From Candidatus Cloacimonadota bacterium (GTDB lineage: Bacteria > Cloacimonadota > Cloacimonadia > G963667145), in the NCBI GenBank assembly GCA_963667255.1, contig OY762940.1, positions 448,001-512,000 of the forward strand: a stretch of DNA of 64,000 nt. Direction: 5' to 3'. The first letter of the stretch is position 1. Every line of letters starts with the position of its first letter. Positions 1 to 64,000 of this stretch are shown one piece after another. A model generated the notes under the pieces. It was not told the origin of the DNA, made no database searches, and saw only the letters and a list, made by a program, of their open reading frames with translations. The position numbers and the translations under genes are program-made.

Positions 1-185
1 ACCTTAGATTTGGAATTGTAAAAATTCTCCAAAAATTCCAATCTCTCGTCAGGAACAGACACCACTCCGACATTCGGCTCTATTGTGCAAAACGGGTAAT
101 TAGCTGACTCTGCTCCCGCACAAGTTATAGCATTAAATAGGGTGCTTTTCCCAACATTCGGCAATCCGACAATTCCTAATTTCAT
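1..185 (-). CDS. ychF: Redox-regulated ATPase YchF (Obg family), 5' part; runs off the window
   Basis: Manual minus-strand translation from ATG 185 gives [40 protein letters not shown], the YchF N-terminus. Not in the ORF track because there is no stop in the window. Confidence 0.95.
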
Positions 186-337
186 GATCTATCTTAATCC
201 TAATTCTCAATATTTGATACAGGCAATCAAAAAATAAAACAAGCAATGTCAACCAAATTTACTGAAAATCAAAATTTCCTTGACATAAGAACAAAATTCT
301 ATCCCTAATACTGAAAAACCTTTCTTTAGGAGATATT

Positions 338-880
338 ATGCAAATAAGTATGACAGCCAGACACTTCGAGTTAACAGATTCAGTTAAGGACTTTATCAAC
401 ACAACCTGCGAACACTTTTCGCTCTATTTCGAAAACATCATTGATGTGAAAGTAATCTTGGATTACAATAGCTCCAAAACAAACAATTTGTCTGTTTCCA
501 TCAGTGTTCACTCTTCTGGAAACGATTTCAGAGCGGAAACCGAGGATGACGATTTGTTTAAAGCCGTAGACCTCTGTGCTCAAAAGATAGAAAGCCAACT
601 TAAAAAAGAAAGAAAAAAAGAGATTAGCAATCATAAAAACAAAAGTAAAAACTATTCCAAAAGGTCAAAAAGTTTACTATTCAAAAAAGGTCGTGGCGAC
701 GAAAACAAAATTGAATTGGAAGAAAATATCTTCTTCAGCACTCCTATGGAAACCGACGATGCCATAAAACACATGGAAGAGAACGATTTGAACTACTTCG
801 TTTATAGAAATACAAAATCCGAAAAAGTTGATACTATCATCAAAATTGATGATGAACATTACAAAATAATCGAAGCTTAA
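338..880 (+). CDS. hpf: Ribosome hibernation promoting factor, long form (RaiA/HPF with C-terminal S30AE-like domain)
   Basis: MQISMTARHFELTDS start, DDLFKAVDLCAQKIESQL, and C-terminal PMETDDAIKHME..YFVYRN. Confidence 0.9.
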   Translation: MQISMTARHFELTDSVKDFINTTCEHFSLYFENIIDVKVILDYNSSKTNNLSVSISVHSSGNDFRAETEDDDLFKAVDLCAQKIESQLKKERKKEISNHKNKSKNYSKRSKSLLFKKGRGDENKIELEENIFFSTPMETDDAIKHMEENDLNYFVYRNTKSEKVDTIIKIDDEHYKIIEA

Positions 881-900
881 ATTTTTCTCTATCTAATTTA

Positions 901-1839
901 ATGAAAAAACTTACCTCTCAAGAACTTTTTGATTTACTGGGAAAAGACCAAATCCTCAGCAAGATAACTGACGAAAAGACTTTTTCCACTGTAATCACTA
1001 ACCCGTATATCAACCGACCGGGGCTCGCTCTTGCCGGATATTTTGAAAGGTTTTCGTATGATCGTGTGCAGATTTTGGGCGACCCCGAAGTTGGCTATAT
1101 CCAAAGTTGTGCCAAAGACAAAATGTATGACATCCTTAAAAAAATGTTCACTTACAACATTCCTTGTCTGTTTTTTTGCAAAGGCAACACCGTCCCGAGT
1201 TACATTACCATTTTGGCAAACGAATCCAATATCCCTATTATCCAAACTCCCACTTCTACGGACAACCTGCTAAGTTTGCTCTCGCAACAGCTGGGAATAT
1301 TCTTCAGCCCTCGCACTATCGAACATTCCACTTTCCTTGATATCTATGGTGCCGGAGTGCTTATTACTGGTAAAAGCGGAGTGGGGAAAAGCGAGAGTGC
1401 TTTGGACTTGATAGAGAGAGGTCATCGACTCATCTGCGACGACTCCACCAGTATCTCCAAAATGCCCAACGGTTCACTGCTTGGCACATCTACGAGGGAA
1501 GACAGCTCTTTCATGGAGATAAGAGGTATCGGGATAGTCGATATTCAAAAAATGTTCGGGATACAAGCCATCAAGAAAAAGAAAAGCTTGGATATGATTA
1601 TCGAGCTTGTCCCGTATAATGTAAACAAAAATTACGATTCGATAAACACTGAGAGGCTGGATAATAAAAAATTTAGAAGTATTTTGCAAACGCCCGTTCC
1701 GCTTTTTCAACTTCCAGTTTCTCCTGGTAAAAATATGTCAATCCTCATAGAGACAGCTGTGCTCAACTTCCTCTCGATTTCTATGGGCTACGATGCGGCT
1801 AAGACCTATATAGAAAAACAAAAGAAATTTTTTAAATAA
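901..1839 (+). CDS. hprK: HPr(Ser) kinase/phosphorylase
   Basis: INRPGLALAGYF, Walker A GKSGVGKSE, LIERGHRLICDD, MEIRGIGI. Confidence 0.95.
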   Translation: MKKLTSQELFDLLGKDQILSKITDEKTFSTVITNPYINRPGLALAGYFERFSYDRVQILGDPEVGYIQSCAKDKMYDILKKMFTYNIPCLFFCKGNTVPSYITILANESNIPIIQTPTSTDNLLSLLSQQLGIFFSPRTIEHSTFLDIYGAGVLITGKSGVGKSESALDLIERGHRLICDDSTSISKMPNGSLLGTSTREDSSFMEIRGIGIVDIQKMFGIQAIKKKKSLDMIIELVPYNVNKNYDSINTERLDNKKFRSILQTPVPLFQLPVSPGKNMSILIETAVLNFLSISMGYDAAKTYIEKQKKFFK

Positions 1840-1841
1840 TT

Positions 1842-2114
1842 ATGATTTCCAAAACAGTAACTATAAGCAACAAATCTGGCATTCATGCCAGACCGGCACA
1901 GCTGATTGTCCAAACAGCAGAGGAGTTCTCTTCTGAAATTTTTTTGGAGAAAATCGACGAGGGATTTAAGGCAAACGCCAAAAGTATCTTCAATGTGATG
2001 GCAATGGCAGGAGAATGTGGCGACAATATTCAGATTACCACCAACGGTGATGACGAAGACGAGGCTCTGGAAGCGATGTTAGATTTATTCGACAGAAATT
2101 TTACCAATGAGTAA
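1842..2114 (+). CDS. ptsH: Phosphocarrier protein HPr
   Basis: GIHARPA (His15) and NAKSIF (Ser46 site); 90 aa. Confidence 0.95.
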   Translation: MISKTVTISNKSGIHARPAQLIVQTAEEFSSEIFLEKIDEGFKANAKSIFNVMAMAGECGDNIQITTNGDDEDEALEAMLDLFDRNFTNE

Positions 2115-3735
2115 GACAATAGAAAATGCCGGCTTTCCCCTTTGCGAAGGATGTGTGATAGGCAAAACGCTTAAAATAAGCGATGCCAAAAATCCCTATG
2201 AAAATAAATCCATCAAAAAAGAGGAAATCGAACAAGAGTTGCAACGACTGGAAAATTCGCTCGTTAAAGCCAATGAGGATATAGACAATACTCTGGAAAA
2301 TATCTCCTCGGAGAATAACAATCTCAACGAAATTATAAAAATTCACAAATCTATTTTGAACGACCCGGAGATTAAAAAAGGAATTATTGACCTCATAAAA
2401 AACAAATTGCACTCTATGGAACACGCTATCAATCAAAAATTTATGGAAATTGAAAACAGTTTTGCTACCATAAAAAACCCATATTTAAAAGAAAGAGTCA
2501 ACGATTATGTTTTTGTTAAAAACACACTTATCAATAAACCTGCGAAAAAAGAAGAGGGAGAAATAAACGAGCCGACCATTTTACTGATGAAAGATATCTC
2601 GCCAGAGCAAGTTATAAGATATCATAACAACAAAAACATTTTGGGAATTTGCCTCAAACACGGAAGCAGAACTTCCCACGCATCAATCATCATAAAATCA
2701 CTCAATCTGCCTGCCATTATAGAAACTTCTACAAACTACAAAAGCATCCCAAACAATAAATTGGTGGTTTTCAATTCGTATGAGAACAAACTGGTAATAA
2801 ATCCAGAAAAATCTGACATAATTGAATGCGACAGAATAATAGAAAAAGAACAAGAAAATTTGAATAAATTGCAAGAATTGGTAAAAAAACCGGCGATTAC
2901 CAAAAGTGGAAAACGCATAAAATTGAGAGCCAATCTGGAGTTTGAAGAAGAAATCCCTTTGGCAATAAAAAACGGTGCTGAAGGCGTTGGACTGTTAAGA
3001 ACAGAGATGTTTTATCTCAACCGTAAAATGTTACCGAGCAAAGAGGAACAATTTACCTATTACAAAAAAATCGTCTCCTCTTTTGAAAACAGCGTTACCA
3101 TCAGAACTTTGGATTTAGGTGGAGACAAAAACACTCTTCTGCTTAAAACAAAAAAAGAGGAAAACCCAAATCTTGGACTTAGAGGAATAAGGTTTTCGCT
3201 ATCAAAGCCGGAAATCTTCGTAGAGCAGTTGGAAGCTATTTTAATGGCATCAACTTATGGGAAAATAAAAATTTTACTCCCGATGGTTTCAAAAATAGAA
3301 GAGGTCCGCGAAACCAAAAAAATCTTAGATAATTGCAAAAAAAAACTAAGAGAAAAGAATATTCCTTTTGATAATAATATTCAATTAGGAGTTATGATAG
3401 AAGTGCCTTCGGCGGTCTTTGAAGTAGAATCTTTTGCTAAGGAATGCGATTTTTTTAGTATAGGAACAAACGATTTGACACAATATATTATGGCTATAGA
3501 TAGAAACAACGACCATGTGAAAGATTACTATGATGAAACAAATCCTGCAGTTTTAACCGCACTAAAAATAGTGGTAGATGGAGCCAAAAAACACAATAAA
3601 ACCGTTTCTCTCTGCGGAGAAATAGCATCAAATCCAGAGAAATTGAAAACTTTTATTGAATTAGATGTTGACGAAGTTAGCGTAAGCACAAGTTCATTAT
3701 TAAAAATAAAAGAAAAGATAATAAACTACAGATGA
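2107..3735 (+). CDS. ptsI: PTS enzyme I (PEP-protein phosphotransferase)
   Basis: GSRTSHASI phospho-His motif, GVGLLRTE, IRTLDLGGDK, ENPNLGLRGIR, SIGTNDLTQY. Confidence 0.95.
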   Translation: MSKTIENAGFPLCEGCVIGKTLKISDAKNPYENKSIKKEEIEQELQRLENSLVKANEDIDNTLENISSENNNLNEIIKIHKSILNDPEIKKGIIDLIKNKLHSMEHAINQKFMEIENSFATIKNPYLKERVNDYVFVKNTLINKPAKKEEGEINEPTILLMKDISPEQVIRYHNNKNILGICLKHGSRTSHASIIIKSLNLPAIIETSTNYKSIPNNKLVVFNSYENKLVINPEKSDIIECDRIIEKEQENLNKLQELVKKPAITKSGKRIKLRANLEFEEEIPLAIKNGAEGVGLLRTEMFYLNRKMLPSKEEQFTYYKKIVSSFENSVTIRTLDLGGDKNTLLLKTKKEENPNLGLRGIRFSLSKPEIFVEQLEAILMASTYGKIKILLPMVSKIEEVRETKKILDNCKKKLREKNIPFDNNIQLGVMIEVPSAVFEVESFAKECDFFSIGTNDLTQYIMAIDRNNDHVKDYYDETNPAVLTALKIVVDGAKKHNKTVSLCGEIASNPEKLKTFIELDVDEVSVSTSSLLKIKEKIINYR

Positions 3736-3977
3736 TAATTTTAATAAAACTAATAGATTTATACTCTTTGCTCATAGTCGTCAGAGCTGTTATTTCTTGG
3801 ATTAGCACTCCTACAAATAGCACTATTTATTACTATATCTATAAACTAACCGAACCTATGCTGGCCAAATTAAGATTTATCTCTTTGCGACTCAATTTAC
3901 CTTTCGATATCTCTCCAATAATTGTTCTTCTTGCCCTTAATTATATTAAAAAATTTTTGATTACCTATCATGTCTAA
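3732..3977 (+). CDS. yggT: YggT family membrane protein
   Basis: RAVISWI...LTEPML...FDISPIIV. Confidence 0.85.
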   Translation: MIILIKLIDLYSLLIVVRAVISWISTPTNSTIYYYIYKLTEPMLAKLRFISLRLNLPFDISPIIVLLALNYIKKFLITYHV

Positions 3978-4458
3978 AATAAAAAAGAGTTTTGCATTCA
4001 TTGTTCTATTACTAATTATTGCTGACCAGATTACCAAATATTTGGCATTGACTTTTTATAAAGAAATAGGTTTTTACTCATACTCTATCGTGGATGACTT
4101 TTTAAAGTTCACTTTTGCTAAAAATTTTGGTGCGGCTTTTTCTCTCGCTTTTTTTAAAAATAGCACCGCTAATAACTACTTTTTTATTTTTATAACAACC
4201 ATTGCAATTTTAATAATAGTTAAAATTTTAATAAAAACAGAAAAAAAACTGGAAATAGTAAGTTATTTTTTAATAATAGGCGGAGCTGTAGGAAATTTGA
4301 TAGATAGGGTAATCCACGGGTTTGTTATAGATTTTATTGATTGCGATTTTCCCGATATTATTATAGAAAGATGGCCGGTATTTAACTTAGCTGATTCCTA
4401 TATCTGCATTGCCATTTGCATTCTTATTATCCAATCCGTAAAGGTAGTAAAAAAATGA
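3970..4458 (+). CDS. lspA: Lipoprotein signal peptidase II
   Basis: DQITK, NFGAAFS, GGAVGNLIDR, VIDFI, FNLAD. Confidence 0.95.
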   Translation: MSKIKKSFAFIVLLLIIADQITKYLALTFYKEIGFYSYSIVDDFLKFTFAKNFGAAFSLAFFKNSTANNYFFIFITTIAILIIVKILIKTEKKLEIVSYFLIIGGAVGNLIDRVIHGFVIDFIDCDFPDIIIERWPVFNLADSYICIAICILIIQSVKVVKK

Positions 4459-4724
4459 AAAAAAACATAATTCCTAATAGTAAGACAGATTTTGCAAAAT
4501 TTGTCGCAAAAAGTGCCATAAATCTAATCTTAAGCGATAAGAATAATAAACAAGCTATGGAAAATTACCAATTAAAATTAAACTACGAAAAAAAACTCTT
4601 AAAAATAGATAAAAAAATAAACGAATTAAATTATAAAATAAAATCACTAAAAAATAAACTTTTTCTTATATTTATTGTTATGATAGTTGCTATTTTATAT
4701 TTTTCCGGAATAATTATTAAGTGA
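4455..4724 (+). CDS. Hypothetical protein, coiled coil with C-terminal TM helix
   Basis: ATG 4455 overlaps the lspA stop; the ORF fills the lspA-dnaA gap and has a hydrophobic C-terminus. Confidence 0.6.
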   Translation: MKKNIIPNSKTDFAKFVAKSAINLILSDKNNKQAMENYQLKLNYEKKLLKIDKKINELNYKIKSLKNKLFLIFIVMIVAILYFSGIIIK

Positions 4725-4732
4725 GGTAAAAA

Positions 4733-6064
4733 ATGAATTCTTTAGACCAAGATATATGGGACAATATTCTAAATAAATTAGAAGAATCCATTAATGAACA
4801 GAGTTTCAACACTTTTTTCAAATATACTAACTTAATAGAGTTAAAAGAGAATGAGTTATCCATAGAGGTTGAAACAGACTTTGCTGCAGGATTTTTAAAC
4901 CAAAATTATGCAAAAACAGCAGAAGAGATAGCGTGGCAACTCTATGAAAAAAAATATAAAATAAGATTTTATGGAAAAAACAGACAAATATCTGTCGAAA
5001 AGAAAGAAGAAGAAAAAAACCAAATGACCACTAAAATAAAATTGAATGATAGGTTCACTTTTGACCAATTTGTTGTGGGTAAAAATAATAATTTTGCGTA
5101 TTCCGCTGCCTACGGCGTTTCAGAAAACCCGGGAACAAAATATAATCCACTATTTATTTATGGAAACTCTGGTATGGGAAAAACACACCTTATGCAAGCT
5201 ATTGGACACTATATACAAAATTGTTCCATAAAAAAGAAGGTTATTTACACAACATCCGAAAATTTTACAAACGAGTTAATACAATCTATTCAAACAAAAA
5301 CCACAGAAAGCTTTAGAAATAGTTATAGAAATGTTGATGTTCTCTTGATAGACGACATCCAATTTTTTAAACGGAAAGAATCATCTCAAGAAGAATTTTT
5401 TAGCACTTTTAATATTTTATATAATAACCAGAAACAAATAGTTATTACCAGTGATAAACCTCCAAAAGATTTGGATGGAATAGAAAAAAGATTGGTTAGT
5501 AGATTTGAGGGTGGTTTGACTGTGGATATATCTATCCCCGACTACGAAACTAGAGTAGCTATTGTAGAAAATAAAATAAAGAGAGATGGCACAAAATTAT
5601 CAAAAGAAGTAGTAAATTTTATTTGTGAAAACATCGTCGATAATATTAGATCACTCGAAGGAGCTATAACAAAATTATTAGCCTATTCATCTTTCCATAA
5701 TATCCAAACCGAAGAAATAGAAATAAACCTTGCAAAAGATATATTATCTTCGCTCATATCCAAAAAAATAGAAGCTTTAACTTTAGATAATATAAAAGAT
5801 AAAATATGTGAAAAATATAAAATAAGCAGTAAGGATATCTTTTCAAAAACAAAGAGAAAAGACATAGTATTCCCAAGACAAATCGGAATGTATTTATCAA
5901 ATTTCTTAATCCCACAATTAGCGTTAATTAACATAGCACAATATTATAAAAGAAAAGACCACTCAACCGTAATAAATGCACGAAGATTAATACAAAATAA
6001 AATGAAAGAAGATAAATCATTTTACTTAGAAATACAAAAACTTATAGAAAATATAAAATACTAA
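4733..6064 (+). CDS. dnaA: Chromosomal replication initiator DnaA
   Basis: FTFDQFVVG, YNPLFIYGNSGMGKTHL, LLIDDIQF, PRQIGMYL, KDHSTVI. Confidence 0.98.
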   Translation: MNSLDQDIWDNILNKLEESINEQSFNTFFKYTNLIELKENELSIEVETDFAAGFLNQNYAKTAEEIAWQLYEKKYKIRFYGKNRQISVEKKEEEKNQMTTKIKLNDRFTFDQFVVGKNNNFAYSAAYGVSENPGTKYNPLFIYGNSGMGKTHLMQAIGHYIQNCSIKKKVIYTTSENFTNELIQSIQTKTTESFRNSYRNVDVLLIDDIQFFKRKESSQEEFFSTFNILYNNQKQIVITSDKPPKDLDGIEKRLVSRFEGGLTVDISIPDYETRVAIVENKIKRDGTKLSKEVVNFICENIVDNIRSLEGAITKLLAYSSFHNIQTEEIEINLAKDILSSLISKKIEALTLDNIKDKICEKYKISSKDIFSKTKRKDIVFPRQIGMYLSNFLIPQLALINIAQYYKRKDHSTVINARRLIQNKMKEDKSFYLEIQKLIENIKY

Positions 6065-6268
6065 TAAACAATCAGTGCATAATAAAAAGGAAACATAAAG
6101 TAATACACAAAAACTAAATAAAAAAGAAAAAAATAAAACTAAAACCAAACAATTAATAAACAAAATATAATAAACCTAACTATCTTTTAAAAAAGAAAAT
6201 ATATATAATAAACACAAAAAAACAAAATCTACTACAACGATAAATTTAAATAATAAGGTAAATAATAA
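6062..6268. other. Candidate oriC (very AT-rich intergenic region downstream of dnaA)
   Basis: About 200 bp almost devoid of G. Repeated 9-mers TAATA(A/C)AC(A/C) at 6062, 6101, 6154, 6168 and 6206; CTACTAC trio-like run at 6229. By eye, plus-strand genes look more C-rich before this region and G/T-rich after it. Confidence 0.55.
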
Positions 6269-7036
6269 ATGAAGAAACTCTGCATATTAATTTTAATAAT
6301 CTGTATAATAGGATGTAAAAAAAAAAAAGACATCGTGGCAAAAGTTAATAACTATATTCTAACACAAGAAAATCTAAAAACCTTAAATGTAACACAAAAA
6401 AACAAGAAAGAGTTTGTAACAGAATGGATTAACTTAAAACTATTAGCTTGCTCTATAGAAAACAATGAGCTTATTAATCTTAAAAAAGAAAACTATGAAA
6501 CTAAATTAAAAGCAAACATTTATATATCTAAATTATTAGAAAGTGAAAATATAGATAAAGATGAGCTATTAGAATATTATAATGCGAATTACCAAAATTT
6601 TTATAAAGAGATAACCAAATATAAATTTCAAAAAATATATTTATCAAATAAAAAAAACAAAGATAATTTAGTTAAAGAATTAAGTAAAATAAGCGGAATA
6701 ACATTCAGTGAATTAGCTAAAAAATATTCAGAAGAATTGTATGGAAAAAATGGAGGATATACCGGCTTTGTGGATAAAGAAAGTATAAGACCTCTTGTTT
6801 GGGATAAATTAACTAACTCTGAAATAGGAAAGTATTATTGGATTGATGTTCCCGAAGGCTATGTAATAGGAAGATGGTATGAAAAGAAAGATTTTAAAAT
6901 ACAATTAGGTTTCGAACAAGTAAAAAACGATATAATAAAAATTTTAAAAAAAGAGGATAGAAAAAAAATAATAGAAAAAGAGCTACAAAGATTAAGAAAA
7001 ATAAATAAAGTAGAAATTAATTTAGATTATAATTAA
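6269..7036 (+). CDS. Lipoprotein with parvulin (PpiC-type) PPIase domain, PrsA/SurA-like
   Basis: Lipobox IIG-C, IVAKVN, FSELAKKYSE...NGGYTGF. Confidence 0.8.
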   Translation: MKKLCILILIICIIGCKKKKDIVAKVNNYILTQENLKTLNVTQKNKKEFVTEWINLKLLACSIENNELINLKKENYETKLKANIYISKLLESENIDKDELLEYYNANYQNFYKEITKYKFQKIYLSNKKNKDNLVKELSKISGITFSELAKKYSEELYGKNGGYTGFVDKESIRPLVWDKLTNSEIGKYYWIDVPEGYVIGRWYEKKDFKIQLGFEQVKNDIIKILKKEDRKKIIEKELQRLRKINKVEINLDYN

Positions 7037-7046
7037 GGGAGAAAAA

Positions 7047-7370
7047 ATGAATAATATTTTTTTAGCACAAGAGAATCTTTTAGGTTCACTATTACCATTT
7101 ATTTTAATGATAGTGATAATTTGGTTTTTAATAATAAGACCACAAAAAAAGAGACAAAAAGAACATAAAAATATGTTGGAAAATCTCAAAACAGGAGATA
7201 AAGTAATAACAAATGGTGGAATGCAAGGAATAATATCTAAAATAAATGTAGAGAAAAACTTAGTTTCTATAAAAGTAGCAGATAATATAAAAATAGATTT
7301 TCTTATATCTTCCATCGCAACCAAAATATTAGACAAAAAAGTAGATGATAAAGAAGAAAAAAAGTTTTAA
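7047..7370 (+). CDS. yajC: Preprotein translocase subunit YajC
   Basis: FLIIRPQKKRQKEH..L.NLKTGDKVITNGG. Confidence 0.95.
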   Translation: MNNIFLAQENLLGSLLPFILMIVIIWFLIIRPQKKRQKEHKNMLENLKTGDKVITNGGMQGIISKINVEKNLVSIKVADNIKIDFLISSIATKILDKKVDDKEEKKF

Positions 7371-7860
7371 TATTAGCTTATTAGGGAAAAAAGAACTAAA
7401 AAAAATAAGCGAAGAAATTATAGAAATAAGCGAAAATATAAAAGATTTGGCTATGGATATGGCTAATACTATGTATTCAAGTAATGGAGTTGGCTTAGCT
7501 GCTCCACAAATCGGAAAAAATTTGCGTATTTTCGTTATAGATACTTCTAAAAAGAAAAATGATTTGAAAATTTTTATAAATCCTAAAATCATAAGCATGA
7601 AAGGTATGGAAATAAACGAGGAAGGTTGCATTAGTATTCCTGGTATTTATGCCGAAGTTCCCAGAGCGACAGAAGTGGAAATTGAAGCTTTTGACGTGGA
7701 TGGCAAAAAGTTTAAATTAAAAGCAGAAGGCTTGCTCGCTATAGCTATCCAACATGAAAATGACCATCTTAATGGGAAACTCTTTATAGATTATTTAAGT
7801 AAAACGAAACTCTTAGAATTAAAAAGCGAATTAGATAAAATAAAATGCAAAGAAAATTAA
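7345..7860 (+). CDS. def: Peptide deformylase
   Basis: GVGLAAPQIG, EGCIS, QHENDHLNG; exact start uncertain. Confidence 0.95.
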   Translation: MIKKKKSFNISLLGKKELKKISEEIIEISENIKDLAMDMANTMYSSNGVGLAAPQIGKNLRIFVIDTSKKKNDLKIFINPKIISMKGMEINEEGCISIPGIYAEVPRATEVEIEAFDVDGKKFKLKAEGLLAIAIQHENDHLNGKLFIDYLSKTKLLELKSELDKIKCKEN

Positions 7861-8369
7861 AATCTATAAAATTATTGGTTTCCGATTGTGATGGAGTGTT
7901 GACAAATGGCTTATATTATTATGGATTACAAGATTTAACTGTTAAAACCTTCCATACTCAAGACGGTTTAGGAATAAATATGTTCCAAAATTTTGGCTAC
8001 AAATTTGCTGTGATAACCGGAAAAACAAGTGTGGCTTTACAACAAAGATGTGAAGATATTGGGGTTAAATATCTATATCAAAAAATAAAAAATAAGGTTG
8101 AAATATTAGATAGTCTACGGATAAAACTGAATTTAGATTGGGAAAATATAGCTTATATTGGTGATGATTTAAACGACTTAAAGTGCATAGAATTATCGGG
8201 ATTTACTGCTTGTCCGGCTGATTCAAACAAAAAAATTCTGAATACGGTTGATTTCGTTTGTTCCAAAGCCGGTGGTTATGGTTGCGTGCGAGAAGTTATT
8301 GATTTTATTCTGGAAGAAAAAAAAGAATTGGCAGATGCTCAAAATAAATTTATCGAAAGTCTGTCTTAG
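7845..8369 (+). CDS. kdsC: KDO 8-phosphate phosphatase (HAD family)
   Basis: DCDGVLTNG, YIGDDLND, GGYGCVRE; upstream of the lpt genes. Confidence 0.9.
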   Translation: MQRKLKSIKLLVSDCDGVLTNGLYYYGLQDLTVKTFHTQDGLGINMFQNFGYKFAVITGKTSVALQQRCEDIGVKYLYQKIKNKVEILDSLRIKLNLDWENIAYIGDDLNDLKCIELSGFTACPADSNKKILNTVDFVCSKAGGYGCVREVIDFILEEKKELADAQNKFIESLS

Positions 8370-8898
8370 TTTTTTTATACTATTTATGCTTGTTTCTTGT
8401 GTAAAAGGCGAAGACATCCTTGATAAAGGGAAGAAGTTTTTTGATAAAGAGGATTTGCCGGAAAAAACAAGCGATACTGTTTCACTGGTCTCTATGGAAG
8501 AGGATAAAATAAAGTGGTTTCTGAAAGCTGATCATATTAAAGAGTTTGCTAAGAAGAAAAAAATATATGCCAAAAAAATGACAATCTATGTTTTTGATGT
8601 TGATGACAATATAGTTTCCACAATGACAGCTGATAGTGCCAAAATAGACGAAGTAACTAAAATGCTTAAAGCTGAAAGTAATGTTAAAATATTGAGTTCT
8701 AATGGGGTTTTGGAAACCTCTATACTTTACTGGAATCTGGCAAATAACAGCATTTTTACCAAAGAAAAAGTGAAAATAACTCGTGGCGAAAATGTTATGT
8801 ATGGGCAAAATTTATATACAGATGTTGCTTTAAATTCGGCTAAATTAGACGATATTAAGGGAGAGGGAGAGGTTGAAGAAAATAGTATTGCTTTCTAA
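8335..8898 (+). CDS. lptC: LPS export periplasmic protein LptC
   Basis: Signal/lipobox-like N-terminus from ATG 8335; beta-jellyroll pattern (LETSILYW..IFTKEKVKI); kdsC-lptC-lptA-lptB order. Confidence 0.8.
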   Translation: MLKINLSKVCLSFFILFMLVSCVKGEDILDKGKKFFDKEDLPEKTSDTVSLVSMEEDKIKWFLKADHIKEFAKKKKIYAKKMTIYVFDVDDNIVSTMTADSAKIDEVTKMLKAESNVKILSSNGVLETSILYWNLANNSIFTKEKVKITRGENVMYGQNLYTDVALNSAKLDDIKGEGEVEENSIAF

Positions 8899-9991
8899 TT
8901 TTTTTTTGTTTGTTATTATTTCCTGCCTTTTCGGGACAAAGATAAAAAGCATTGAGGAACGAACTGTAAAAAAAAGTTCGAAAAACTATAAGATAATTAA
9001 TTCGGATGTCCTCAATTTAAAAAAAGATGGAAACGAAATTATCTCTCAAATGAGAGGTAATGTGCATTTTTTTTACGATAATATAGAGTTTTTTAGTGAT
9101 GAAGCGGAGATATATGAGAAACAGCAAAAAGTTAAACTGATAAAAAATGTGATAATTAAGCAAGATACGATTACCGTGAAAGCGGAAGATGTTACTTATT
9201 TAAAAGAGCTAAACAAAATAATTCTCACGGAAAATGTATTTATCAAAATTGATTGCAAAAGTAGTAAAACTATAAAAACCTTTTCTTGTCAAACAGCGGA
9301 AATAGACAGAAAAAGTGGCGATTTGAAAGCGGATAAGGATGTTAGGGTTTTTGACGAATCACGAAAAGTGAAGGTTTTTTGTGGTAAGATGCGTTATAAT
9401 ATGCATACGCGAAAAGGTTATTTGGTCGATAATCCCGAGATTTTTTCGGTTGATGATGATTCTACAAAGTTGATTGCTCAGAAGATAGATATATTGGATG
9501 GTCAAAATAAAATAAAAGCTATTTACGGAGTGAAGACGATTTCGGCAAATCATCAGACCGAAAGTGAGGAGTTGGTGTTTCTAAATGAGGAAAAAAAGAT
9601 AATTATGCTGGGAGAGCCAAAGTTTTATTCCAAAAAATTGTATGCGGAAGCTAAGAGGTTCTATTTTTATTCCGATATGTCTTTTAAAAATATAGAAAAA
9701 ATAGTTCTTGAGGAAGATTGTGAGGTTGATTTTCCGAGTGAAGAGGGCAAAGCTTTTGACAATCATTTGGTTTCTGGTAGAGTTAACTTGAACTTCACGG
9801 ACTCAAATCTAAAGAATGTTGTGGCTACGGAGAAAGTGGCGTTGAGCTTGATTAACGAAGATTCAACGGGGGTGTCGGTAAACAAGATTTACGGAGATAC
9901 TTTGTTTTTGCGGTTTAATGATGAAAAAAGATTGGAATATATGACTATGAAAAGTCAGAGGGTTAACGGAGTTTTTAAATTTAAGAATTAA
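8873..9991 (+). CDS. LptA/OstA-family periplasmic protein (multiple OstA repeats)
   Basis: Signal peptide; GNVHFF and NVIIKQDT OstA-like strands; lies between lptC and lptB. Confidence 0.75.
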   Translation: MKKIVLLSNFFLFVIISCLFGTKIKSIEERTVKKSSKNYKIINSDVLNLKKDGNEIISQMRGNVHFFYDNIEFFSDEAEIYEKQQKVKLIKNVIIKQDTITVKAEDVTYLKELNKIILTENVFIKIDCKSSKTIKTFSCQTAEIDRKSGDLKADKDVRVFDESRKVKVFCGKMRYNMHTRKGYLVDNPEIFSVDDDSTKLIAQKIDILDGQNKIKAIYGVKTISANHQTESEELVFLNEEKKIIMLGEPKFYSKKLYAEAKRFYFYSDMSFKNIEKIVLEEDCEVDFPSEEGKAFDNHLVSGRVNLNFTDSNLKNVVATEKVALSLINEDSTGVSVNKIYGDTLFLRFNDEKRLEYMTMKSQRVNGVFKFKN

Positions 9992-9993
9992 TA

Positions 9994-10740
9994 ATGAAGA
10001 ACGAAATAGAAATCAAAAATATTGTGAAATACTATGGCTCTAAGTTGGTGTTGCGAGACATAAATGTGAAGATAACACAGGGAGAGTGCGTGGGAATAAT
10101 GGGTCCGAACGGAGCCGGTAAATCAACGACTTTTTATATTGTGCTTGGACTTATCAAAGCGACCGCAGGGCAAGTTTTGTTCAATGGTAAGTTGATTAAT
10201 AATTTACCGATGTATAAAAGAGCAAGATTAGGTATTGGTTATCTTGCTCAGCAACCGTCTATTTTTCACAATCTTACTGTGGAACAAAATGTTATGGCAA
10301 TTTTAGAGATGCTAAAGATTTCTAAAGTGGAAAAAAGAAGACGGTTGGATGAACTTTTGGCTGATTTGGATTTGACCAAATTGAGCAAGCAAAAGGCTTA
10401 TACGCTATCGGGCGGAGAGAGGCGAAAATTGGAAATTACCAGATCGCTAGTAACAAATCCTTCGTTTTTGCTTTTAGACGAACCATTTGCCGGAGTTGAC
10501 CCTAAAGCTGTGGAAGATATACAAAAAATTATCAAGAAATTGGGCGAAAAAAACATCGGAGTTCTGATAACAGACCACAATGTGATAGAAACTCTGAAGA
10601 TTGTGCAAAGGGCTTACATTGTGTTTAATGGAGAGATTCTATTTTCCGGAACATCAGCGGAGCTTGTAAACGACAAAAGAGCCAGAGAGGTTTATTTGGG
10701 GAACAGCTTTATGCAGCACAATTTTAGCGAACAAAATTAA
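9994..10740 (+). CDS. lptB: LPS export ABC ATPase LptB
   Basis: GPNGAGKST, PMYKRARLGIGYL, LSGGERR, DEPFAGVDP, ITDHNV, VYLG. Confidence 0.95.
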   Translation: MKNEIEIKNIVKYYGSKLVLRDINVKITQGECVGIMGPNGAGKSTTFYIVLGLIKATAGQVLFNGKLINNLPMYKRARLGIGYLAQQPSIFHNLTVEQNVMAILEMLKISKVEKRRRLDELLADLDLTKLSKQKAYTLSGGERRKLEITRSLVTNPSFLLLDEPFAGVDPKAVEDIQKIIKKLGEKNIGVLITDHNVIETLKIVQRAYIVFNGEILFSGTSAELVNDKRAREVYLGNSFMQHNFSEQN

Positions 10741-10749
10741 GAAGAGATT

Positions 10750-12120
10750 ATGGAAGTTATAGTTGCGGGATATAATGTTGATGCGGAAGTGATAAGGAAA
10801 TGCACCAAAGGTGCTACTCCGGAGACGATTTCGGCTGCGTATGCCAGAATTAGCAGAAGCAAAGATTCCGTGGAAAAATTGCGTGCTGAAGCTATCTTGG
10901 ATGTGGAAAAAGCCAAAGATTCCAACACGAGCATCGTCTTTGAAATGGGTCATTCGTCCATCGCCGAGCATGTGATTTTCAACTTTGATTTAATAGGGAT
11001 TTCGCGATATTTGGCGGAGTTTATCCATCGGAGCAGGTTAGCCTCTTTTACGGAAAAATCCCAACGATATGTAACCTTGGACGGCGATTTCTATCTGCCG
11101 GAAGAGGTAAGAAACAGTAAATTGAGAGAAGATTTTGAGCAAGTGATTTCCGAGCAAAATTCGTTGTATGAGTTGTTGTTTGCCAAAGCGAAAGAGAAGT
11201 TGGAAGCGGACGGCTTCGCAGGGAGTAAAAGAGATAGATTTAGTAAGGCGAAAGAGGACGCGCGCTATTTTTTGTCGCTATCCACTTTGACACAGATGGG
11301 AATCACGATTAACGCTAGAAGTTTGCAAAAGCTTTTGGTTCGCTTGGATAAATCGGATTTGCATGAAGCCAAAAAGCTAAAGAAGAAACTGGAAGAAGAA
11401 GCCAAGAAAATAGCACCGTCTTTGATTCGCTATACAGATGCGGACGATTTTACTCGATTTACTTGGGAACTTCCTGAAAATAAAGAGATTAGACCGAGCG
11501 AGAAGGTTAAACTTATCAACGCATCCGACAATCCTGACGACTTGGTTTTGCAGGGGATGTTGGTCGATTTCGGCTATCCGTATGAGCAGGTTTCCGACTA
11601 TTTGTCAAAAATAACATCGCAAGAGAAAGAGCAGATTTTTGATGCTTTATTCGCAAAAGGCAAGCTTTACTCCTCTATGCCAAGAGGGTTTGAATTAGCC
11701 GATTTTCTTTTTGAGGTTTGCTGTTCTGCGTGTTGCTTCGGACAGATGAAAAGACATCGCATGTCCACGATACTCAAATCTGAATATCACCCCGACTACG
11801 GGTTTGTTGTTCCGGAGTTGATCAAGGCTTTGGGCGAAGAAGAGAAAATTGACGAAGTTATTAAGCGGACAAACGATTTATATTTTGAGTTGGAAAAAGA
11901 GAAAAAAGGATTGGGAAATTACATCTTGACTAATGCTCACAACACTTTGATTTTATTCAAGGGTAACTTGCGTGAAATTTACCATTTTTCTCGACTGCGT
12001 GCTGACGAACATGCTCAGTGGGAGATAAGAGAGATTGCTAATAAAATCGACGAAATTGTGCGAGAGGTTGCTCCTTTGGCGGGTAAATTTTTAGGGGGGA
12101 AAAGTGAAATATTTAGTTAA
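10750..12120 (+). CDS. thyX: FAD-dependent thymidylate synthase ThyX, tandem two-domain form
   Basis: MGHSSIAEH, RSRLASFTEKSQRY, EDARY, INARSL; second domain QMKRHRMST, NLREIYHFSRLR..HAQWEIR. Confidence 0.9.
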   Translation: MEVIVAGYNVDAEVIRKCTKGATPETISAAYARISRSKDSVEKLRAEAILDVEKAKDSNTSIVFEMGHSSIAEHVIFNFDLIGISRYLAEFIHRSRLASFTEKSQRYVTLDGDFYLPEEVRNSKLREDFEQVISEQNSLYELLFAKAKEKLEADGFAGSKRDRFSKAKEDARYFLSLSTLTQMGITINARSLQKLLVRLDKSDLHEAKKLKKKLEEEAKKIAPSLIRYTDADDFTRFTWELPENKEIRPSEKVKLINASDNPDDLVLQGMLVDFGYPYEQVSDYLSKITSQEKEQIFDALFAKGKLYSSMPRGFELADFLFEVCCSACCFGQMKRHRMSTILKSEYHPDYGFVVPELIKALGEEEKIDEVIKRTNDLYFELEKEKKGLGNYILTNAHNTLILFKGNLREIYHFSRLRADEHAQWEIREIANKIDEIVREVAPLAGKFLGGKSEIFS

Positions 12121-13240
12121 GACAAGTTTAATTTTTGTTGTGATTTTGCTGTTTGCGTGTAACAAAGATATTACGAAAGGCAAATACGAAAATGTTTCCG
12201 AGCGAATTAACAGTGACCAAAATATGTTTCAAGGAAATTTGAAAAGAAACGGAGTTTATCAGACGAATGGTCTCGAAAAAAAGTGCCCAAATGTTGTGAA
12301 ATGGCGATTTTCTTTGGAAGCCAAGATTTACTCTTCCCCTATGTATTATGACAATAAGATTATAGTTAACGATTATGGCAACTATATAACGGCGATAAAT
12401 TATGTTACCGGAGAGAGCGAGTGGATATTCAAAACTCGTAACAGAAATACAACAAGTGTAGCTGTTGCCAATAATGTGGTGTATTTTGGTAGTTATGACA
12501 AATATTTTTATGCTCTGAACGCTTCTAATGGGGCTCTTATCTGGAAATACAAAGTGGAAGGATACATCACTTCGTCTGCTGCGGTTTATGGTGGAATTGT
12601 GTATTTTGGCAGTTGGGACGGATATTTTTATGCCTTGAATTGTAAGAACGGAGAGTTGATTTGGAAAATCAAGATTGGCGACAGAGTTTATACTCCTCCT
12701 GCTATTGACGAAGAAAACAAACTGGTTTTTTACGGAGATAGAGCGTTGTATGCCAGCGATTTGAAGACAGGGAAATTGAAGTGGAAATTTTCCACAGGCA
12801 ATTTTATAGAATCCGCTCCTGTCGTAGATGGAGACAATGTATATTTTGGCAGTAGAGACTACTATATGTATTGTGTGAACAAAAAAACCGGAGACGAGAA
12901 GTGGAAATTCAAGACTGGCTATTGGGTTACCGGCTCGCCGTCTGTTTGCGGAGACAAATTGATTTTCGGTTCTTACGACGATTGCATTTATATTTTAAAG
13001 AAAAAAAGTGGAGAGCTTTTCAAGAAAATCAATAGTGGCAGTGATGTTCAACTTCCGGCTATTGTCGTGGGGCATAACGCTTATTTGCTCAATGTAGAAG
13101 GCGGTTTTGCGGCGATAGATGTTGGTTTGGGCAAAATTATCTGGCGAAAAAGGTTCAACAATAAGAGCTCTCTGCCCTTAATTCATGAGGGAAATCTTAT
13201 CATTGTGCATGACGAAACGCTTTTGAAACTGGGTTATTAA
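12104..13240 (+). CDS. PQQ-like beta-propeller repeat lipoprotein (BamB-like fold)
   Basis: Lipobox LFA-C; repeated VYFGS.D.YFYAL...G.LIWK. Confidence 0.85.
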
Positions 13241-13248
13241 GGGAAAAA

Positions 13249-13695
13249 ATGAATAGATTAGACTGGAACGAATATTTTATGGAGATTGCCAAGGTAGTCG
13301 CCAAAAGGTCAACTTGTCTCAGAAGGCAGGTAGGTGCTATTTTGGTAAGGGATAAACAGATTTTGGCGACTGGATATAATGGGAGTCCTAAAAATTTGGA
13401 GCATTGCCAGACCAAAGGTTGCTTACGCCAAGAGTTGGGGATACCTTCGGGGCAAAGGCACGAGATTTGTCGGGCGGTGCATGCGGAACAGAACGCCGTG
13501 ATACAAGCTGCCGTGAACGGAGTTTCTATCAAAAATGCGATTTTGTATTGCACCAATTTCCCTTGTAGTATCTGTGCTAAAATATTGGTAAATGCTGAGG
13601 TAAAGAAGATTTATATCGCCGACGATTATCAAGACGACTTGTCCAAGCAAATCTTGCAGGAAGCCGGAATCGATGTCGTTAAGCTGGGCGATTGA
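13249..13695 (+). CDS. dCMP deaminase (ComEB family)
   Basis: [27 protein letters not shown]. Confidence 0.9.
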
Positions 13696-13710
13696 CAATA
13701 GGTAGTCAAA

Positions 13711-14958
13711 ATGAGTGAATTAATAGAAAAAGCTCAGAAATTGAAACAACAGCGGAAAGATTTGTCGATTTGTTCCGCTATCTCCAAAAATAAAGCTCTT
13801 CTCTTGGTTGCTGGTCAACTGGAAAAGCAAGCCGATTTCATCCTACAAGCGAACAAAATTGATGTGCAAGAGGCTCGTGATGCAGGAGTTAGCGAGGCTC
13901 TGATAGATAGATTGTTTTTGGACGAGAGCAGGATAATGGCTATTTGCCAGAGTTTGGGACAAGTAGCAAATCTGAAAGACCCTGTTGGCAAAGTTCTTGG
14001 TGGTTGGCAGACGGAAGAAGGGCTGTCTATCCGCAAAGTGAGTGTTCCCCTCGGTGTTTTGGGGATGATTTACGAGTCGCGACCCAATGTTACTGTGGAC
14101 GCTTTTGCTTTGGCTCTGAAAAGCGGAAACGCTATCTTATTGAGAGGGAGTTCCTCCGCTTTGGCATCGAACAAGGCGTTGGTCAAAGTCATCAAGGACG
14201 GTCTGTTTTTGAGCGACATCTCTCCCGACATGGCTCAGTTGTTGGAAGACCCCGATAGAAATCAAGTGCTGGAGATGCTACAACTTACGGAGTATTTGGA
14301 CTTGATAATTCCCCGTGGTGGAGCGACTCTCATCGATATGGTGGTAAAAAACGCTAAAGTGAAAACGATAGAGACCGGAGTTGGCAATTGCCATATTTAT
14401 GTTCACGAAAGAGCCAACCAGGATATGGCTCTGAAAATCATCGAAAACGCCAAAACGCAACGACCTGGGGTATGTAATGCGTGTGAGACTGTCTTGATAG
14501 ACAAGAATATAGCAGAAGAGTTTTTGCCCAAAATGAATGCAAAGTTGTCAGACAAGGTTGTTTTGCGAGGTTGCGAAGAAACGAAAAAATTTATTGATTG
14601 TGAGCCTGCCAAGGAAAGTGACTGGTCTGACGAGTTCTTGGACTTGATTTTGGCGGTAAAAGTCGTGGACGGCTTGGACGAAGCTATAGAACACATCAAC
14701 GCTTACGGCACATTGCATTCGGAGGCTATAGTCAGCGAAGACTATTCTGCGTGCCAAAAGTTCCAAGCGGAAGTGGATGCAGCGGCTGTGTATGCCAACG
14801 CTTCTACCCGATTTACCGATGGTTCTGTGTTCGGTTTTGGTTGCGAAATGGGAATCAGCACGCAAAAAATGCATGCGAGAGGACCGATGGGCTTGGATGA
14901 GTTGGTCACATATAAATATATCATAAACGGCAAAGGTCAAATACGAGGAGGAAACTAA
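13711..14958 (+). CDS. proA: Gamma-glutamyl phosphate reductase
   Basis: [50 protein letters not shown]. Confidence 0.97.
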
Positions 14959-15740
14959 TGGGAAAGAACATCGAAGAGATTGCCAAAAAGATTTTTGATT
15001 TGGAAGAAGGCTTTATCTCCAGAAGCGGAGGAGAACACCGTTTGTCGCTTGGCTCTGTGGTGGACAGGAGTGATTTGCCCGACCAATTGGTTACCGATTT
15101 TGGTTCTTTGGCGAAATATATAGACCACACTGTTTTGAAACCCGAGACGAGCCTCAAACAGATAGAGAAATTGTGTCAGGAAGCGGAAGAGTTTGGCTTT
15201 GCCAGTGTTTGCGTTAATCCTGTTTGGGCTACGGAAGCGGAAAAAGTTTTGAAAACTGTTCCTCTGTGCTGTGTTGTGGGGTTTCCTCTCGGAGCGAATA
15301 TTGCCGAAGTGAAAATGGTGGAGACCATCAAAGCGTTGGAAGCTGGAGCCAAAGAGATAGATATGGTGATAAATGTGGGAGCACTCAAAGGCAAGAATTA
15401 CTCTTTGCTTGAAGATGAGATAGCTCTTTTGGCTTTGGATTGTCACAAGTCGAACGCTAAATTGAAAGTGATAATCGAGGCGTGTTTGCTTACGGAAGAG
15501 GAAAAGATAGTTGCGTGTTTGCTCTCCAAAAAGGCTGGTGCGGATTTTGTGAAAACTTCGACTGGATTTTCCACAGGTGGAGCGACAGTCGAGGATATCG
15601 CTTTGATGCGGGCAGTAGTGGGACCCAAGATGGGAGTGAAGGCTTCCGGTGGTATCCGCGACAAAGAGACCGCTTTGGCGATGCTGAAAGCGGGTGCAAA
15701 CAGAATTGGTGCTTCGGCTGGGATTTCTATTTGCAGTTAA
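14958..15740 (+). CDS. deoC: Deoxyribose-phosphate aldolase, with ~45-aa N-terminal extension
   Basis: [45 protein letters not shown]. Confidence 0.95.
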
Positions 15741-15770
15741 TTCTGCGTAAAAATTTAGGGAGAGATTGTA

Positions 15771-16271
15771 ATGATAGAGTCGTTTCAGGGGATTGAACCA
15801 AAAATGGACGAAAGCAGTTTTGTTCATGAAACAGCTGTTTTGATAGGAAAAGTGAAAATAGGGAAGAATGCAAGCATTTGGCCCGGAGTGATAGTTCGTG
15901 GAGATGAAGCGGAGATACAAGTTGGAGAGTATTCCAATGTGCAGGACAATTCCGTTTTGCATTGCGTAGAGGGGACACCTACGATAATAGGTAAATATGT
16001 TACGATTGGTCATAAGTGTATTGTCCACGCTTGCAAAGTCGAGGATTTTTGCCTCATAGGTATGGGTGCGACTGTGCTGGACGGAGCTGTAATAGGCGAA
16101 GGGAGCATAGTTGGTGCTGGAGCTCTTGTTACCAAAAACACCATTATACCGCCAAACTCTTTGGTGTTGGGCATTCCTGCGAAGGTTGTGAAGCAACTGG
16201 ATGATAAAAACTTAGAAAGACAAAAAGCACACGCTACTCATTATTGGGAGTTGGCGAAAAATTATTTGTAA
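15771..16271 (+). CDS. Gamma-class carbonic anhydrase family protein (YrdA-like)
   Basis: VRGD, SNVQDNSVLH, VTIGH..VH, hexapeptide repeats. Confidence 0.9.
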   Translation: MIESFQGIEPKMDESSFVHETAVLIGKVKIGKNASIWPGVIVRGDEAEIQVGEYSNVQDNSVLHCVEGTPTIIGKYVTIGHKCIVHACKVEDFCLIGMGATVLDGAVIGEGSIVGAGALVTKNTIIPPNSLVLGIPAKVVKQLDDKNLERQKAHATHYWELAKNYL

Positions 16272-16303
16272 AAGAAAAAAGTAAATAGAGAATAGGAGGG
16301 CAA

Positions 16304-17278
16304 ATGTTTTATACAGGCGATCAAATGAAAAAAGTTATCATGAAAGCCAAGAAAGAGAAGTTTGGGATTATCGCTTCTAATGTGGTTTTCGATACATCTG
16401 TCAGAGCGATGGTGCAAGGCTACAACGCTATGGGTGCTGACGGGCTTTTGCAAATATCTTCCGGAGCGTGTAAATATGCTGCTGGAGCAACCAAAGATTT
16501 GTTGGTGGGAGCGAAGTTTATTTCCGATATGGTCAAAAATATTGCTAACCAATATCCAAAAAGTGGTGTCGGTTTGAATATAGACCATGGTGCACCCAAA
16601 GATATGGATTTCATCATTCACTGCATCGAGAACGGTTTGGTTTCCACTGTGATGATAGACGCTTCTCACGAGAGTTTTGAGGAGAATGTCCGTCTTACCA
16701 AAGAGGTGGTAAAGGTTGCTCACAAGCATGGTGTTTTGGTGGAAGGCGAGATTGGATACATCAAAGGCAATGAGGACGAACTCGTGAGCGATAGCCAGCT
16801 CTACACCAATCCGCAAGAGGCTCTGGAGTATGTGAAAAAGACAAGCGTTGACCTTTTTGCTGCTTCCGTGGGCACTAACCATGGAGTGACCAAAGGTGCT
16901 GATGTTGTCTTGCGTTTGGGACTCATCAAAGAGATAGACGACTTACTCCGAGCAAACAATTTGGAAGCTGGTTTGGTGTTGCATGGTGCTTCCGGTTTGA
17001 CCGTGAAACAACAACAAGATGCTGTGGCTAACGGCGTGGTGAAGATTAACAAAGATACTTGTTATCAGATGGAGATTGCCTCCGCTGTTCAGGCTTATTG
17101 GGAAAAAGAGAAAGATGCTATCGTTTGTCCGAGCGGAATGAGTGAAAAGAAATATTCCCCAGACAAAGGTAGATTTGACCCGAGAAAGTGGCTCATCAAA
17201 GGCGAAGATGCGATGCAATCTGAGGTGGAGAGCTTAGTGGAGATTGTCGGAGGAAAAGGCACTTCGATTTTGTCGTAA
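16304..17278 (+). CDS. fba: Class II fructose-bisphosphate aldolase
   Basis: IDHG, VMIDASH, VEGEIG, SVGTNHG, VLHGASG, VKIN, FDPRKW. Confidence 0.9.
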   Translation: MFYTGDQMKKVIMKAKKEKFGIIASNVVFDTSVRAMVQGYNAMGADGLLQISSGACKYAAGATKDLLVGAKFISDMVKNIANQYPKSGVGLNIDHGAPKDMDFIIHCIENGLVSTVMIDASHESFEENVRLTKEVVKVAHKHGVLVEGEIGYIKGNEDELVSDSQLYTNPQEALEYVKKTSVDLFAASVGTNHGVTKGADVVLRLGLIKEIDDLLRANNLEAGLVLHGASGLTVKQQQDAVANGVVKINKDTCYQMEIASAVQAYWEKEKDAIVCPSGMSEKKYSPDKGRFDPRKWLIKGEDAMQSEVESLVEIVGGKGTSILS

Positions 17279-17287
17279 AAAGGGATT

Positions 17288-17548
17288 ATGAAAAAGAGCA
17301 TTTTAATCTTTGTAATTTTCATTTTCTGTACATCTCTATTTGCGAGAATACAGACTATAGGTTGGGATTCTGAAAATTTATATTATGTAACAGATTGCGC
17401 TAATAGATGGTTAGAAGATAATAAAGACATTAGAATTATTTCGGCAACCCATGCTAGTAGTATGAAAAGGAGCAATAGTCATGTTTTTAGTTTAGTTATA
17501 GTCTATGAAGAAGACGATGAAAAAGACAATACCAAAAATACTGATTAG
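17288..17548 (+). CDS. Small secreted hypothetical protein
   Basis: Signal peptide MKKSILIFVIFIFCTSLFA; AT-rich relative to its neighbours. Confidence 0.65.
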   Translation: MKKSILIFVIFIFCTSLFARIQTIGWDSENLYYVTDCANRWLEDNKDIRIISATHASSMKRSNSHVFSLVIVYEEDDEKDNTKNTD

Positions 17549-17572
17549 TTTTTATGGTTTAGGAAAATAATT

Positions 17573-18671
17573 ATGGAAATGCAGGAATTTGTCGAGAGAG
17601 CGAAAGAGCTGATAACCAAATCCAAACAGCTTGGGAGGTTGGTTTGACTCCGCTGAGTTGGAGCGGAATATAGCGGAACTGCGAGAGCAGACTTTAAACC
17701 CTGAATTTTGGAATCATCATGCGAATGCACAGAAAGTCAGCAAGCAATTGAGTGCGTTGGAGTCCAAACAGGAGGAAATTCGGAAGATTGCCACGATTGG
17801 CGAGGATTTGCAGGTTTATTTGCAGATGGTTCAAGAGGACAACTCATTTTTGACGGAGGCTGTCTCGGAGCTAAAGCAATGGGATAGTTTTTTGGAGAAA
17901 GTGGAGATAAACGCTCTTCTCTCGGGCGAGCTTGATGCGGGCGATGCGATATTGACGATAAACCCTGGAGCTGGCGGCACGGAGAGTCAGGACTGGGCGG
18001 AGATGCTCCTGAGGATGTATCTTCGTTGGGCGGAGAGAAGCGGATTTAAAGCCGAGATTGTGGAGCTTTTACCAGGAGAAGAAGCGGGGATAAAGAGCGT
18101 GACTGTGGAAGTGAAGGGCGAGTTTGCTTACGGATATTTAGCGTGTGAGATTGGCATTCATCGCTTGGTGCGGATTTCTCCTTTTAACGCTCAAGGCAAG
18201 CGGCAAACCTCTTTTGCCTCGATATTTGTCTATCCTCTCGTGGACGACAGCATAGAGGTGGAGATAGATGCAGGCGATTTGCGGATAGATACTTATCGAG
18301 CTTCCGGCAAAGGCGGACAATGTGTGAACACCACCGATTCTGCCGTGAGGATTACGCACTTGCCGACGGGGATAGTGGTGCAGTGCCAAAACGAGCGGAG
18401 TCAGCTAAAGAACAAAGAGCATGCGATGAAGATTTTGAAGTCGCGACTGTATCAGCATTTCTTACATGAAAAGCAAAAAGAGAGCAAAGAGCTGGAAGAC
18501 ACCAAGACGGAAATCGGCTGGGGCAACCAAATCCGCTCCTATGTTTTTCATCCGTATCAGATGGTGAAAGACCACCGCACCAAGCACGAAGTGAAGAACA
18601 CAGAAAAAATAATGGACGGAGATTTGGACGGGTTTATTGAGGAGTATCTGCGGTATAAGATGCAGAAGTAG
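17573..18671 (+). CDS. prfB: Peptide chain release factor 2, expressed via +1 programmed frameshift (~365 aa)
   Basis: ORF1 17573-17647 (MEMQEFVERAKELITKSKQLGRLV*), internal SD GGGAGG 17633-17638, GTT TGA C 17642-17648; +1 frame carries GGTESQDW, SPF, GGQ, WGNQIRSY. Confidence 0.95.
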
Positions 18672-18691
18672 AAGATTTTGGGTTGTTAACA

Positions 18692-18724
18692 AAAATAGGC
18701 AATCTATGAAAGATTGCCTATTTT
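18692..18724. terminator. Bidirectional intrinsic terminator
   Basis: AAAATAGGCAATCT-atgaa-AGATTGCCTATTTT between convergent genes. Confidence 0.85.
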
Positions 18725-18737
18725 GCTATAATTAATT

Positions 18738-19238
18738 TTAATCTGTAATTGTAAGAATAATTGTGGTTGAAGAGCCCCCTGTAATACTAAAAACAAGATA
18801 ATAAGTTCCAGTAGAAAGGTTAGAAATAAGTGTAGGGTTATTAGTTTCCGAACAGCTTACAACACGAGAGGTAGTCATGGTAGGAAAGTAGGAATAAGCA
18901 GGAAGAAGAGGGATTGAAGGGGTAAAAGTTGCTATTGTGGTATTGCTTGAATTTTTTAGAAAAATATTAAAGGGAGGATTAGTAATATCCGTGGGAGAGA
19001 AACTATAAAGCTGAAAAGAGCATCCAATGTATTTGGAATTATAAGAACTTTTAGAGATAGTAGTAATGCCACTATTACTATAAGAACTAGCTAAATTATC
19101 GGTTAATAAAAGACAGCCAGATCTAGTAACACTGACATATTTATATGTATTATCATCATTGCTAGTAGAAGAGCCACAGCCATTCAAACTAAGCAAAAGC
19201 ACACACATCATAAAAATCAATTTTATGAAAGATTTCAT
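18738..19238 (-). CDS. Hypothetical Ser/Thr-rich lipoprotein
   Basis: Lipobox LNG-C then GSSTSNDD; RBS GGAGG upstream. Confidence 0.75.
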   Translation of the reverse strand: MKSFIKLIFMMCVLLLSLNGCGSSTSNDDNTYKYVSVTRSGCLLLTDNLASSYSNSGITTISKSSYNSKYIGCSFQLYSFSPTDITNPPFNIFLKNSSNTTIATFTPSIPLLPAYSYFPTMTTSRVVSCSETNNPTLISNLSTGTYYLVFSITGGSSTTIILTITD

Positions 19239-19244
19239 TCTTTC

Positions 19245-19310
19245 CTCCAGGAGTTTATTTACTCCAGGAGTTTATTTACTCCAGGAGTTTATTTACTCCA
19301 GGAGTTTATT
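19245..19310. repeat. 17-bp tandem repeat (CTCCAGGAGTTTATTTA) x3.9
   Basis: Exact copies at 19245, 19262 and 19279, and a 15-nt copy at 19296. Confidence 0.97.
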
Positions 19311-19442
19311 GGAAGCAAGGTGTAAAAAAATAAAAAAAATGTCAAATAAAAAAGTTATAAAACCACATAAACCCATTAATTATTTGACAGATAAACACAT
19401 AGCAAAACTTTGCACTTAACGATAACAAATAAGGAGGCTGAC

Positions 19443-19712
19443 ATGGCACTTACTAATCAAGCCAAGGAAGCAATCGTGGCAGAGTTTAAACTCCACGACA
19501 GCGACACAGGTTCTCCAGAAGTTCAGGTCGCTTTGATGACTAACAACATCAAAAGCATTACTGCACATTTGGATACTCACAAAAAGGATCATCACTCTAG
19601 AAGAGGACTTCTCAAAATCGTAGGTAGAAGAAGAAAGCTTTTGGAATATTTGAAAGACAAAGATATAGAGCGTTACAGAGCTCTTATAGAAAAGTTAGGT
19701 TTGAGAAAGTAA
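19443..19712 (+). CDS. rpsO: 30S ribosomal protein S15
   Basis: [30 protein letters not shown] before ATG 19443. Confidence 0.98.
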
Positions 19713-19740
19713 AAGGGATTTTTCCCTTTTACTTTTCTTT
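19706..19740 (+). terminator. Intrinsic terminator after rpsO
   Basis: AAAGTAAAAGGGA-tttt-TCCCTTTTACTTT followed by T-rich tail. Confidence 0.8.
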
Positions 19741-19794
19741 GATTTAAAATATTAGTGCTTCGGTTTATTTACCAACGGATACTATTTTACACTA

Positions 19795-19869
19795 AAGAGA
19801 TTGTTAGCAATAATCAAAATCCTTGTTCAAGAAGATTTGAGGATGTTTGGTTATTGCTTTTTTTCTCTT
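19795..19869 (+). promoter_or_regulatory. Long stem-loop in the pnp leader (putative RNase III processing/autoregulation site)
   Basis: AAGAGA..AGCAATAATCAAA.ATCCT pairs with AGGAT.TTTGGTTATTGCT..TCTCTT; the position matches the known E. coli pnp leader stem. Confidence 0.6.
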
Positions 19870-19940
19870 GGTTGGCAGAGTTCAACAGCTTGTTTGATAT
19901 TCGACTGGGTATAGACCGACAGGAAAATTAAGGAGAAAAG

Positions 19941-22148
19941 ATGCACATTATTAGAAAATCGATTGAATTGTCAGGCAAGACCTTGACATTGGAAACCGGT
20001 CGGATGGCGAAACAGGCTAACGGCTCGGTTTTGTTGACTTATGGCGAGACCATAATGTTGGCTACAGCTACGGGAGAAAAATTAGCGAAAGAGGGACAAG
20101 ATTTTTTCCCTCTTACTGTGGACTTCATCCCCAAGATGTATGCTTCGGGCAAGATACCGGGAGGATTTTTCAAAAGAGAAGCTAGACCTCCGATAAGTTC
20201 CATCTTGATGGCGAGGGAGATAGACAGAGGCTTGAGACCTCTATTCCCCGACGGTTTCAAAAACGCCGTGCATGTTGTGATTACCGTGCTTAGTTATGAC
20301 GAAGATTGCGACCTCGGTTCGCTTGGTTCATTGGCTGCCAGTGCAGCGTTGACTATTTCGGATATTCCGTTTTCGGGACCTTTGGCAGGAGCTTTTGTTG
20401 CCAAAAAAGACGGCGAGCTTGTCGTCTTCCCGAATAAAGAGCAAAAGGAAGATGCCCAGTTGGAGCTGTCTGTAGCAGGGACTTATGAGAATGTGAACAT
20501 GGTGGAATCGGGTGCTTGGGAGCTGTCTGAGGAAGAGATTTTGGACGCTATTTATATGGCTCATGACAAGATTAAAGAGCTTGTGGATTTCCAAAAAGAT
20601 TTTGCCAAAGATTGTTCCAAGGAGAAATTTCCGTTTGAGGTTAAGGAGATTTGCGAAGAGGCTTTGAGCTTCGTTAAGGACAATTTCTACGCAAAAATCC
20701 AAGAGGCGAATAAGATTACCGAGAAGTTGCCGAAATATGCGGCTCTTGATGATTTGAGGGTTGAGCTTGCTGAACTGATGGCGGAGAAACTTTCTGAAGA
20801 GGAGATTGCCGAGAAAGGTAGCGACTACAAAGAGGCTTTTGAGAAATATCTGAAAGAGGTAGTCAGGGACTTGATTTTGAGTGGTTGCCGTCCTGATGGT
20901 CGCGACTTGGACGAAATCAGACTGATTACGGTGGAGAAAGATATTTTGCCTCGTGCACACGGCTCTGCCCTTTTCACCAGAGGAGAGACCCAGTCTTTGG
21001 GCGTGATTACCTTGGGAAGTCCGAGAGACGAGCAAATGATAGACGATTTGGAAGAGAAGCATTTCAAAAACTTTTTCTTGCACTACAATTTTCCTCCCTA
21101 TTGTGTAGGAGAGGCTGGATTTATGCGTGCTACGGGCAGAAGAGAGCTTGGTCACGGACATTTGGCAGAGAGGTCGCTCTACGCTGTGATGCCTAATAGC
21201 GACGAGTTCCCATACACTATCAGAGCGGTTTCGGAGATTATGGAATCCAACGGTTCCAGCTCTATGGCGAGTGTGTGTAGCTGTTCTGTTGCGATGATGG
21301 CTGCTGGCGTTCCCATTGCTCGACCTGTGGCGGGTATCGCTAACGGTCTTGTGATGGATGGCGACAATTTCGTGGTTCTCACAGACATACAAGGAATGGA
21401 AGACCATCTTGGCGATATGGATTTCAAGGTTACTGGAACGGAAAAGGGAATCACAGCAATCCAAATGGATATCAAGATTAAGGGTATCACCAGAGAGATT
21501 ATGGAGATAGCTTTGGGTAAAGCCAAGATAGCCAGAGAGTTTATTTTGGGCAAAATTACCGATTGCATTTCCGAGCCGTCCAAAGAGCTTAGCAAATACG
21601 CTCCGAAAATCGAGAGCATTATGATTGATAAAGACAAAATCAGCCAAGTGATAGGCTCAGGTGGCAAGGTAATCAAAGAGATTATCGAGGTTACTGGTGC
21701 GGACATCAACATTGACGATGACGGGAGAGTGTCTATCGCTTCTCCTGATGCTGAGGCTTTGCAAAAAGCTATGAGCATCGTGCGAAATATCGTGGAAGAC
21801 CCTATCAATGGCGAGGTTTATGAGGGCGAAGTTACCAGAGTCGAGGCTTATGGGGCTTTTGTGAAGTTCATGTATAACAAGCAAGGTATGGTGCATGTCT
21901 CCAAGATGGACAAAGAGCGAGTTAGCGACCCTGCTGATTTGGTGGCTATTGGCGACAAGGTGAAAGTTCGTTTTGTCGGTTTCAAGGAAGGCAAACTCAG
22001 TCTTGCTATGGACGGTATCGAGGGCAATCCTACGCTCAAGAGCAAGGGCATCAAGCCTGCGGAAAAGCCTAAATTTAACAGCTCTGATAGAGACAGAGAC
22101 AAAGACGATAGGCGACCAAAGAGACGATTTGAAAAGAAAGATAGATAA
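19941..22148 (+). CDS. pnp: Polyribonucleotide nucleotidyltransferase
   Basis: ETGRMAKQANG, DFFPLTVD, HGSALFTRGETQ, RRELGHG, ESNGSSSMA, DMDFKV, KH and S1 domains. Confidence 0.98.
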   Translation: MHIIRKSIELSGKTLTLETGRMAKQANGSVLLTYGETIMLATATGEKLAKEGQDFFPLTVDFIPKMYASGKIPGGFFKREARPPISSILMAREIDRGLRPLFPDGFKNAVHVVITVLSYDEDCDLGSLGSLAASAALTISDIPFSGPLAGAFVAKKDGELVVFPNKEQKEDAQLELSVAGTYENVNMVESGAWELSEEEILDAIYMAHDKIKELVDFQKDFAKDCSKEKFPFEVKEICEEALSFVKDNFYAKIQEANKITEKLPKYAALDDLRVELAELMAEKLSEEEIAEKGSDYKEAFEKYLKEVVRDLILSGCRPDGRDLDEIRLITVEKDILPRAHGSALFTRGETQSLGVITLGSPRDEQMIDDLEEKHFKNFFLHYNFPPYCVGEAGFMRATGRRELGHGHLAERSLYAVMPNSDEFPYTIRAVSEIMESNGSSSMASVCSCSVAMMAAGVPIARPVAGIANGLVMDGDNFVVLTDIQGMEDHLGDMDFKVTGTEKGITAIQMDIKIKGITREIMEIALGKAKIAREFILGKITDCISEPSKELSKYAPKIESIMIDKDKISQVIGSGGKVIKEIIEVTGADINIDDDGRVSIASPDAEALQKAMSIVRNIVEDPINGEVYEGEVTRVEAYGAFVKFMYNKQGMVHVSKMDKERVSDPADLVAIGDKVKVRFVGFKEGKLSLAMDGIEGNPTLKSKGIKPAEKPKFNSSDRDRDKDDRRPKRRFEKKDR

Positions 22149-22154
22149 TAATAA

Positions 22155-22186
22155 AAGGGCAGGAGATTTTCCTGCCCTTATTTTTT
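22155..22186. terminator. Bidirectional terminator between pnp and clpB
   Basis: AAGGGCAGGA / TCCTGCCCTT stem flanked by A and T tracts. Confidence 0.85.
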
Positions 22187-22188
22187 GC

Positions 22189-24729
22189 TTATCTCACAAA
22201 AAACTGCTTATCAAAATCGACTTGCACTTTTTCTTGTAACTCGCCTTTGAGAAATTTTTGGGCAAGCATGTTTTCCAAGTTCTCCTGAATGGCTCGTTTT
22301 ATCGGTCTTGCTCCGAAGTGTGGGTCAAAGCCGATTTCCGCTAATTCTTCCAAAGCTCTGTCCGTAAGAGTAAGCTCGAACCCTTTATCTTTCAAGCGAT
22401 TTTGCAAGGTTTTGATTTCCAAGAGCACAATCTGTTTAATGTTCTCTTTGTTCAATTTGTGGAAAAGAACCGTCTGCGTAATTCTGTTGATAAATTCCGG
22501 TCGGAAGTGCAATTTCACCTCTTCCAAAATTTTATCTTTCACATCGTCGCTGTTCTCGGCATCTACCAAAAGCGGAGCACCGATATTGCTGGTCAGCACT
22601 ATCACAGTGTTGCGGAAATTCACGGTTCGTCCTTTGCCGTCCGTGAGTCGTCCCTCGTCCAAAATCTGCAAGAACAGATTGAAAACATCGGGATGAGCCT
22701 TTTCGATTTCGTCGAAGAGCAAAACGCAATAAGGGTGCCGTCTGACTTGCTCCGTCAGCTTTCCTCCCTCTTCGTAACCCACATACCCTGGAGGTGCACC
22801 TATCAGTCTAGAGACGGAGTGCTTCTCCATAAATTCGCTCATATCAAAGCGGAACATAGCTTTTGTGTCGTTGAAAAGAAGCTTCGCCAATTGTTGAGCG
22901 AGAAATGTTTTGCCTACTCCGGTTGGTCCCAAAAACAGGAACGAACCGATTGGGGCGTTCTCGTCCGAAAATCCGCTCCTCGCTCTACGAATTGCGTTGG
23001 AAACGGCGACAATTCCCTCTTTTTGCCCGACAACACTTTCCGAGAGAATCTCCTCCATATTGGTCAGCTTATCGGCTTCGTTTTTTAGCAGTCTGTCCAG
23101 CGGAATATTCGCCCATTTGGAGATGACGGCAGCAATGGTGGTAGCGTCCACGATTTTGCTAATCAGTTGAGAATCTTCGGGATTTTTCTTCAAGCTCTCT
23201 TCGGCCTTCTTCAACTCCTTTTCCAGCTCGATAATCGTTCCATACTTCAGTCTGGATGCGGTCTCCAAATCGCCATTCCTCTGGGCAATCTCCATCTCCG
23301 ATTTCGCCTTGTCAATTTTGTCGTTCAGTTGGCTGATGTTGTTCAGGTTGTCCTTTTCTTGTTGCCATTTGCTCATCAAAGCGGAGTATTTTTCCTTCAA
23401 ATCGGCAATCTCTTTTTTCGCTTTCTCCTTCTTTTCATCAGATTCGTCTTTAAAAGAGAGCTCCTCGATTTCCAATTGTTGCAGTTTCCGTTTCATATCG
23501 TCGAGCTCCTGAGGCATCGAGTCGATTTGCATACGCACAGAGGCACAGGCTTCGTCCATCAAGTCGATGGCTTTGTCTGGCAAAAATCTGTCGCTGATGT
23601 AGCGAGCAGACAGTTTCCCAGCGGCAATCAAGGCATCGTCTGTGATTTGCAGTCCGTGATGCAACTGATATTTTTCCTTAATACCTCGCAAGATGGAGAT
23701 GGTGTCGGCGACACTCGGTTCGGGTATCATCACCGGCTGAAATCTCCGCTCAAGAGCAGCATCTTTCTCGATGTATTTTTTGTATTCGCCGAGCGTGGTC
23801 GCTCCTATACAACGCAACTCTCCGCGAGCCAATGCGGGCTTGAGCATATTCGATGCGTCGCTCTGACCCTCGGAAGCACCCGCTCCCACGATGGTATGCA
23901 GTTCGTCGATGAAGAGAATAATCTCGCCGTTGGAGTTTTCCACCTCTTTCAGCACAGCTTTCAGCCTCTCTTCAAACTCTCCGCGATATTTCGCTCCAGC
24001 CAAGAGTAAAGCCAAATCGAGCTCCAAAACAGTCTTGTTTTTCAGATTTTCGGGCACATCTCTATCGACAATTCTTTTCGCCAAACCTTCCACAATAGCG
24101 GTTTTGCCGACACCCGGTTCGCCTATCAAGACGGGATTATTCTTGCGACGACGGGACAAGATTTGGATTGTTCGCCTGATTTCGTTGTCTCTCCCGATGA
24201 CAGGGTCTAATTTCTCTTTTCGAGCCAAATCGGTCAGATTGCGAGTATATTTCTCCAAAACTTGATACTTCGCCTCGGGATTTTCGCTGTCCACTTTTTG
24301 GTTGCCCCTGATGTCTTGGATAGCTTTCAGCAAATCCTTATCGCTTGGTTTGCCAAGCAGTTCCTTGATTTCCGCACTCCCTTTCACAAAAGCCAATAGG
24401 ATATGCTCCAAACTCACGAAATCGTCTTGAAATTGTCCTGCGATTTTGTCCGCTTGCAAGAGCAGTTTGTTCAAATCTGCGCTGAGGTAGGCGGGAGAGC
24501 CACCTTCGACTTTCGGCAAGTTTGCCAGCTTTTCTTTAATCTTCTCTTCTACCAAACTCGGATTTATTCCTATCTTTTTTAGCAAAGTCGGCACAAGCGA
24601 GTCCTCCACCAAGAGAGAGCCCAACATCATATGCAAAGGCTTAATCTCTTGATGTCCGTATTCCGTCGCCAAAACAGCGGCTTTTTCTATGCTTTCTTTC
24701 GATTTTACAGTATATTTATTAAAATTCAT
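22189..24729 (-). CDS. clpB: ATP-dependent chaperone ClpB
   Basis: Two AAA+ modules ([16 protein letters not shown]) with coiled-coil M-domain; true start MNFNKYT at 24729 with SD GGAGG. Confidence 0.97.
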
Positions 24730-24760
24730 TTTTCCTCCTAAAAAGGCTAACTGCAAAAAA

Positions 24761-24787
24761 TTAGCACTCTTGGGGAGAGATTGCCAA
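24761..24787. promoter_or_regulatory. CIRCE element (HrcA operator) upstream of clpB
   Basis: TTAGCACTC-N9-GATTGCCAA versus consensus TTAGCACTC-N9-GAGTGCTAA; lies between minus-strand TTGACA (24800-24805) and the clpB start. Confidence 0.88.
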
Positions 24788-24953
24788 CAAGTGCTTTTTT
24801 GTCAATCTTTCGTTGGAAAATTTTTGCTATGACAGAGATGAGAAAAGCGTGCATAGGGGAAAAGTAACATCAAAAATACTTGACTGATTAGAAGTGCAAC
24901 AAACTTTTAGAAAGTAAATTAAAGGAAAAGTTTAAATTTTGAGAGGTAGCAAA

Positions 24954-25811
24954 ATGAATGAGATTTTGAAAAAAGAGGTGTTCTCGGAGAATGTAGTGAA
25001 GTTGGTCGTGAAGAACAAATACATCGCCAAGAATGCGAAAGCCGGAAATTTTGTAATTGTGAAGATAGGGGAAGAGGGCGAGAGGATTCCGCTGACTATT
25101 TGCCAAGCGGATGCCAAGGAAGAGACGATAAGCCTTGTTATCCAAAAAGTGGGTGTTTCTTCGGATAAGCTGTGCAATATGAACGAGAACGATACTATCA
25201 CTGACATTGTTGGACCTCTCGGGAATCCGACTCATATCAAGAAATACGGAACTGTCCTCGCCGCAGGTGGTGGAGTGGGCGTTGCTCCGCTTTTGCCGAT
25301 AATCAAGTCGCTGAAAGAAGCCGGAAACAGAGTGATTTCTGTGATAGCTGCCAAGAGCAAGGATTTAATCATTCTGGAGGACGAGGTCAGAGAGTGTTCC
25401 GACGAAGTGATAATAATGACGGACGACGGCAGTTACGGAGAGAAAGGCTTGGTAACTGTGGGTATGGAGAAAGCTATTCAGAAAGAGAAGATAGATTTTT
25501 CTGTGATAATAGGTCCTGCCATCATGATGAAGTTCGCTGCTCTCGTTACCAAGAAATACGAAATCCCGAGTATCGCCAGTCTCAACACAATAATGGTGGA
25601 CGGCACGGGGATGTGCGGAGCGTGCAGAGTGACTATCGGCGGGCAGACGAAGTTTGTGTGCGTTGACGGTCCGGAGTTTGATGCTCATCAGGTGGATTTT
25701 GAGGAGATGCTGATGCGACTCAACTCTTTTAAAGAGGAAGAAGCAGAAGCCAGAGAAGAGCATATGTGTAAGGCTGAAGCGAAGTTTAACAAAGAGCATA
25801 AAAGAGATTAG
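24954..25811 (+). CDS. nfnA: Electron-bifurcating transhydrogenase small subunit (NfnA/SudB-like)
   Basis: ERIPLTI, GPLG, GGGVG, MVDGTGMCGACRV, CVDGPEF [2Fe-2S] motif. Confidence 0.88.
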   Translation: MNEILKKEVFSENVVKLVVKNKYIAKNAKAGNFVIVKIGEEGERIPLTICQADAKEETISLVIQKVGVSSDKLCNMNENDTITDIVGPLGNPTHIKKYGTVLAAGGGVGVAPLLPIIKSLKEAGNRVISVIAAKSKDLIILEDEVRECSDEVIIMTDDGSYGEKGLVTVGMEKAIQKEKIDFSVIIGPAIMMKFAALVTKKYEIPSIASLNTIMVDGTGMCGACRVTIGGQTKFVCVDGPEFDAHQVDFEEMLMRLNSFKEEEAEAREEHMCKAEAKFNKEHKRD

Positions 25812-25820
25812 GGAAGAACA

Positions 25821-27224
25821 ATGGAAAATAAAGATAGATTGAAAATAGAAAAAGTGAAAATGCCTGAGGCTGACCCTGAGGTAAGGTCGCACTCCAGCAT
25901 CGAGGTAAATTCCGGAATTTCCAAAGAGCAAGCCGTGATGGAGGCTCACAGATGCTTGAATTGCAAAAATCCGACTTGTATGGAAGGTTGCCCCGTGAGC
26001 GTGAACATTCCGAAGTTTATCAAGGAGATTGAGGAAGAGAAGTTTGAAGATGCGATTACGACTATCAAGCAAACCAACTTGTTGCCGGCTATCTGTGGTC
26101 GGGTTTGTCCGCAAGAGAAACAATGCGAGGCAAGCTGTATTTATACGCTAAAAATGGGTAAGCCGTCCGTGGCGATTGGCTACCTTGAGAGATTTGCAGC
26201 TGACTACGAGAGAGAGCAACTTAAACTAAAAAAAGCGAAACCTGCCAAGTCTAATGGGATAAAAGTGGCTGTCATCGGCTCTGGTCCTGCGGGACTGACC
26301 TTTGCCGGAGAGATGGCGACCAAAGGTTGTCAGGTAACGGTTTTTGAGGCGTTGCACAAACTGGGTGGAGTGCTGAGATACGGCATTCCTGAGTTTAGGC
26401 TTCCTAAGGAGATAGTGGATTACGAAATAAACTCTCTGAAAGATTTGGGAGTTGAGTTTAGAGCGAATTTTATCGTGGGTAAAACGATAAGTTTCGAGCA
26501 ATTGAAAGACGAAGGCTACAAGGCGTTTTTCGTTGGTTCGGGTGCAGGTTTGCCGAACTTTATGAATATCAAAGGCGAAAACTCAATCGGCGTGATGTCT
26601 TCCAACGAATATTTGACTCGTGTGAATCTGATGAATGCCGGTAAAAAAGAGTTCGACACACCTATTTACAAGGGCAAATTTGTGGCTGTGATAGGTGGTG
26701 GAAATACCGCTATGGATTCCGTGAGAACTGCCAAGAGATTGGGTGCTGAGCGAGCTATGATTATCTATCGTCGGTCTTTTGACGAGATGCCGGCACGACT
26801 GGAGGAGATTAAGCACGCCAAGGAAGAGGGCATAGAGTTTATGAACCTGAACAATCCTGTGGAATACATCGCTGATGAGAAGGGCAGAGTGAAGAAAATG
26901 ATTTTGCAAAAAATGGAGCTTAGCGAGCCTGACGAATCTGGCAGAAAGCGACCTGTGCCTATCAAAGGTTCTGAATACGAAGTCGATGTTGACCTTGTGG
27001 TAGTGAGCGTGGGCGTGTCTCCAAATCCACTAGTGCCAAACGAAGTGAAAGAGCTGAAAACCAGTAAGTGGGGGACGATAATCACCGATGACAATTTGCA
27101 AACCAATGTGGAGGAAATCTACGCAGGTGGTGACATCGTGCGAGGCGGAGCGACAGTTATCTTGGCTATGGGCGACGGCAGAAAAGCCGCTAACGAGATG
27201 TATAAGAAACTGACGGAAAAGTAA
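25821..27224 (+). CDS. nfnB: Electron-bifurcating transhydrogenase large subunit (NfnB/SudA, GltD-like)
   Basis: RCLNCKNPTCMEGCPV, CGRVCPQEKQCE, GSGPAGL, GGGNTAMD, GGDIVRGGATVILAMG. Confidence 0.88.
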   Translation: MENKDRLKIEKVKMPEADPEVRSHSSIEVNSGISKEQAVMEAHRCLNCKNPTCMEGCPVSVNIPKFIKEIEEEKFEDAITTIKQTNLLPAICGRVCPQEKQCEASCIYTLKMGKPSVAIGYLERFAADYEREQLKLKKAKPAKSNGIKVAVIGSGPAGLTFAGEMATKGCQVTVFEALHKLGGVLRYGIPEFRLPKEIVDYEINSLKDLGVEFRANFIVGKTISFEQLKDEGYKAFFVGSGAGLPNFMNIKGENSIGVMSSNEYLTRVNLMNAGKKEFDTPIYKGKFVAVIGGGNTAMDSVRTAKRLGAERAMIIYRRSFDEMPARLEEIKHAKEEGIEFMNLNNPVEYIADEKGRVKKMILQKMELSEPDESGRKRPVPIKGSEYEVDVDLVVVSVGVSPNPLVPNEVKELKTSKWGTIITDDNLQTNVEEIYAGGDIVRGGATVILAMGDGRKAANEMYKKLTEK

Positions 27225-27248
27225 TTAAAATAGATTTTATAGACAATG

Positions 27249-27281
27249 ACCCTCTGTCTTTTAGCAAGATGGAGGGTTTTT
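27249..27281. terminator. Probable bidirectional terminator
   Basis: ACCCTCTGTCTT / AAGATGGAGGGT-TTTT between convergent genes. Confidence 0.7.
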
Positions 27282-27969
27282 AATTTTGTTCTATTGAATC
27301 GATATCTTTTTGCAAAATATTAACCCAATCCAACATCTGTTGAACGGTCAAATCACCGTTATGCACACGCCTGAAGATAAACCAGTCTATTCTGCGAAAG
27401 TCGAAAATCCTCTGTTCCTTAGGTCCTACATCTTCCCATTGAATACGGTCTTTATTAAACAGCATAAGTTCAGCATCATAATCAAATTCTAATAAACAAT
27501 TTTTTGCGTATGCTAACATCTGTTTGAAAGTCTTTTTTTTCCATTCAGGCAGTTTTTTAAATGCATCAAGATAAAACGGCTTTACCCATTTATACAGTGC
27601 TTGTTGTTGAGATGGAGACTTATAGAAGTTTTTGATTATTCTATTATAAGAGGTTGGGTTCTCAAGAAGCTCTCCGAACTTAGAAAAATCAGCAAGATCA
27701 TCTTTATAATAACAATCCCAAAAACATCCAAGCATGGCAACTACAAGATGTTTTGTTGCGAAGGAGCTTGTGTCATTGAGAAATGAATCTTGACTAGCGA
27801 AAATAGTATAATGGCTTTTGACAATCCTTTGCCAAGTAAGCTCTGACAATGAGGGGTCAATTGTTGGCAACTCTTTCGGAGCAGTTCCCAATTGCAAAGC
27901 TGTCTCCTGTGCAAATGCAAGTGTGGTCATAGTAAGCAGCATAGTTAAAATAAAAATCTGTCTTTTCAT
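27280..27969 (-). CDS. Hypothetical secreted protein
   Basis: Signal peptide MKRQIFILTMLLTMTTLAFA-Q; RBS GAGG; no family recognised. Confidence 0.75.
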   Translation of the reverse strand: MKRQIFILTMLLTMTTLAFAQETALQLGTAPKELPTIDPSLSELTWQRIVKSHYTIFASQDSFLNDTSSFATKHLVVAMLGCFWDCYYKDDLADFSKFGELLENPTSYNRIIKNFYKSPSQQQALYKWVKPFYLDAFKKLPEWKKKTFKQMLAYAKNCLLEFDYDAELMLFNKDRIQWEDVGPKEQRIFDFRRIDWFIFRRVHNGDLTVQQMLDWVNILQKDIDSIEQN

Positions 27970-28449
27970 ATTAAAACCTCTACATCCGAAAGCAATATAA
28001 CTTATTTTTGTTTATCTTAAACCTAATTAGAACATAGAAATGACACAATCTTAATATAGTCAAATTATTTTTTTGTATATAAAAGGTATAGGATGCATAT
28101 CTCAATTTTTACATCCTTTGTGTTTAAAAAAAACAGCCATTTCGCTCTAACTTCTTGTATATCAAGAACAAAAAAATATCACAGAAAAACACAAAGTGAA
28201 CAACCTCCCGAAAAACAGTGATTTACAGGCACACTGAAAAGCTAACCTATTGATTTGAAAGAAGTTGCAAAATGTGCATAAGTAGTGCAAAACCGTGGAT
28301 AAACATGGTGCAAAACAACATATCTTCCTGATATTCAGTGAGTAAAAAGTGGAAATTCATAGTTTTCTTTATTGTGGATTTCTCTTGTCAAAAGTTGAGA
28401 ATAAAAAATCTTGATTAGGTTTAAAATTTGAAAGAGGGAGTTGTAAAAA

Positions 28450-29160
28450 ATGAGTAACGAACTTTTGTGGATAGTGTTCATGGTAGTAAATTTCGGGCTG
28501 ATTCTGCTTTTTTATCGTTTTTACGGGAAAGCTGGTTTGTTCGCTTGGATATCGATGGCTACTATTTTGGCGAATATTCAGGTGCTAAAAACCGTGGAAA
28601 TTTTCGGAATGGTGGCGACTCTCGGCAACATAATGTATGCGACGAGTTTTCTAGCAACGGACATTTTGAGCGAAAATCACGGGAAAGCGGATGCTCGCAC
28701 GGGAATGTTTTTGGGATTTGGCTCTATGGTTGTGATGCTCATCGTGATGCAAATCGCTTTGCTCTTCTCTCCCCACGAGAGCGATTTTATCCAAGGGAGT
28801 TTGCAGCAGGTTTTCGGGATAATGCCACGAGTTGTCTTCGGGTCTGTAGTCGCCTATCTCCTTAGCCAATATCACGATATTTGGGCATTTTCTTTCTGGA
28901 GAAAACGCAGTAGCAAGCTGTGGGTTGCCAACAATCTTTCCACTATGGTCAGCCAATTACTGGACACTTTTATCTTCTCTTTCATAGCATTTTTCGGACT
29001 ATTCCCTATGGATGTTTGGTGGCAGATAGTCCTGACTACATATCTATTTAAATGGATTACGGCTCTGTGTGATACGCCATTTATTTATCTCGCTCAAAAA
29101 ATAGGACAAAAAAATTTGACACGCAAACAAGCACGAACGGGAATAGATAGGCAGTTTTAA
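28450..29160 (+). CDS. Queuosine precursor transporter (YhhQ/VUT family)
   Basis: ILANIQVLK, TLGNIMY..FLATDILSE, AYLLSQYHD, NNLSTMVSQLLDT, DTPFIY. Confidence 0.9.
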   Translation: MSNELLWIVFMVVNFGLILLFYRFYGKAGLFAWISMATILANIQVLKTVEIFGMVATLGNIMYATSFLATDILSENHGKADARTGMFLGFGSMVVMLIVMQIALLFSPHESDFIQGSLQQVFGIMPRVVFGSVVAYLLSQYHDIWAFSFWRKRSSKLWVANNLSTMVSQLLDTFIFSFIAFFGLFPMDVWWQIVLTTYLFKWITALCDTPFIYLAQKIGQKNLTRKQARTGIDRQF

Positions 29161-29197
29161 AATTTTAAGAAACAAAAAATTTATTTTAAGGAGATTT

Positions 29198-30421
29198 ATG
29201 ATGAGCGTTGCTAAAAAAATCATGGAATTGGCTGAGAAGTATAGAGATTATACAGCTCAAAATCTCGCCAAATTGGTCAACATTCCTTCCGAGAGTATGC
29301 AAGAAGAGGGAGTGCAAAGAGAGTTGAAAAGACAAATGGAAGAAGCCGGCTTTGACGAAGTTATTATCGATGGACTCGGCAATGTGCTTGGTCGCGTGGG
29401 CAACGGTCCTATTGTTTTGGCGATTGACGGGCATATGGACACAGTTGGTGTGGGTAATATGGCTAACTGGGATTTCGACCCTTATTGCGGAGAGATAAAA
29501 GACGGCAAGATTTTCGGTCGTGGCACGGTTGACCAGGAGGGTGGTCCTGCTGCTGCTGTTACTGCCGGTCGCATTCTCAAAGAGCTCGGACTTGGCGACA
29601 AAGTTACTTACTGGGCTGTAGGCTCGGTAATGGAAGAGGATTGCGATGGTCTTTGCTGGAACTACATCGTGGAAGAGCACGGGTTGAAGCCTGATTTTGC
29701 TATTTCCACAGAGCCAACTAATATGAATATCTATCGTGGACATCGCGGTAGAATGGAGATTGGCGTATCTTTCCGCGGGATTTCTTGCCACGGTTCTGCT
29801 CCCGAGAGAGGTAAAAACGCTATCTATATGGCTTCCAAAGTTTTGGTGGAGATAGAGAAATTGAACGAAAATCTGCAACCTGACGAGGGCAATTTCTTGG
29901 GCAAAGGCACTGTTACCGTTTCTCACATCGAGTCTGGTTCTCCATCGCTTTGTGCTGTTGCCGATTCTGCGTATTTCCACTTGGATCGCCGTCTTACTTG
30001 GGGCGAGACCGAAGAGTCCGCTTGCAAAGAGATTCAAGATATTATCGACAGATTAGGTTTCACAGATGAGGCCAAAGTGGAAGTGCTTGAGTATAAAGAA
30101 AAGGCTTGGACAGGTTTGGAATACGGAATGAAGAAATATTTCCCAACTTGGAAATTGGACGAGTCGGAGCCAGTGGTGCAAGTTGGCGTGGAGAGCTTTA
30201 GAGAGCTTTTTAACAAAGAGCCTAAAGTTGACAAATGGACTTTCTCTACCAACGGTGTTACCATCAATGGTAAGCACAAAATCCCTATGATTGGTTTCGG
30301 TCCGGGCAACGAAGTTTTGGCTCACGCTCCCAACGAGTGGTGTCCACTGGAAGACCTCGTAATGGCGTCCGCTTTCTATGCTATGTATGCCGTTAAATTA
30401 GGCGACACCGTAAAAAAATAG
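29198..30421 (+). CDS. ygeY: YgeY-family M20 metallohydrolase
   Basis: DGHMDTV, GRGTVDQEGG, EEDCDGLCW, YRGHRGRMEI, SCHGSAPERG, WTFSTNGV, AHAPNE. Confidence 0.85.
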   Translation: MMSVAKKIMELAEKYRDYTAQNLAKLVNIPSESMQEEGVQRELKRQMEEAGFDEVIIDGLGNVLGRVGNGPIVLAIDGHMDTVGVGNMANWDFDPYCGEIKDGKIFGRGTVDQEGGPAAAVTAGRILKELGLGDKVTYWAVGSVMEEDCDGLCWNYIVEEHGLKPDFAISTEPTNMNIYRGHRGRMEIGVSFRGISCHGSAPERGKNAIYMASKVLVEIEKLNENLQPDEGNFLGKGTVTVSHIESGSPSLCAVADSAYFHLDRRLTWGETEESACKEIQDIIDRLGFTDEAKVEVLEYKEKAWTGLEYGMKKYFPTWKLDESEPVVQVGVESFRELFNKEPKVDKWTFSTNGVTINGKHKIPMIGFGPGNEVLAHAPNEWCPLEDLVMASAFYAMYAVKLGDTVKK

Positions 30422-30445
30422 TTTGATTGTTTCAATAACATTGAT

Positions 30446-30475
30446 AAGGAAACTGTATCAACAGTTTCCTTTTTT
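30446..30475 (+). terminator. Intrinsic terminator
   Basis: AAGGAAACTGT-atca-ACAGTTTCCTT plus T tract. Confidence 0.85.
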
Positions 30476-30621
30476 ATTAGCACAAAAAAATGATTGGTAG
30501 AGGGAAAAACCAATCGCAACCGTCAAAGATTTGTCGTTAAAAGTTTGACAAAAGTTCCGTTGTTTTTCACTTGAAATTGATTGAAATTTTAATAGATTAG
30601 TAAGATCATTGGAGGTATAAA

Positions 30622-31326
30622 ATGCAACAAAATATAATTTATGAAAACAGTTCGGTTAGTCAGTCGCTGGTCGCCAGATTTATGTATGCGACATATCTAT
30701 GGATGGGTATCGGTCTGTGCGTTACGGGATTTGTAGCAATGGCAGTAGCGTCTATGCCGTCTGTATTGGCTTTCTTTTATTACAATAGAATAATGCTTTT
30801 CGGCGTTCTCATCGCCGAGATTGGCTTAGTCTTTTATTTGGCGTCGCATCTGATGAAGATGGAATATTCCAAAGCAAGAAACCTGTTTTTGGTCTATGCA
30901 GTTCTCAACGGAATCTCCATGGCAGGCATCTTCATCGTCTATACAGGCTCGTCCATCTCGGCCACTTTTTTGGTAACAGCAGTGACTTTCGGGATAATGT
31001 GTTTATACGGCTACATCACCAAAACAGACCTTTCTCGCTTCGGCAATATTTTGTTCATGGGCTTGATAGGGATTATCGTAGCTTCGTTCGCCAATATGTT
31101 TTTCGCTTCCAGTGGATTTTCCAGAGCGATTACCTACATCGGAGTCCTTCTCTTCTGTGGGATTACCGCTTACGATACGCAATATCTAAAAAGAGTTGCT
31201 CTCTCCACCACGGACGAAACTGCTTTGCTCAAACTGTCGCTCTACGGGGCGTTGAAGCTGTATTTGGATTTCATCAATATGTTTATGTTTATGCTCCGCC
31301 TGATGAGTGCTGGCGGCAGAGATTAA
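30622..31326 (+). CDS. Bax inhibitor-1/YccA family membrane protein
   Basis: About 7 TM segments; GYITKTDLS, TAYDTQ, ALKLYLDFINMF. Confidence 0.92.
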   Translation: MQQNIIYENSSVSQSLVARFMYATYLWMGIGLCVTGFVAMAVASMPSVLAFFYYNRIMLFGVLIAEIGLVFYLASHLMKMEYSKARNLFLVYAVLNGISMAGIFIVYTGSSISATFLVTAVTFGIMCLYGYITKTDLSRFGNILFMGLIGIIVASFANMFFASSGFSRAITYIGVLLFCGITAYDTQYLKRVALSTTDETALLKLSLYGALKLYLDFINMFMFMLRLMSAGGRD

Positions 31327-31357
31327 AGAAGTTTAGAACCATTCAAGGAGAAATTTT

Positions 31358-31735
31358 ATGAAAGAGTTAATCAAGACAGGCAAAGCACCTGCGGCTATCG
31401 GTCCGTATTCGCAAGCAACCAAAGTCGGAAACCTTTTGTTTGTGTCGGGGCAATTGCCTCTTGACCCAAAAACAATGGAATTTGTCGGAGACGACATCGT
31501 CTCTCAAACCGAGCAATCTCTAAAAAATCTGATTGCCATTGTTGAGGCTGCCGGCTCCAGTGTAGAGAAGATTGCCAAGGTGAACATCTTTCTTGCCGAC
31601 ATCAAAGATTTTGCAGCTATGAACGAAGTTTACGCCAAGTTCTTCACCGCAAATCCTCCGGCTCGTGCAGCGGTGGAGGTTGCCAATTTGCCCAAATACG
31701 CCAAGGTGGAGATAGAGGCTGTCGCTGAATGTTAA
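31358..31735 (+). CDS. ridA: RidA family enamine/imine deaminase
   Basis: APAAIGPYSQA, SGQLP, FAAMNEVY, PPARAAVEV, VEIEA. Confidence 0.93.
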   Translation: MKELIKTGKAPAAIGPYSQATKVGNLLFVSGQLPLDPKTMEFVGDDIVSQTEQSLKNLIAIVEAAGSSVEKIAKVNIFLADIKDFAAMNEVYAKFFTANPPARAAVEVANLPKYAKVEIEAVAEC

Positions 31736-32508
31736 ACTATCCGAACTTTGACCCCACTATCGTCAAAATCGGCTTCTTGCAAATTCGTTGGTATGGAGTT
31801 TGCTACCTAATCAGCATTGTTTTCGGCTACCTTTTCTACAGAGATGTGATGCTGTGGCGAGGAGTAAAAATCAGCAAGAAACTTTACGAGGACTTGCTTT
31901 TTTACTTGATAATGGGCGTAATATTCGGCGGTCGATTAGGCTATGTTTTATTCTACAACTTGTCCTATTATCTGTCCAATCCGTTAGAGATTTTCGCAGT
32001 TTGGCACGGAGGAATGAGCTTCCACGGCGGAGCTCTCGGAGTTGCTTTGCTGGGTTTGTATTTCGTCAAAAAAAATGGTTTGAGCTTTTACGATTGTGCC
32101 GATTGTGTCACGCCGTTCCTTGCTGTTGGCTTGGGAATGGGTCGTCTGGGCAATTTCATCAATGGAGAACTCTTTGGCAGAGTCACCGATGTTCCTTGGG
32201 GAATGATTTTCCCCTTCGGCGGTGCTTTGCCCCGTCATCCGTCGCAACTATACGAGTTTATCTTGGAAGGGGTAATCCTCGGTCTCATTTGTTGGTTTGC
32301 TCTTCGCAAGATTAAGACTTCGGGCATTGTGTTTTGGATATTCATCGGTGGTTATGGAGTTTTCCGCTTTTTCGTGGAGTTCTTCCGTCAGCCCGATGCT
32401 CAATTGGGCTACATTCTTTTCGGCTGGATTACCATGGGACAAATCCTCAGCTTTTTGATGGTAATTCTTGCGATATTTATGTCGGTCAGGATTTATAGAG
32501 CGAGATAA
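31729..32508 (+). CDS. lgt: Prolipoprotein diacylglyceryl transferase
   Basis: IRWYG, GGRLGYVLFY, GGMSFHGG, GRLGNFINGE, RHPSQLYE, RFFVEFFR. Confidence 0.97.
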   Translation: MLNYPNFDPTIVKIGFLQIRWYGVCYLISIVFGYLFYRDVMLWRGVKISKKLYEDLLFYLIMGVIFGGRLGYVLFYNLSYYLSNPLEIFAVWHGGMSFHGGALGVALLGLYFVKKNGLSFYDCADCVTPFLAVGLGMGRLGNFINGELFGRVTDVPWGMIFPFGGALPRHPSQLYEFILEGVILGLICWFALRKIKTSGIVFWIFIGGYGVFRFFVEFFRQPDAQLGYILFGWITMGQILSFLMVILAIFMSVRIYRAR

Positions 32509-32549
32509 GGCAAGAGATTAATTGAAAAATAGAGTAATGAGGAGTAATT

Positions 32550-32891
32550 ATGACAGATGCTGTTATGAAGATGAATAGTGAAGATGCAGAGAAATCTTAT
32601 TTTGATGGTGGACTTTTGCAACTAATTGGTTGGAAAATATTGGGTTTCTTTTTAACGCTGTTTACTTTTGGGATATGTTTTCCTTGGGCTTTATGTATGA
32701 TATATGGTTGGAAGATAAATCACACAGTAATTGAAGGGAAAAGATTGAAATTTAATGGGAAAGGAATAGGGTTGTTTGGGAATTGGATAAAATGGTTAGT
32801 GTTGTGTTATATTACGCTTGGAATATATGGATTTTGGGTAGGTATAGCCTTAGAAAAATGGAAAGTTAAGAATGTAACTTTTGCTAATTAG
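32550..32891 (+). CDS. Short DUF898/YjgN-like membrane protein
   Basis: SYFDGG...TFGICFPWA..HT.IEGKRLKFNG..ITLGIY; internal two-fold repeat; AT-rich. Confidence 0.7.
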   Translation: MTDAVMKMNSEDAEKSYFDGGLLQLIGWKILGFFLTLFTFGICFPWALCMIYGWKINHTVIEGKRLKFNGKGIGLFGNWIKWLVLCYITLGIYGFWVGIALEKWKVKNVTFAN

Positions 32892-32933
32892 TATGATTAA
32901 ACTCAATGGAGTTATGGGTAAGGCTACAATTAG

Positions 32934-33515
32934 ATGAAAAATAAGAAAAATTTAATTAGGAAAGTGCTATTTCTTGGCACTTTTCTTTTTTGTGGATGTA
33001 GTATTGGATTGCTAACTCTCAAGCCAAAAGTAACGAAACATCAACTTGAGCAATGGAAATCGTTTACTATTCGGGGAACAGCGAAGATTTGGCAAGACGG
33101 CAAGCAAATCGAGCAGAAAATCTACATTAACAAAGACAAAGGGTTCTCCATCGTTTGCTATGGAGGTGGTGTTTTTGGAGTTAATCCCATTCCGTCTCTT
33201 GTGATAGAAGCGAACGGCGACAAGATTTCTTACAAAGACAAAACGATGTCGGAGGAGAGAAATTTAGATTCTGCGACGGATAAGCCACTGTATTCTGTTC
33301 TCTATGCCATGAGCAGGCTGGACGAAGTTTATACCACCCAGACGACAAAAATCGGAAACGCCAAGATTAAAGTTGATGAGCTTGGAAATCCCATTCAAAT
33401 CGCTTCCGGCAGCTTGAAAGTTGTCATGAGTTACGAGAAAAATGGGTTGCAAAAATTAGAGATTTACTTCGGTCTCAAGAAGGTTTTGGAGACTATAGAA
33501 ATAGCAAGAGAGTGA
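32934..33515 (+). CDS. Hypothetical exported protein/lipoprotein
   Basis: Basic N-terminus, hydrophobic stretch, FCG-C; alternating beta-strand-like pattern. Confidence 0.65.
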   Translation: MKNKKNLIRKVLFLGTFLFCGCSIGLLTLKPKVTKHQLEQWKSFTIRGTAKIWQDGKQIEQKIYINKDKGFSIVCYGGGVFGVNPIPSLVIEANGDKISYKDKTMSEERNLDSATDKPLYSVLYAMSRLDEVYTTQTTKIGNAKIKVDELGNPIQIASGSLKVVMSYEKNGLQKLEIYFGLKKVLETIEIARE

Positions 33516-33548
33516 CAGAAAAAGCGGATTTTTTGGGTCTTTTCCACT

Positions 33549-33585
33549 CCTCATTCCAGCGAAAGCGGGAATATAGTTGGGATTG
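33549..33585 (+). repeat. REP/dRS3-like palindromic element
   Basis: CCTCATTCCAGCGAAAGCGGGAATATAGTTGGGATTG, nearly identical to 41269-41305. Confidence 0.8.
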
Positions 33586-33638
33586 TATTTATTATGATAA
33601 TTCTTGTCTCAATTTACAATAACCCCATAAGAAAACAC

Positions 33639-33682
33639 ATCTAACGGTGGCGGTATGAAATCTTTGGGGATAATGTTAGCTG
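33639..33682 (-). mobile_element. Degenerate attC-like site closing the R-M cassette
   Basis: Minus strand CAGCTAAC-29 nt-GTTAGAT, 16 nt after the MTase stop; CAGCTAAC is the exact reverse complement of GTTAGCTG at the 5' end (37401-37394). Confidence 0.5.
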
Positions 33683-33698
33683 GGGGATTTCTTTTCTT

Positions 33699-34826
33699 TT
33701 AATCTTTTTCTGTCAGTTTAAAAAATTCAAATCCTTCATTTTTGCGGGATTCTCTTTCTAATATTCCCAAACTTTTACCTTTTAAAACTAGTCTTTGTCG
33801 TTCTACAACATAGTCAATAATATGTTCCCCTTTGTCAATACCGATATATTGTCTTTTCATTTTGTGAGCAACAGCAATTGTTGAACCCGACCCTACATAA
33901 GCGTCTAAAATCAAGTCATTTTCATTTGTCGCTATATCGAATATTCTTTTTACTAGTCTTTCAGGCTTTGGGGTATCAAATACTTCTTTGTCTGGAAATA
34001 ATTTTATTAGATGCTTTTTAGCCTCTTTATTTGTCCCTACGTCACTCCCAAGCCAAAGAGTATCAGGAGTAATTTTTATTTCAGACTCAGATAGAAATTT
34101 TTTAAGTCTCGGAACTCCGTTATCTTTTAGTCCAAACCAAATTCTTCTGTCTTTAATAAGGTTATTCATTTTCGCTTTATTGTAAACCCAACATCTACCT
34201 TTTGGTGGATTATGTTTTTTCCCATTAGGACTTACTAATTCATAAAATTGTGACTTTACTGCGTGACCTGCTTGCACATTTAATGATACAGATTGCCAAG
34301 GACCCCTTTCGTCATTGTCAGGATTTTTATATCTATCAATTTGTTCTTCATTACCTTTTAGTTTGTTAATGGATTTTGTAAACAAGGGTTTATTTTTGGC
34401 ATAGACAAGAATATACTCGTGATTATTTGAAAACATCTTCCTGTTCTCTCTAGTTGTTCTTTGTTGCCAAACTATTGTTGTGACAAAATTATTCCTATCA
34501 AAGATTTCATCTGCTGCAACTTTGAGATAATGAACTTCAGAATCATCAATAGAAATCCAAATACTACCATCAGGGGTTAATAATGGCTTTAATTTTCTTA
34601 GTCTTTCCTTTATTTTAACTGTCCATTCTTCATGTATTGAATCGTCATAATGAGTATAATTTTCTCCGTTATTGTATGGAGGGTCAATATAAATGCACTT
34701 AACTTTATCTGTGTAGTCTTTAGCAAGCAAGTCTAATACATCAAGGTTTTCACCTTGTATTATTTTTCTCGTTTCTTTTTGATTGGTTAGAGAAGAGAGT
34801 GCTTTTATTAGTTTCAATTCTTTCAT
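33699..34826 (-). CDS. DNA methyltransferase, beta class (N6_N4_Mtase, Mod-like)
   Basis: Motif IV YIDPPYN near the N-terminus; TPKPERL and motif I LDAYVGSGST near the C-terminus. Confidence 0.92.
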   Translation of the reverse strand: MKELKLIKALSSLTNQKETRKIIQGENLDVLDLLAKDYTDKVKCIYIDPPYNNGENYTHYDDSIHEEWTVKIKERLRKLKPLLTPDGSIWISIDDSEVHYLKVAADEIFDRNNFVTTIVWQQRTTRENRKMFSNNHEYILVYAKNKPLFTKSINKLKGNEEQIDRYKNPDNDERGPWQSVSLNVQAGHAVKSQFYELVSPNGKKHNPPKGRCWVYNKAKMNNLIKDRRIWFGLKDNGVPRLKKFLSESEIKITPDTLWLGSDVGTNKEAKKHLIKLFPDKEVFDTPKPERLVKRIFDIATNENDLILDAYVGSGSTIAVAHKMKRQYIGIDKGEHIIDYVVERQRLVLKGKSLGILERESRKNEGFEFFKLTEKD

Positions 34827-36190
34827 CTATTTCGGCAAATTATTAAAACTTCTGCTGAATCGTCAGCTTTTAAATGTAGGTCAGTTCTATTTAATTTACT
34901 ATGTGAAAATCTCCCAACCGAGCGAATCTCAACAAAGTCAAAATAGGTTTTAGCCATTTCTTCTAACAATTTTATTTCAACACATCTCGGATGTGCACCT
35001 TTTGATTTATCAAATGGCGAATATGACAAGATTAAAATTCTATTTTTCTCTGATACTAGTTTGAAAAGTTCATCAAAAGCTTTTGGAGCTTTTGAAAGAA
35101 TGCAGAAATCAGACTGTTCCCGTTCTTCACGATAAAGACCTCTGCTTAGTTTTTCTTTGCCACCAATTTTGGTCTTAGAAATTTTTGGAAAGTCTCTAAG
35201 ACTTAAAGTTTCTAAGCCGTGATAAAAACGGCTATAATGGTCTCTTGTGTATGGTGGGTCAGCATAAATTACTCTAATATCTTCACCAAGATTTTTGAGG
35301 GCTTCTTTGTAATCATCTTGTATAATTTGGTGATTAAAACCTGTATGTCGGTTATTCAAATACTTGTTTAGCCATTGATTATAAAGAAAAAGAACATCAA
35401 CATTTCTATCTTTTCTTAACTGTTTTAATATTCCTTTTTTTGGATGCCCGTCCTTATTTCTTGGTCTTATTGGTTGAGCGAATTGCTTTCCAACAGTATT
35501 TACAATATCACTTGCAGTGCTTAGTAATGTAGCGAGCAAAAAGTTATGGTATTTTGGATTTGTATTTTCAATCTCAGAAATTATGGCATCAATCATTACA
35601 GATTGCTTGAAAGAAAAATAAACTCCTCCAAAATATTTAGTTGCAATAAATGAATTGGTCTTATGATTTTTTAGATTGATTTCTATTTTTTCAAATGCTT
35701 CTTTTAGCTCTGGAAACAAATTATCATTCCTTTCATCTGATAGATATGCATAAAGAGAAGAGCTCTCCAAAAAATTACATACAGTTTCAAGATTTAAACT
35801 TAATTTTCCATTTACAAGAGAATCTTCCAAAGAAATCACTGGTTGGAATATATTCAAGTATTCATTGAAATATTTAGAACTCTGTAAACTTTTAGAGAAA
35901 GAACGAGTAAATTCATCTGAAATCGGGTTTAAAAGTGCGGAACATATAACGCTTGAATAATTTTGAATATCAACCGAGACTACTTTTCTTTCAGAAGAAA
36001 AATGCTGACTAACTGAGCCAGTTCCTGAAAACAAGTCACAAATGCCATTTTTTTCAGGGTCTAATTCATCAATAACTTGTTTAATAAACTCAAGAACTCT
36101 TAGTTTACTTCCCAAATAGTGAATTGTCCTAAATGAACTAGGTCTTTTAAATATTTTACTATTATCTAATATTTTTTTCGCTACTTCCAT
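34823..36190 (-). CDS. DNA adenine methyltransferase, alpha class (Dam/D12-like)
   Basis: HYLGSK and motif I DLFSGTGSV at the N-terminus; motif IV YADPPY, YSRFYH near the C-terminus. Confidence 0.9.
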   Translation of the reverse strand: MEVAKKILDNSKIFKRPSSFRTIHYLGSKLRVLEFIKQVIDELDPEKNGICDLFSGTGSVSQHFSSERKVVSVDIQNYSSVICSALLNPISDEFTRSFSKSLQSSKYFNEYLNIFQPVISLEDSLVNGKLSLNLETVCNFLESSSLYAYLSDERNDNLFPELKEAFEKIEINLKNHKTNSFIATKYFGGVYFSFKQSVMIDAIISEIENTNPKYHNFLLATLLSTASDIVNTVGKQFAQPIRPRNKDGHPKKGILKQLRKDRNVDVLFLYNQWLNKYLNNRHTGFNHQIIQDDYKEALKNLGEDIRVIYADPPYTRDHYSRFYHGLETLSLRDFPKISKTKIGGKEKLSRGLYREEREQSDFCILSKAPKAFDELFKLVSEKNRILILSYSPFDKSKGAHPRCVEIKLLEEMAKTYFDFVEIRSVGRFSHSKLNRTDLHLKADDSAEVLIICRNR

Positions 36191-36201
36191 TTTTATTAAA
36201 T

Positions 36202-37320
36202 CTAAACCAAGTATCTGTTAAATACTGTTGTTCTTATAAGTTCACTAATTTTATTGATTCTTGTTGTTATCCTCTTCATCCTATTAGTTCTACCCGTCCA
36301 ATTTGTCTGCAACCAATCATTAATTTCTGCATACAAAGGTTGGTTGGGCATATACAAGTGATATAAAAACATTCTTGTCGTTACTTTTACAAAAATGCCT
36401 ATAGGCTTTCCATTGTTTGGATAAGGTAGTCCACTCGCTGCATTTAATTCAAATCTATAGTTTTGACTTACTACTGAAACACTTGGCCTTACTTCGATTT
36501 CAGATAAAGATAAATCATCATTGATGTTTCTTAGGAGAATTCTTTGATTGTTGTTTCCTGGCATAGCACCGAAAAAATTTTGAAAAGTATCAATGTCGAA
36601 ATTAGCTTGTTTCCATCTATCACCACTTCTTGGAACTTCAGCAATTAGAACTTCACTGTCTGGGTAAAATTGCCAACCATCTTGATGAAGGGTTTCAATC
36701 TCGTCTAATTCTACAACTGGGATTTCTTCTTCAATAACTACTTCTTCCTCAGGTCTTCTAATTCGAGTTCTTCTAATATATTGATTGTCTGTTGCTTTTC
36801 TAATCACATCGGCATTATCAATATCTTTTAATAGTTCATTTGATTGCAGCAACCAAGCGTTCCAATATTGTTCAATCCGAACCAATTCATCAACTGATAA
36901 TTGTAAAAGAATGAAAGCTTCTCGATTTCTCCTTAAACCGCCCAATGTCAAATTACCCGAACCGACTATTAAAGTTCCTGATTCATCTTGGTTCTTAAAA
37001 AAGCTCAATTTTGGATGGAATAAAGAACCCTTATTGTTGTGGTCAAATGCTTTAACAGTCAAATTTGGTTTGGCTGCCTTTATTACACTTAGTGCTTCTA
37101 AGCATGCAAGGTTTGTTATTTCATCAATACCAACAATTAATGAGTATCCCCCTCTGTCCAAAAGTGATTCAAAAACACTATCTTTTAATAGTATCTCAAT
37201 TCCACTTTTTGTTGCAAACGCATATGCTCCCTTTCCTTGTATTGAAGTTGAGCATGATTGGATTAATGCTTCGTGGAGCGTATATGAGTCAGAAAAATAT
37301 GGATCTTGAAAGTGTAACAT
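36202..37320 (-). CDS. Phospholipase-D-family nuclease, probable restriction endonuclease (BfiI/NgoFVII-like N-domain)
   Basis: FHPKL...IVGSGNLT.GGL..N.EA PLD nuclease motif; co-oriented with two MTases. Confidence 0.82.
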   Translation of the reverse strand: MLHFQDPYFSDSYTLHEALIQSCSTSIQGKGAYAFATKSGIEILLKDSVFESLLDRGGYSLIVGIDEITNLACLEALSVIKAAKPNLTVKAFDHNNKGSLFHPKLSFFKNQDESGTLIVGSGNLTLGGLRRNREAFILLQLSVDELVRIEQYWNAWLLQSNELLKDIDNADVIRKATDNQYIRRTRIRRPEEEVVIEEEIPVVELDEIETLHQDGWQFYPDSEVLIAEVPRSGDRWKQANFDIDTFQNFFGAMPGNNNQRILLRNINDDLSLSEIEVRPSVSVVSQNYRFELNAASGLPYPNNGKPIGIFVKVTTRMFLYHLYMPNQPLYAEINDWLQTNWTGRTNRMKRITTRINKISELIRTTVFNRYLV

Positions 37321-37601
37321 TATATATTTATTAATTTCTTGTAAAGGTCTTAATTTTACAGTTTATTTCTGTTCGGAGTCGTTTTTTTAATTACAGCTAA
37401 CTTCTCCGCAAACTCAATGGCGTTTATTTCCCCAAATTGACAGGCTAAAGACAATTGCATATACATTTCCTTTATGTTGATTTTATTCTTTTCTTTGTTT
37501 TCTCCACAAATATAAAATCCAAAATTTTAGTCAAAGGATATTTTACTTGAAGCGAGATTGTTTTTTCTATATTAGCAGAGACTCAAGCACTCTCCGCTTT
37601 C

Positions 37602-38819
37602 CTACTCATATCTCAACGCATCTATCGGATTGAGATTGGCTGCTTTTCTTGCAGGGTAATATCCGAAGAAAACCCCTATTCCGCCTGAGAAGACAAAGGC
37701 AATGAAAACAATCATCGGATGGATAGAAGTCGTGAGGGAGGAAAAGTAGTTTAAGCAAAGCGAGATGATGAACGCAAGCAAAACGCCCATCAGTCCGCCG
37801 AAGAGGCTCAAAGTGATAGACTCAGCCAAGAATTGGAAAAGGACATCTTTGCTTCTGGCACCGATGGACAGCCTGATGCCTATCTCTCTAGTTCGCTCGG
37901 TCACGGAGACGAGCATAATATTCATAATGCCGATACCGCCGACTATCAACGAAACACCGGCGATAGCTCCCAAAAGTAGCGTAAGAGTTTGGGAAGTGGA
38001 CGACGCCATCTCGGAGATTTCCGTTTGCGACAAGACTTTGAAGTCGTTGTCATCGTTGTCATCCAGTTTGTGCGAGGCTCTCATTATCGTCTCTACTTCG
38101 GCTTGTGCCTGAGTCATCAGAGAGATATCTTTGACACTGATGTAAATCAGATTAATTCTGTCAGAGCCTTTCAGCCTCGCCAGCACAGTATTGATAGGAG
38201 CCATGACGATGTCGTCTTGGTCGTTCCCCATGGAGTTCTCGCCTTTCTCTTCCAAAACACCAATCACTGTGAAAGGAGTGTTGTTAATCCTAATCCTCTC
38301 GCCAATCGGACTTTTATTCGGGAAAAGTTCCTCCACGATAGTCGCACCTATCACCGCAACTTTCTTTTTGTATTTCACATCTTTTGCCGTAAAGAAACTG
38401 CCTTCGGATAGCTCCCAATCTTTGATTTGCAGGAAATCCTCTGACACGCCTTGCACAGAGCCACTCCAGTTGCCATCACCGCCGATTATTTGTGCACCAG
38501 TGCTAGCAGAACCGGAAACATACTCGAAATAAGTTCCTTTCTTTTTCAAGGCTTCGCAATCGGTCAGCTTCATTCTGTTGAAACTGCCTCGACCTTGGCT
38601 AACTCCTCCGGTTTTTCTTTGACCTGGGAAAACCATAAGCAGATTTGTTCCGAGTGAATTGATTTGCTCCTCGATTTTTTCCTGTGAACCTTGCCCGATA
38701 GCCACCATCACGATTACCGAGCAGACACCGATGATAATACCCAACGAGGTAAGCGAGCTCCGCATCTTGTTCTTGAAAATGCTTTGTAAGGCGATTTTCA
38801 GAATTTTAATCAGTTTCAT
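37602..38819 (-). CDS. MacB-type ABC permease (FtsX domain)
   Basis: RSSLTSLGIIIGV, GGIGIMNIMLVSVTERTREIGIR, PARKAANLNPIDALRYE. Confidence 0.95.
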   Translation of the reverse strand: MKLIKILKIALQSIFKNKMRSSLTSLGIIIGVCSVIVMVAIGQGSQEKIEEQINSLGTNLLMVFPGQRKTGGVSQGRGSFNRMKLTDCEALKKKGTYFEYVSGSASTGAQIIGGDGNWSGSVQGVSEDFLQIKDWELSEGSFFTAKDVKYKKKVAVIGATIVEELFPNKSPIGERIRINNTPFTVIGVLEEKGENSMGNDQDDIVMAPINTVLARLKGSDRINLIYISVKDISLMTQAQAEVETIMRASHKLDDNDDNDFKVLSQTEISEMASSTSQTLTLLLGAIAGVSLIVGGIGIMNIMLVSVTERTREIGIRLSIGARSKDVLFQFLAESITLSLFGGLMGVLLAFIISLCLNYFSSLTTSIHPMIVFIAFVFSGGIGVFFGYYPARKAANLNPIDALRYE

Positions 38820-39555
38820 CAGTCACCTCTTTCCAATCTTTCAAAATCTCTTTTGCAATCAATCTCTTGTTTACAGGCTTATCGCTGATAATTTTGCCGT
38901 CCCGTAGCACGATAGAACGGTTGGCGTAATGAGAGATATCGTCTTCGTGAGTTACCAGGATAATGGTCTTGCCTTGCTCGTTCAACTCTTGGAAAACCGA
39001 CATAACATCCACGGAAGTCTTGGAGTCCAAGTTGCCCGTAGGCTCGTCTGCCAAGATGATAGCGGGATTATTTATCAAAGCTCTGGCGATAGCGACCCTC
39101 TGTTGCTGACCGCCCGACAATTGACTGGGAATATGGTCTATTCTTTCGCCGAGGTTGACTCTCTCCAGTGCTTTCATTGCCAACTCCTTGTGGTCTTTGA
39201 CATTGCTTGTGTGGTTGTAGAGCAGAGGCAATTCCACATTCTCCAGAGCGGAAGTCCTTGGCAAGAGGTTGAATCCTTGGAAGACAAAGCCGATTTTTTG
39301 GTTTCGGATGCTGGCGTATTGGTCTTTGGTCAGAGATGAGGTGTTTTCGCCATCCAAGAAGTAGTCGCCCTCGGTAGGCACATCCAGACATCCCAGCAGG
39401 TTCATCAAAGTTGATTTCCCCGAGCCTGATGTCCCCATTATCGCTACAAATTCGCCGTGCTGTATCTCCAAACTGATTTTCCTCAGAGCGTGCACCACTT
39501 GCTCTCCCATACGAAAAGTTTTGGAAATATTCTCCATTTTGATGACAGATTTCAT
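38806..39555 (-). CDS. ABC ATPase (MacB/LolD-type)
   Basis: GTSGSGKST, IGFVFQGFNLL, LSGGQQQRVAIARAL, ADEPTGNLD. Confidence 0.95.
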   Translation of the reverse strand: MKSVIKMENISKTFRMGEQVVHALRKISLEIQHGEFVAIMGTSGSGKSTLMNLLGCLDVPTEGDYFLDGENTSSLTKDQYASIRNQKIGFVFQGFNLLPRTSALENVELPLLYNHTSNVKDHKELAMKALERVNLGERIDHIPSQLSGGQQQRVAIARALINNPAIILADEPTGNLDSKTSVDVMSVFQELNEQGKTIILVTHEDDISHYANRSIVLRDGKIISDKPVNKRLIAKEILKDWKEVTDETD

Positions 39556-39564
39556 CTTGTTGCC

Positions 39565-40782
39565 CTAAAACAGCTTTATCGGGGGTCTTCTGCCACTGTT
39601 GTTGCTGTTGGAGAAAGATGAAGATGAGCCACTCTTGGAACTGGAAACGACTTTCAACCCTTCTTTCAATTTATCGTTTCCGTAAATTTCCGTCTTGTTT
39701 CCGTCCGAAATTCCTGTTTTGACTCTCAGAGGTTGCAATTTCCCATTGTCGTCCATATACCAGAGAACGCTCGTGCTATCCGAATTTGCACTCATTTCTT
39801 TAGGGATTTTCGGAGGTTTCCCGCTCTTGTCCATATATTTGGACAATTGCTCAGCATTGGGGCTATAATTCAGTGCGGAGTTGCTCACCAAAAAGGCATC
39901 ATTCACTTCATCAACTACAAAATCGATAGTGGCAGTCATTCCGGGCAGGAGCAGTCCAGATTCGTTGGAAGTGGTAACCACAACTGTGTAAGTTACGACA
40001 TTGGAGACAGTCTCCGGTTGCAATCGCACCTGCCTCACAGTTCCGCTAAAAGTTTCCTCGGGATAAGTCTCCACGGTGAAAGTTGCCTTCATTCCCTCTT
40101 TGATTTGTCCGATATCGCTCTCGTCCACATATGCGTAGATTTCCATCTTTACCAAATCTTCGGCAATCGTGAAAAGCGTTGGAGCTTCGAGGCTCGCAGC
40201 CACAGTTTGCCCCGCTTCAATGCTTCTTTCGATGACTTTCCCCTTTATGGGAGACTTGATGATGGAGTATTTATTTATGTCCATCTCGATGGTTTCGTAG
40301 TTAGTTTCCGCAGAGACCAAACTTGCGTAAGCAGTTTTGTAATCAACCTCAGACTCCAAAAGTTCAGACTCGGAAATCACTTTTTTCTTATATAACTCTT
40401 TGCTTGAGTTATATTTAATCTTCTTCAATCTATATTCGGCTTCGGCTCTCAGCTTTTCCGCTTTTGCACTCCGCAGACTCACTACCAATTGCGAAGTGTC
40501 CATAATCGCCAAAATCTGCCCCTTTTCCACATCGTCGTTGTAATCGGCAAAAACCGACTCAATCGTGCCAGAGAGTTCCGAGCCAACATCCACGCTGCTC
40601 ACAGCTTCCAGAGTTCCCGTGCACGACACCAAATTGCTCAAACTTCCCTTGCTGATTTGCGAAAAAACAAGCTGATTTCCCGTGTCTTTCTCTCCACCAA
40701 AACTGCAAAACCCAATAATCGCACAGATTGGGAGCAAGGCGGCAAGCCAGATTTTTTTCTTCCTCAATACTCTTTTTAACAT
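39565..40782 (-). CDS. MacA-type periplasmic adaptor (membrane fusion protein)
   Basis: VDVGSELSG, IKSPIKG, GQTVAASL.APTLF, VDESDIG, LLPGMTA. Confidence 0.93.
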   Translation of the reverse strand: MLKRVLRKKKIWLAALLPICAIIGFCSFGGEKDTGNQLVFSQISKGSLSNLVSCTGTLEAVSSVDVGSELSGTIESVFADYNDDVEKGQILAIMDTSQLVVSLRSAKAEKLRAEAEYRLKKIKYNSSKELYKKKVISESELLESEVDYKTAYASLVSAETNYETIEMDINKYSIIKSPIKGKVIERSIEAGQTVAASLEAPTLFTIAEDLVKMEIYAYVDESDIGQIKEGMKATFTVETYPEETFSGTVRQVRLQPETVSNVVTYTVVVTTSNESGLLLPGMTATIDFVVDEVNDAFLVSNSALNYSPNAEQLSKYMDKSGKPPKIPKEMSANSDSTSVLWYMDDNGKLQPLRVKTGISDGNKTEIYGNDKLKEGLKVVSSSKSGSSSSFSNSNNSGRRPPIKLF

Positions 40783-40805
40783 CAATTTATCTCCTAAGGT
40801 CGTCT

Positions 40806-40952
40806 CTAATCCAAAATTATCGAAAACTCTTTGGTCACAATGTTTTCTTCAAAATTTCCTCTTCTCTCCAGCATATCTTTCGGAGGCTCTTGTTGATTCT
40901 GTCCTTCATCCAAAAAACACAATCCCACTTTTTTTTGTGATTTGATCGTCAT
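40806..40952 (-). CDS. Possible 48-aa ORF or gene remnant upstream of the macA-like gene
   Basis: MTIKSQKKVGLCFLDEGQNQQEPPKDMLERRGNFEE...; preceded by a short MTKKLLSV* ORF; no family recognised. Confidence 0.25.
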   Translation of the reverse strand: MTIKSQKKVGLCFLDEGQNQQEPPKDMLERRGNFEENIVTKEFSIILD

Positions 40953-41156
40953 TCCTCACACAGAGAGCAGTTTTTTTGTCATAAAATTCCTTTTTTCAGC
41001 TCTATATCCCATAGAGGATTAAATTCCCTTTTTCACTCAAATTTTCCTGTTACTTCTCTTTCGTAATAGAAAATACTCTTACAGAGGGTCAGGGAATGCA
41101 TACATTTTCAACTTCTTTTATGTATGGTTATTTATATGTTTTTTGCCTTTGCTTGA

Positions 41157-41323
41157 CCAGTTGGGACTGGGGTAGGACACCAGCAGTTGCTTCTTCTAAG
41201 AGACGAGCCAAGAATAGATTCCCGTTTCCACGAGGATGAGGGGAGAGGAGCAAGAAAGTCTCTTCGTGCCTCATTCCCGCGAAAGCGGGAATCCAGTCGG
41301 GATTGGTAGGGGATACCAGCAGT
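41157..41323. repeat. Cluster of REP/dRS3-like palindromes with flanking direct repeats
   Basis: Inverted pair 41215-41241 and 41269-41305 (ATTCCCGCGAAAGCGGGAAT core); direct repeats CCAGTTGGGACTGGGGTAGGACACCAGCAGT and CCAGTCGGGATTGGTAGGGGATACCAGCAGT. Confidence 0.8.
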
Positions 41324-41362
41324 CACGGGCATGAAATTAAAAACAGCAGAAAGCACAAGCAC

Positions 41363-41395
41363 TCCTCGTTCCTAAGCACCAGCTTGGGAACGCAT
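41363..41395 (+). repeat. Second REP family, copy 1
   Basis: TCCTCGTTCCTAAGCACCAGCTTGGGAACGCAT hairpin. Confidence 0.8.
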
Positions 41396-41590
41396 ACTTT
41401 ATGGATATCCACTTGCCAAGCACAAAAACAATTAAAGGGGAAAATTAGAATTGTGCTTGGTAGACAGTGAGTATGGGGAATAGTAATAAAAGAGGTTAAA
41501 AAAGTATCCCAAAAGGATTGACTAATCGTTCAATGTATAAAGGTTCAATTGTTAAGATGTTTAGAGCCTTACAAAATTGAGGATGTTAAA

Positions 41591-41950
41591 ATGGATACAA
41601 AACAATTGAAAAGAATGAAATGGACTGCAAGAATCCTTGCACTTGCAATATTATTGTTTGGTTTGCCATTCTATTTTGGTTATGGAAATCCACTTCCATT
41701 TGCAAATCCTGAGAATAGTGTTTTTGAGAATATTTGGCTTATTGTATTTCCTTTAATGTTCATTGGACTTGGACTTGGTTGGAAATGGGAACGAATTGGT
41801 GGCTATATGATTGTTGTCCCAATAATTCTTGCTTCTGTTATAGGTTCAATATTTTCAGAAGAAATTGGGATTCCAGGACCAATGTTTTTTCCGCTAATTG
41901 TAGGAATATTATATATTATAGTTGGACATAAAAATAATAAATCAGGTTAA
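41591..41950 (+). CDS. Small 4-TM hypothetical membrane protein
   Basis: SD GAGGA, ATG 41591; GLGLGWKWERIGG; four hydrophobic segments; AT-rich. Confidence 0.75.
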   Translation: MDTKQLKRMKWTARILALAILLFGLPFYFGYGNPLPFANPENSVFENIWLIVFPLMFIGLGLGWKWERIGGYMIVVPIILASVIGSIFSEEIGIPGPMFFPLIVGILYIIVGHKNNKSG

Positions 41951-41966
41951 TTAAATTCTCCCTTTG

Positions 41967-41999
41967 TCCTTGTTCCCAAACTCCAGCTTGGGAACGCAT
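41967..41999 (+). repeat. Second REP family, copy 2
   Basis: TCCTTGTTCCCAAACTCCAGCTTGGGAACGCAT, same orientation as 41363-41395. Confidence 0.8.
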
Positions 42000-42104
42000 T
42001 CTTTAGGAAGTTGATGATTTTTTTGGCTTGGCAGATACTTAAGTAACAAAAAGAACTAACAAAAAATTTGACAAAGAACAGCCATCCGCACCAATTGATG
42101 CATA

Positions 42105-42227
42105 AATACTTCGGGGCAGGGTGAAAATCCCGACCGGCGGTGACAGTCCGCGAGCGATATCGTTGCGATAGAGCAGATTTGGCGAAATTCCAAAACCGAT
42201 AGTTAAAGTCTAGATGATAGAAGTAAT
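42105..42227 (+). ncRNA. FMN riboswitch (RFN element)
   Basis: TTCGGGGCAGGGTGAAAATCCCGACCGGCGGT-ACAGTCCGCGAG...GCAGATTTGG-GAAATTCCAAAACCGATAGTTAAAGTCTAGATG; P1 TACTTC/GAAGTA. Confidence 0.96.
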
Positions 42228-42240
42228 CTTTCGTTTTTGT

Positions 42241-42279
42241 AAACACTCGCCTCGAGGAAATTGAGGTGAGTGTTTTTTT
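42241..42279 (+). terminator. Riboswitch expression-platform terminator
   Basis: AAACACTCGCCTC...GAGGTGAGTGTTT-TTTT directly after the aptamer and before the CDS. Confidence 0.88.
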
Positions 42280-42347
42280 GTTCCCGAAGTTTTATGTTTG
42301 TAAATTTGGTTTGAAAAAATTTAATAAATATAGAAGGTAGGAACAAT

Positions 42348-43268
42348 ATGAAAAGCAAAAAAATTCAATTGATAATCGGGTGCTTGGCAATTGGTTTGGC
42401 AGCATCTATGTGGAGTATGGACGGATTATTCATTCGCCCGCAATTTTACAAATTTCCTCCGGCTTTGATTGTTTTTTGGGAGCATTTTTTAGGAGCACTA
42501 ATTATGTCCTTTTTTGCGGTAAAATATTTCCAAGATATTCGGAGCTTGCAAAAACGGGATTGGATAGCTATCGGTTGGGTTTGCCTACTCGGTGGATTTT
42601 TGGGCACATTATTCATTACCAAAGCATTTTTTGCCGCTGTTCACGGAGAAGTCTCTTTTGCCACCGTCGTTGTTTTGCAAAAACTTCAGCCAATTTTCGC
42701 CATCTTGATTGCCCGATTTTTCCTAAAAGAGAAAATGCGAAAATCTTTTTATATGTGGGCAACCATCGCCGTGATAGCCACTTATTTTATAGCGTTTGGC
42801 AAGCACGGACTGGATTGGACACACTTGGATTTCACGCATAATGCAGCTTTCTTCGCTCTAGTGGCAGCCTTTAGTTTCGGGTCGTCCACAGTCTTTGGCA
42901 AGCGAGTAGTCAGCGATTTGGACTTCAGAGCTGCGACATCGCTGAGGTTCACCATCACTTCATTAATAGCCCTCATCTATGTAATCGTCAGTGGGCAACT
43001 GGGCAGCACCGCCGGCTTCTCTTCGACCAATTGGCTTTTCTTTGGCTTGATAGTTTTCACGAGCGGAGCAGGTGCTATTTTCATCTATTACTTCGGATTA
43101 AAGAGAGTTCCGGCATCCATCGCAACCCTTTTCGAGCTCTTTTGGCCTCTGACAGCGATAGTTTTGGACTATGTATTCAATGGTAACACATTCTCACCAA
43201 AGCAATTATTAGGATGTTTTGTCCTTCTTTTGTCGCTCTTTTTCATAGTAAAAAACAGAAAAGTTTAA
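42348..43268 (+). CDS. EamA/DMT family transporter, probable riboflavin importer
   Basis: About 10 TM segments in two EamA repeats (LQKLQPIFAILIARFFLKEK; LFELFWPL); under FMN riboswitch control. Confidence 0.85.
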   Translation: MKSKKIQLIIGCLAIGLAASMWSMDGLFIRPQFYKFPPALIVFWEHFLGALIMSFFAVKYFQDIRSLQKRDWIAIGWVCLLGGFLGTLFITKAFFAAVHGEVSFATVVVLQKLQPIFAILIARFFLKEKMRKSFYMWATIAVIATYFIAFGKHGLDWTHLDFTHNAAFFALVAAFSFGSSTVFGKRVVSDLDFRAATSLRFTITSLIALIYVIVSGQLGSTAGFSSTNWLFFGLIVFTSGAGAIFIYYFGLKRVPASIATLFELFWPLTAIVLDYVFNGNTFSPKQLLGCFVLLLSLFFIVKNRKV

Positions 43269-43287
43269 AACCATCCTCAAAAATCAG

Positions 43288-43326
43288 AAAAAAGGTAGAA
43301 ATTTGTAAAATTTTCTACCTTTTTTT
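43288..43326 (+). terminator. Intrinsic terminator
   Basis: AAAAAAGGTAGAAA / TTTCTACCTTTTTT. Confidence 0.8.
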
Positions 43327-43878
43327 ATTTGCCCAAAAAAAATAAAAAAAGCTAAAAATCAAAAATTTCTTAGAAAATTCTTCTCATTAAATTCCAATAA
43401 GAAACAAAAAAACATAAAAAAGTGATATTTTTTTATTATAGCATCTATTTCTTTGCATTTCAATAAAATAACAAGATATGAACTAAAATTTGAAAAATGA
43501 AAATTTTTCCGTTTTTCAGTGAAAAAATATGTGTAGAAGTGTTCTTTATTTCCTTTTTTTTGTGTATTTTATATGTTTTTGTGGTTGATAAGTTGTGTTT
43601 TTTTTGTGCTTTTTAGTTTTCTTGAATTTTCTATTTTATTGAATTTTGGTAAAATAAGGGATGTTGGCAAAAGAGTAAAAAAAGTTTGACAAAAACTACA
43701 CAAAAGACCAGTTTGGGTAGCATAGGGGTGTTGTGTATACACGCAAAATGAAGGAAATTGAAGGAATAATGAATTTAATTGTATTGAAAATCAGTAAATT
43801 AGAAAAATATAGAAATAGTATTGAATACAAAAAAAATCGCTTTAACTTGTGCAATTTTAAAGAGAAGGAGATTTTGTG

Positions 43879-46800
43879 ATGGAAGCTTGTAGAAATTCAA
43901 GGGCTGTGAAGAGAGTTTTAATAGCTTTATGCATGCTGATGTCGCTTTTCGTCGGTTGTACCACCGTGGTAGAAGAGTCGATATCCAGCCCCGTTGCTTC
44001 GGCAACTCAAGCGGTATACGAAGACAAAATCGTTATAGAGTGGAGTAAGGTCTCGGGCGTTTCAGAATACGAAGTCTACAGGTCTTCCACAAATTCCGAC
44101 AATTTTTCGAGTGACTATAAATCTATAGGTTCTGTCACAACTACCAAATATGAGGATTCCTATTCTTCTCTTTGCCCAGGGAAAGCTTATTACTATAAAG
44201 TCCGCTCTGTAAAGGGTTCTACTAAATCTACACCGAGGAGCTCTCCCGCAGTGGGATGGTTAAAAATACCAACACTGAGTAATATATCGGTTTCCAAAGG
44301 AACGGACACAAGTAAAATAAGCCTTACTTGGAAAGTTCCAGACAGGATAAAAACAGGTGCTGAGTTAGGATTGTCGGGATATGCCGTTATTTATTATTCT
44401 GAAAATTCCAGTGATGTGACCAGTGGCAGCACTATAAACATAACTCTTGCGAGCTTAAAAAACAGCGAAGGCAAAGAAATAAAAGACAATATAAAGAAGG
44501 GGCAGGTTTATTATTTTAGAACTCAAATTTTTGTTGTGGATGAAGGAACAAAATCTTCTGAGAAAACTCCCCTTGACTCAGGATGGACAAAAGTTTCTTC
44601 TCCTGTAAATGTTTATGCTACAAAAGGGGAGTATAGTGACAAGATAATTGTGACATGGGATAAAGTTTATGGAGTATCAGGGTATAAACTCTATAGTAGT
44701 ACGGATGGAGGATCAAATTATAGTAATTTTGCAGAAGCTGCTTCAGGAACTACGGTTTTCACCAATAGATCATATTCGTGGACAGGAGCTAGTCTTGGGA
44801 CAGAGTATAGGTTTAAAGTCACTTGTGTAAAAGACAACGATGAGACAGGGATTAATAGTGGGATTGACAGTAAAGACACTAGCGGTGTATATAATAACTT
44901 GGGATATACAAAATACGAAGCCCCAACCATAATAGGAATAACCACGGACTCTGTTGACTTTGTCAGAGTAACGGTGAAAACAACAAAAGCTCCGAGCTCA
45001 GGAGAAGATTTAAAAGTCCAATTGTATAGAAGAGAACAAGGAGCTACAACAATTAAGGAGTTAAGCAATTCCGTAGGTACTGTAGTTTCTTCTGGAGGAT
45101 ATGGGATTGACACACTGGAAGATAATACAAGTAGCGGACTTATTCCAGGTAAAAAATACTACTATTGTGCTATTGTTTACAGAAATAGTAGTGGTTCTCA
45201 ATTAGGCAAATCCAATTATTCAACGGAACAAGTGGGTTGGTGTACTATTAGTGCTCCATCTTCCGTAAGTGTGACCAAGGGGTATGATACTCTTTTGGTT
45301 AAGTGGACAAAAGTTATAAATTCACAATACTATTATGTTCTTCGCAAAGAGGGCATTAATGGTTCTTGGTCAAAACTTCCGATAGTAACTGCGGATACGA
45401 CCCTAGACCAAATGTCTTTGATACAGACTAAATATGATATAGAGACAGGCAAGGTTTACTATTACAAGGTGAGGAGTAAAAACGATATAGAGTCAGCCGA
45501 TTCTAATTCTGATTCAGGCTGGATTAAGATTGCGACACCTTCAAGCTTTACCTCGAAAGGGATTTATGAGAACTATGTAGAGTTGGTATGGACAGCGGTA
45601 ACGAATGCAAAAGAATATATTCTGTCTCGAAAAATTTATGGAAGCTCGTCAGCATATGTCGCTATTGACACTGTTTCCAATGTTACGACTTATCAAGATA
45701 CAGGCTTGGCACAGGCAACACAATATTTGTATCAAATCCAAACTGTTAGTAATGTTCGTAACAGTTCTGGAGAGTATGAGAAATCCGACAAATTGACAAT
45801 CTCTTCTACAGCTAAAACTGCGTTGAAAGTTCCTGTCTTAGATTCTGTTTCAAGCAATCTATCAGACAGAATTAATATGTATTGGAAATTAGTTTCAGGA
45901 CAAACATACAAAATATATTACATGGATGTGAACGGAGGCTGGGTAAACATAGGGACATCAACGGACTCTACGATAATCCTTACTCCTGCCGGAAATTCTT
46001 TGGTGTATGGTAGAGTTTATACATTTGCTATTACGACAACGAAAGGAGATGCCTGGGGAGAATCTGACAAGAGCAATCCTCTTGAAGGATATATGAGACT
46101 CGACTCTGCTTACAATTTGAGTGCGACAAGAGACGAATATTCTGATAGGATTAATCTTACATGGAAATCGGTTGCTAATACCGGAGCTACAGAATACTAT
46201 GTGTATAGGACGACTACAACAGAAAGTGCGAACTTCACTTATCTTGCCAAGGTTGACACTAACAGTAGCACAGAGCACTCTTATAGCGACCAATCTAGTT
46301 CATTGGATGGTGACGCTAAATATTTGTATAAAGTTAGGACCTTCAGGTCTGATTTTAATACTAAACAACCTAACGATATAAGATATTCTAATGTGGATAC
46401 AGGATGGCTGATGATACAGCCCCCCACATTCACAAGAGCTAGCATAGGGACATCATCGGACACCATAAGTCTTTTCTTTGCAAAAAACAGCAGTGGCAAG
46501 TATAACATCTATTACAAGACGAATAGTAACGGAACTGCAACATTGTTCAAAACGATAACAGATTCTGTAACTAAAAGCTTGGGTTCTAATAATTTGCAGT
46601 ATAATTTGGGAGCTTACAAAACATCTACAGCTACCTCCAATGTGATAAATGTTGATACAGGGCAAGTTTTGTATTTTGCTATGACAACAGTTGGGACAAG
46701 TCGTGAATCAGGAAAAACCCCTTTTAAACCCGGGTTTACCAAATTGCCTACACCTACTTTCAATACGGGAGCGACAAAAGGTTCTATAAGCAAAATAGAT

Positions 46801-49800
46801 ATAGGGTGGAATAAAATAACAGCAGGGGAAGACAATATCTCTTATCAAATGATAAGGACGACAACTCAAAACGAAGATACAACTTTTAGTGTTAGCAATA
46901 ATGGAACTTGCACAGATATCAGCAATTTAAGAGAAGGATTTAAGTATACCTATAGAGTTCAGGCTATAAATGCGACAGCTCAGACACAAGCCGCTGCAAC
47001 TTACGGGTCAAGCACGGATTTGTCAGGAACAAAATCTTTATGGTCAGATACTACTACAGGTTATAGCAAGTTGCTTCCGGTAAATAATTTTATGGCTACC
47101 GGACCTAACGGGACTTCTGTGGAGGACAAGGTTACTCTCACATGGACAAACAAAGGGGCACGGATATATTGTTCTGTTTTGAGGTCTGAGCAATCTACGA
47201 TAAAGTGGGATACTATCTATTCAGGATTGGTAAATGTGGGCACATATCCCGATGCTACGGCAGCAGACAATGTCTTATACTATTATAAATTGAGAATAGC
47301 CAGTGAAGACTATCCGACAATTTTTGCCACATGTGACAGTGTTTCGGGTTATGTAAAACCTTCTCCACCAAAAAATGTGGACGCTTCAAAAGCTGCATAT
47401 TTATCTAAGATAGTTGTATCTTGGAGTAAGGTTGGCTTAGCTTCTTCTTATCAGATTTGTCGTTATACGGAATCCAACGATTCTGTAGTCCTTACCAAGG
47501 ATATTTCAGAATTAACGACTACTAACGACACGGTATTCTTTAGCGATGACCAAGTAGAGAAAGGAAATTATTATACATATAAAGTAAGGGGTATCCTTTC
47601 TGACAATAGTCAAACGGAATACAGTGACATTACCACAACCTACAAAAAAGAGAAAGCTACTGGTTATACTAAAATACCGGCGATAACAAATATAGTTGCG
47701 ACAGATGGGAAATACGAAGACAGCGTTATAGTTACTTGGGACTCTCTCCCTGTGGCAGAAACGTATTTGGTGCAAAGGTCAAAAGTCGGCGGCACGAGTT
47801 CTTCCGATACGATACAACAGACAGTTACCACCAATAGACTGGTCGACAAAAAAGGCGGAACATTTATAGATGGTAAGAAATATGAATATCGTGTGGCCGC
47901 ACAAAAAGGGACAAATCTGTCAAATGATTGGAAGGCTTTGTATGATGTAGGGTATCTGTGGTTATCAGGTCCTACCGGAGTGGCTGCAACTAAAGATTTG
48001 CAAGACACTATAGTTATAACTTGGGATTTTTTAACTACCGTATCCGATGTTACGGAATACCAAGTATGGGAACAAGCAAGAGAAGATGGAGCTACGGATA
48101 CTGAACTTAAGGCGGGGCTGTCTTCCACAACAAAAAGATGGGTTTATACAGTTCCTACCAATGATAAAGGAGCAATTCTAAAGTTCTATGTTAAAGCAGT
48201 TAGCACCGCTTTTGGAACGAGTGCAAAGAGTGCAGTAGCTTCCGGATATACCAGATTGGATACAATTACCAAATTTACAGCTTCCGGCAGTTCTACAGAG
48301 AGATCTATAAATCTTTCTTGGATTTCTTCCAACAATTCGGACAGCACAGTCTTGTATAGAAAGAGCGGTTCTTCGTGGGTTAATTTTGCTACTTTGCCCT
48401 CTAATACGATTAGTTGCAAAGATACCAATTTGGTAGTTGGGAAAAGATATTATTATAGAGCACAAGCCAAGAGAAGTGATGCTACAACAGGAACCACAAT
48501 TTATTCTCCATATGTTTATGCAGACACTTTACTGACTATACCAACTATAGCTTTCGATACTATTACCAAGGGAGATTATCTTTCTTATGTGAAACTTACT
48601 TGGAAGGGATTGGCATCCGGAGATGAACTCAGATTCCAAATTTTTGTGTATTCCAATGTCACTGACTATAATAGTGGGAATAATGTTTATGATACTCTGG
48701 CTGTCGAGGAGAACGGTAAAACTTATTATGAATTTAAGCATAGCTCTGTTACGGCTTCGAGCGGAAAATTCTTAACAGGGACAAAGTATTATTACAAAAT
48801 CAGAACACAGACGACATCCGGTGGAGTATGGTCTTCTTTGACTTTGCCAGTGACAGGGAAACCGTATTATGGATGGACAAAAACACCGTCTCCGACAATA
48901 AAAAGTGTCAGTAAAGATTCTGTAGGAGCTATTTATCTAAAATGGAAAGCAAATAGTTCGGCAACTAAGTTTCAAGTATTCAGAAACTTCACCTATCCTG
49001 GTAAAGAAGAGACATTGAATATTTCGGTTAATGATACGGCATTAAGAGATGTTGAGAAATTGTTCACAGGGCACGAATATAGCTATAAGATTAGAGCAAT
49101 TAACGAAAGTTGTGAAAATGATACTTCGGAATGGACTTCCTCAGTGATAGGAATAGCTAAACTCTTGTCTCCGGAAGATGTGTCGGTTACCAAAGGAACA
49201 GTCGTAGACACCATAGTGGTCACTTGGAGAATGCCTAAGAATATTTCGGACCAAAGCTATGGAGCTACAAAATATACCGTTTACAAGAGCGAGACAAAAG
49301 ATGCCAGTAGTATGTCATATGTGGGAGACACTACGCTGAAAGATTGGAACTCAAGCAATAATAGCACAGTTTCGTTTAGAGATGTATTGAGCAGCAAAGA
49401 ACTTGGGAAGTTGTATTACTACGGGCTGAAAGCTGCCGTGGGAGCAGAAGTTTCAGGGTTTAGTGCGTTTGACTCCGGATGGGCTAAGATCCCGGCACCT
49501 ACTTTCACTGCCTACACTGCCCAAAGTGGGGGATATAATCTAAAGTCAGACAGTATCAGAATAACTTGGAGTGACCCTTGCTCGTTGAACAATCCCAGCA
49601 CAACTTATGAATTAGAGTATAAGATAGGAGATGCTGTTGGAATTACTGTCTCTAATATTCCAGCTGCCACAAAAGACACGACATGGTTTGTAGATACTCT
49701 TAATCGCTACAAAAAGACGACAATAAGAATTCGTTCCAAGAGAAGCACATTTGGTGAATCCGTTTGGTCTGAATGGATAGAAACTTATACAGCAATGCCG

Positions 49801-52800
49801 ACACCAGAAATCCCTAAGGTAATAACCGGATTGTCAACAGAGTTGAAAAAAGTAAAAATCAACTATGTTTGCCCTAACGATTGGGTAGATACTATTTGCT
49901 TCTATCGAGAGACAGCCGGCTCACCAAATACATCTACTTTGGTATATAAGATTGCTAACGCAGGTGTAGGGAAATCAAGCAGTTTTTATGACACTACGAG
50001 TGTTTGTTTAGCTGTGAAATATGCTTATAAAGTAAGATTTTACAAGACAATAACAAATTTCTCCAGTGCCAGCGACACTGTTTGTATAACAATTCCTGTA
50101 TTACCTCCAGACAATTTAGTCGCTACACAAGGAACTTATGAGGATAAGATTATCCTTACTTGGGATGGAGTGCAAGCAGGCTCTGGAGTTACGATTAGCT
50201 ACAATGTATATGTAGATAGTAACTCAACAGCAGAATTTACAAATTATGCCAATACCACTGCGAGCACGGGATTGAGGATTACGGGGAATAGTTCGCCTAC
50301 CAAAAATCCGGAATACGAAGTTCCTTATGGGACAACGCTCCCGAATAATGCTACGGAGAAGTGGTTTAATTTGGTTTTGGGTAGAAACTATACATTTGCA
50401 GTTACCACAAATATGACGACAGCTTTTGTTAATTCATCCAGCAATTTGTCCTCTATATCGAGTATGACAAAGGGATATGCAAGGATTTCCAGACCCAAAG
50501 TGATTTCTGCAAGTAAAGGCACTGATGAAGACATAATAACAGTAAAATGGAGAGCCTCTGACGCCTACAAGCATGATGCTCTTGTCTCTTATCAAATCTA
50601 TCGTCTAAATCAAGAGACGGGCGTTATGGATTCTTCTTTGGTAATGAAAGCTTCTGATCTTACCAAAAATGGCGATACGCTTACTTTGGTGCAAAGATCG
50701 TCTGCAAATAATTTGGCAGAAAAAGTTAAATATTCATACAGGATAAAAGCCTTGATGACCGCTTCAGGAGAAGTTACTACTGCACATTCGTCATTGATAA
50801 GCACGGATTCAGTTGTTGGTTGGTTGGCTCTTTCTTCTCCCAAGAACTTTACCGCTAGTGATGGACTTTCAGCAGACTCTATCTATTTGAAGTGGAGCAA
50901 TCCAAGCAAACTCACTACACAAGTCTACGCTTGCGATAGTTTGGTAGGATTGTGGAATAACCAGATAATTACTGTTGTAGATTCTCATTATTCCGTAAGC
51001 ACAAGTAATGAAAAAGACCAAGGAGTTTACAAGTATTACGGAGCCAAATTCTATCATCCTGTTTTTGGTGTTTCCAGTGTTTCTTCTACTTGTCAAGATT
51101 CAGGATATGCACTATTCTCAGGAATTACAATTAAATCCATAAGTATGGGAGAATATTTAGATACCATAAAGATAGTTTGGGACACATTTAGAAATGCTAC
51201 AAGCTATGGAGTGCAATATAGGGAAAAGGGTTCATCCGTTTGGAATACCAAAGACGACATTATTGGAAACAAATACAGTATTTCGGGAATTAATGGAGTT
51301 AGCAGAGGAATTTTGCATTATGTTAGAGTGAGAGCTGCCAATGGAATAGTTAATCGTTCCGCTAACGAAGGCTATGGGACAGTAGATACAGGATTTACTC
51401 AATTGGACTCCGTGGGCGGATTTTCTGCTACCAAGGGAGATTTGCCAGATACGATTAGACTTAACTGGTCTCGAGTGCTTAATGCAGAGTATTATTCCGT
51501 TTACAGATCGGAAAATAATTCTAACTTCATATTAATAGATACGACAGCTAATCTTGAATACGGAGATACAACCAAGAATTTGACTTATGGGAAAACATAT
51601 TACTATAAGGTGCTTGGAGTAAACAATTTGACGGTAAATTTAGCAGAAAAATACAAGAACTATTCGCCTGTTGATACCGGTTGGATGGATATCCCTGCAC
51701 CGCAAAATGTTACAGCTACCAAGGGAACATATGATAACAAAGTTGTAATTTCTTGGACTCCGATAAATAGGGTAGAAGGCTATGTTATTGACACAGCGAG
51801 AAGTAATGATGAAAATCTCTATGCGAAAATAGATACTGTTCTTCCGACAAGCCAAGATGAATACCATGTTTATGTTAACGAGATACCAGGTGGAAAGCTG
51901 GAAAGAGGTGTTAGGTATTTCTTCAAGGTCAGAGCTTTTACCTCTCAGAGAATGAACACGATTGCCAAAGCTAACCAAGACAACGGCTATATCGCATTGA
52001 ACGCCCCTGAAAATATTCAAGCTTCTAAGGGGACAAGTGCAGATACTATCACCCTTTCGTTCAAGGTTTCTAATAATTTAAACACTCTTGAAAACTATGA
52101 AATTCAGAGAAAATCAAAGAGCACGGGTGATACATCTGATGTAAGCTTTGATGCAAATACTTTCAATGTTTCAGGAGGCATTATAACTATCTATGATGTA
52201 AACAGCTTACAGCGAAGCAAAGGTTATATTTACACATACAGAGTTAAATGCAAAAAAGGGCAGATAGAGTCCGGATGGAGTTCATGGAGTGACTACGGCT
52301 GGATAAATCTTACTCCGCTTACAATAACTGTTGCCAATGAACAAGATTCTTTGATGACCGATTCTATCAAGATTTCATGGAACAAAGGTGCACAACAATT
52401 TAGCCAAGTAAACCAACTTAAAATCTATTATGACACTATGAGTGTCCCGACGAATGGGTGGCAATCCGTTTTAGTTCTGAGTAAAGCTACAGAGTTGAAC
52501 AAGGGCTATTTGATGATTAACACTCAAGAAAACACTAATTTCTTGGCTGGGACTATGTATTATTTCAGAGCAAAGAGTTGCTATTATGAAGATGCCATAG
52601 AAATCTCTTCTGCCTTTAGTGCTTTGGATTCCGGTTGGTATAAATTGCGAGCTCCGACCATAACCTATTCCTCAATAGGAGAGAGTGCCGACACAATAAC
52701 TATTAGGTGGAACGCTCAGAGCGATTTGCCTCACAGCAGTATTTCAGATATGAAGTATGTTGTCTCTCGTGGTTCTGTGTCAGAGTATAAAGTTTTATCT

Positions 52801-55800
52801 AACAATCAAACTTATTTTTATGATACAACTGGAGTTGAAGAAGGCGTAAGTTTCACATATACTGTCACAGCCAAACATCCCAAATATCTCAACTCCGCTG
52901 CGAGTAGCTCTGCCATCGGATATGCCAAATTGATAGCTCCTGTCTTGATGGGAGTGACTGCCGGTGGTGACTCTATAACAGTTAAGTGGGCATACTCCAT
53001 GAGTAAATTGTCCAGTATAGATAGCTTCTACCTATATAGAAAAGAGTCTTATAGTGGAGCGGAAGGAACACCTATCGGCAGAATACAGGTTAATACGAGC
53101 AAAACTACTTATTCATATTCGGATAAGAATTGTGAGTTAGGTAAAGACTATTATTATTATCTTAGAGCCTATAAATCAGGACTGAAGCTTTCAGATACTT
53201 CAAAGGTTGGCGTTGCAGCTTTAGATTTGATAGCTCCGTCGATGTATTCGGTAAGTAGAGGTGCACATACAAACAAAATAGTAGTGGAATGGACAGGAAC
53301 ACAGTATTCGGAACAGTATGTCCTTTTCAGATCAACAAGTGCTACATTCGGCACTAAAGACACGATAGACACGGTAGCTTCTTTGCCCACAATTTATACT
53401 GATGACAATAAAGGAAGAGGATTAACAGATGGCACGGTTTATTATTATAAAGTTGTAGCTAAAAGAGGTAACCATCTTTCCAGTGAAAGTGGATATATGG
53501 GAGGTTATACAAAATTATTGAAGCCGAGTATAGACTCTCTTTCTCAAAATCAGGAGAAAGTATATCTTAAATGGAATAAGAATGGAGGTAATTCATCTTC
53601 TGCTCGTGTTATGGTAGGGGAAGATGTTCAAGTTGCTACCATTAAAGACAGTGCTTCTTTGTTGGTGGATTCTACAACTGATCTTGTAGGATATTTTTCA
53701 AATAGCAATGCTTGGTTTGTAAAAGGTAAAGAGTATTATGCTAAAGTAAAGACTTACACCAGAGAAACCAGGGTGATGAAGTCAGGAGGGTCTTCGGAAA
53801 CGATAGAAATTGTTTCCGACTACTCCGAAGTGAAAAAATTCTTTACGAATATTTCTACCCCGAGCCTCACCGTTACCAGTGGCAAGTTGGATACTTTGTT
53901 GATACAATGGAATAGAATAGATGCCGATGTGGTAAGTGACATAACAGTGCAATGGACGGAAAAGGGGTTTGGTAGCTCTACGGATACGATGACGACAAAC
54001 ATTGTAAACAATGGAAACGATTCCATAGGAAATATCAAGGTAGCTTACAGCGGAGAAGCAACTCTGCAACCTGGAGTAAAATACACTTTCAGGATTATGT
54101 TTAAGAGAGGGGCTATTACTTCTGCGTGGAGTGATGAGAAAAAGGGTTGGACTAAACTTCCTGCTCCTACAAACTTTAGTGCCTCTAAGGGTGACTACGA
54201 CGATTCTATCCGCTTCACATGGAACAATTACCGAGAAAATACAGACACTTTAAAAGATAATACCTATCAATATGTGATTTACTATTATGATGGAAGCAAT
54301 TATCAGGCGATGACAGGTGGAACAATAACAGACAAGAAGAAATTCTATGGCATTACTTTGCCAATGGATGGGATTGTTACCAGAGGAGTGATGACCAAGT
54401 TCCGAATTAAAGGAGAAACAAATCCTGCTTTAGAGATTTCTTCTCAAAGCACAAATTTGAGCTCTGACTCCGGTCACACAAGGTTGATGATACCCATCAG
54501 TGGTGGAACAGCGACAGATGATTTAGAGAATCAAATTAAAATAAGCTGGAACGCTCTCATAAGTTCTGCGAGCGATATAAGTGCTTATAAAAATCTAAAA
54601 GTAGTATATCAGTTAGAGAGAAGAAAGTCTGGCGACGCTTTCATGGGCAACACTCTTGCCAGCATAGATTCGTTACAACAAGAATCTTATACCGATACCA
54701 AGAGTTTGGACCCTCGCTATGTTTATTATTACAGGGTTAGATTTTACAGTGAAGTCTATTTTGATAGATACAGTAACAGTTCAAAATCCTCTTCTCCATG
54801 GTATGTAATCGCAGATAGTGGTAGCATTGCGATTAATCCTCCTACCATTAAAGCTCACGAAGATGGGGCTTTCTATACAGACAGAGTAGAACTTGATGTC
54901 CAAAGGTCTGTAGGTTCAGACAGTGCATATTTATATAGAGAGGAAAACTCAAGTGGAACATTTACTCTTATAGATACGATTGTCTTTAGCGATGGTGTGA
55001 CAGGGCAAGGTGCATATTTGTATTATAAAGATAGTTTGAGAATTGTTCCGGGCAGTTGCTATTCTTACTACGCCATTGCTCTTAATGGGGCAAGGAAGTC
55101 CGATAAGGGAGCGGAATTCAAATCTTATACAAAATTGAAAGCTCCTGCATCTCTCAGTGTGAGTGATGGATTATATGACGACAGAGTTATTGCTAAATGG
55201 GATACAGTCTCCAGAGCGGAAGGGTATTGTATTTGGGTTTATAAAGAGGGTAATGAGACTACAGTAGTGGATTCTGTAGAGATTGGTAATCAAGATAGCA
55301 CGATAAATTTAGTTAAAGGAACTATTCTTAAGAATATCGTTATAGGTCAAATTTATACATTCAAAATAGGTGCATGGAACAATACTGCAATATACAATAG
55401 CCGTAAGATTTATTCGGATAAAACTTCTGATGACGGATATTTGAGATTTACTCTTCCAAGTTATGTCACTTTGTCCCAAGATTCTACGGATTTTGTAAAA
55501 CTTCAAATCGGGTATACGTCATCTGGTTTTTCTCTTTATGTATTTAGAAGCGCAGATTCTTCTGTAGTCAAAGGGACTCAAAGCAATTGGGGAGAATACA
55601 AAAAAATATCCGTAAGCACTGATTATGATTCAACCAAGAACGAGTATATCTGCAAAGATGTTTTATCCTCTACATCGGGAATTGCTGGTGTCAGATATGC
55701 ATATATGGTTCAGATTTATAAATCAGGAATGGTAAAAGCTATTTCCGATACATTTAAAACATATTTAAAAAATGAAACAGGGAAGAAGTATGGATGGGGC

Positions 55801-58800
55801 AAAGCAGGTGTTTATGATGGGACTGATGGGGCTATTGAGGCATCACAAGGAATTTCTGAGGACTCTATTGTAGTTACTTGGTCGCACCCGAGTGAAAGGA
55901 AATATGTAAATTCTGTAAGATATGAGTGGGTTGAGTATGATGTTTCTACAGGGTTGGCTCAAGATTCTGCTGTAGTTTCCGATACATTTGTTATAAGATC
56001 TGCTCAATCTAAAGATGTTGGTCAACCAGTTAAAAACGGATATAAGTACAAGTATAGAATTAGGAAAAAGTTTTATGATGAGAATGGAGCATTATATACG
56101 ACATCTGGCTTGTCGATAAATTCTGGAACTGGTTGGGCAAATTTGGAGAAACCTTCTATTAAGCTTACTGTAACGAGCGATGGAGATTTTGTTATTTCTC
56201 AACAAAAAAATAACAATATTAATGCTTTCAGAGTTTATAAAAATATTAATGGTGGCGAGAACTCATCAGAAATAGAAGTAGCTGCCGGTGGTTATTATAT
56301 CGATTCCGTAATTTATAATAAGTATAACATTGGTAAAAAGGTAAAGTATACCATCAGAACAATTAATAAGACCTTTGATTTGGAATCAGCTCTTTCCGAC
56401 CCTGTTGATACTTTCTATATGTTGTATAGCCCAAAATATGTGAAAGCTTCTCAAAGTGATTATACAGACAAAATAGTATTAAAATGGCATTGGGGAACAG
56501 CAAGGACTGCTTTGGTCGATAGTTTTGTTGTGGATAGATACAATCTCTCCACTGGAGCAAAGGAAAAGCAATACAAATTTAGTGGCAGCTATGATTCCAA
56601 ATTGAGTTATAGCGGAAGCGGAGTGATAGGCACGGATACATGTAGCTATGAAGACAACGCGGATATAAAGCAAGGTGTATCTTATTTATATAGTGTAAAA
56701 TCTCTAAGGGCAAATCCGAGTGGAATAAGAATCTCAACAGATAGTGGCTCTGGGACAGGACACGCTAAATTCTCTGCACCTACCAATGTAAGTGCAACAG
56801 ATAATAAGAGTGATGTAGTTTTGAAGTGGGATTCTATCAGAAATCAAGGGACAGTTACCAACTTCTTCATTTTCTATAGCCCTACTCAAAATGGGTCGTA
56901 TAGCAAGTTGACAAAAACAGGATCTGTTGCTAAGCCGAACGACACTACCTTTACGGATGATGAAATCCCTCAGGGAACTATTCGTTGGTATAAGGTAGCT
57001 GCTTTCAACAGTGTCAGCGATACCGGAGTTAAGTCTGTCGCAGTTAGAGGATATGCGTTGATGGATCCTATGGCCGGAGTAACATGCTGGAAAGGCGTAA
57101 ATGCCGATACCATAAAGGTTACTTGGACAAAATTGTCAGTATATCAAAGTTACTACATTGAGTGGAGCATTAGCAAAGAATTAGGCTCAGATGGTCGTTT
57201 TGTTAGTAGGTTAGGGAATGTTGGGGCTTATGAAAATAGCACTTATAGCAAAGATTCTCTTTTCATCCCTATTTCCGCAGACTCTCTCAGAGGCAGGAAA
57301 ATATACATTAAACTTTGGGCTCAAAATCAATATGGTGGCTCAGAACCTGTCTTGGACAGCGGATATACCAAACTTAAACCCCCTTCTAGTTTCTCTGTGA
57401 GCAAGGGAACAACATTAGATTCTATAAAAGTAAGTTTTTCTCCTCGGACAGGCACTAATGCGGCAAGCTACAATGTATATCTCTCCACTACTAAGAGCAA
57501 GTCAACATCAGCAAATGCAGAGATAGCCATTACAGGGTATAAGGGACATGATACCACTATTGCGGTGGAATCTAATAAGAAGGGACATTATTATTACGGG
57601 AGTGTTCAGGCTGTAAGCGGATTGGACAACGCTTCTTCGGAATTGTCAGTAGATAGTGGATACAGTCGCATACCTATAGTTGCCGGAATCTATTTGGACT
57701 CATTGACTTCGGGAGATATTGCAGTTAGTTGGACACCCGTTGCGATAGGTGGAGACAGTGTAAATTACAATATTTATCGCTCAGCAAATGATGGCAACTT
57801 TATACAAATAGCTTCCGGATACTATGCAACTCTAACCTCAGGGAAAATAAAATACACAGATAGTGAATGTATCCCGGGAGATAAATGCACATACTATTTG
57901 GTAAGCAAGGCATGGCAAAGACCCAATACCAATGCAAGAGAAGTTATTTTGTCTGACACCTCGGCACATGCATCGACTTATGCTCAAATAGGAATGGTAA
58001 GCAATTTTATGCAAGATTCTACGGCTTATTCTGATAGCAAAGTCAATCTTATGTGGAAGCAAAGGGGAGATATAGATACTTATTATATTTACAGAAGTTC
58101 TTTTGTTGATAGGGACAATGCTAAAGAGATAATAGTAGCGGTTACGGATGGTAATTACTACTATTCAGATGGCTCAGATTCTATCTCTACACAGAGCGGA
58201 ATGCTTTGGCATTATTGGATTAGAGCGAGGAAAAACAGCAACTTCGGAATATGGACTCCAAATACTACGGAAGGTTTGTTGGCATATACTAAGCCAAGAA
58301 AGACAACGATTGTAAGTGCAAGTCAGGGGGTTTCTTCCGACACGATCAGAGTGGTCTGGAATAAGATTAATTATGTAAGTAATTATGTTTTGCAATACAG
58401 AGTGGAAAATGCAGCTACATGGAGCAATATCACAGGAATAGAGGATACATTCTATACTTTGAGGAGAAGTGCTCAAAATCTGCAAGATGGCGTAAAATAT
58501 GATTTTAGAGTTTATTCTGTAATTAATATAGGTGCTCCGTCTCCTCGTGGAGGAAGCAATAGTTATTACGGGAAGAAAGTGGTTTCTGATACCAGTGAGA
58601 TTCTGAAAGGGTTTGTAAAATTTGAAAAGGTAAGCAATTTTTACTTCCAAAATTCTCCTGATAGTATAAAGAGTGATACAATAAAGCTTTACTGGAACAA
58701 AATTACAGCTTCGGGCATAATATATAGGATTTACAGAAATACAGCCAGTGATGCTACAACAGCTTCAGAAATTGTTGCACTAACAGATACTAATGTTTAT

Positions 58801-61800
58801 TACGATGTGAAAGGCTCCGGTGAAACGCATCCGCAAGGAGGTAAGAGATACTATTATTGGATTACAGCCGAAAAGAATTCTCTAAGTGGAACTAAGAGTG
58901 AGCAACAAGCTGTAACGATAATATCTGGCACTACTGTTGGGACTGAACATTTTGCTTGGTGCTTGCTGGATGCTCCCAAGAATGGATGGGCTTCTGGAAA
59001 GATGAAAGCGAATGGAGAAGACAACAATCCTGACCAGACATATAGCGACTCTATCGTAATAAAGTGGGAGAAAGTCCAAAACGCCACAGCTTATTGTATT
59101 CAACAGAAAAAAGATACTACAGGCACAATTTTTGGGAATATGACAGGAGCGACAAATATTACAGATACTCAATTCGTTTGGAATAGGTCCACGGACAATC
59201 AAAAAGGGTATAAGTATAAGTTTAGGGTTACTGCTAAGAACGATTTATGTGGAAGTTCTAATCCTGTTTATTCTACAGAATTTACCGGATTTGCAAAGTT
59301 GTCTGCACCCAGACAAGTGACAGCATTCCAAAAAGATAATCAAACGGGAATTTATCTCAGTTGGGCACACATTGAGGGAGCAACAAAATATATAGTTTAC
59401 CAAACGGAAAACTTATCTGCCGGCTTTAGCAAATTGTATGAAGTTTCCAATAAGGGTGGAGCGGTAGTTACTATAGACACTTCCGATTTGACGATGTATC
59501 CAGGGACGAGAAGATGGTATCTCATTAGAGCATTTAATTCTGCGACTGGTGGCTCTGACTCCTCTACGATTGTGGATACAGTTTGCCCTATTTTGCCTCC
59601 AGAATCTTTGTCTGCTACAAAAGGGACGAGCACAAGTGGCATTACTATAACTTGGGCGTTGAACGACAGAACAAAAGGAGTTGACGGATTTTATATTTAC
59701 CGTGTGTCTCCGGGGGCAGCCAGTGGAGCAGGATTTACGGTTTCCGATACTGTAGGCAAGGTAACCTCATTCAACCAATCCAATGGACAAGCCAGCTTCA
59801 CGGACCAATTGGGAGCCTCTGTGAAGGGAGGAACGGATACTACGAGAAGTGGTGTGAAATATTTGTATGCTATCAGAACCTACAAAGGTGATGTTTATTC
59901 CGACTATACTCCGGTAAGTAGTCGAGATACTGGCTGGATAGCGTTGCCGACGGTAACTGGGTTGACTGTTCCTGTGATAAAAGCAGGGGAAAGCTTTGCT
60001 CTTAAATGGAACGACAGCAAGAATATCTATAAAGATGTCAGTTATGTGTTTAAGAGGATTAAATACAAAAAAGGGAATTTTGATACTACATACCAATATC
60101 AGTATGATGGCGTTATAACGAGTGATACTTTTGCAATTGATAACAGCAATCTTGAGAATGGAATGGTTTATCAGTATTTTGTAAAAGCGTTCAATAGTTC
60201 ATATGTTAATTATAACACCGAGAGTGCGAAAGTTTGGGCTGAATCTGGGATCTCTTCTCACAGAGGTATGATTTCTACCAATTGGTCAGATGTCTCCTTT
60301 ACCGGTCGGAAGTTCGCAACTCCGACTATAAATGTCCTGAAAAATGGAGATTCTCTTAGAGTTGATTCTATCTATGTTAGATGGGCAGAAAATTCTAATG
60401 CAACGAGTTTCCTTTTCCAAATAGACACTATTTCAACCTTTGGCAGTCCTCTATTGGTAAATAAGGAAGTGGCTAATACTAACAGAACGATGGACAGTTT
60501 GTATTACACGCTAAATTCTGGATTGTATAAAACACAAGACTATTTCTTCAGGATGAAAATAAAGAATCAAGAGTACACGGACGCTATTTGGGATTCTTTA
60601 ACTTCCGAATGGTCAACTGCCGATAGTGGTTGGTCTAAATTAATTCCTCCGATGGGAATAAGTGCAAGTAGAACTATAACAGATTCTATCAGAGTGAGTT
60701 GGACAGGATGGAGTTGGAAAAATCCGGTAACCTATTTGGTAAAATATGTAGATGCAAATAGTCAACCTGGAGATGTCTCTACGGCAAAGGATTCAGTTCG
60801 TTATAGATCAGAATTCAGCAAAGGAGAGAATAGCATAACAGTAACTACCACAAATTCTAAATATGGAAATTCCAATCCTTCGGCAGTAGTGAAAGGGATA
60901 GGCAAGCAACCAGCTCCGCAATATGTTTCCGGTCAAAGACCAAGCCAAGGCACATATTTGGATAGTATTTGTTTTGAAATAGATGAAGCAAGCCAAAATA
61001 TAAGCAGTCAAGTAGTGAACTATAAAATCTATATTAGTGATGATAAAAACTCGGATGCGATTTCTTCCGATGACCCTGACAAGGGAGAGTTCATTACTTC
61101 TGATACGGATGTTGTCAGGTTGAAGTTGAACAAGGGATTTTATTCTAGTCAATATGGAACAAAACTTTACATTAGAGTTTCTTGGGCAGTGGGACAAGGT
61201 GCCACTATCTATAGTGAAAAGAGTGTAATAGATTCTGGCTGGACCAAACTGCAAGCTCCTACGAATTTACGCAAAAAGACTTTGGATTCTCCTCAAAACA
61301 CTTATGCCACGGGGATAATTTGGGCTTCCAGTGCTAACTCGGACAGCACTGTTATTTGGAGAAGATATCCGAACACAGTGGGAGACCAATATGTTGCTAT
61401 CGATACTGTCTCCAGTTCAGTTAACTACTATGTAGATAGCTTGCCGATAGCAAATAGGACTAAGACTTACCAATATGCAGTGCAAGCTGTGAATCAGTTG
61501 GATAATTCCGAATCTGCTCTTTCTACAGGCTTCTCAACCTTTGTTTCTTCTATTTACAATATTAGTAATTTTACAGCTACCAAGGGAACGAAGGCGGACA
61601 CTATCGTCTTCTCTTGGACAGGGAATTTGGATTCTACATTTGTAATCCAAGTGGATACTGTAAATCCTGTAAACTCTGTTAGTCCTAATGCGGCAATAAG
61701 AAATTTGAAAGCCAGTGATGGCAAAAAATGGCAACTATCCGACAATAATTGTCAAAGTGGTAGATGGTATTACTTCAAAATTTATTTGGAGGGTGATGAG

Positions 61801-64000
61801 AATATAGCTACAAATCCTACATATTTTGTTACCGACAGTGGATATGCGAAGATGGGCGAGATTAATCGTGCGTGGATTACGGTAAAGAACGATACGAGCT
61901 TGATTAGTTTGAACATAAAGGGTAGCAATGTAGGCGATTCCGCATATAGCGAATTTGATGCTTCGAGTGCCTTGAGCAATACTTGGATTTCCAAGGTGTA
62001 TCTGAAAAAATACAACATACAAACCGATCTTTACAGTAGCTTGGGAACTATGACATCAAGCTCATCAGTTTATCGTGATACTATAAGAAGTAATTTTGGT
62101 AGTATTTACAAATATAGATTGGAATTTGTAAACAGGATAGAACCGGGCAAAACTTTGGATTTCAGCACATTTACTACACTGAGGAAACCTTCTGCGGTTG
62201 AATGGAAACCGTCCACCTTGGCTACCAAGAACATCCAAATAGGAGTAACCAGTCCTGGGACAAATGGGACAATAGACTCTATTCTTTTGTATAGAGTTGC
62301 TCCCAATAAATTGAGCGAGAACGACACTATTATAGTTGCTTACCAAACAGGATTAAATCCAAATACTATTACAGACACTACAGGTTTGATACAAGGATTG
62401 TTCTATACTTACACAGCCGCTTATTACAATAGCACAACGGGACTCTCCAGAGTGAGCACATCTAAGACTAAGGCTTATGCCAAATTGGAAGCTCCACAGT
62501 TTATTTTCGTGGGGAATGGAGTTAGTAAAGACACGATTTCGTTGGTATGGAACAAGATAGATGGTGCTGTAAACGGATATTTCTTGTGTCGCGACACCTC
62601 TGTGGCAGGGGATTTTAGTTCTTACGACACTGTTTATATTGCATCTGATAGCAAGGATACTACATATCCGGATCTTACTGCTTATGAGCAATGTAAGAAA
62701 GTTTACTATAGAGTGGTAGCAAGAGGATATGACACTACTTCGGTTCTTACTGAGTGCAATGTAGGAGCGGGAAGCAGAGCATACAGAGGCGTGAATGATT
62801 TAGTGGGAATAAATATGCCACAAAAGACAGTCACAGCGTTCCAATTCACTATACCGAGTTCGGTTACTTTGGACGATACCTATGAGACTACTAATTTCAA
62901 AAAAGGCATCAAATTGATGCGCTATGACCTTGTGGACAGCATTAATAGTGTGGATAATAGATTTATAGTTCCGCCTGCCTCTGTGAATATAACTAGATTG
63001 AATAATACTTATACGATTAAAGATAATAGTGCTCCTAAATTGAAAAATCTTTATTTCTATAAAGTTATTTTGAAAGTTTCTGGCAGTGGTTCTGTGACAG
63101 ATCCGTCCAATATGGCAAAAGGTTGGTTGGCTCCGCCTGCAGTGGAGAGCGTAGTGGCTACTTCTGGCAAATTGGATACAGTGATAGTTACTTGGAACAA
63201 AATAGCTAAATCTACAATAGAGAATGACACGGTTAACTCTTATATTATCGCCAGATGTGGAAGTGATAAATCCTTGATAGAAAAGGTTGAGGTCAAAGGC
63301 TCTGATTCCTTATTCTACGATTATTCAGGAAATATTTTTAATAATGAATTCCAACCAGGCAAAGACTATAAGTATTATGTTTTGGCAAAAGTTACTATAA
63401 AAGAGGATACTGTAGCTACGACGGATGTTAAGAATTGTGAAATCACGATGACATCCGATACGAGCAATATTGCCAGTGGTTGGGCAGAGATGAAGCCTTT
63501 GGGCAATGCTAAAATAACAGTAGACACAGGCGATATAAGAGGTATTTCCAAAACTTATCCATCTGTCACCAAAACAGATACCACGCTGGTATTTAGCGTA
63601 GATATGAGTGCGAAAGAGTATCAAAAATATTCTATTGCTTACAGGAAATTGTATGGCTCAGCAAATCAGTTTGATAGTGTGGGATATATTGTAGGACAAA
63701 ATATAACTGTTTTCAGAGACACAATAACCAAGGCAGGTCAAATTTTGCACTACAGATTCAGATTGGGTAACGACCATCTGTCCGAAAATTATACCGATAC
63801 TTTGGCTTATACTAAATTGCGTCCTGCTGCAGCCATAGAGAAGTCAGCGACAGAGAAAAGCTATGTAAAAATCAAGGTTACTTTGCCTGCAAATAACGCC
63901 TCGGTTGATTCCATTTTGGTGCTCAAGAGCACTACAGCAGGTGTAGCTCAAGATACTATTATCTATGCCGGCACCAGTGCATCGTTTATTCTTTTGACTG
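43879..64000 (+). CDS. Giant surface lipoprotein (>=6,707 aa, 3' end beyond the window) made of tandem fibronectin-type-III-like repeats
   Basis: SD AGGAG 43866-43870, ATG 43879, upstream in-frame stop at 43858. Signal MEACRNSRAVKRVLIALCMLMSLFVG-C27. Every frame +1 segment translated was open, the last codons read IYAGTSASFILLT, and the ORF track has no frame +1 ORF here, which implies no stop. Recurrent ~100-aa unit A(T/S)xGxYxDxIxxxW...YxVYR...YxD...GxxYYYxVxA...G(W/Y)xxLxxP. Confidence 0.93.
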   Translation, partial: MEACRNSRAVKRVLIALCMLMSLFVGCTTVVEESISSPVASATQAVYEDKIVIEWSKVSGVSEYEVYRSSTNSDNFSSDYKSIGSVTTTKYEDSYSSLCPGKAYYYKVRSVKGSTKSTPRSSPAVGWLKIPTLSNISVSKGTDTSKISLTWKVPDRIKTGAELGLSGYAVIYYSENSSDVTSGSTINITLASLKNSEGKEIKDNIKKGQVYYFRTQIFVVDEGTKSSEKTPLDSGWTKVSSPVNVYATKGEYSDKIIVTWDKVYGVSGYKLYSSTDGGSNYSNFAEAASGTTVFTNRSYSWTGASLGTEYRFKVTCVKDNDETGINSGIDSKDTSGVYNNLGYTKYEAPTIIGITTDSVDFVRVTVKTTKAPSSGEDLKVQLYRREQGATTIKELSNSVGTVVSSGGYGIDTLEDNTSSGLIPGKKYYYCAIVYRNSSGSQLGKSNYSTEQVGWCTISAPSSVSVTKGYDTLLVKWTKVINSQYYYVLRKEGINGSWSKLPIVTADTTLDQMSLIQTKYDIETGKVYYYKVRSKNDIESADSNSDSGWIKIATPSSFTSKGIYENYVELVWTAVTNAKEYILSRKIYGSSSAYVAIDTVSNVTTYQDTGLAQATQYLYQIQTVSNVRNSSGEYEKSDKLTISSTAKTALKVPVLDSVSSNLSDRINMYWKLVSGQTYKIYYMDVNGGWVNIGTSTDSTIILTPAGNSLVYGRVYTFAITTTKGDAWGESDKSNPLEGYMRLDSAYNLSATRDEYSDRINLTWKSVANTGATEYYVYRTTTTESANFTYLAKVDTNSSTEHSYSDQSSSLDGDAKYLYKVRTFRSDFNTKQPNDIRYSNVDTGWLMIQPPTFTRASIGTSSDTISLFFAKNSSGKYNIYYKTNSNGTATLFKTITDSVTKSLGSNNLQYNLGAYKTSTATSNVINVDTGQVLYFAMTTVGTSRESGKTPFKPGFTKLPTPTFNTGATKGSISKIDIGWNKITAGEDNISYQMIRTTTQNEDTTFSVSNNGTCTDISNLREGFKYTYRVQAINATAQTQAAATYGSSTDLSGTKSLWSDTTTGYSKLLPVNNFMATGPNGTSVEDKVTLTWTNKGARIYCSVLRSEQSTIKWDTIYSGLVNVGTYPDATAADNVLYYYKLRIASEDYPTIFATCDSVSGYVKPSPPKNVDASKAAYLSKIVVSWSKVGLASSYQICRYTESNDSVVLTKDISELTTTNDTVFFSDDQVEKGNYYTYKVRGILSDNSQTEYSDITTTYKKEKATGYTKIPAITNIVATDGKYEDSVIVTWDSLPVAETYLVQRSKVGGTSSSDTIQQTVTTNRLVDKKGGTFIDGKKYEYRVAAQKGTNLSNDWKALYDVGYLWLSGPTGVAATKDLQDTIVITWDFLTTVSDVTEYQVWEQAREDGATDTELKAGLSSTTKRWVYTVPTNDKGAILKFYVKAVSTAFGTSAKSAVASGYTRLDTITKFTASGSSTERSINLSWISSNNSDSTVLYRKSGSSWVNFATLPSNTISCKDTNLVVGKRYYYRAQAKRSDATTGTTIYSPYVYADTLLTIPTIAFDTITKGDYLSYVKLTWKGLASGDELRFQIFVYSNVTDYNSGNNVYDTLAVEENGKTYYEFKHSSVTASSGKFLTGTKYYYKIRTQTTSGGVWSSLTLPVTGKPYYGWTKTPSPTIKSVSKDSVGAIYLKWKANSSATKFQVFRNFTYPGKEETLNISVNDTALRDVEKLFTGHEYSYKIRAINESCENDTSEWTSSVIGIAKLLSPEDVSVTKGTVVDTIVVTWRMPKNISDQSYGATKYTVYKSETKDASSMSYVGDTTLKDWNSSNNSTVSFRDVLSSKELGKLYYYGLKAAVGAEVSGFSAFDSGWAKIPAPTFTAYTAQSGGYNLKSDSIRITWSDPCSLNNPSTTYELEYKIGDAVGITVSNIPAATKDTTWFVDTLNRYKKTTIRIRSKRSTFGESVWSEWIETYTAMPTPEIPKVITGLSTELKKVKINYVCPNDWVDTICFYRETAGSPNTSTLVYKIANAGVGKSSSFYDTTSVCLAVKYAYKVRFYKTITNFSSASDTVCITIPVLPPDNLVATQGTYEDKIILTWDGVQAGSGVTISYNVYVDSNSTAEFTNYANTTASTGLRITGNSSPTKNPEYEVPYGTTLPNNATEKWFNLVLGRNYTFAVTTNMTTAFVNSSSNLSSISSMTKGYARISRPKVISASKGTDEDIITVKWRASDAYKHDALVSYQIYRLNQETGVMDSSLVMKASDLTKNGDTLTLVQRSSANNLAEKVKYSYRIKALMTASGEVTTAHSSLISTDSVVGWLALSSPKNFTASDGLSADSIYLKWSNPSKLTTQVYACDSLVGLWNNQIITVVDSHYSVSTSNEKDQGVYKYYGAKFYHPVFGVSSVSSTCQDSGYALFSGITIKSISMGEYLDTIKIVWDTFRNATSYGVQYREKGSSVWNTKDDIIGNKYSISGINGVSRGILHYVRVRAANGIVNRSANEGYGTVDTGFTQLDSVGGFSATKGDLPDTIRLNWSRVLNAEYYSVYRSENNSNFILIDTTANLEYGDTTKNLTYGKTYYYKVLGVNNLTVNLAEKYKNYSPVDTGWMDIPAPQNVTATKGTYDNKVVISWTPINRVEGYVIDTARSNDENLYAKIDTVLPTSQDEYHVYVNEIPGGKLERGVRYFFKVRAFTSQRMNTIAKANQDNGYIALNAPENIQASKGTSADTITLSFKVSNNLNTLENYEIQRKSKSTGDTSDVSFDANTFNVSGGIITIYDVNSLQRSKGYIYTYRVKCKKGQIESGWSSWSDYGWINLTPLTITVANEQDSLMTDSIKISWNKGAQQFSQVNQLKIYYDTMSVPTNGWQSVLVLSKATELNKGYLMINTQENTNFLAGTMYYFRAKSCYYEDAIEISSAFSALDSGWYKLRAPTITYSSIGESADTITIRWNAQSDLPHSSISDMKYVVSRGSVSEYKVLSNNQTYFYDTTGVEEGVSFTYTVTAKHPKYLNSAASSSAIGYAKLIAPVLMGVTAGGDSITVKWAYSMSKLSSIDSFYLYRKESYSGAEGTPIGRIQVNTSKTTYSYSDKNCELGKDYYYYLRAYKSGLKLSDTSKVGVAALDLIAPSMYSVSRGAHTNKIVVEWTGTQYSEQYVLFRSTSATFGTKDTIDTVASLPTIYTDDNKGRGLTDGTVYYYKVVAKRGNHLSSESGYMGGYTKLLKPSIDSLSQNQEKVYLKWNKNGGNSSSARVMVGEDVQVATIKDSASLLVDSTTDLVGYFSNSNAWFVKGKEYYAKVKTYTRETRVMKSGGSSETIEIVSDYSEVKKFFTNISTPSLTVTSGKLDTLLIQWNRIDADVVSDITVQWTEKGFGSSTDTMTTNIVNNGNDSIGNIKVAYSGEATLQPGVKYTFRIMFKRGAITSAWSDEKKGWTKLPAPTNFSASKGDYDDSIRFTWNNYRENTDTLKDNTYQYVIYYYDGSNYQAMTGGTITDKKKFYGITLPMDGIVTRGVMTKFRIKGETNPALEISSQSTNLSSDSGHTRLMIPISGGTATDDLENQIKISWNALISSASDISAYKNLKVVYQLERRKSGDAFMGNTLASIDSLQQESYTDTKSLDPRYVYYYRVRFYSEVYFDRYSNSSKSSSPWYVIADSGSIAINPPTIKAHEDGAFYTDRVELDVQRSVGSDSAYLYREENSSGTFTLIDTIVFSDGVTGQGAYLYYKDSLRIVPGSCYSYYAIALNGARKSDKGAEFKSYTKLKAPASLSVSDGLYDDRVIAKWDTVSRAEGYCIWVYKEGNETTVVDSVEIGNQDSTINLVKGTILKNIVIGQIYTFKIGAWNNTAIYNSRKIYSDKTSDDGYLRFTLPSYVTLSQDSTDFVKLQIGYTSSGFSLYVFRSADSSVVKGTQSNWGEYKKISVSTDYDSTKNEYICKDVLSSTSGIAGVRYAYMVQIYKSGMVKAISDTFKTYLKNETGKKYGWGKAGVYDGTDGAIEASQGISEDSIVVTWSHPSERKYVNSVRYEWVEYDVSTGLAQDSAVVSDTFVIRSAQSKDVGQPVKNGYKYKYRIRKKFYDENGALYTTSGLSINSGTGWANLEKPSIKLTVTSDGDFVISQQKNNNINAFRVYKNINGGENSSEIEVAAGGYYIDSVIYNKYNIGKKVKYTIRTINKTFDLESALSDPVDTFYMLYSPKYVKASQSDYTDKIVLKWHWGTARTALVDSFVVDRYNLSTGAKEKQYKFSGSYDSKLSYSGSGVIGTDTCSYEDNADIKQGVSYLYSVKSLRANPSGIRISTDSGSGTGHAKFSAPTNVSATDNKSDVVLKWDSIRNQGTVTNFFIFYSPTQNGSYSKLTKTGSVAKPNDTTFTDDEIPQGTIRWYKVAAFNSVSDTGVKSVAVRGYALMDPMAGVTCWKGVNADTIKVTWTKLSVYQSYYIEWSISKELGSDGRFVSRLGNVGAYENSTYSKDSLFIPISADSLRGRKIYIKLWAQNQYGGSEPVLDSGYTKLKPPSSFSVSKGTTLDSIKVSFSPRTGTNAASYNVYLSTTKSKSTSANAEIAITGYKGHDTTIAVESNKKGHYYYGSVQAVSGLDNASSELSVDSGYSRIPIVAGIYLDSLTSGDIAVSWTPVAIGGDSVNYNIYRSANDGNFIQIASGYYATLTSGKIKYTDSECIPGDKCTYYLVSKAWQRPNTNAREVILSDTSAHASTYAQIGMVSNFMQDSTAYSDSKVNLMWKQRGDIDTYYIYRSSFVDRDNAKEIIVAVTDGNYYYSDGSDSISTQSGMLWHYWIRARKNSNFGIWTPNTTEGLLAYTKPRKTTIVSASQGVSSDTIRVVWNKINYVSNYVLQYRVENAATWSNITGIEDTFYTLRRSAQNLQDGVKYDFRVYSVINIGAPSPRGGSNSYYGKKVVSDTSEILKGFVKFEKVSNFYFQNSPDSIKSDTIKLYWNKITASGIIYRIYRNTASDATTASEIVALTDTNVYYDVKGSGETHPQGGKRYYYWITAEKNSLSGTKSEQQAVTIISGTTVGTEHFAWCLLDAPKNGWASGKMKANGEDNNPDQTYSDSIVIKWEKVQNATAYCIQQKKDTTGTIFGNMTGATNITDTQFVWNRSTDNQKGYKYKFRVTAKNDLCGSSNPVYSTEFTGFAKLSAPRQVTAFQKDNQTGIYLSWAHIEGATKYIVYQTENLSAGFSKLYEVSNKGGAVVTIDTSDLTMYPGTRRWYLIRAFNSATGGSDSSTIVDTVCPILPPESLSATKGTSTSGITITWALNDRTKGVDGFYIYRVSPGAASGAGFTVSDTVGKVTSFNQSNGQASFTDQLGASVKGGTDTTRSGVKYLYAIRTYKGDVYSDYTPVSSRDTGWIALPTVTGLTVPVIKAGESFALKWNDSKNIYKDVSYVFKRIKYKKGNFDTTYQYQYDGVITSDTFAIDNSNLENGMVYQYFVKAFNSSYVNYNTESAKVWAESGISSHRGMISTNWSDVSFTGRKFATPTINVLKNGDSLRVDSIYVRWAENSNATSFLFQIDTISTFGSPLLVNKEVANTNRTMDSLYYTLNSGLYKTQDYFFRMKIKNQEYTDAIWDSLTSEWSTADSGWSKLIPPMGISASRTITDSIRVSWTGWSWKNPVTYLVKYVDANSQPGDVSTAKDSVRYRSEFSKGENSITVTTTNSKYGNSNPSAVVKGIGKQPAPQYVSGQRPSQGTYLDSICFEIDEASQNISSQVVNYKIYISDDKNSDAISSDDPDKGEFITSDTDVVRLKLNKGFYSSQYGTKLYIRVSWAVGQGATIYSEKSVIDSGWTKLQAPTNLRKKTLDSPQNTYATGIIWASSANSDSTVIWRRYPNTVGDQYVAIDTVSSSVNYYVDSLPIANRTKTYQYAVQAVNQLDNSESALSTGFSTFVSSIYNISNFTATKGTKADTIVFSWTGNLDSTFVIQVDTVNPVNSVSPNAAIRNLKASDGKKWQLSDNNCQSGRWYYFKIYLEGDENIATNPTYFVTDSGYAKMGEINRAWITVKNDTSLISLNIKGSNVGDSAYSEFDASSALSNTWISKVYLKKYNIQTDLYSSLGTMTSSSSVYRDTIRSNFGSIYKYRLEFVNRIEPGKTLDFSTFTTLRKPSAVEWKPSTLATKNIQIGVTSPGTNGTIDSILLYRVAPNKLSENDTIIVAYQTGLNPNTITDTTGLIQGLFYTYTAAYYNSTTGLSRVSTSKTKAYAKLEAPQFIFVGNGVSKDTISLVWNKIDGAVNGYFLCRDTSVAGDFSSYDTVYIASDSKDTTYPDLTAYEQCKKVYYRVVARGYDTTSVLTECNVGAGSRAYRGVNDLVGINMPQKTVTAFQFTIPSSVTLDDTYETTNFKKGIKLMRYDLVDSINSVDNRFIVPPASVNITRLNNTYTIKDNSAPKLKNLYFYKVILKVSGSGSVTDPSNMAKGWLAPPAVESVVATSGKLDTVIVTWNKIAKSTIENDTVNSYIIARCGSDKSLIEKVEVKGSDSLFYDYSGNIFNNEFQPGKDYKYYVLAKVTIKEDTVATTDVKNCEITMTSDTSNIASGWAEMKPLGNAKITVDTGDIRGISKTYPSVTKTDTTLVFSVDMSAKEYQKYSIAYRKLYGSANQFDSVGYIVGQNITVFRDTITKAGQILHYRFRLGNDHLSENYTDTLAYTKLRPAAAIEKSATEKSYVKIKVTLPANNASVDSILVLKSTTAGVAQDTIIYAGTSASFILLT

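Follow-up and report, generated by a model that had tools for sequence, protein, structure and literature searches.

How far does the reading frame that opens in the last third of this locus extend, and what would a protein of that size do for the cell? Within the window, by which we mean the whole 64,000-nucleotide stretch analysed, the frame of gene A runs uninterrupted from GTG 43876/ATG 43879 to the last base (6708 aa, 3'-open). The original prediction had described it as open from ATG 43879 to the window end and proposed following it to its stop codon. In the genome (G000; one contig of 1,587,896 bases, 98.9% complete), this stop lies at G000:C1:525049. Gene A spans G000:C1:491879-525049 and encodes 11,056 aa counted from the ATG, with a mature mass of 1.20 MDa. 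The Met at the ATG 43879 position is kept in all six A orthologues. Scanning the + strand for consensus promoters gave no match, and an NCBIfam scan of protein A named no family. Local features are listed in Table 1.

Table 1. Features of the window that bear on gene A (window coordinates).
Feature	Position	Strand	Remark
LptA/LptC-like protein and next ABC ATPase	8873..10740	+	ATPase is LptB by position (inferred); context for proposed export route
Lgt, prolipoprotein diacylglyceryl transferase	31729..32508	+	First lipidation step; E 9e-74
EamA-family transporter gene	42348..43268	+	Directly upstream of A in 6/6 genomes; synteny marker
Shine-Dalgarno-like AGGAGA	43866..43871	+	7 bases 5' of ATG 43879
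Giant gene A, first 6,707 aa	43879..64000	+	Modules 64-79 beyond window, up to G000:C1:517225, then seven beta-helix units to C1:525049
Signal peptide II (aa 1-26) and predicted lipidated Cys27	43879..43959	+	Six post-Cys residues, net charge -2
FN3 modules 1-64 of 79	43957..64000	+	D-[ST]-[AILVMT] motifs carried, absent from modules 1-3
Best-conserved stretch among the three paralogues (aa 5421-5760)	60139..61158	+	40 invariant columns, 16 sequences
Modules 59-63, first of three five-module blocks	62191..63825	+	AF2: five tandem FN3 domains

In-frame stops or frameshifts would have undone this picture, and none was found. A Logan contig (X2 record 9, 58,155 bases) spans gene A from start to stop together with its flanks, with 0 substitutions and 0 gaps. 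Run X1 differs from gene A by a single substitution, with no indels. Both runs derive from one sample, possibly that from which the genome was assembled, and represent a second assembly rather than a second organism. Run X3 covers gene A in scattered short pieces only and was left out. The frame is confirmed as genuine and as longer than the window.

The body of the protein is an array of fibronectin type III (FN3) modules. With A cut into 2,700-aa pieces, the first reaches 118 bits with Pfam fn3 and the second 87 bits (cut-off 25), and aa 5401-11056 give no match. A profile iterated on the giants themselves tiles 79 modules over aa 27-8449, with a mean of 107 aa and 73 of the 79 at iE<1e-3; nine shuffled copies of A yielded 0 domains. 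Sixty-four of the modules begin within the window, where "about 60" had been estimated. Fragment modelling, which had also been suggested at the outset, was done for modules 59-63 (5 of the 79 modules, 53 aligned sequences), and AF2 returned five beta-sandwiches (pLDDT 90.7, pTM 0.72). Their best structural matches are tandem fibronectin FN3 fragments (Z 14-15; single-domain rmsd 1.9-2.3 A). With fn3 above cut-off and a modelled tandem of seven-strand sandwiches, A classes as a Fibronectin type III repeat protein, and the Pfam scores, the AF2 model and the structural matches all bear out the FN3 fold of the original prediction.

The modules are dissimilar. The best non-self pair for a module within A is 30% identical on average and 40% at most. 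Near-identical DNA repeats had been reported as absent, and the 33 kb of gene A indeed contain 0 repeated 20-mers and four repeated 18-mers. The sole trace of internal expansion is a set of three five-module blocks (59-63, 64-68 and 69-73). A five-module period across the whole of A was rejected, as the signal is restricted to modules 59-73 and that of modules 1-58 was reached by 1088 of 5000 permutations. A fibronectin domain spans about 3.5 nm. At that spacing, or at the roughly 4.4 nm per domain that we estimate from GhpA (240 nm for 52 repeats), the extended array would measure 280-350 nm. The rod "of order 200 nm" first proposed is too short, since 79 modules and a 2,600-aa tail would imply about 300 nm or more. 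Such a rod could serve as an "adhesin, sheath or contact filament", as had been suggested. The reading that we prefer, with a probability of roughly 60%, is a surface stalk with a binding tip, for which surface location, glycans, expression and oligomeric state are inferred.

G000 has two further frames longer than 10,000 aa, both paralogues of gene A. Paralogue B (10,927 aa; C1:526057-558840, +) lies 1 kb downstream of A, paralogue C (11,249 aa) occupies C1:377030-410779 on the - strand, and the three genes make up 6.3% of the G000 genome. When related genomes were searched for homologues, again as first proposed, A, B and C were present in all six genomes of the genus (1.5-1.6 Mb). In the five others, A measures 11,047-11,104 aa from stop to stop and C 9,942-10,196 aa; B measures 10,911-11,005 aa in three and is interrupted in the remaining two, G001 and G002. 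A, B and C form separate groups, each with all six species, in both of two 18-row trees; the module tree supports the A group weakly (52/74), and the quick tail tree supports it at 99.

Beyond the genus the giants become scarce. Among 232 phylum genomes, a three-module profile gave a strong match (E<1e-113) only in the six genus genomes; a further 14 matched less well (E 1e-8 to 3e-21), with frames 237-2,219 aa long. No full-length giant was found among the 226 other phylum genomes, in a survey that scored nine candidates per genome and included many fragmented genomes. Fragments 55-75% identical to the giants occur in further assemblies and indicate that the family has further members. The building blocks are older than the giants: multi-FN3 proteins are widespread (36,803 hits, E<=0.001), and units like those of the tail were found in 19 of the 35 remaining class genomes. 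A literature search of partial coverage returned no description of these giants. The accessible text of a paper on Antarctic Cloacimonadota describes halomucin-like and 3,755-aa scaffoldin-like proteins and contains neither "fibronectin" nor "giant" (PMC8542988).

Module number and order are nearly invariant across these genes. The orthologues of A share 45-71% identity with the G000 protein, and the longest array indel is 10 aa (5/5). For 77 of the 79 A modules the best B partner carries the same index. C has 78 tiles against 79 in A, and the best C partners of A modules stand at offset -1 in 39 cases and at offset 0 in 6; no single gap of at least 40 aa reveals which module C lacks. Compared with G001, the array of A has a dN/dS of about 0.10 and the tail one of 0.16, at a dS close to saturation. 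Judged by these sequence comparisons, A is under purifying selection. The array had been called old and maintained, a description borne out by the dissimilar modules, the lack of any array indel above 10 aa and the low dN/dS. Seventy-nine dissimilar modules fixed over six species and a gene triplication point to a constraint that is lacking in variable-length stalks. The selection behind the frozen order may act either on reach or on in-register side-by-side packing, and the data do not separate the two.

The same comparisons bear on the possibility that the giants are an assembly artefact or an unexpressed relic, for which the split of B in G001 and G002 and an A-type fragment pair on contigs of 198 kb could be cited. 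However, the G002 split coincides with a contig end/start junction, where B stops about 240 aa early. Gene A is intact in 6/6 genus genomes, identical in a separate assembly and has a dN/dS of about 0.1, and this explanation is largely refuted.

Both ends of the protein speak to where it resides. A regex test finds LFVG-C27 after a basic n-region and a hydrophobic h-region, and a Cys behind a hydrophobic stretch is present in 18/18 A/B/C homologues, in agreement with the lipoprotein signal noted from the start; the seven peptides quoted with that claim were also found (aa 40, 101, 126, 247, 1274, 2082 and 3435). By its sequence A is a signal peptide II lipoprotein, with lipidation predicted at Cys27. 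The G000 cell would be diderm, as the genome encodes two Omp85 genes, LpxC, LolA, LptD and TolC-type proteins, with BamA present and an LptD_2 match at E 3e-41. A net negative charge after the Cys defines the export signal of surface lipoproteins of the Bacteroidota type (10.64898/2026.10.03.756453). This charge is negative in 16 of the 18 giants (-2 for A of G000) and zero in the other two. It is a weak surface marker, because an acidic post-Cys signal is also present on a G000 lipoprotein predicted to be a periplasmic efflux adaptor.

The giants present an extreme case of surface-lipoprotein export: 1.2 MDa, an N-terminal lipid, and neither a type IX secretion system (T9SS) nor a secretin detected. 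T9SS may occur in Cloacimonadota, according to the accessible part of one source (PMC11285876). SprA and PorV were found in 0/6 genus genomes versus 10/10 other class members, and FlgD_ig-type tails gave 0-1 sub-cut-off matches per genus genome versus 54-150 in relatives. No C-terminal sorting domain family was detected in the last 900 aa of A; a search with PF18962 matched no control and is uninformative. A was rejected as a T9SS substrate on the absence of SprA/PorV from the genome and of a C-terminal sorting domain. Two operons were considered as exporters and discarded. A MacAB-type operon upstream, considered as a dedicated exporter, is adjacent to A in only 2/6 genomes (fetched stretches), and the lipoprotein of a five-gene operon at G000:C1:783069-792369 is strong in 3/6 genus genomes with the query used. 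LptD has just been proposed as a surface-lipoprotein exporter, in a preprint that covers Bacteroidota only and substrates up to about 50 A across. By analogy with that phylum, A would likely leave through LptD, its ~100-aa domains passing one by one, and this is the most economical route.

Along its length, A carries a dense carpet of D-[ST]-[AILVMT] sites. This is the O-glycosylation motif of Bacteroidota, whose transferase is given as undiscovered in the accessible part of a 2025 review (PMC12871550). There are 201 sites in A, 238 in B and 274 in C, or 3.8-4.4 times the expected number; the other ORFs of at least 250 aa (mechanical calls, some spurious) stand at 1.02-fold. Of the residues that can precede [ST]-[AILVMT], Asp alone is enriched (3.9-fold, with the next residue at 1.17-fold). 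The position following D-[ST] favours I (3.3-fold), L (2.5-fold) and V (2.0-fold), with D/E/K/R at 0.06-0.24-fold. The motif Asp is conserved in 87.5% of comparisons versus 59.5% for other Asp, and the motif Ser/Thr in 84.7% versus 51.1% in the same context without Asp. Within the modules the sites occupy a wide range of positions, most often (118 of 675) the strand start D-S-I-x-L-x-W. The motif is carried by 73 of the 79 A modules, with none in modules 1-3, and is denser in distal modules.

A purely structural origin of the motif was rejected on the strength of foreign FN3 arrays and of motif sites in unrelated folds. The median enrichment in 149 other multi-FN3 proteins is 1.01-fold. Eleven of these exceed 2-fold; seven are members of the genus or 55-75% identical to its giants, and the remaining four are P0008, P0025, P0072 and P0152. 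Against glycosylation count the heuristically called signal-peptide proteins of G000, with only 1.3-fold enrichment, and the lack of enrichment in 32 CTD-type proteins of other Cloacimonadia genera (0.85-fold) and in a 2,335-aa FN3 lipoprotein of G004 (0.43-fold). With a motif that is enriched 3.8-fold, Asp-specific and conserved, A resembles O-glycoproteins of the Bacteroidota type and is likely O-glycosylated along its length, which would extend this form of glycosylation to another FCB phylum.

One gene stands out as the possible transferase. G000 has a single TMEM260-like (GT117) gene (E 5.6e-42), whose product is a candidate O-mannosyltransferase for the giants. The human TMEM260 enzyme attaches O-mannose to B-strands in Ig-like IPT domains, as described in the accessible part of the source (PMC10214176). 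The gene occurs in 26/26 class genomes, including all 20 outside the genus, where CTD-type proteins are unenriched, so enzyme and motif do not co-vary. G000 also encodes a PMT_2-like protein, 14 GT2 matches and a Wzx-like gene. At one gene per genome, the TMEM260-like enzyme is also a candidate for the undiscovered Bacteroidota transferase.

Glycans in such number could be the purpose of the giants rather than an accessory. They would then form a protective brush, a surface-anchored, glycan-rich layer against phages, grazers, competitors or host defences, in which the tips are of minor importance. Its appeal lies in the 200-270 or so motif sites per chain, which are denser distally, and in the net charge of A, which ranges from +66 to -689 among species while that of DnaE stays flat, as fits a bulk surface polymer. 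The tips, moreover, are the least conserved part of the giants. A brush, however, does not need 79 different modules in a fixed order, seven retained tip units, or three paralogues kept in a genome of 1.5-1.6 Mb, and we regard it as unlikely.

Beyond the window, the surface stalk that we favour has a distinct tip, as had been anticipated. The last 2,600 aa of A comprise seven related beta-helix units of the GLUG/M26-N type, counted with a profile (a tail self-BLAST returned no rows). B also has seven units, and C has four. One A tail unit was modelled as a beta-helix (pLDDT 85), and with Foldseek the closest structures to this model are PDB 3n6z and a streptococcal IgA1-protease beta-helix (best E 4e-6, TM 0.49). 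The tail weakly matches GLUG/M26-N clusters in the Atlas, with a recognition score under the Atlas threshold. Pfam and NCBIfam scans recognised no ligand-binding or catalytic domain in A, and no lytic, toxin or protease domain was found in A or B. HExxH is absent from A, B and C of G000.

Paralogue C of G000 ends differently, with Listeria-Bacteroides repeats and a GH19 domain (Pfam 111 bits vs 25.5). The nearest solved relatives of this domain are chitinases, and its HET motif and a second Glu, presumably the catalytic residues, align with 7v92. The Pfam score and both Glu positions place the C tip in the GH19 chitinase family. The domain resembles Bacteroidota proteins with T9SS tails, and many of its 79 longer homologues bear the T9SS tail PF18962. 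GH19 occurs in 2 of 41 genomes; it tips paralogue C in only one of the six genus genomes, and in G002 it is borne by a different, 5,034-aa lipoprotein.

These tips help to weigh two further explanations. The lipoprotein might stay inside the outer membrane as a periplasmic scaffold, a titin-like strut or ruler for cell shape or size. Such a place would suit the frozen register, which befits a structural lattice, the presence of LolA and the failure to detect T9SS or a secretin. The motif is typical of periplasmic proteins as well: the accessible part of the review places most O-glycoproteins of Bacteroidota in the periplasm or in membranes (PMC12871550), and the motif therefore does not locate A. 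Against this stand the chitinase domain and Listeria-Bacteroides repeats at the end of C, which are outside-facing cargo and count for the surface stalk. Related beta-helix units are also found in a relative (G012), where a 6,262-aa protein combines FN3 modules and tail-like units with a CTD-like end. No peptidoglycan-binding domain appeared in any Pfam scan of the giants, the post-Cys residues are acidic, and a periplasmic scaffold seems rather improbable.

The second possibility is a hook with which an epibiont or predator would catch prey or a host, comparable to GhpA of Aureispira and the giants of Omnitrophota. The genome is small for its class (1.5-1.6 Mb vs 1.4-4.4 Mb), fold searches gave weak matches to GhpA stem fragments (TM 0.24-0.26), and GhpA is likewise a fixed-length, probably glycosylated Ig array in the accessible text of its report (10.1101/2024.01.29.577165). 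Yet the lack of lytic, toxin and protease domains in A and B fits such a role poorly, as does a GH19 domain that resembles chitinases. G000 has no secretin and hence no type IV pilus, T2SS or T3SS channel of the secretin family, which also speaks against a hook and leaves it only a slim chance.

We therefore return to the surface stalk and suggest how it could be built. A would be exported by Sec and lipidated at Cys27. About 200 D-[ST]-hydrophobic sites would be O-mannosylated in the periplasm, with the TMEM260-like (GT117) enzyme as the candidate. The LptD translocon would then pass the chain through the outer membrane in steps of one ~100-aa domain, as is reported for surface lipoproteins of Bacteroidota. 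Glycans would make the rod stiffer and protect it against proteases, and the beta-helix tip would bind a host, a partner cell or a particle. The outcome would be a stalk of fixed reach whose tip, binding glycans or cells, sits about 300 nm away from the cell. A, B and C would be three stalks of equal reach with tips of different kinds, in place of the type IX-secreted surface proteins that class relatives have. More speculatively, the three giants, or several chains of each, might bundle in register to form an appendage coated with glycans and as long as a single polypeptide, a titin-like ruler threaded through LptD in a lineage that has lost T9SS. It would be glycosylated by the TMEM260-family enzyme, which would also be the O-glycosylation transferase of Bacteroidota. 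We consider this elaboration doubtful.

Giant repeat adhesins are already known. What the giants described here add is a lipid-anchored export case, a fixed module order and a motif carpet. The comparisons that follow draw on the accessible portions of the papers cited. SiiE and other giant T1SS adhesins share a long beta-sandwich spacer (53 BIg domains, 595 kDa) but are T1SS substrates with Ca2+-bound domains (PMC6272769, PMC5466336), whereas A is twice the size of SiiE and has a Sec lipoprotein signal and FN3 modules. Identity with T1SS RTX/BIg adhesins was rejected on the signal-II peptide and on the absence of RTX/BIg families from the Pfam and NCBIfam scans. Periscope proteins, like A, project a functional domain on a rod-like repeat stalk; their repeats are near-identical and change in number (PMC9704523), whereas A modules are about 30% identical and fixed in number. 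A best module pair of 40%, 0 repeated 20-mers and no indel above 10 aa in five orthologues exclude A from that group. GLUG/Peptidase_M26_N proteins (PDB 3n6z; IgA1 proteases 6xja and 7jgj) share the fold of the A tail units. A, however, sets seven such units in tandem on 79 FN3 modules; with no HExxH and no M26 catalytic domain it was rejected as an M26 IgA1 protease, the likeness being limited to the beta-helix fold.

Three systems resemble the giants in scale. Giant1-5 of Apilactobacillus kunkeei are paralogous giants with beta-solenoid ends that take up about 6% of a 1.5-Mb genome, as here, but they belong to a Gram-positive host, measure 3,000-8,000 aa, carry the solenoid N-terminally and are diversified by intragenic recombination (PMC12863079). 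Omnitrophota, like the present genus, are uncultivated small-genome bacteria with giant genes, although theirs encode C39/S8 peptidase domains and lie beside type II secretion loci, neither of which is found here; the main text of that paper contains 0 occurrences of "Cloacimon" or "lipoprotein" (10.1101/2023.11.21.568195). GhpA of Aureispira is, like A, a giant FCB-group protein of uniform length with a distal adhesin module. It has 52 slightly varying Ig-like domains, probably O-glycosylated in each, and a length of 240 nm. GhpA has 5,898 aa, is T9SS-secreted and heptameric, and is anchored by its C-terminus with an N-terminal tip (10.1101/2024.01.29.577165), whereas A has 11,056 aa, an N-terminal signal-II Cys, a C-terminal tip and a genome without detected T9SS. 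By this analogy A would most resemble an inverted GhpA, in which a beta-sandwich stalk of fixed length, probably glycosylated, ends in a distal binding module and is tethered by a lipid rather than by a T9SS anchor.

A, B and C, the three giant FN3-array lipoproteins of the source genome (G000), have companions within the genus. One relative, G004, encodes extra lipoproteins; both of those scanned are canonical fn3 arrays with DUF285 repeats at the end. The three that lie between A and B are enriched 2.7-4.1x (observed over expected count) in the Bacteroidota-type O-glycosylation motif D-[ST]-[AILVMT]; the fourth, L051, is not enriched (0.43x). In G000, C is capped by a cassette of Listeria-Bacteroides repeats with a GH19 domain; G002 carries this cassette on a different scaffold, the lipoprotein L033. 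In G003-G005, signal-peptide proteins of 766-821 aa adjoin the giants.

Other loci of G000 also encode motif-rich or stalk-like proteins. Three of the five products of the unannotated row L083 are motif-rich, with 13, 8 and 9 sites. The sole family match in this row is a weak one to an OMP barrel, for the last gene product. Strong hits to the lipoprotein of the row were confined to G001 and G002. The free-standing GLUG locus, L082, encodes a 1,558-aa beta-helix protein with 29 motif sites (5x), together with a GLUG pair of 326 and 949 aa whose reading frames overlap and which may be one split gene. The L084 product, with 15 motif sites, is a stalk-and-tip lipoprotein on a smaller scale. The N-terminal part of a 1,760-aa protein resembles a Ser/Thr kinase.

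Features of the window and of the genus discussed here
Feature	Location	Remarks
Three-gene row	window 33699-37320, - strand	labels read from translations
Short palindromic repeats	G000:C1:525220-525500 (L001:17220-17500)	gap separating A from B
1,760-aa protein	G000:C1:65395-70740	
GLUG beta-helix proteins	G000:C1:173129-182658 (L082)	free-standing
1,614-aa lipoprotein	G000:C1:228754-233598 (L084)	~14 SdrD_B/CarboxypepD_reg domains, then DUF285 repeats
Five unannotated genes in a row	G000:C1:783069-792369 (L083)	secreted or barrel-like products
TMEM260-like gene	G000:C1:966325-968667 (L128)	single copy
5,034-aa lipoprotein	G002:C1:793663-808767 (L033)	~40 Listeria-Bacteroides repeats, internal GH19 domain
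Three additional lipoproteins, 3,371-3,692 aa	G004:C1:690546-725466 (L044-L046)	between A and B
Further lipoprotein, 2,335 aa	G004:C1:1168579-1175586 (L051)	away from A-B locus

The net charge of A falls from +66 in G000 to -95 in G001 and to between -401 and -689 in G002-G005; that of DnaE stays flat in the same comparison (-6 to -17). This acidification would be specific to the surface, and salinity is perhaps its correlate.

The palindromes in the A-B gap, which we take to be REP-like, have ~19 similar sites in the G000 genome, and contig breaks fall at them. The three-gene row inside the window, presumably two DNA-methyltransferase-like genes and one phospholipase-D-type nuclease-like gene, is probably a restriction-modification island, judging from the translations. 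No counterpart of its first gene was found in the examined stretches of the relatives' genomes.

Three multi-FN3 proteins of the control set (P0008, P0025 and P0152) share 23-25% identity with the giants and show motif enrichment of 4.1-4.4x; P0025 terminates in a CTD-like tail. The TMEM260-like gene was found in 26/26 Cloacimonadia searched and, among 14 control genomes, in Bacteroides thetaiotaomicron only.
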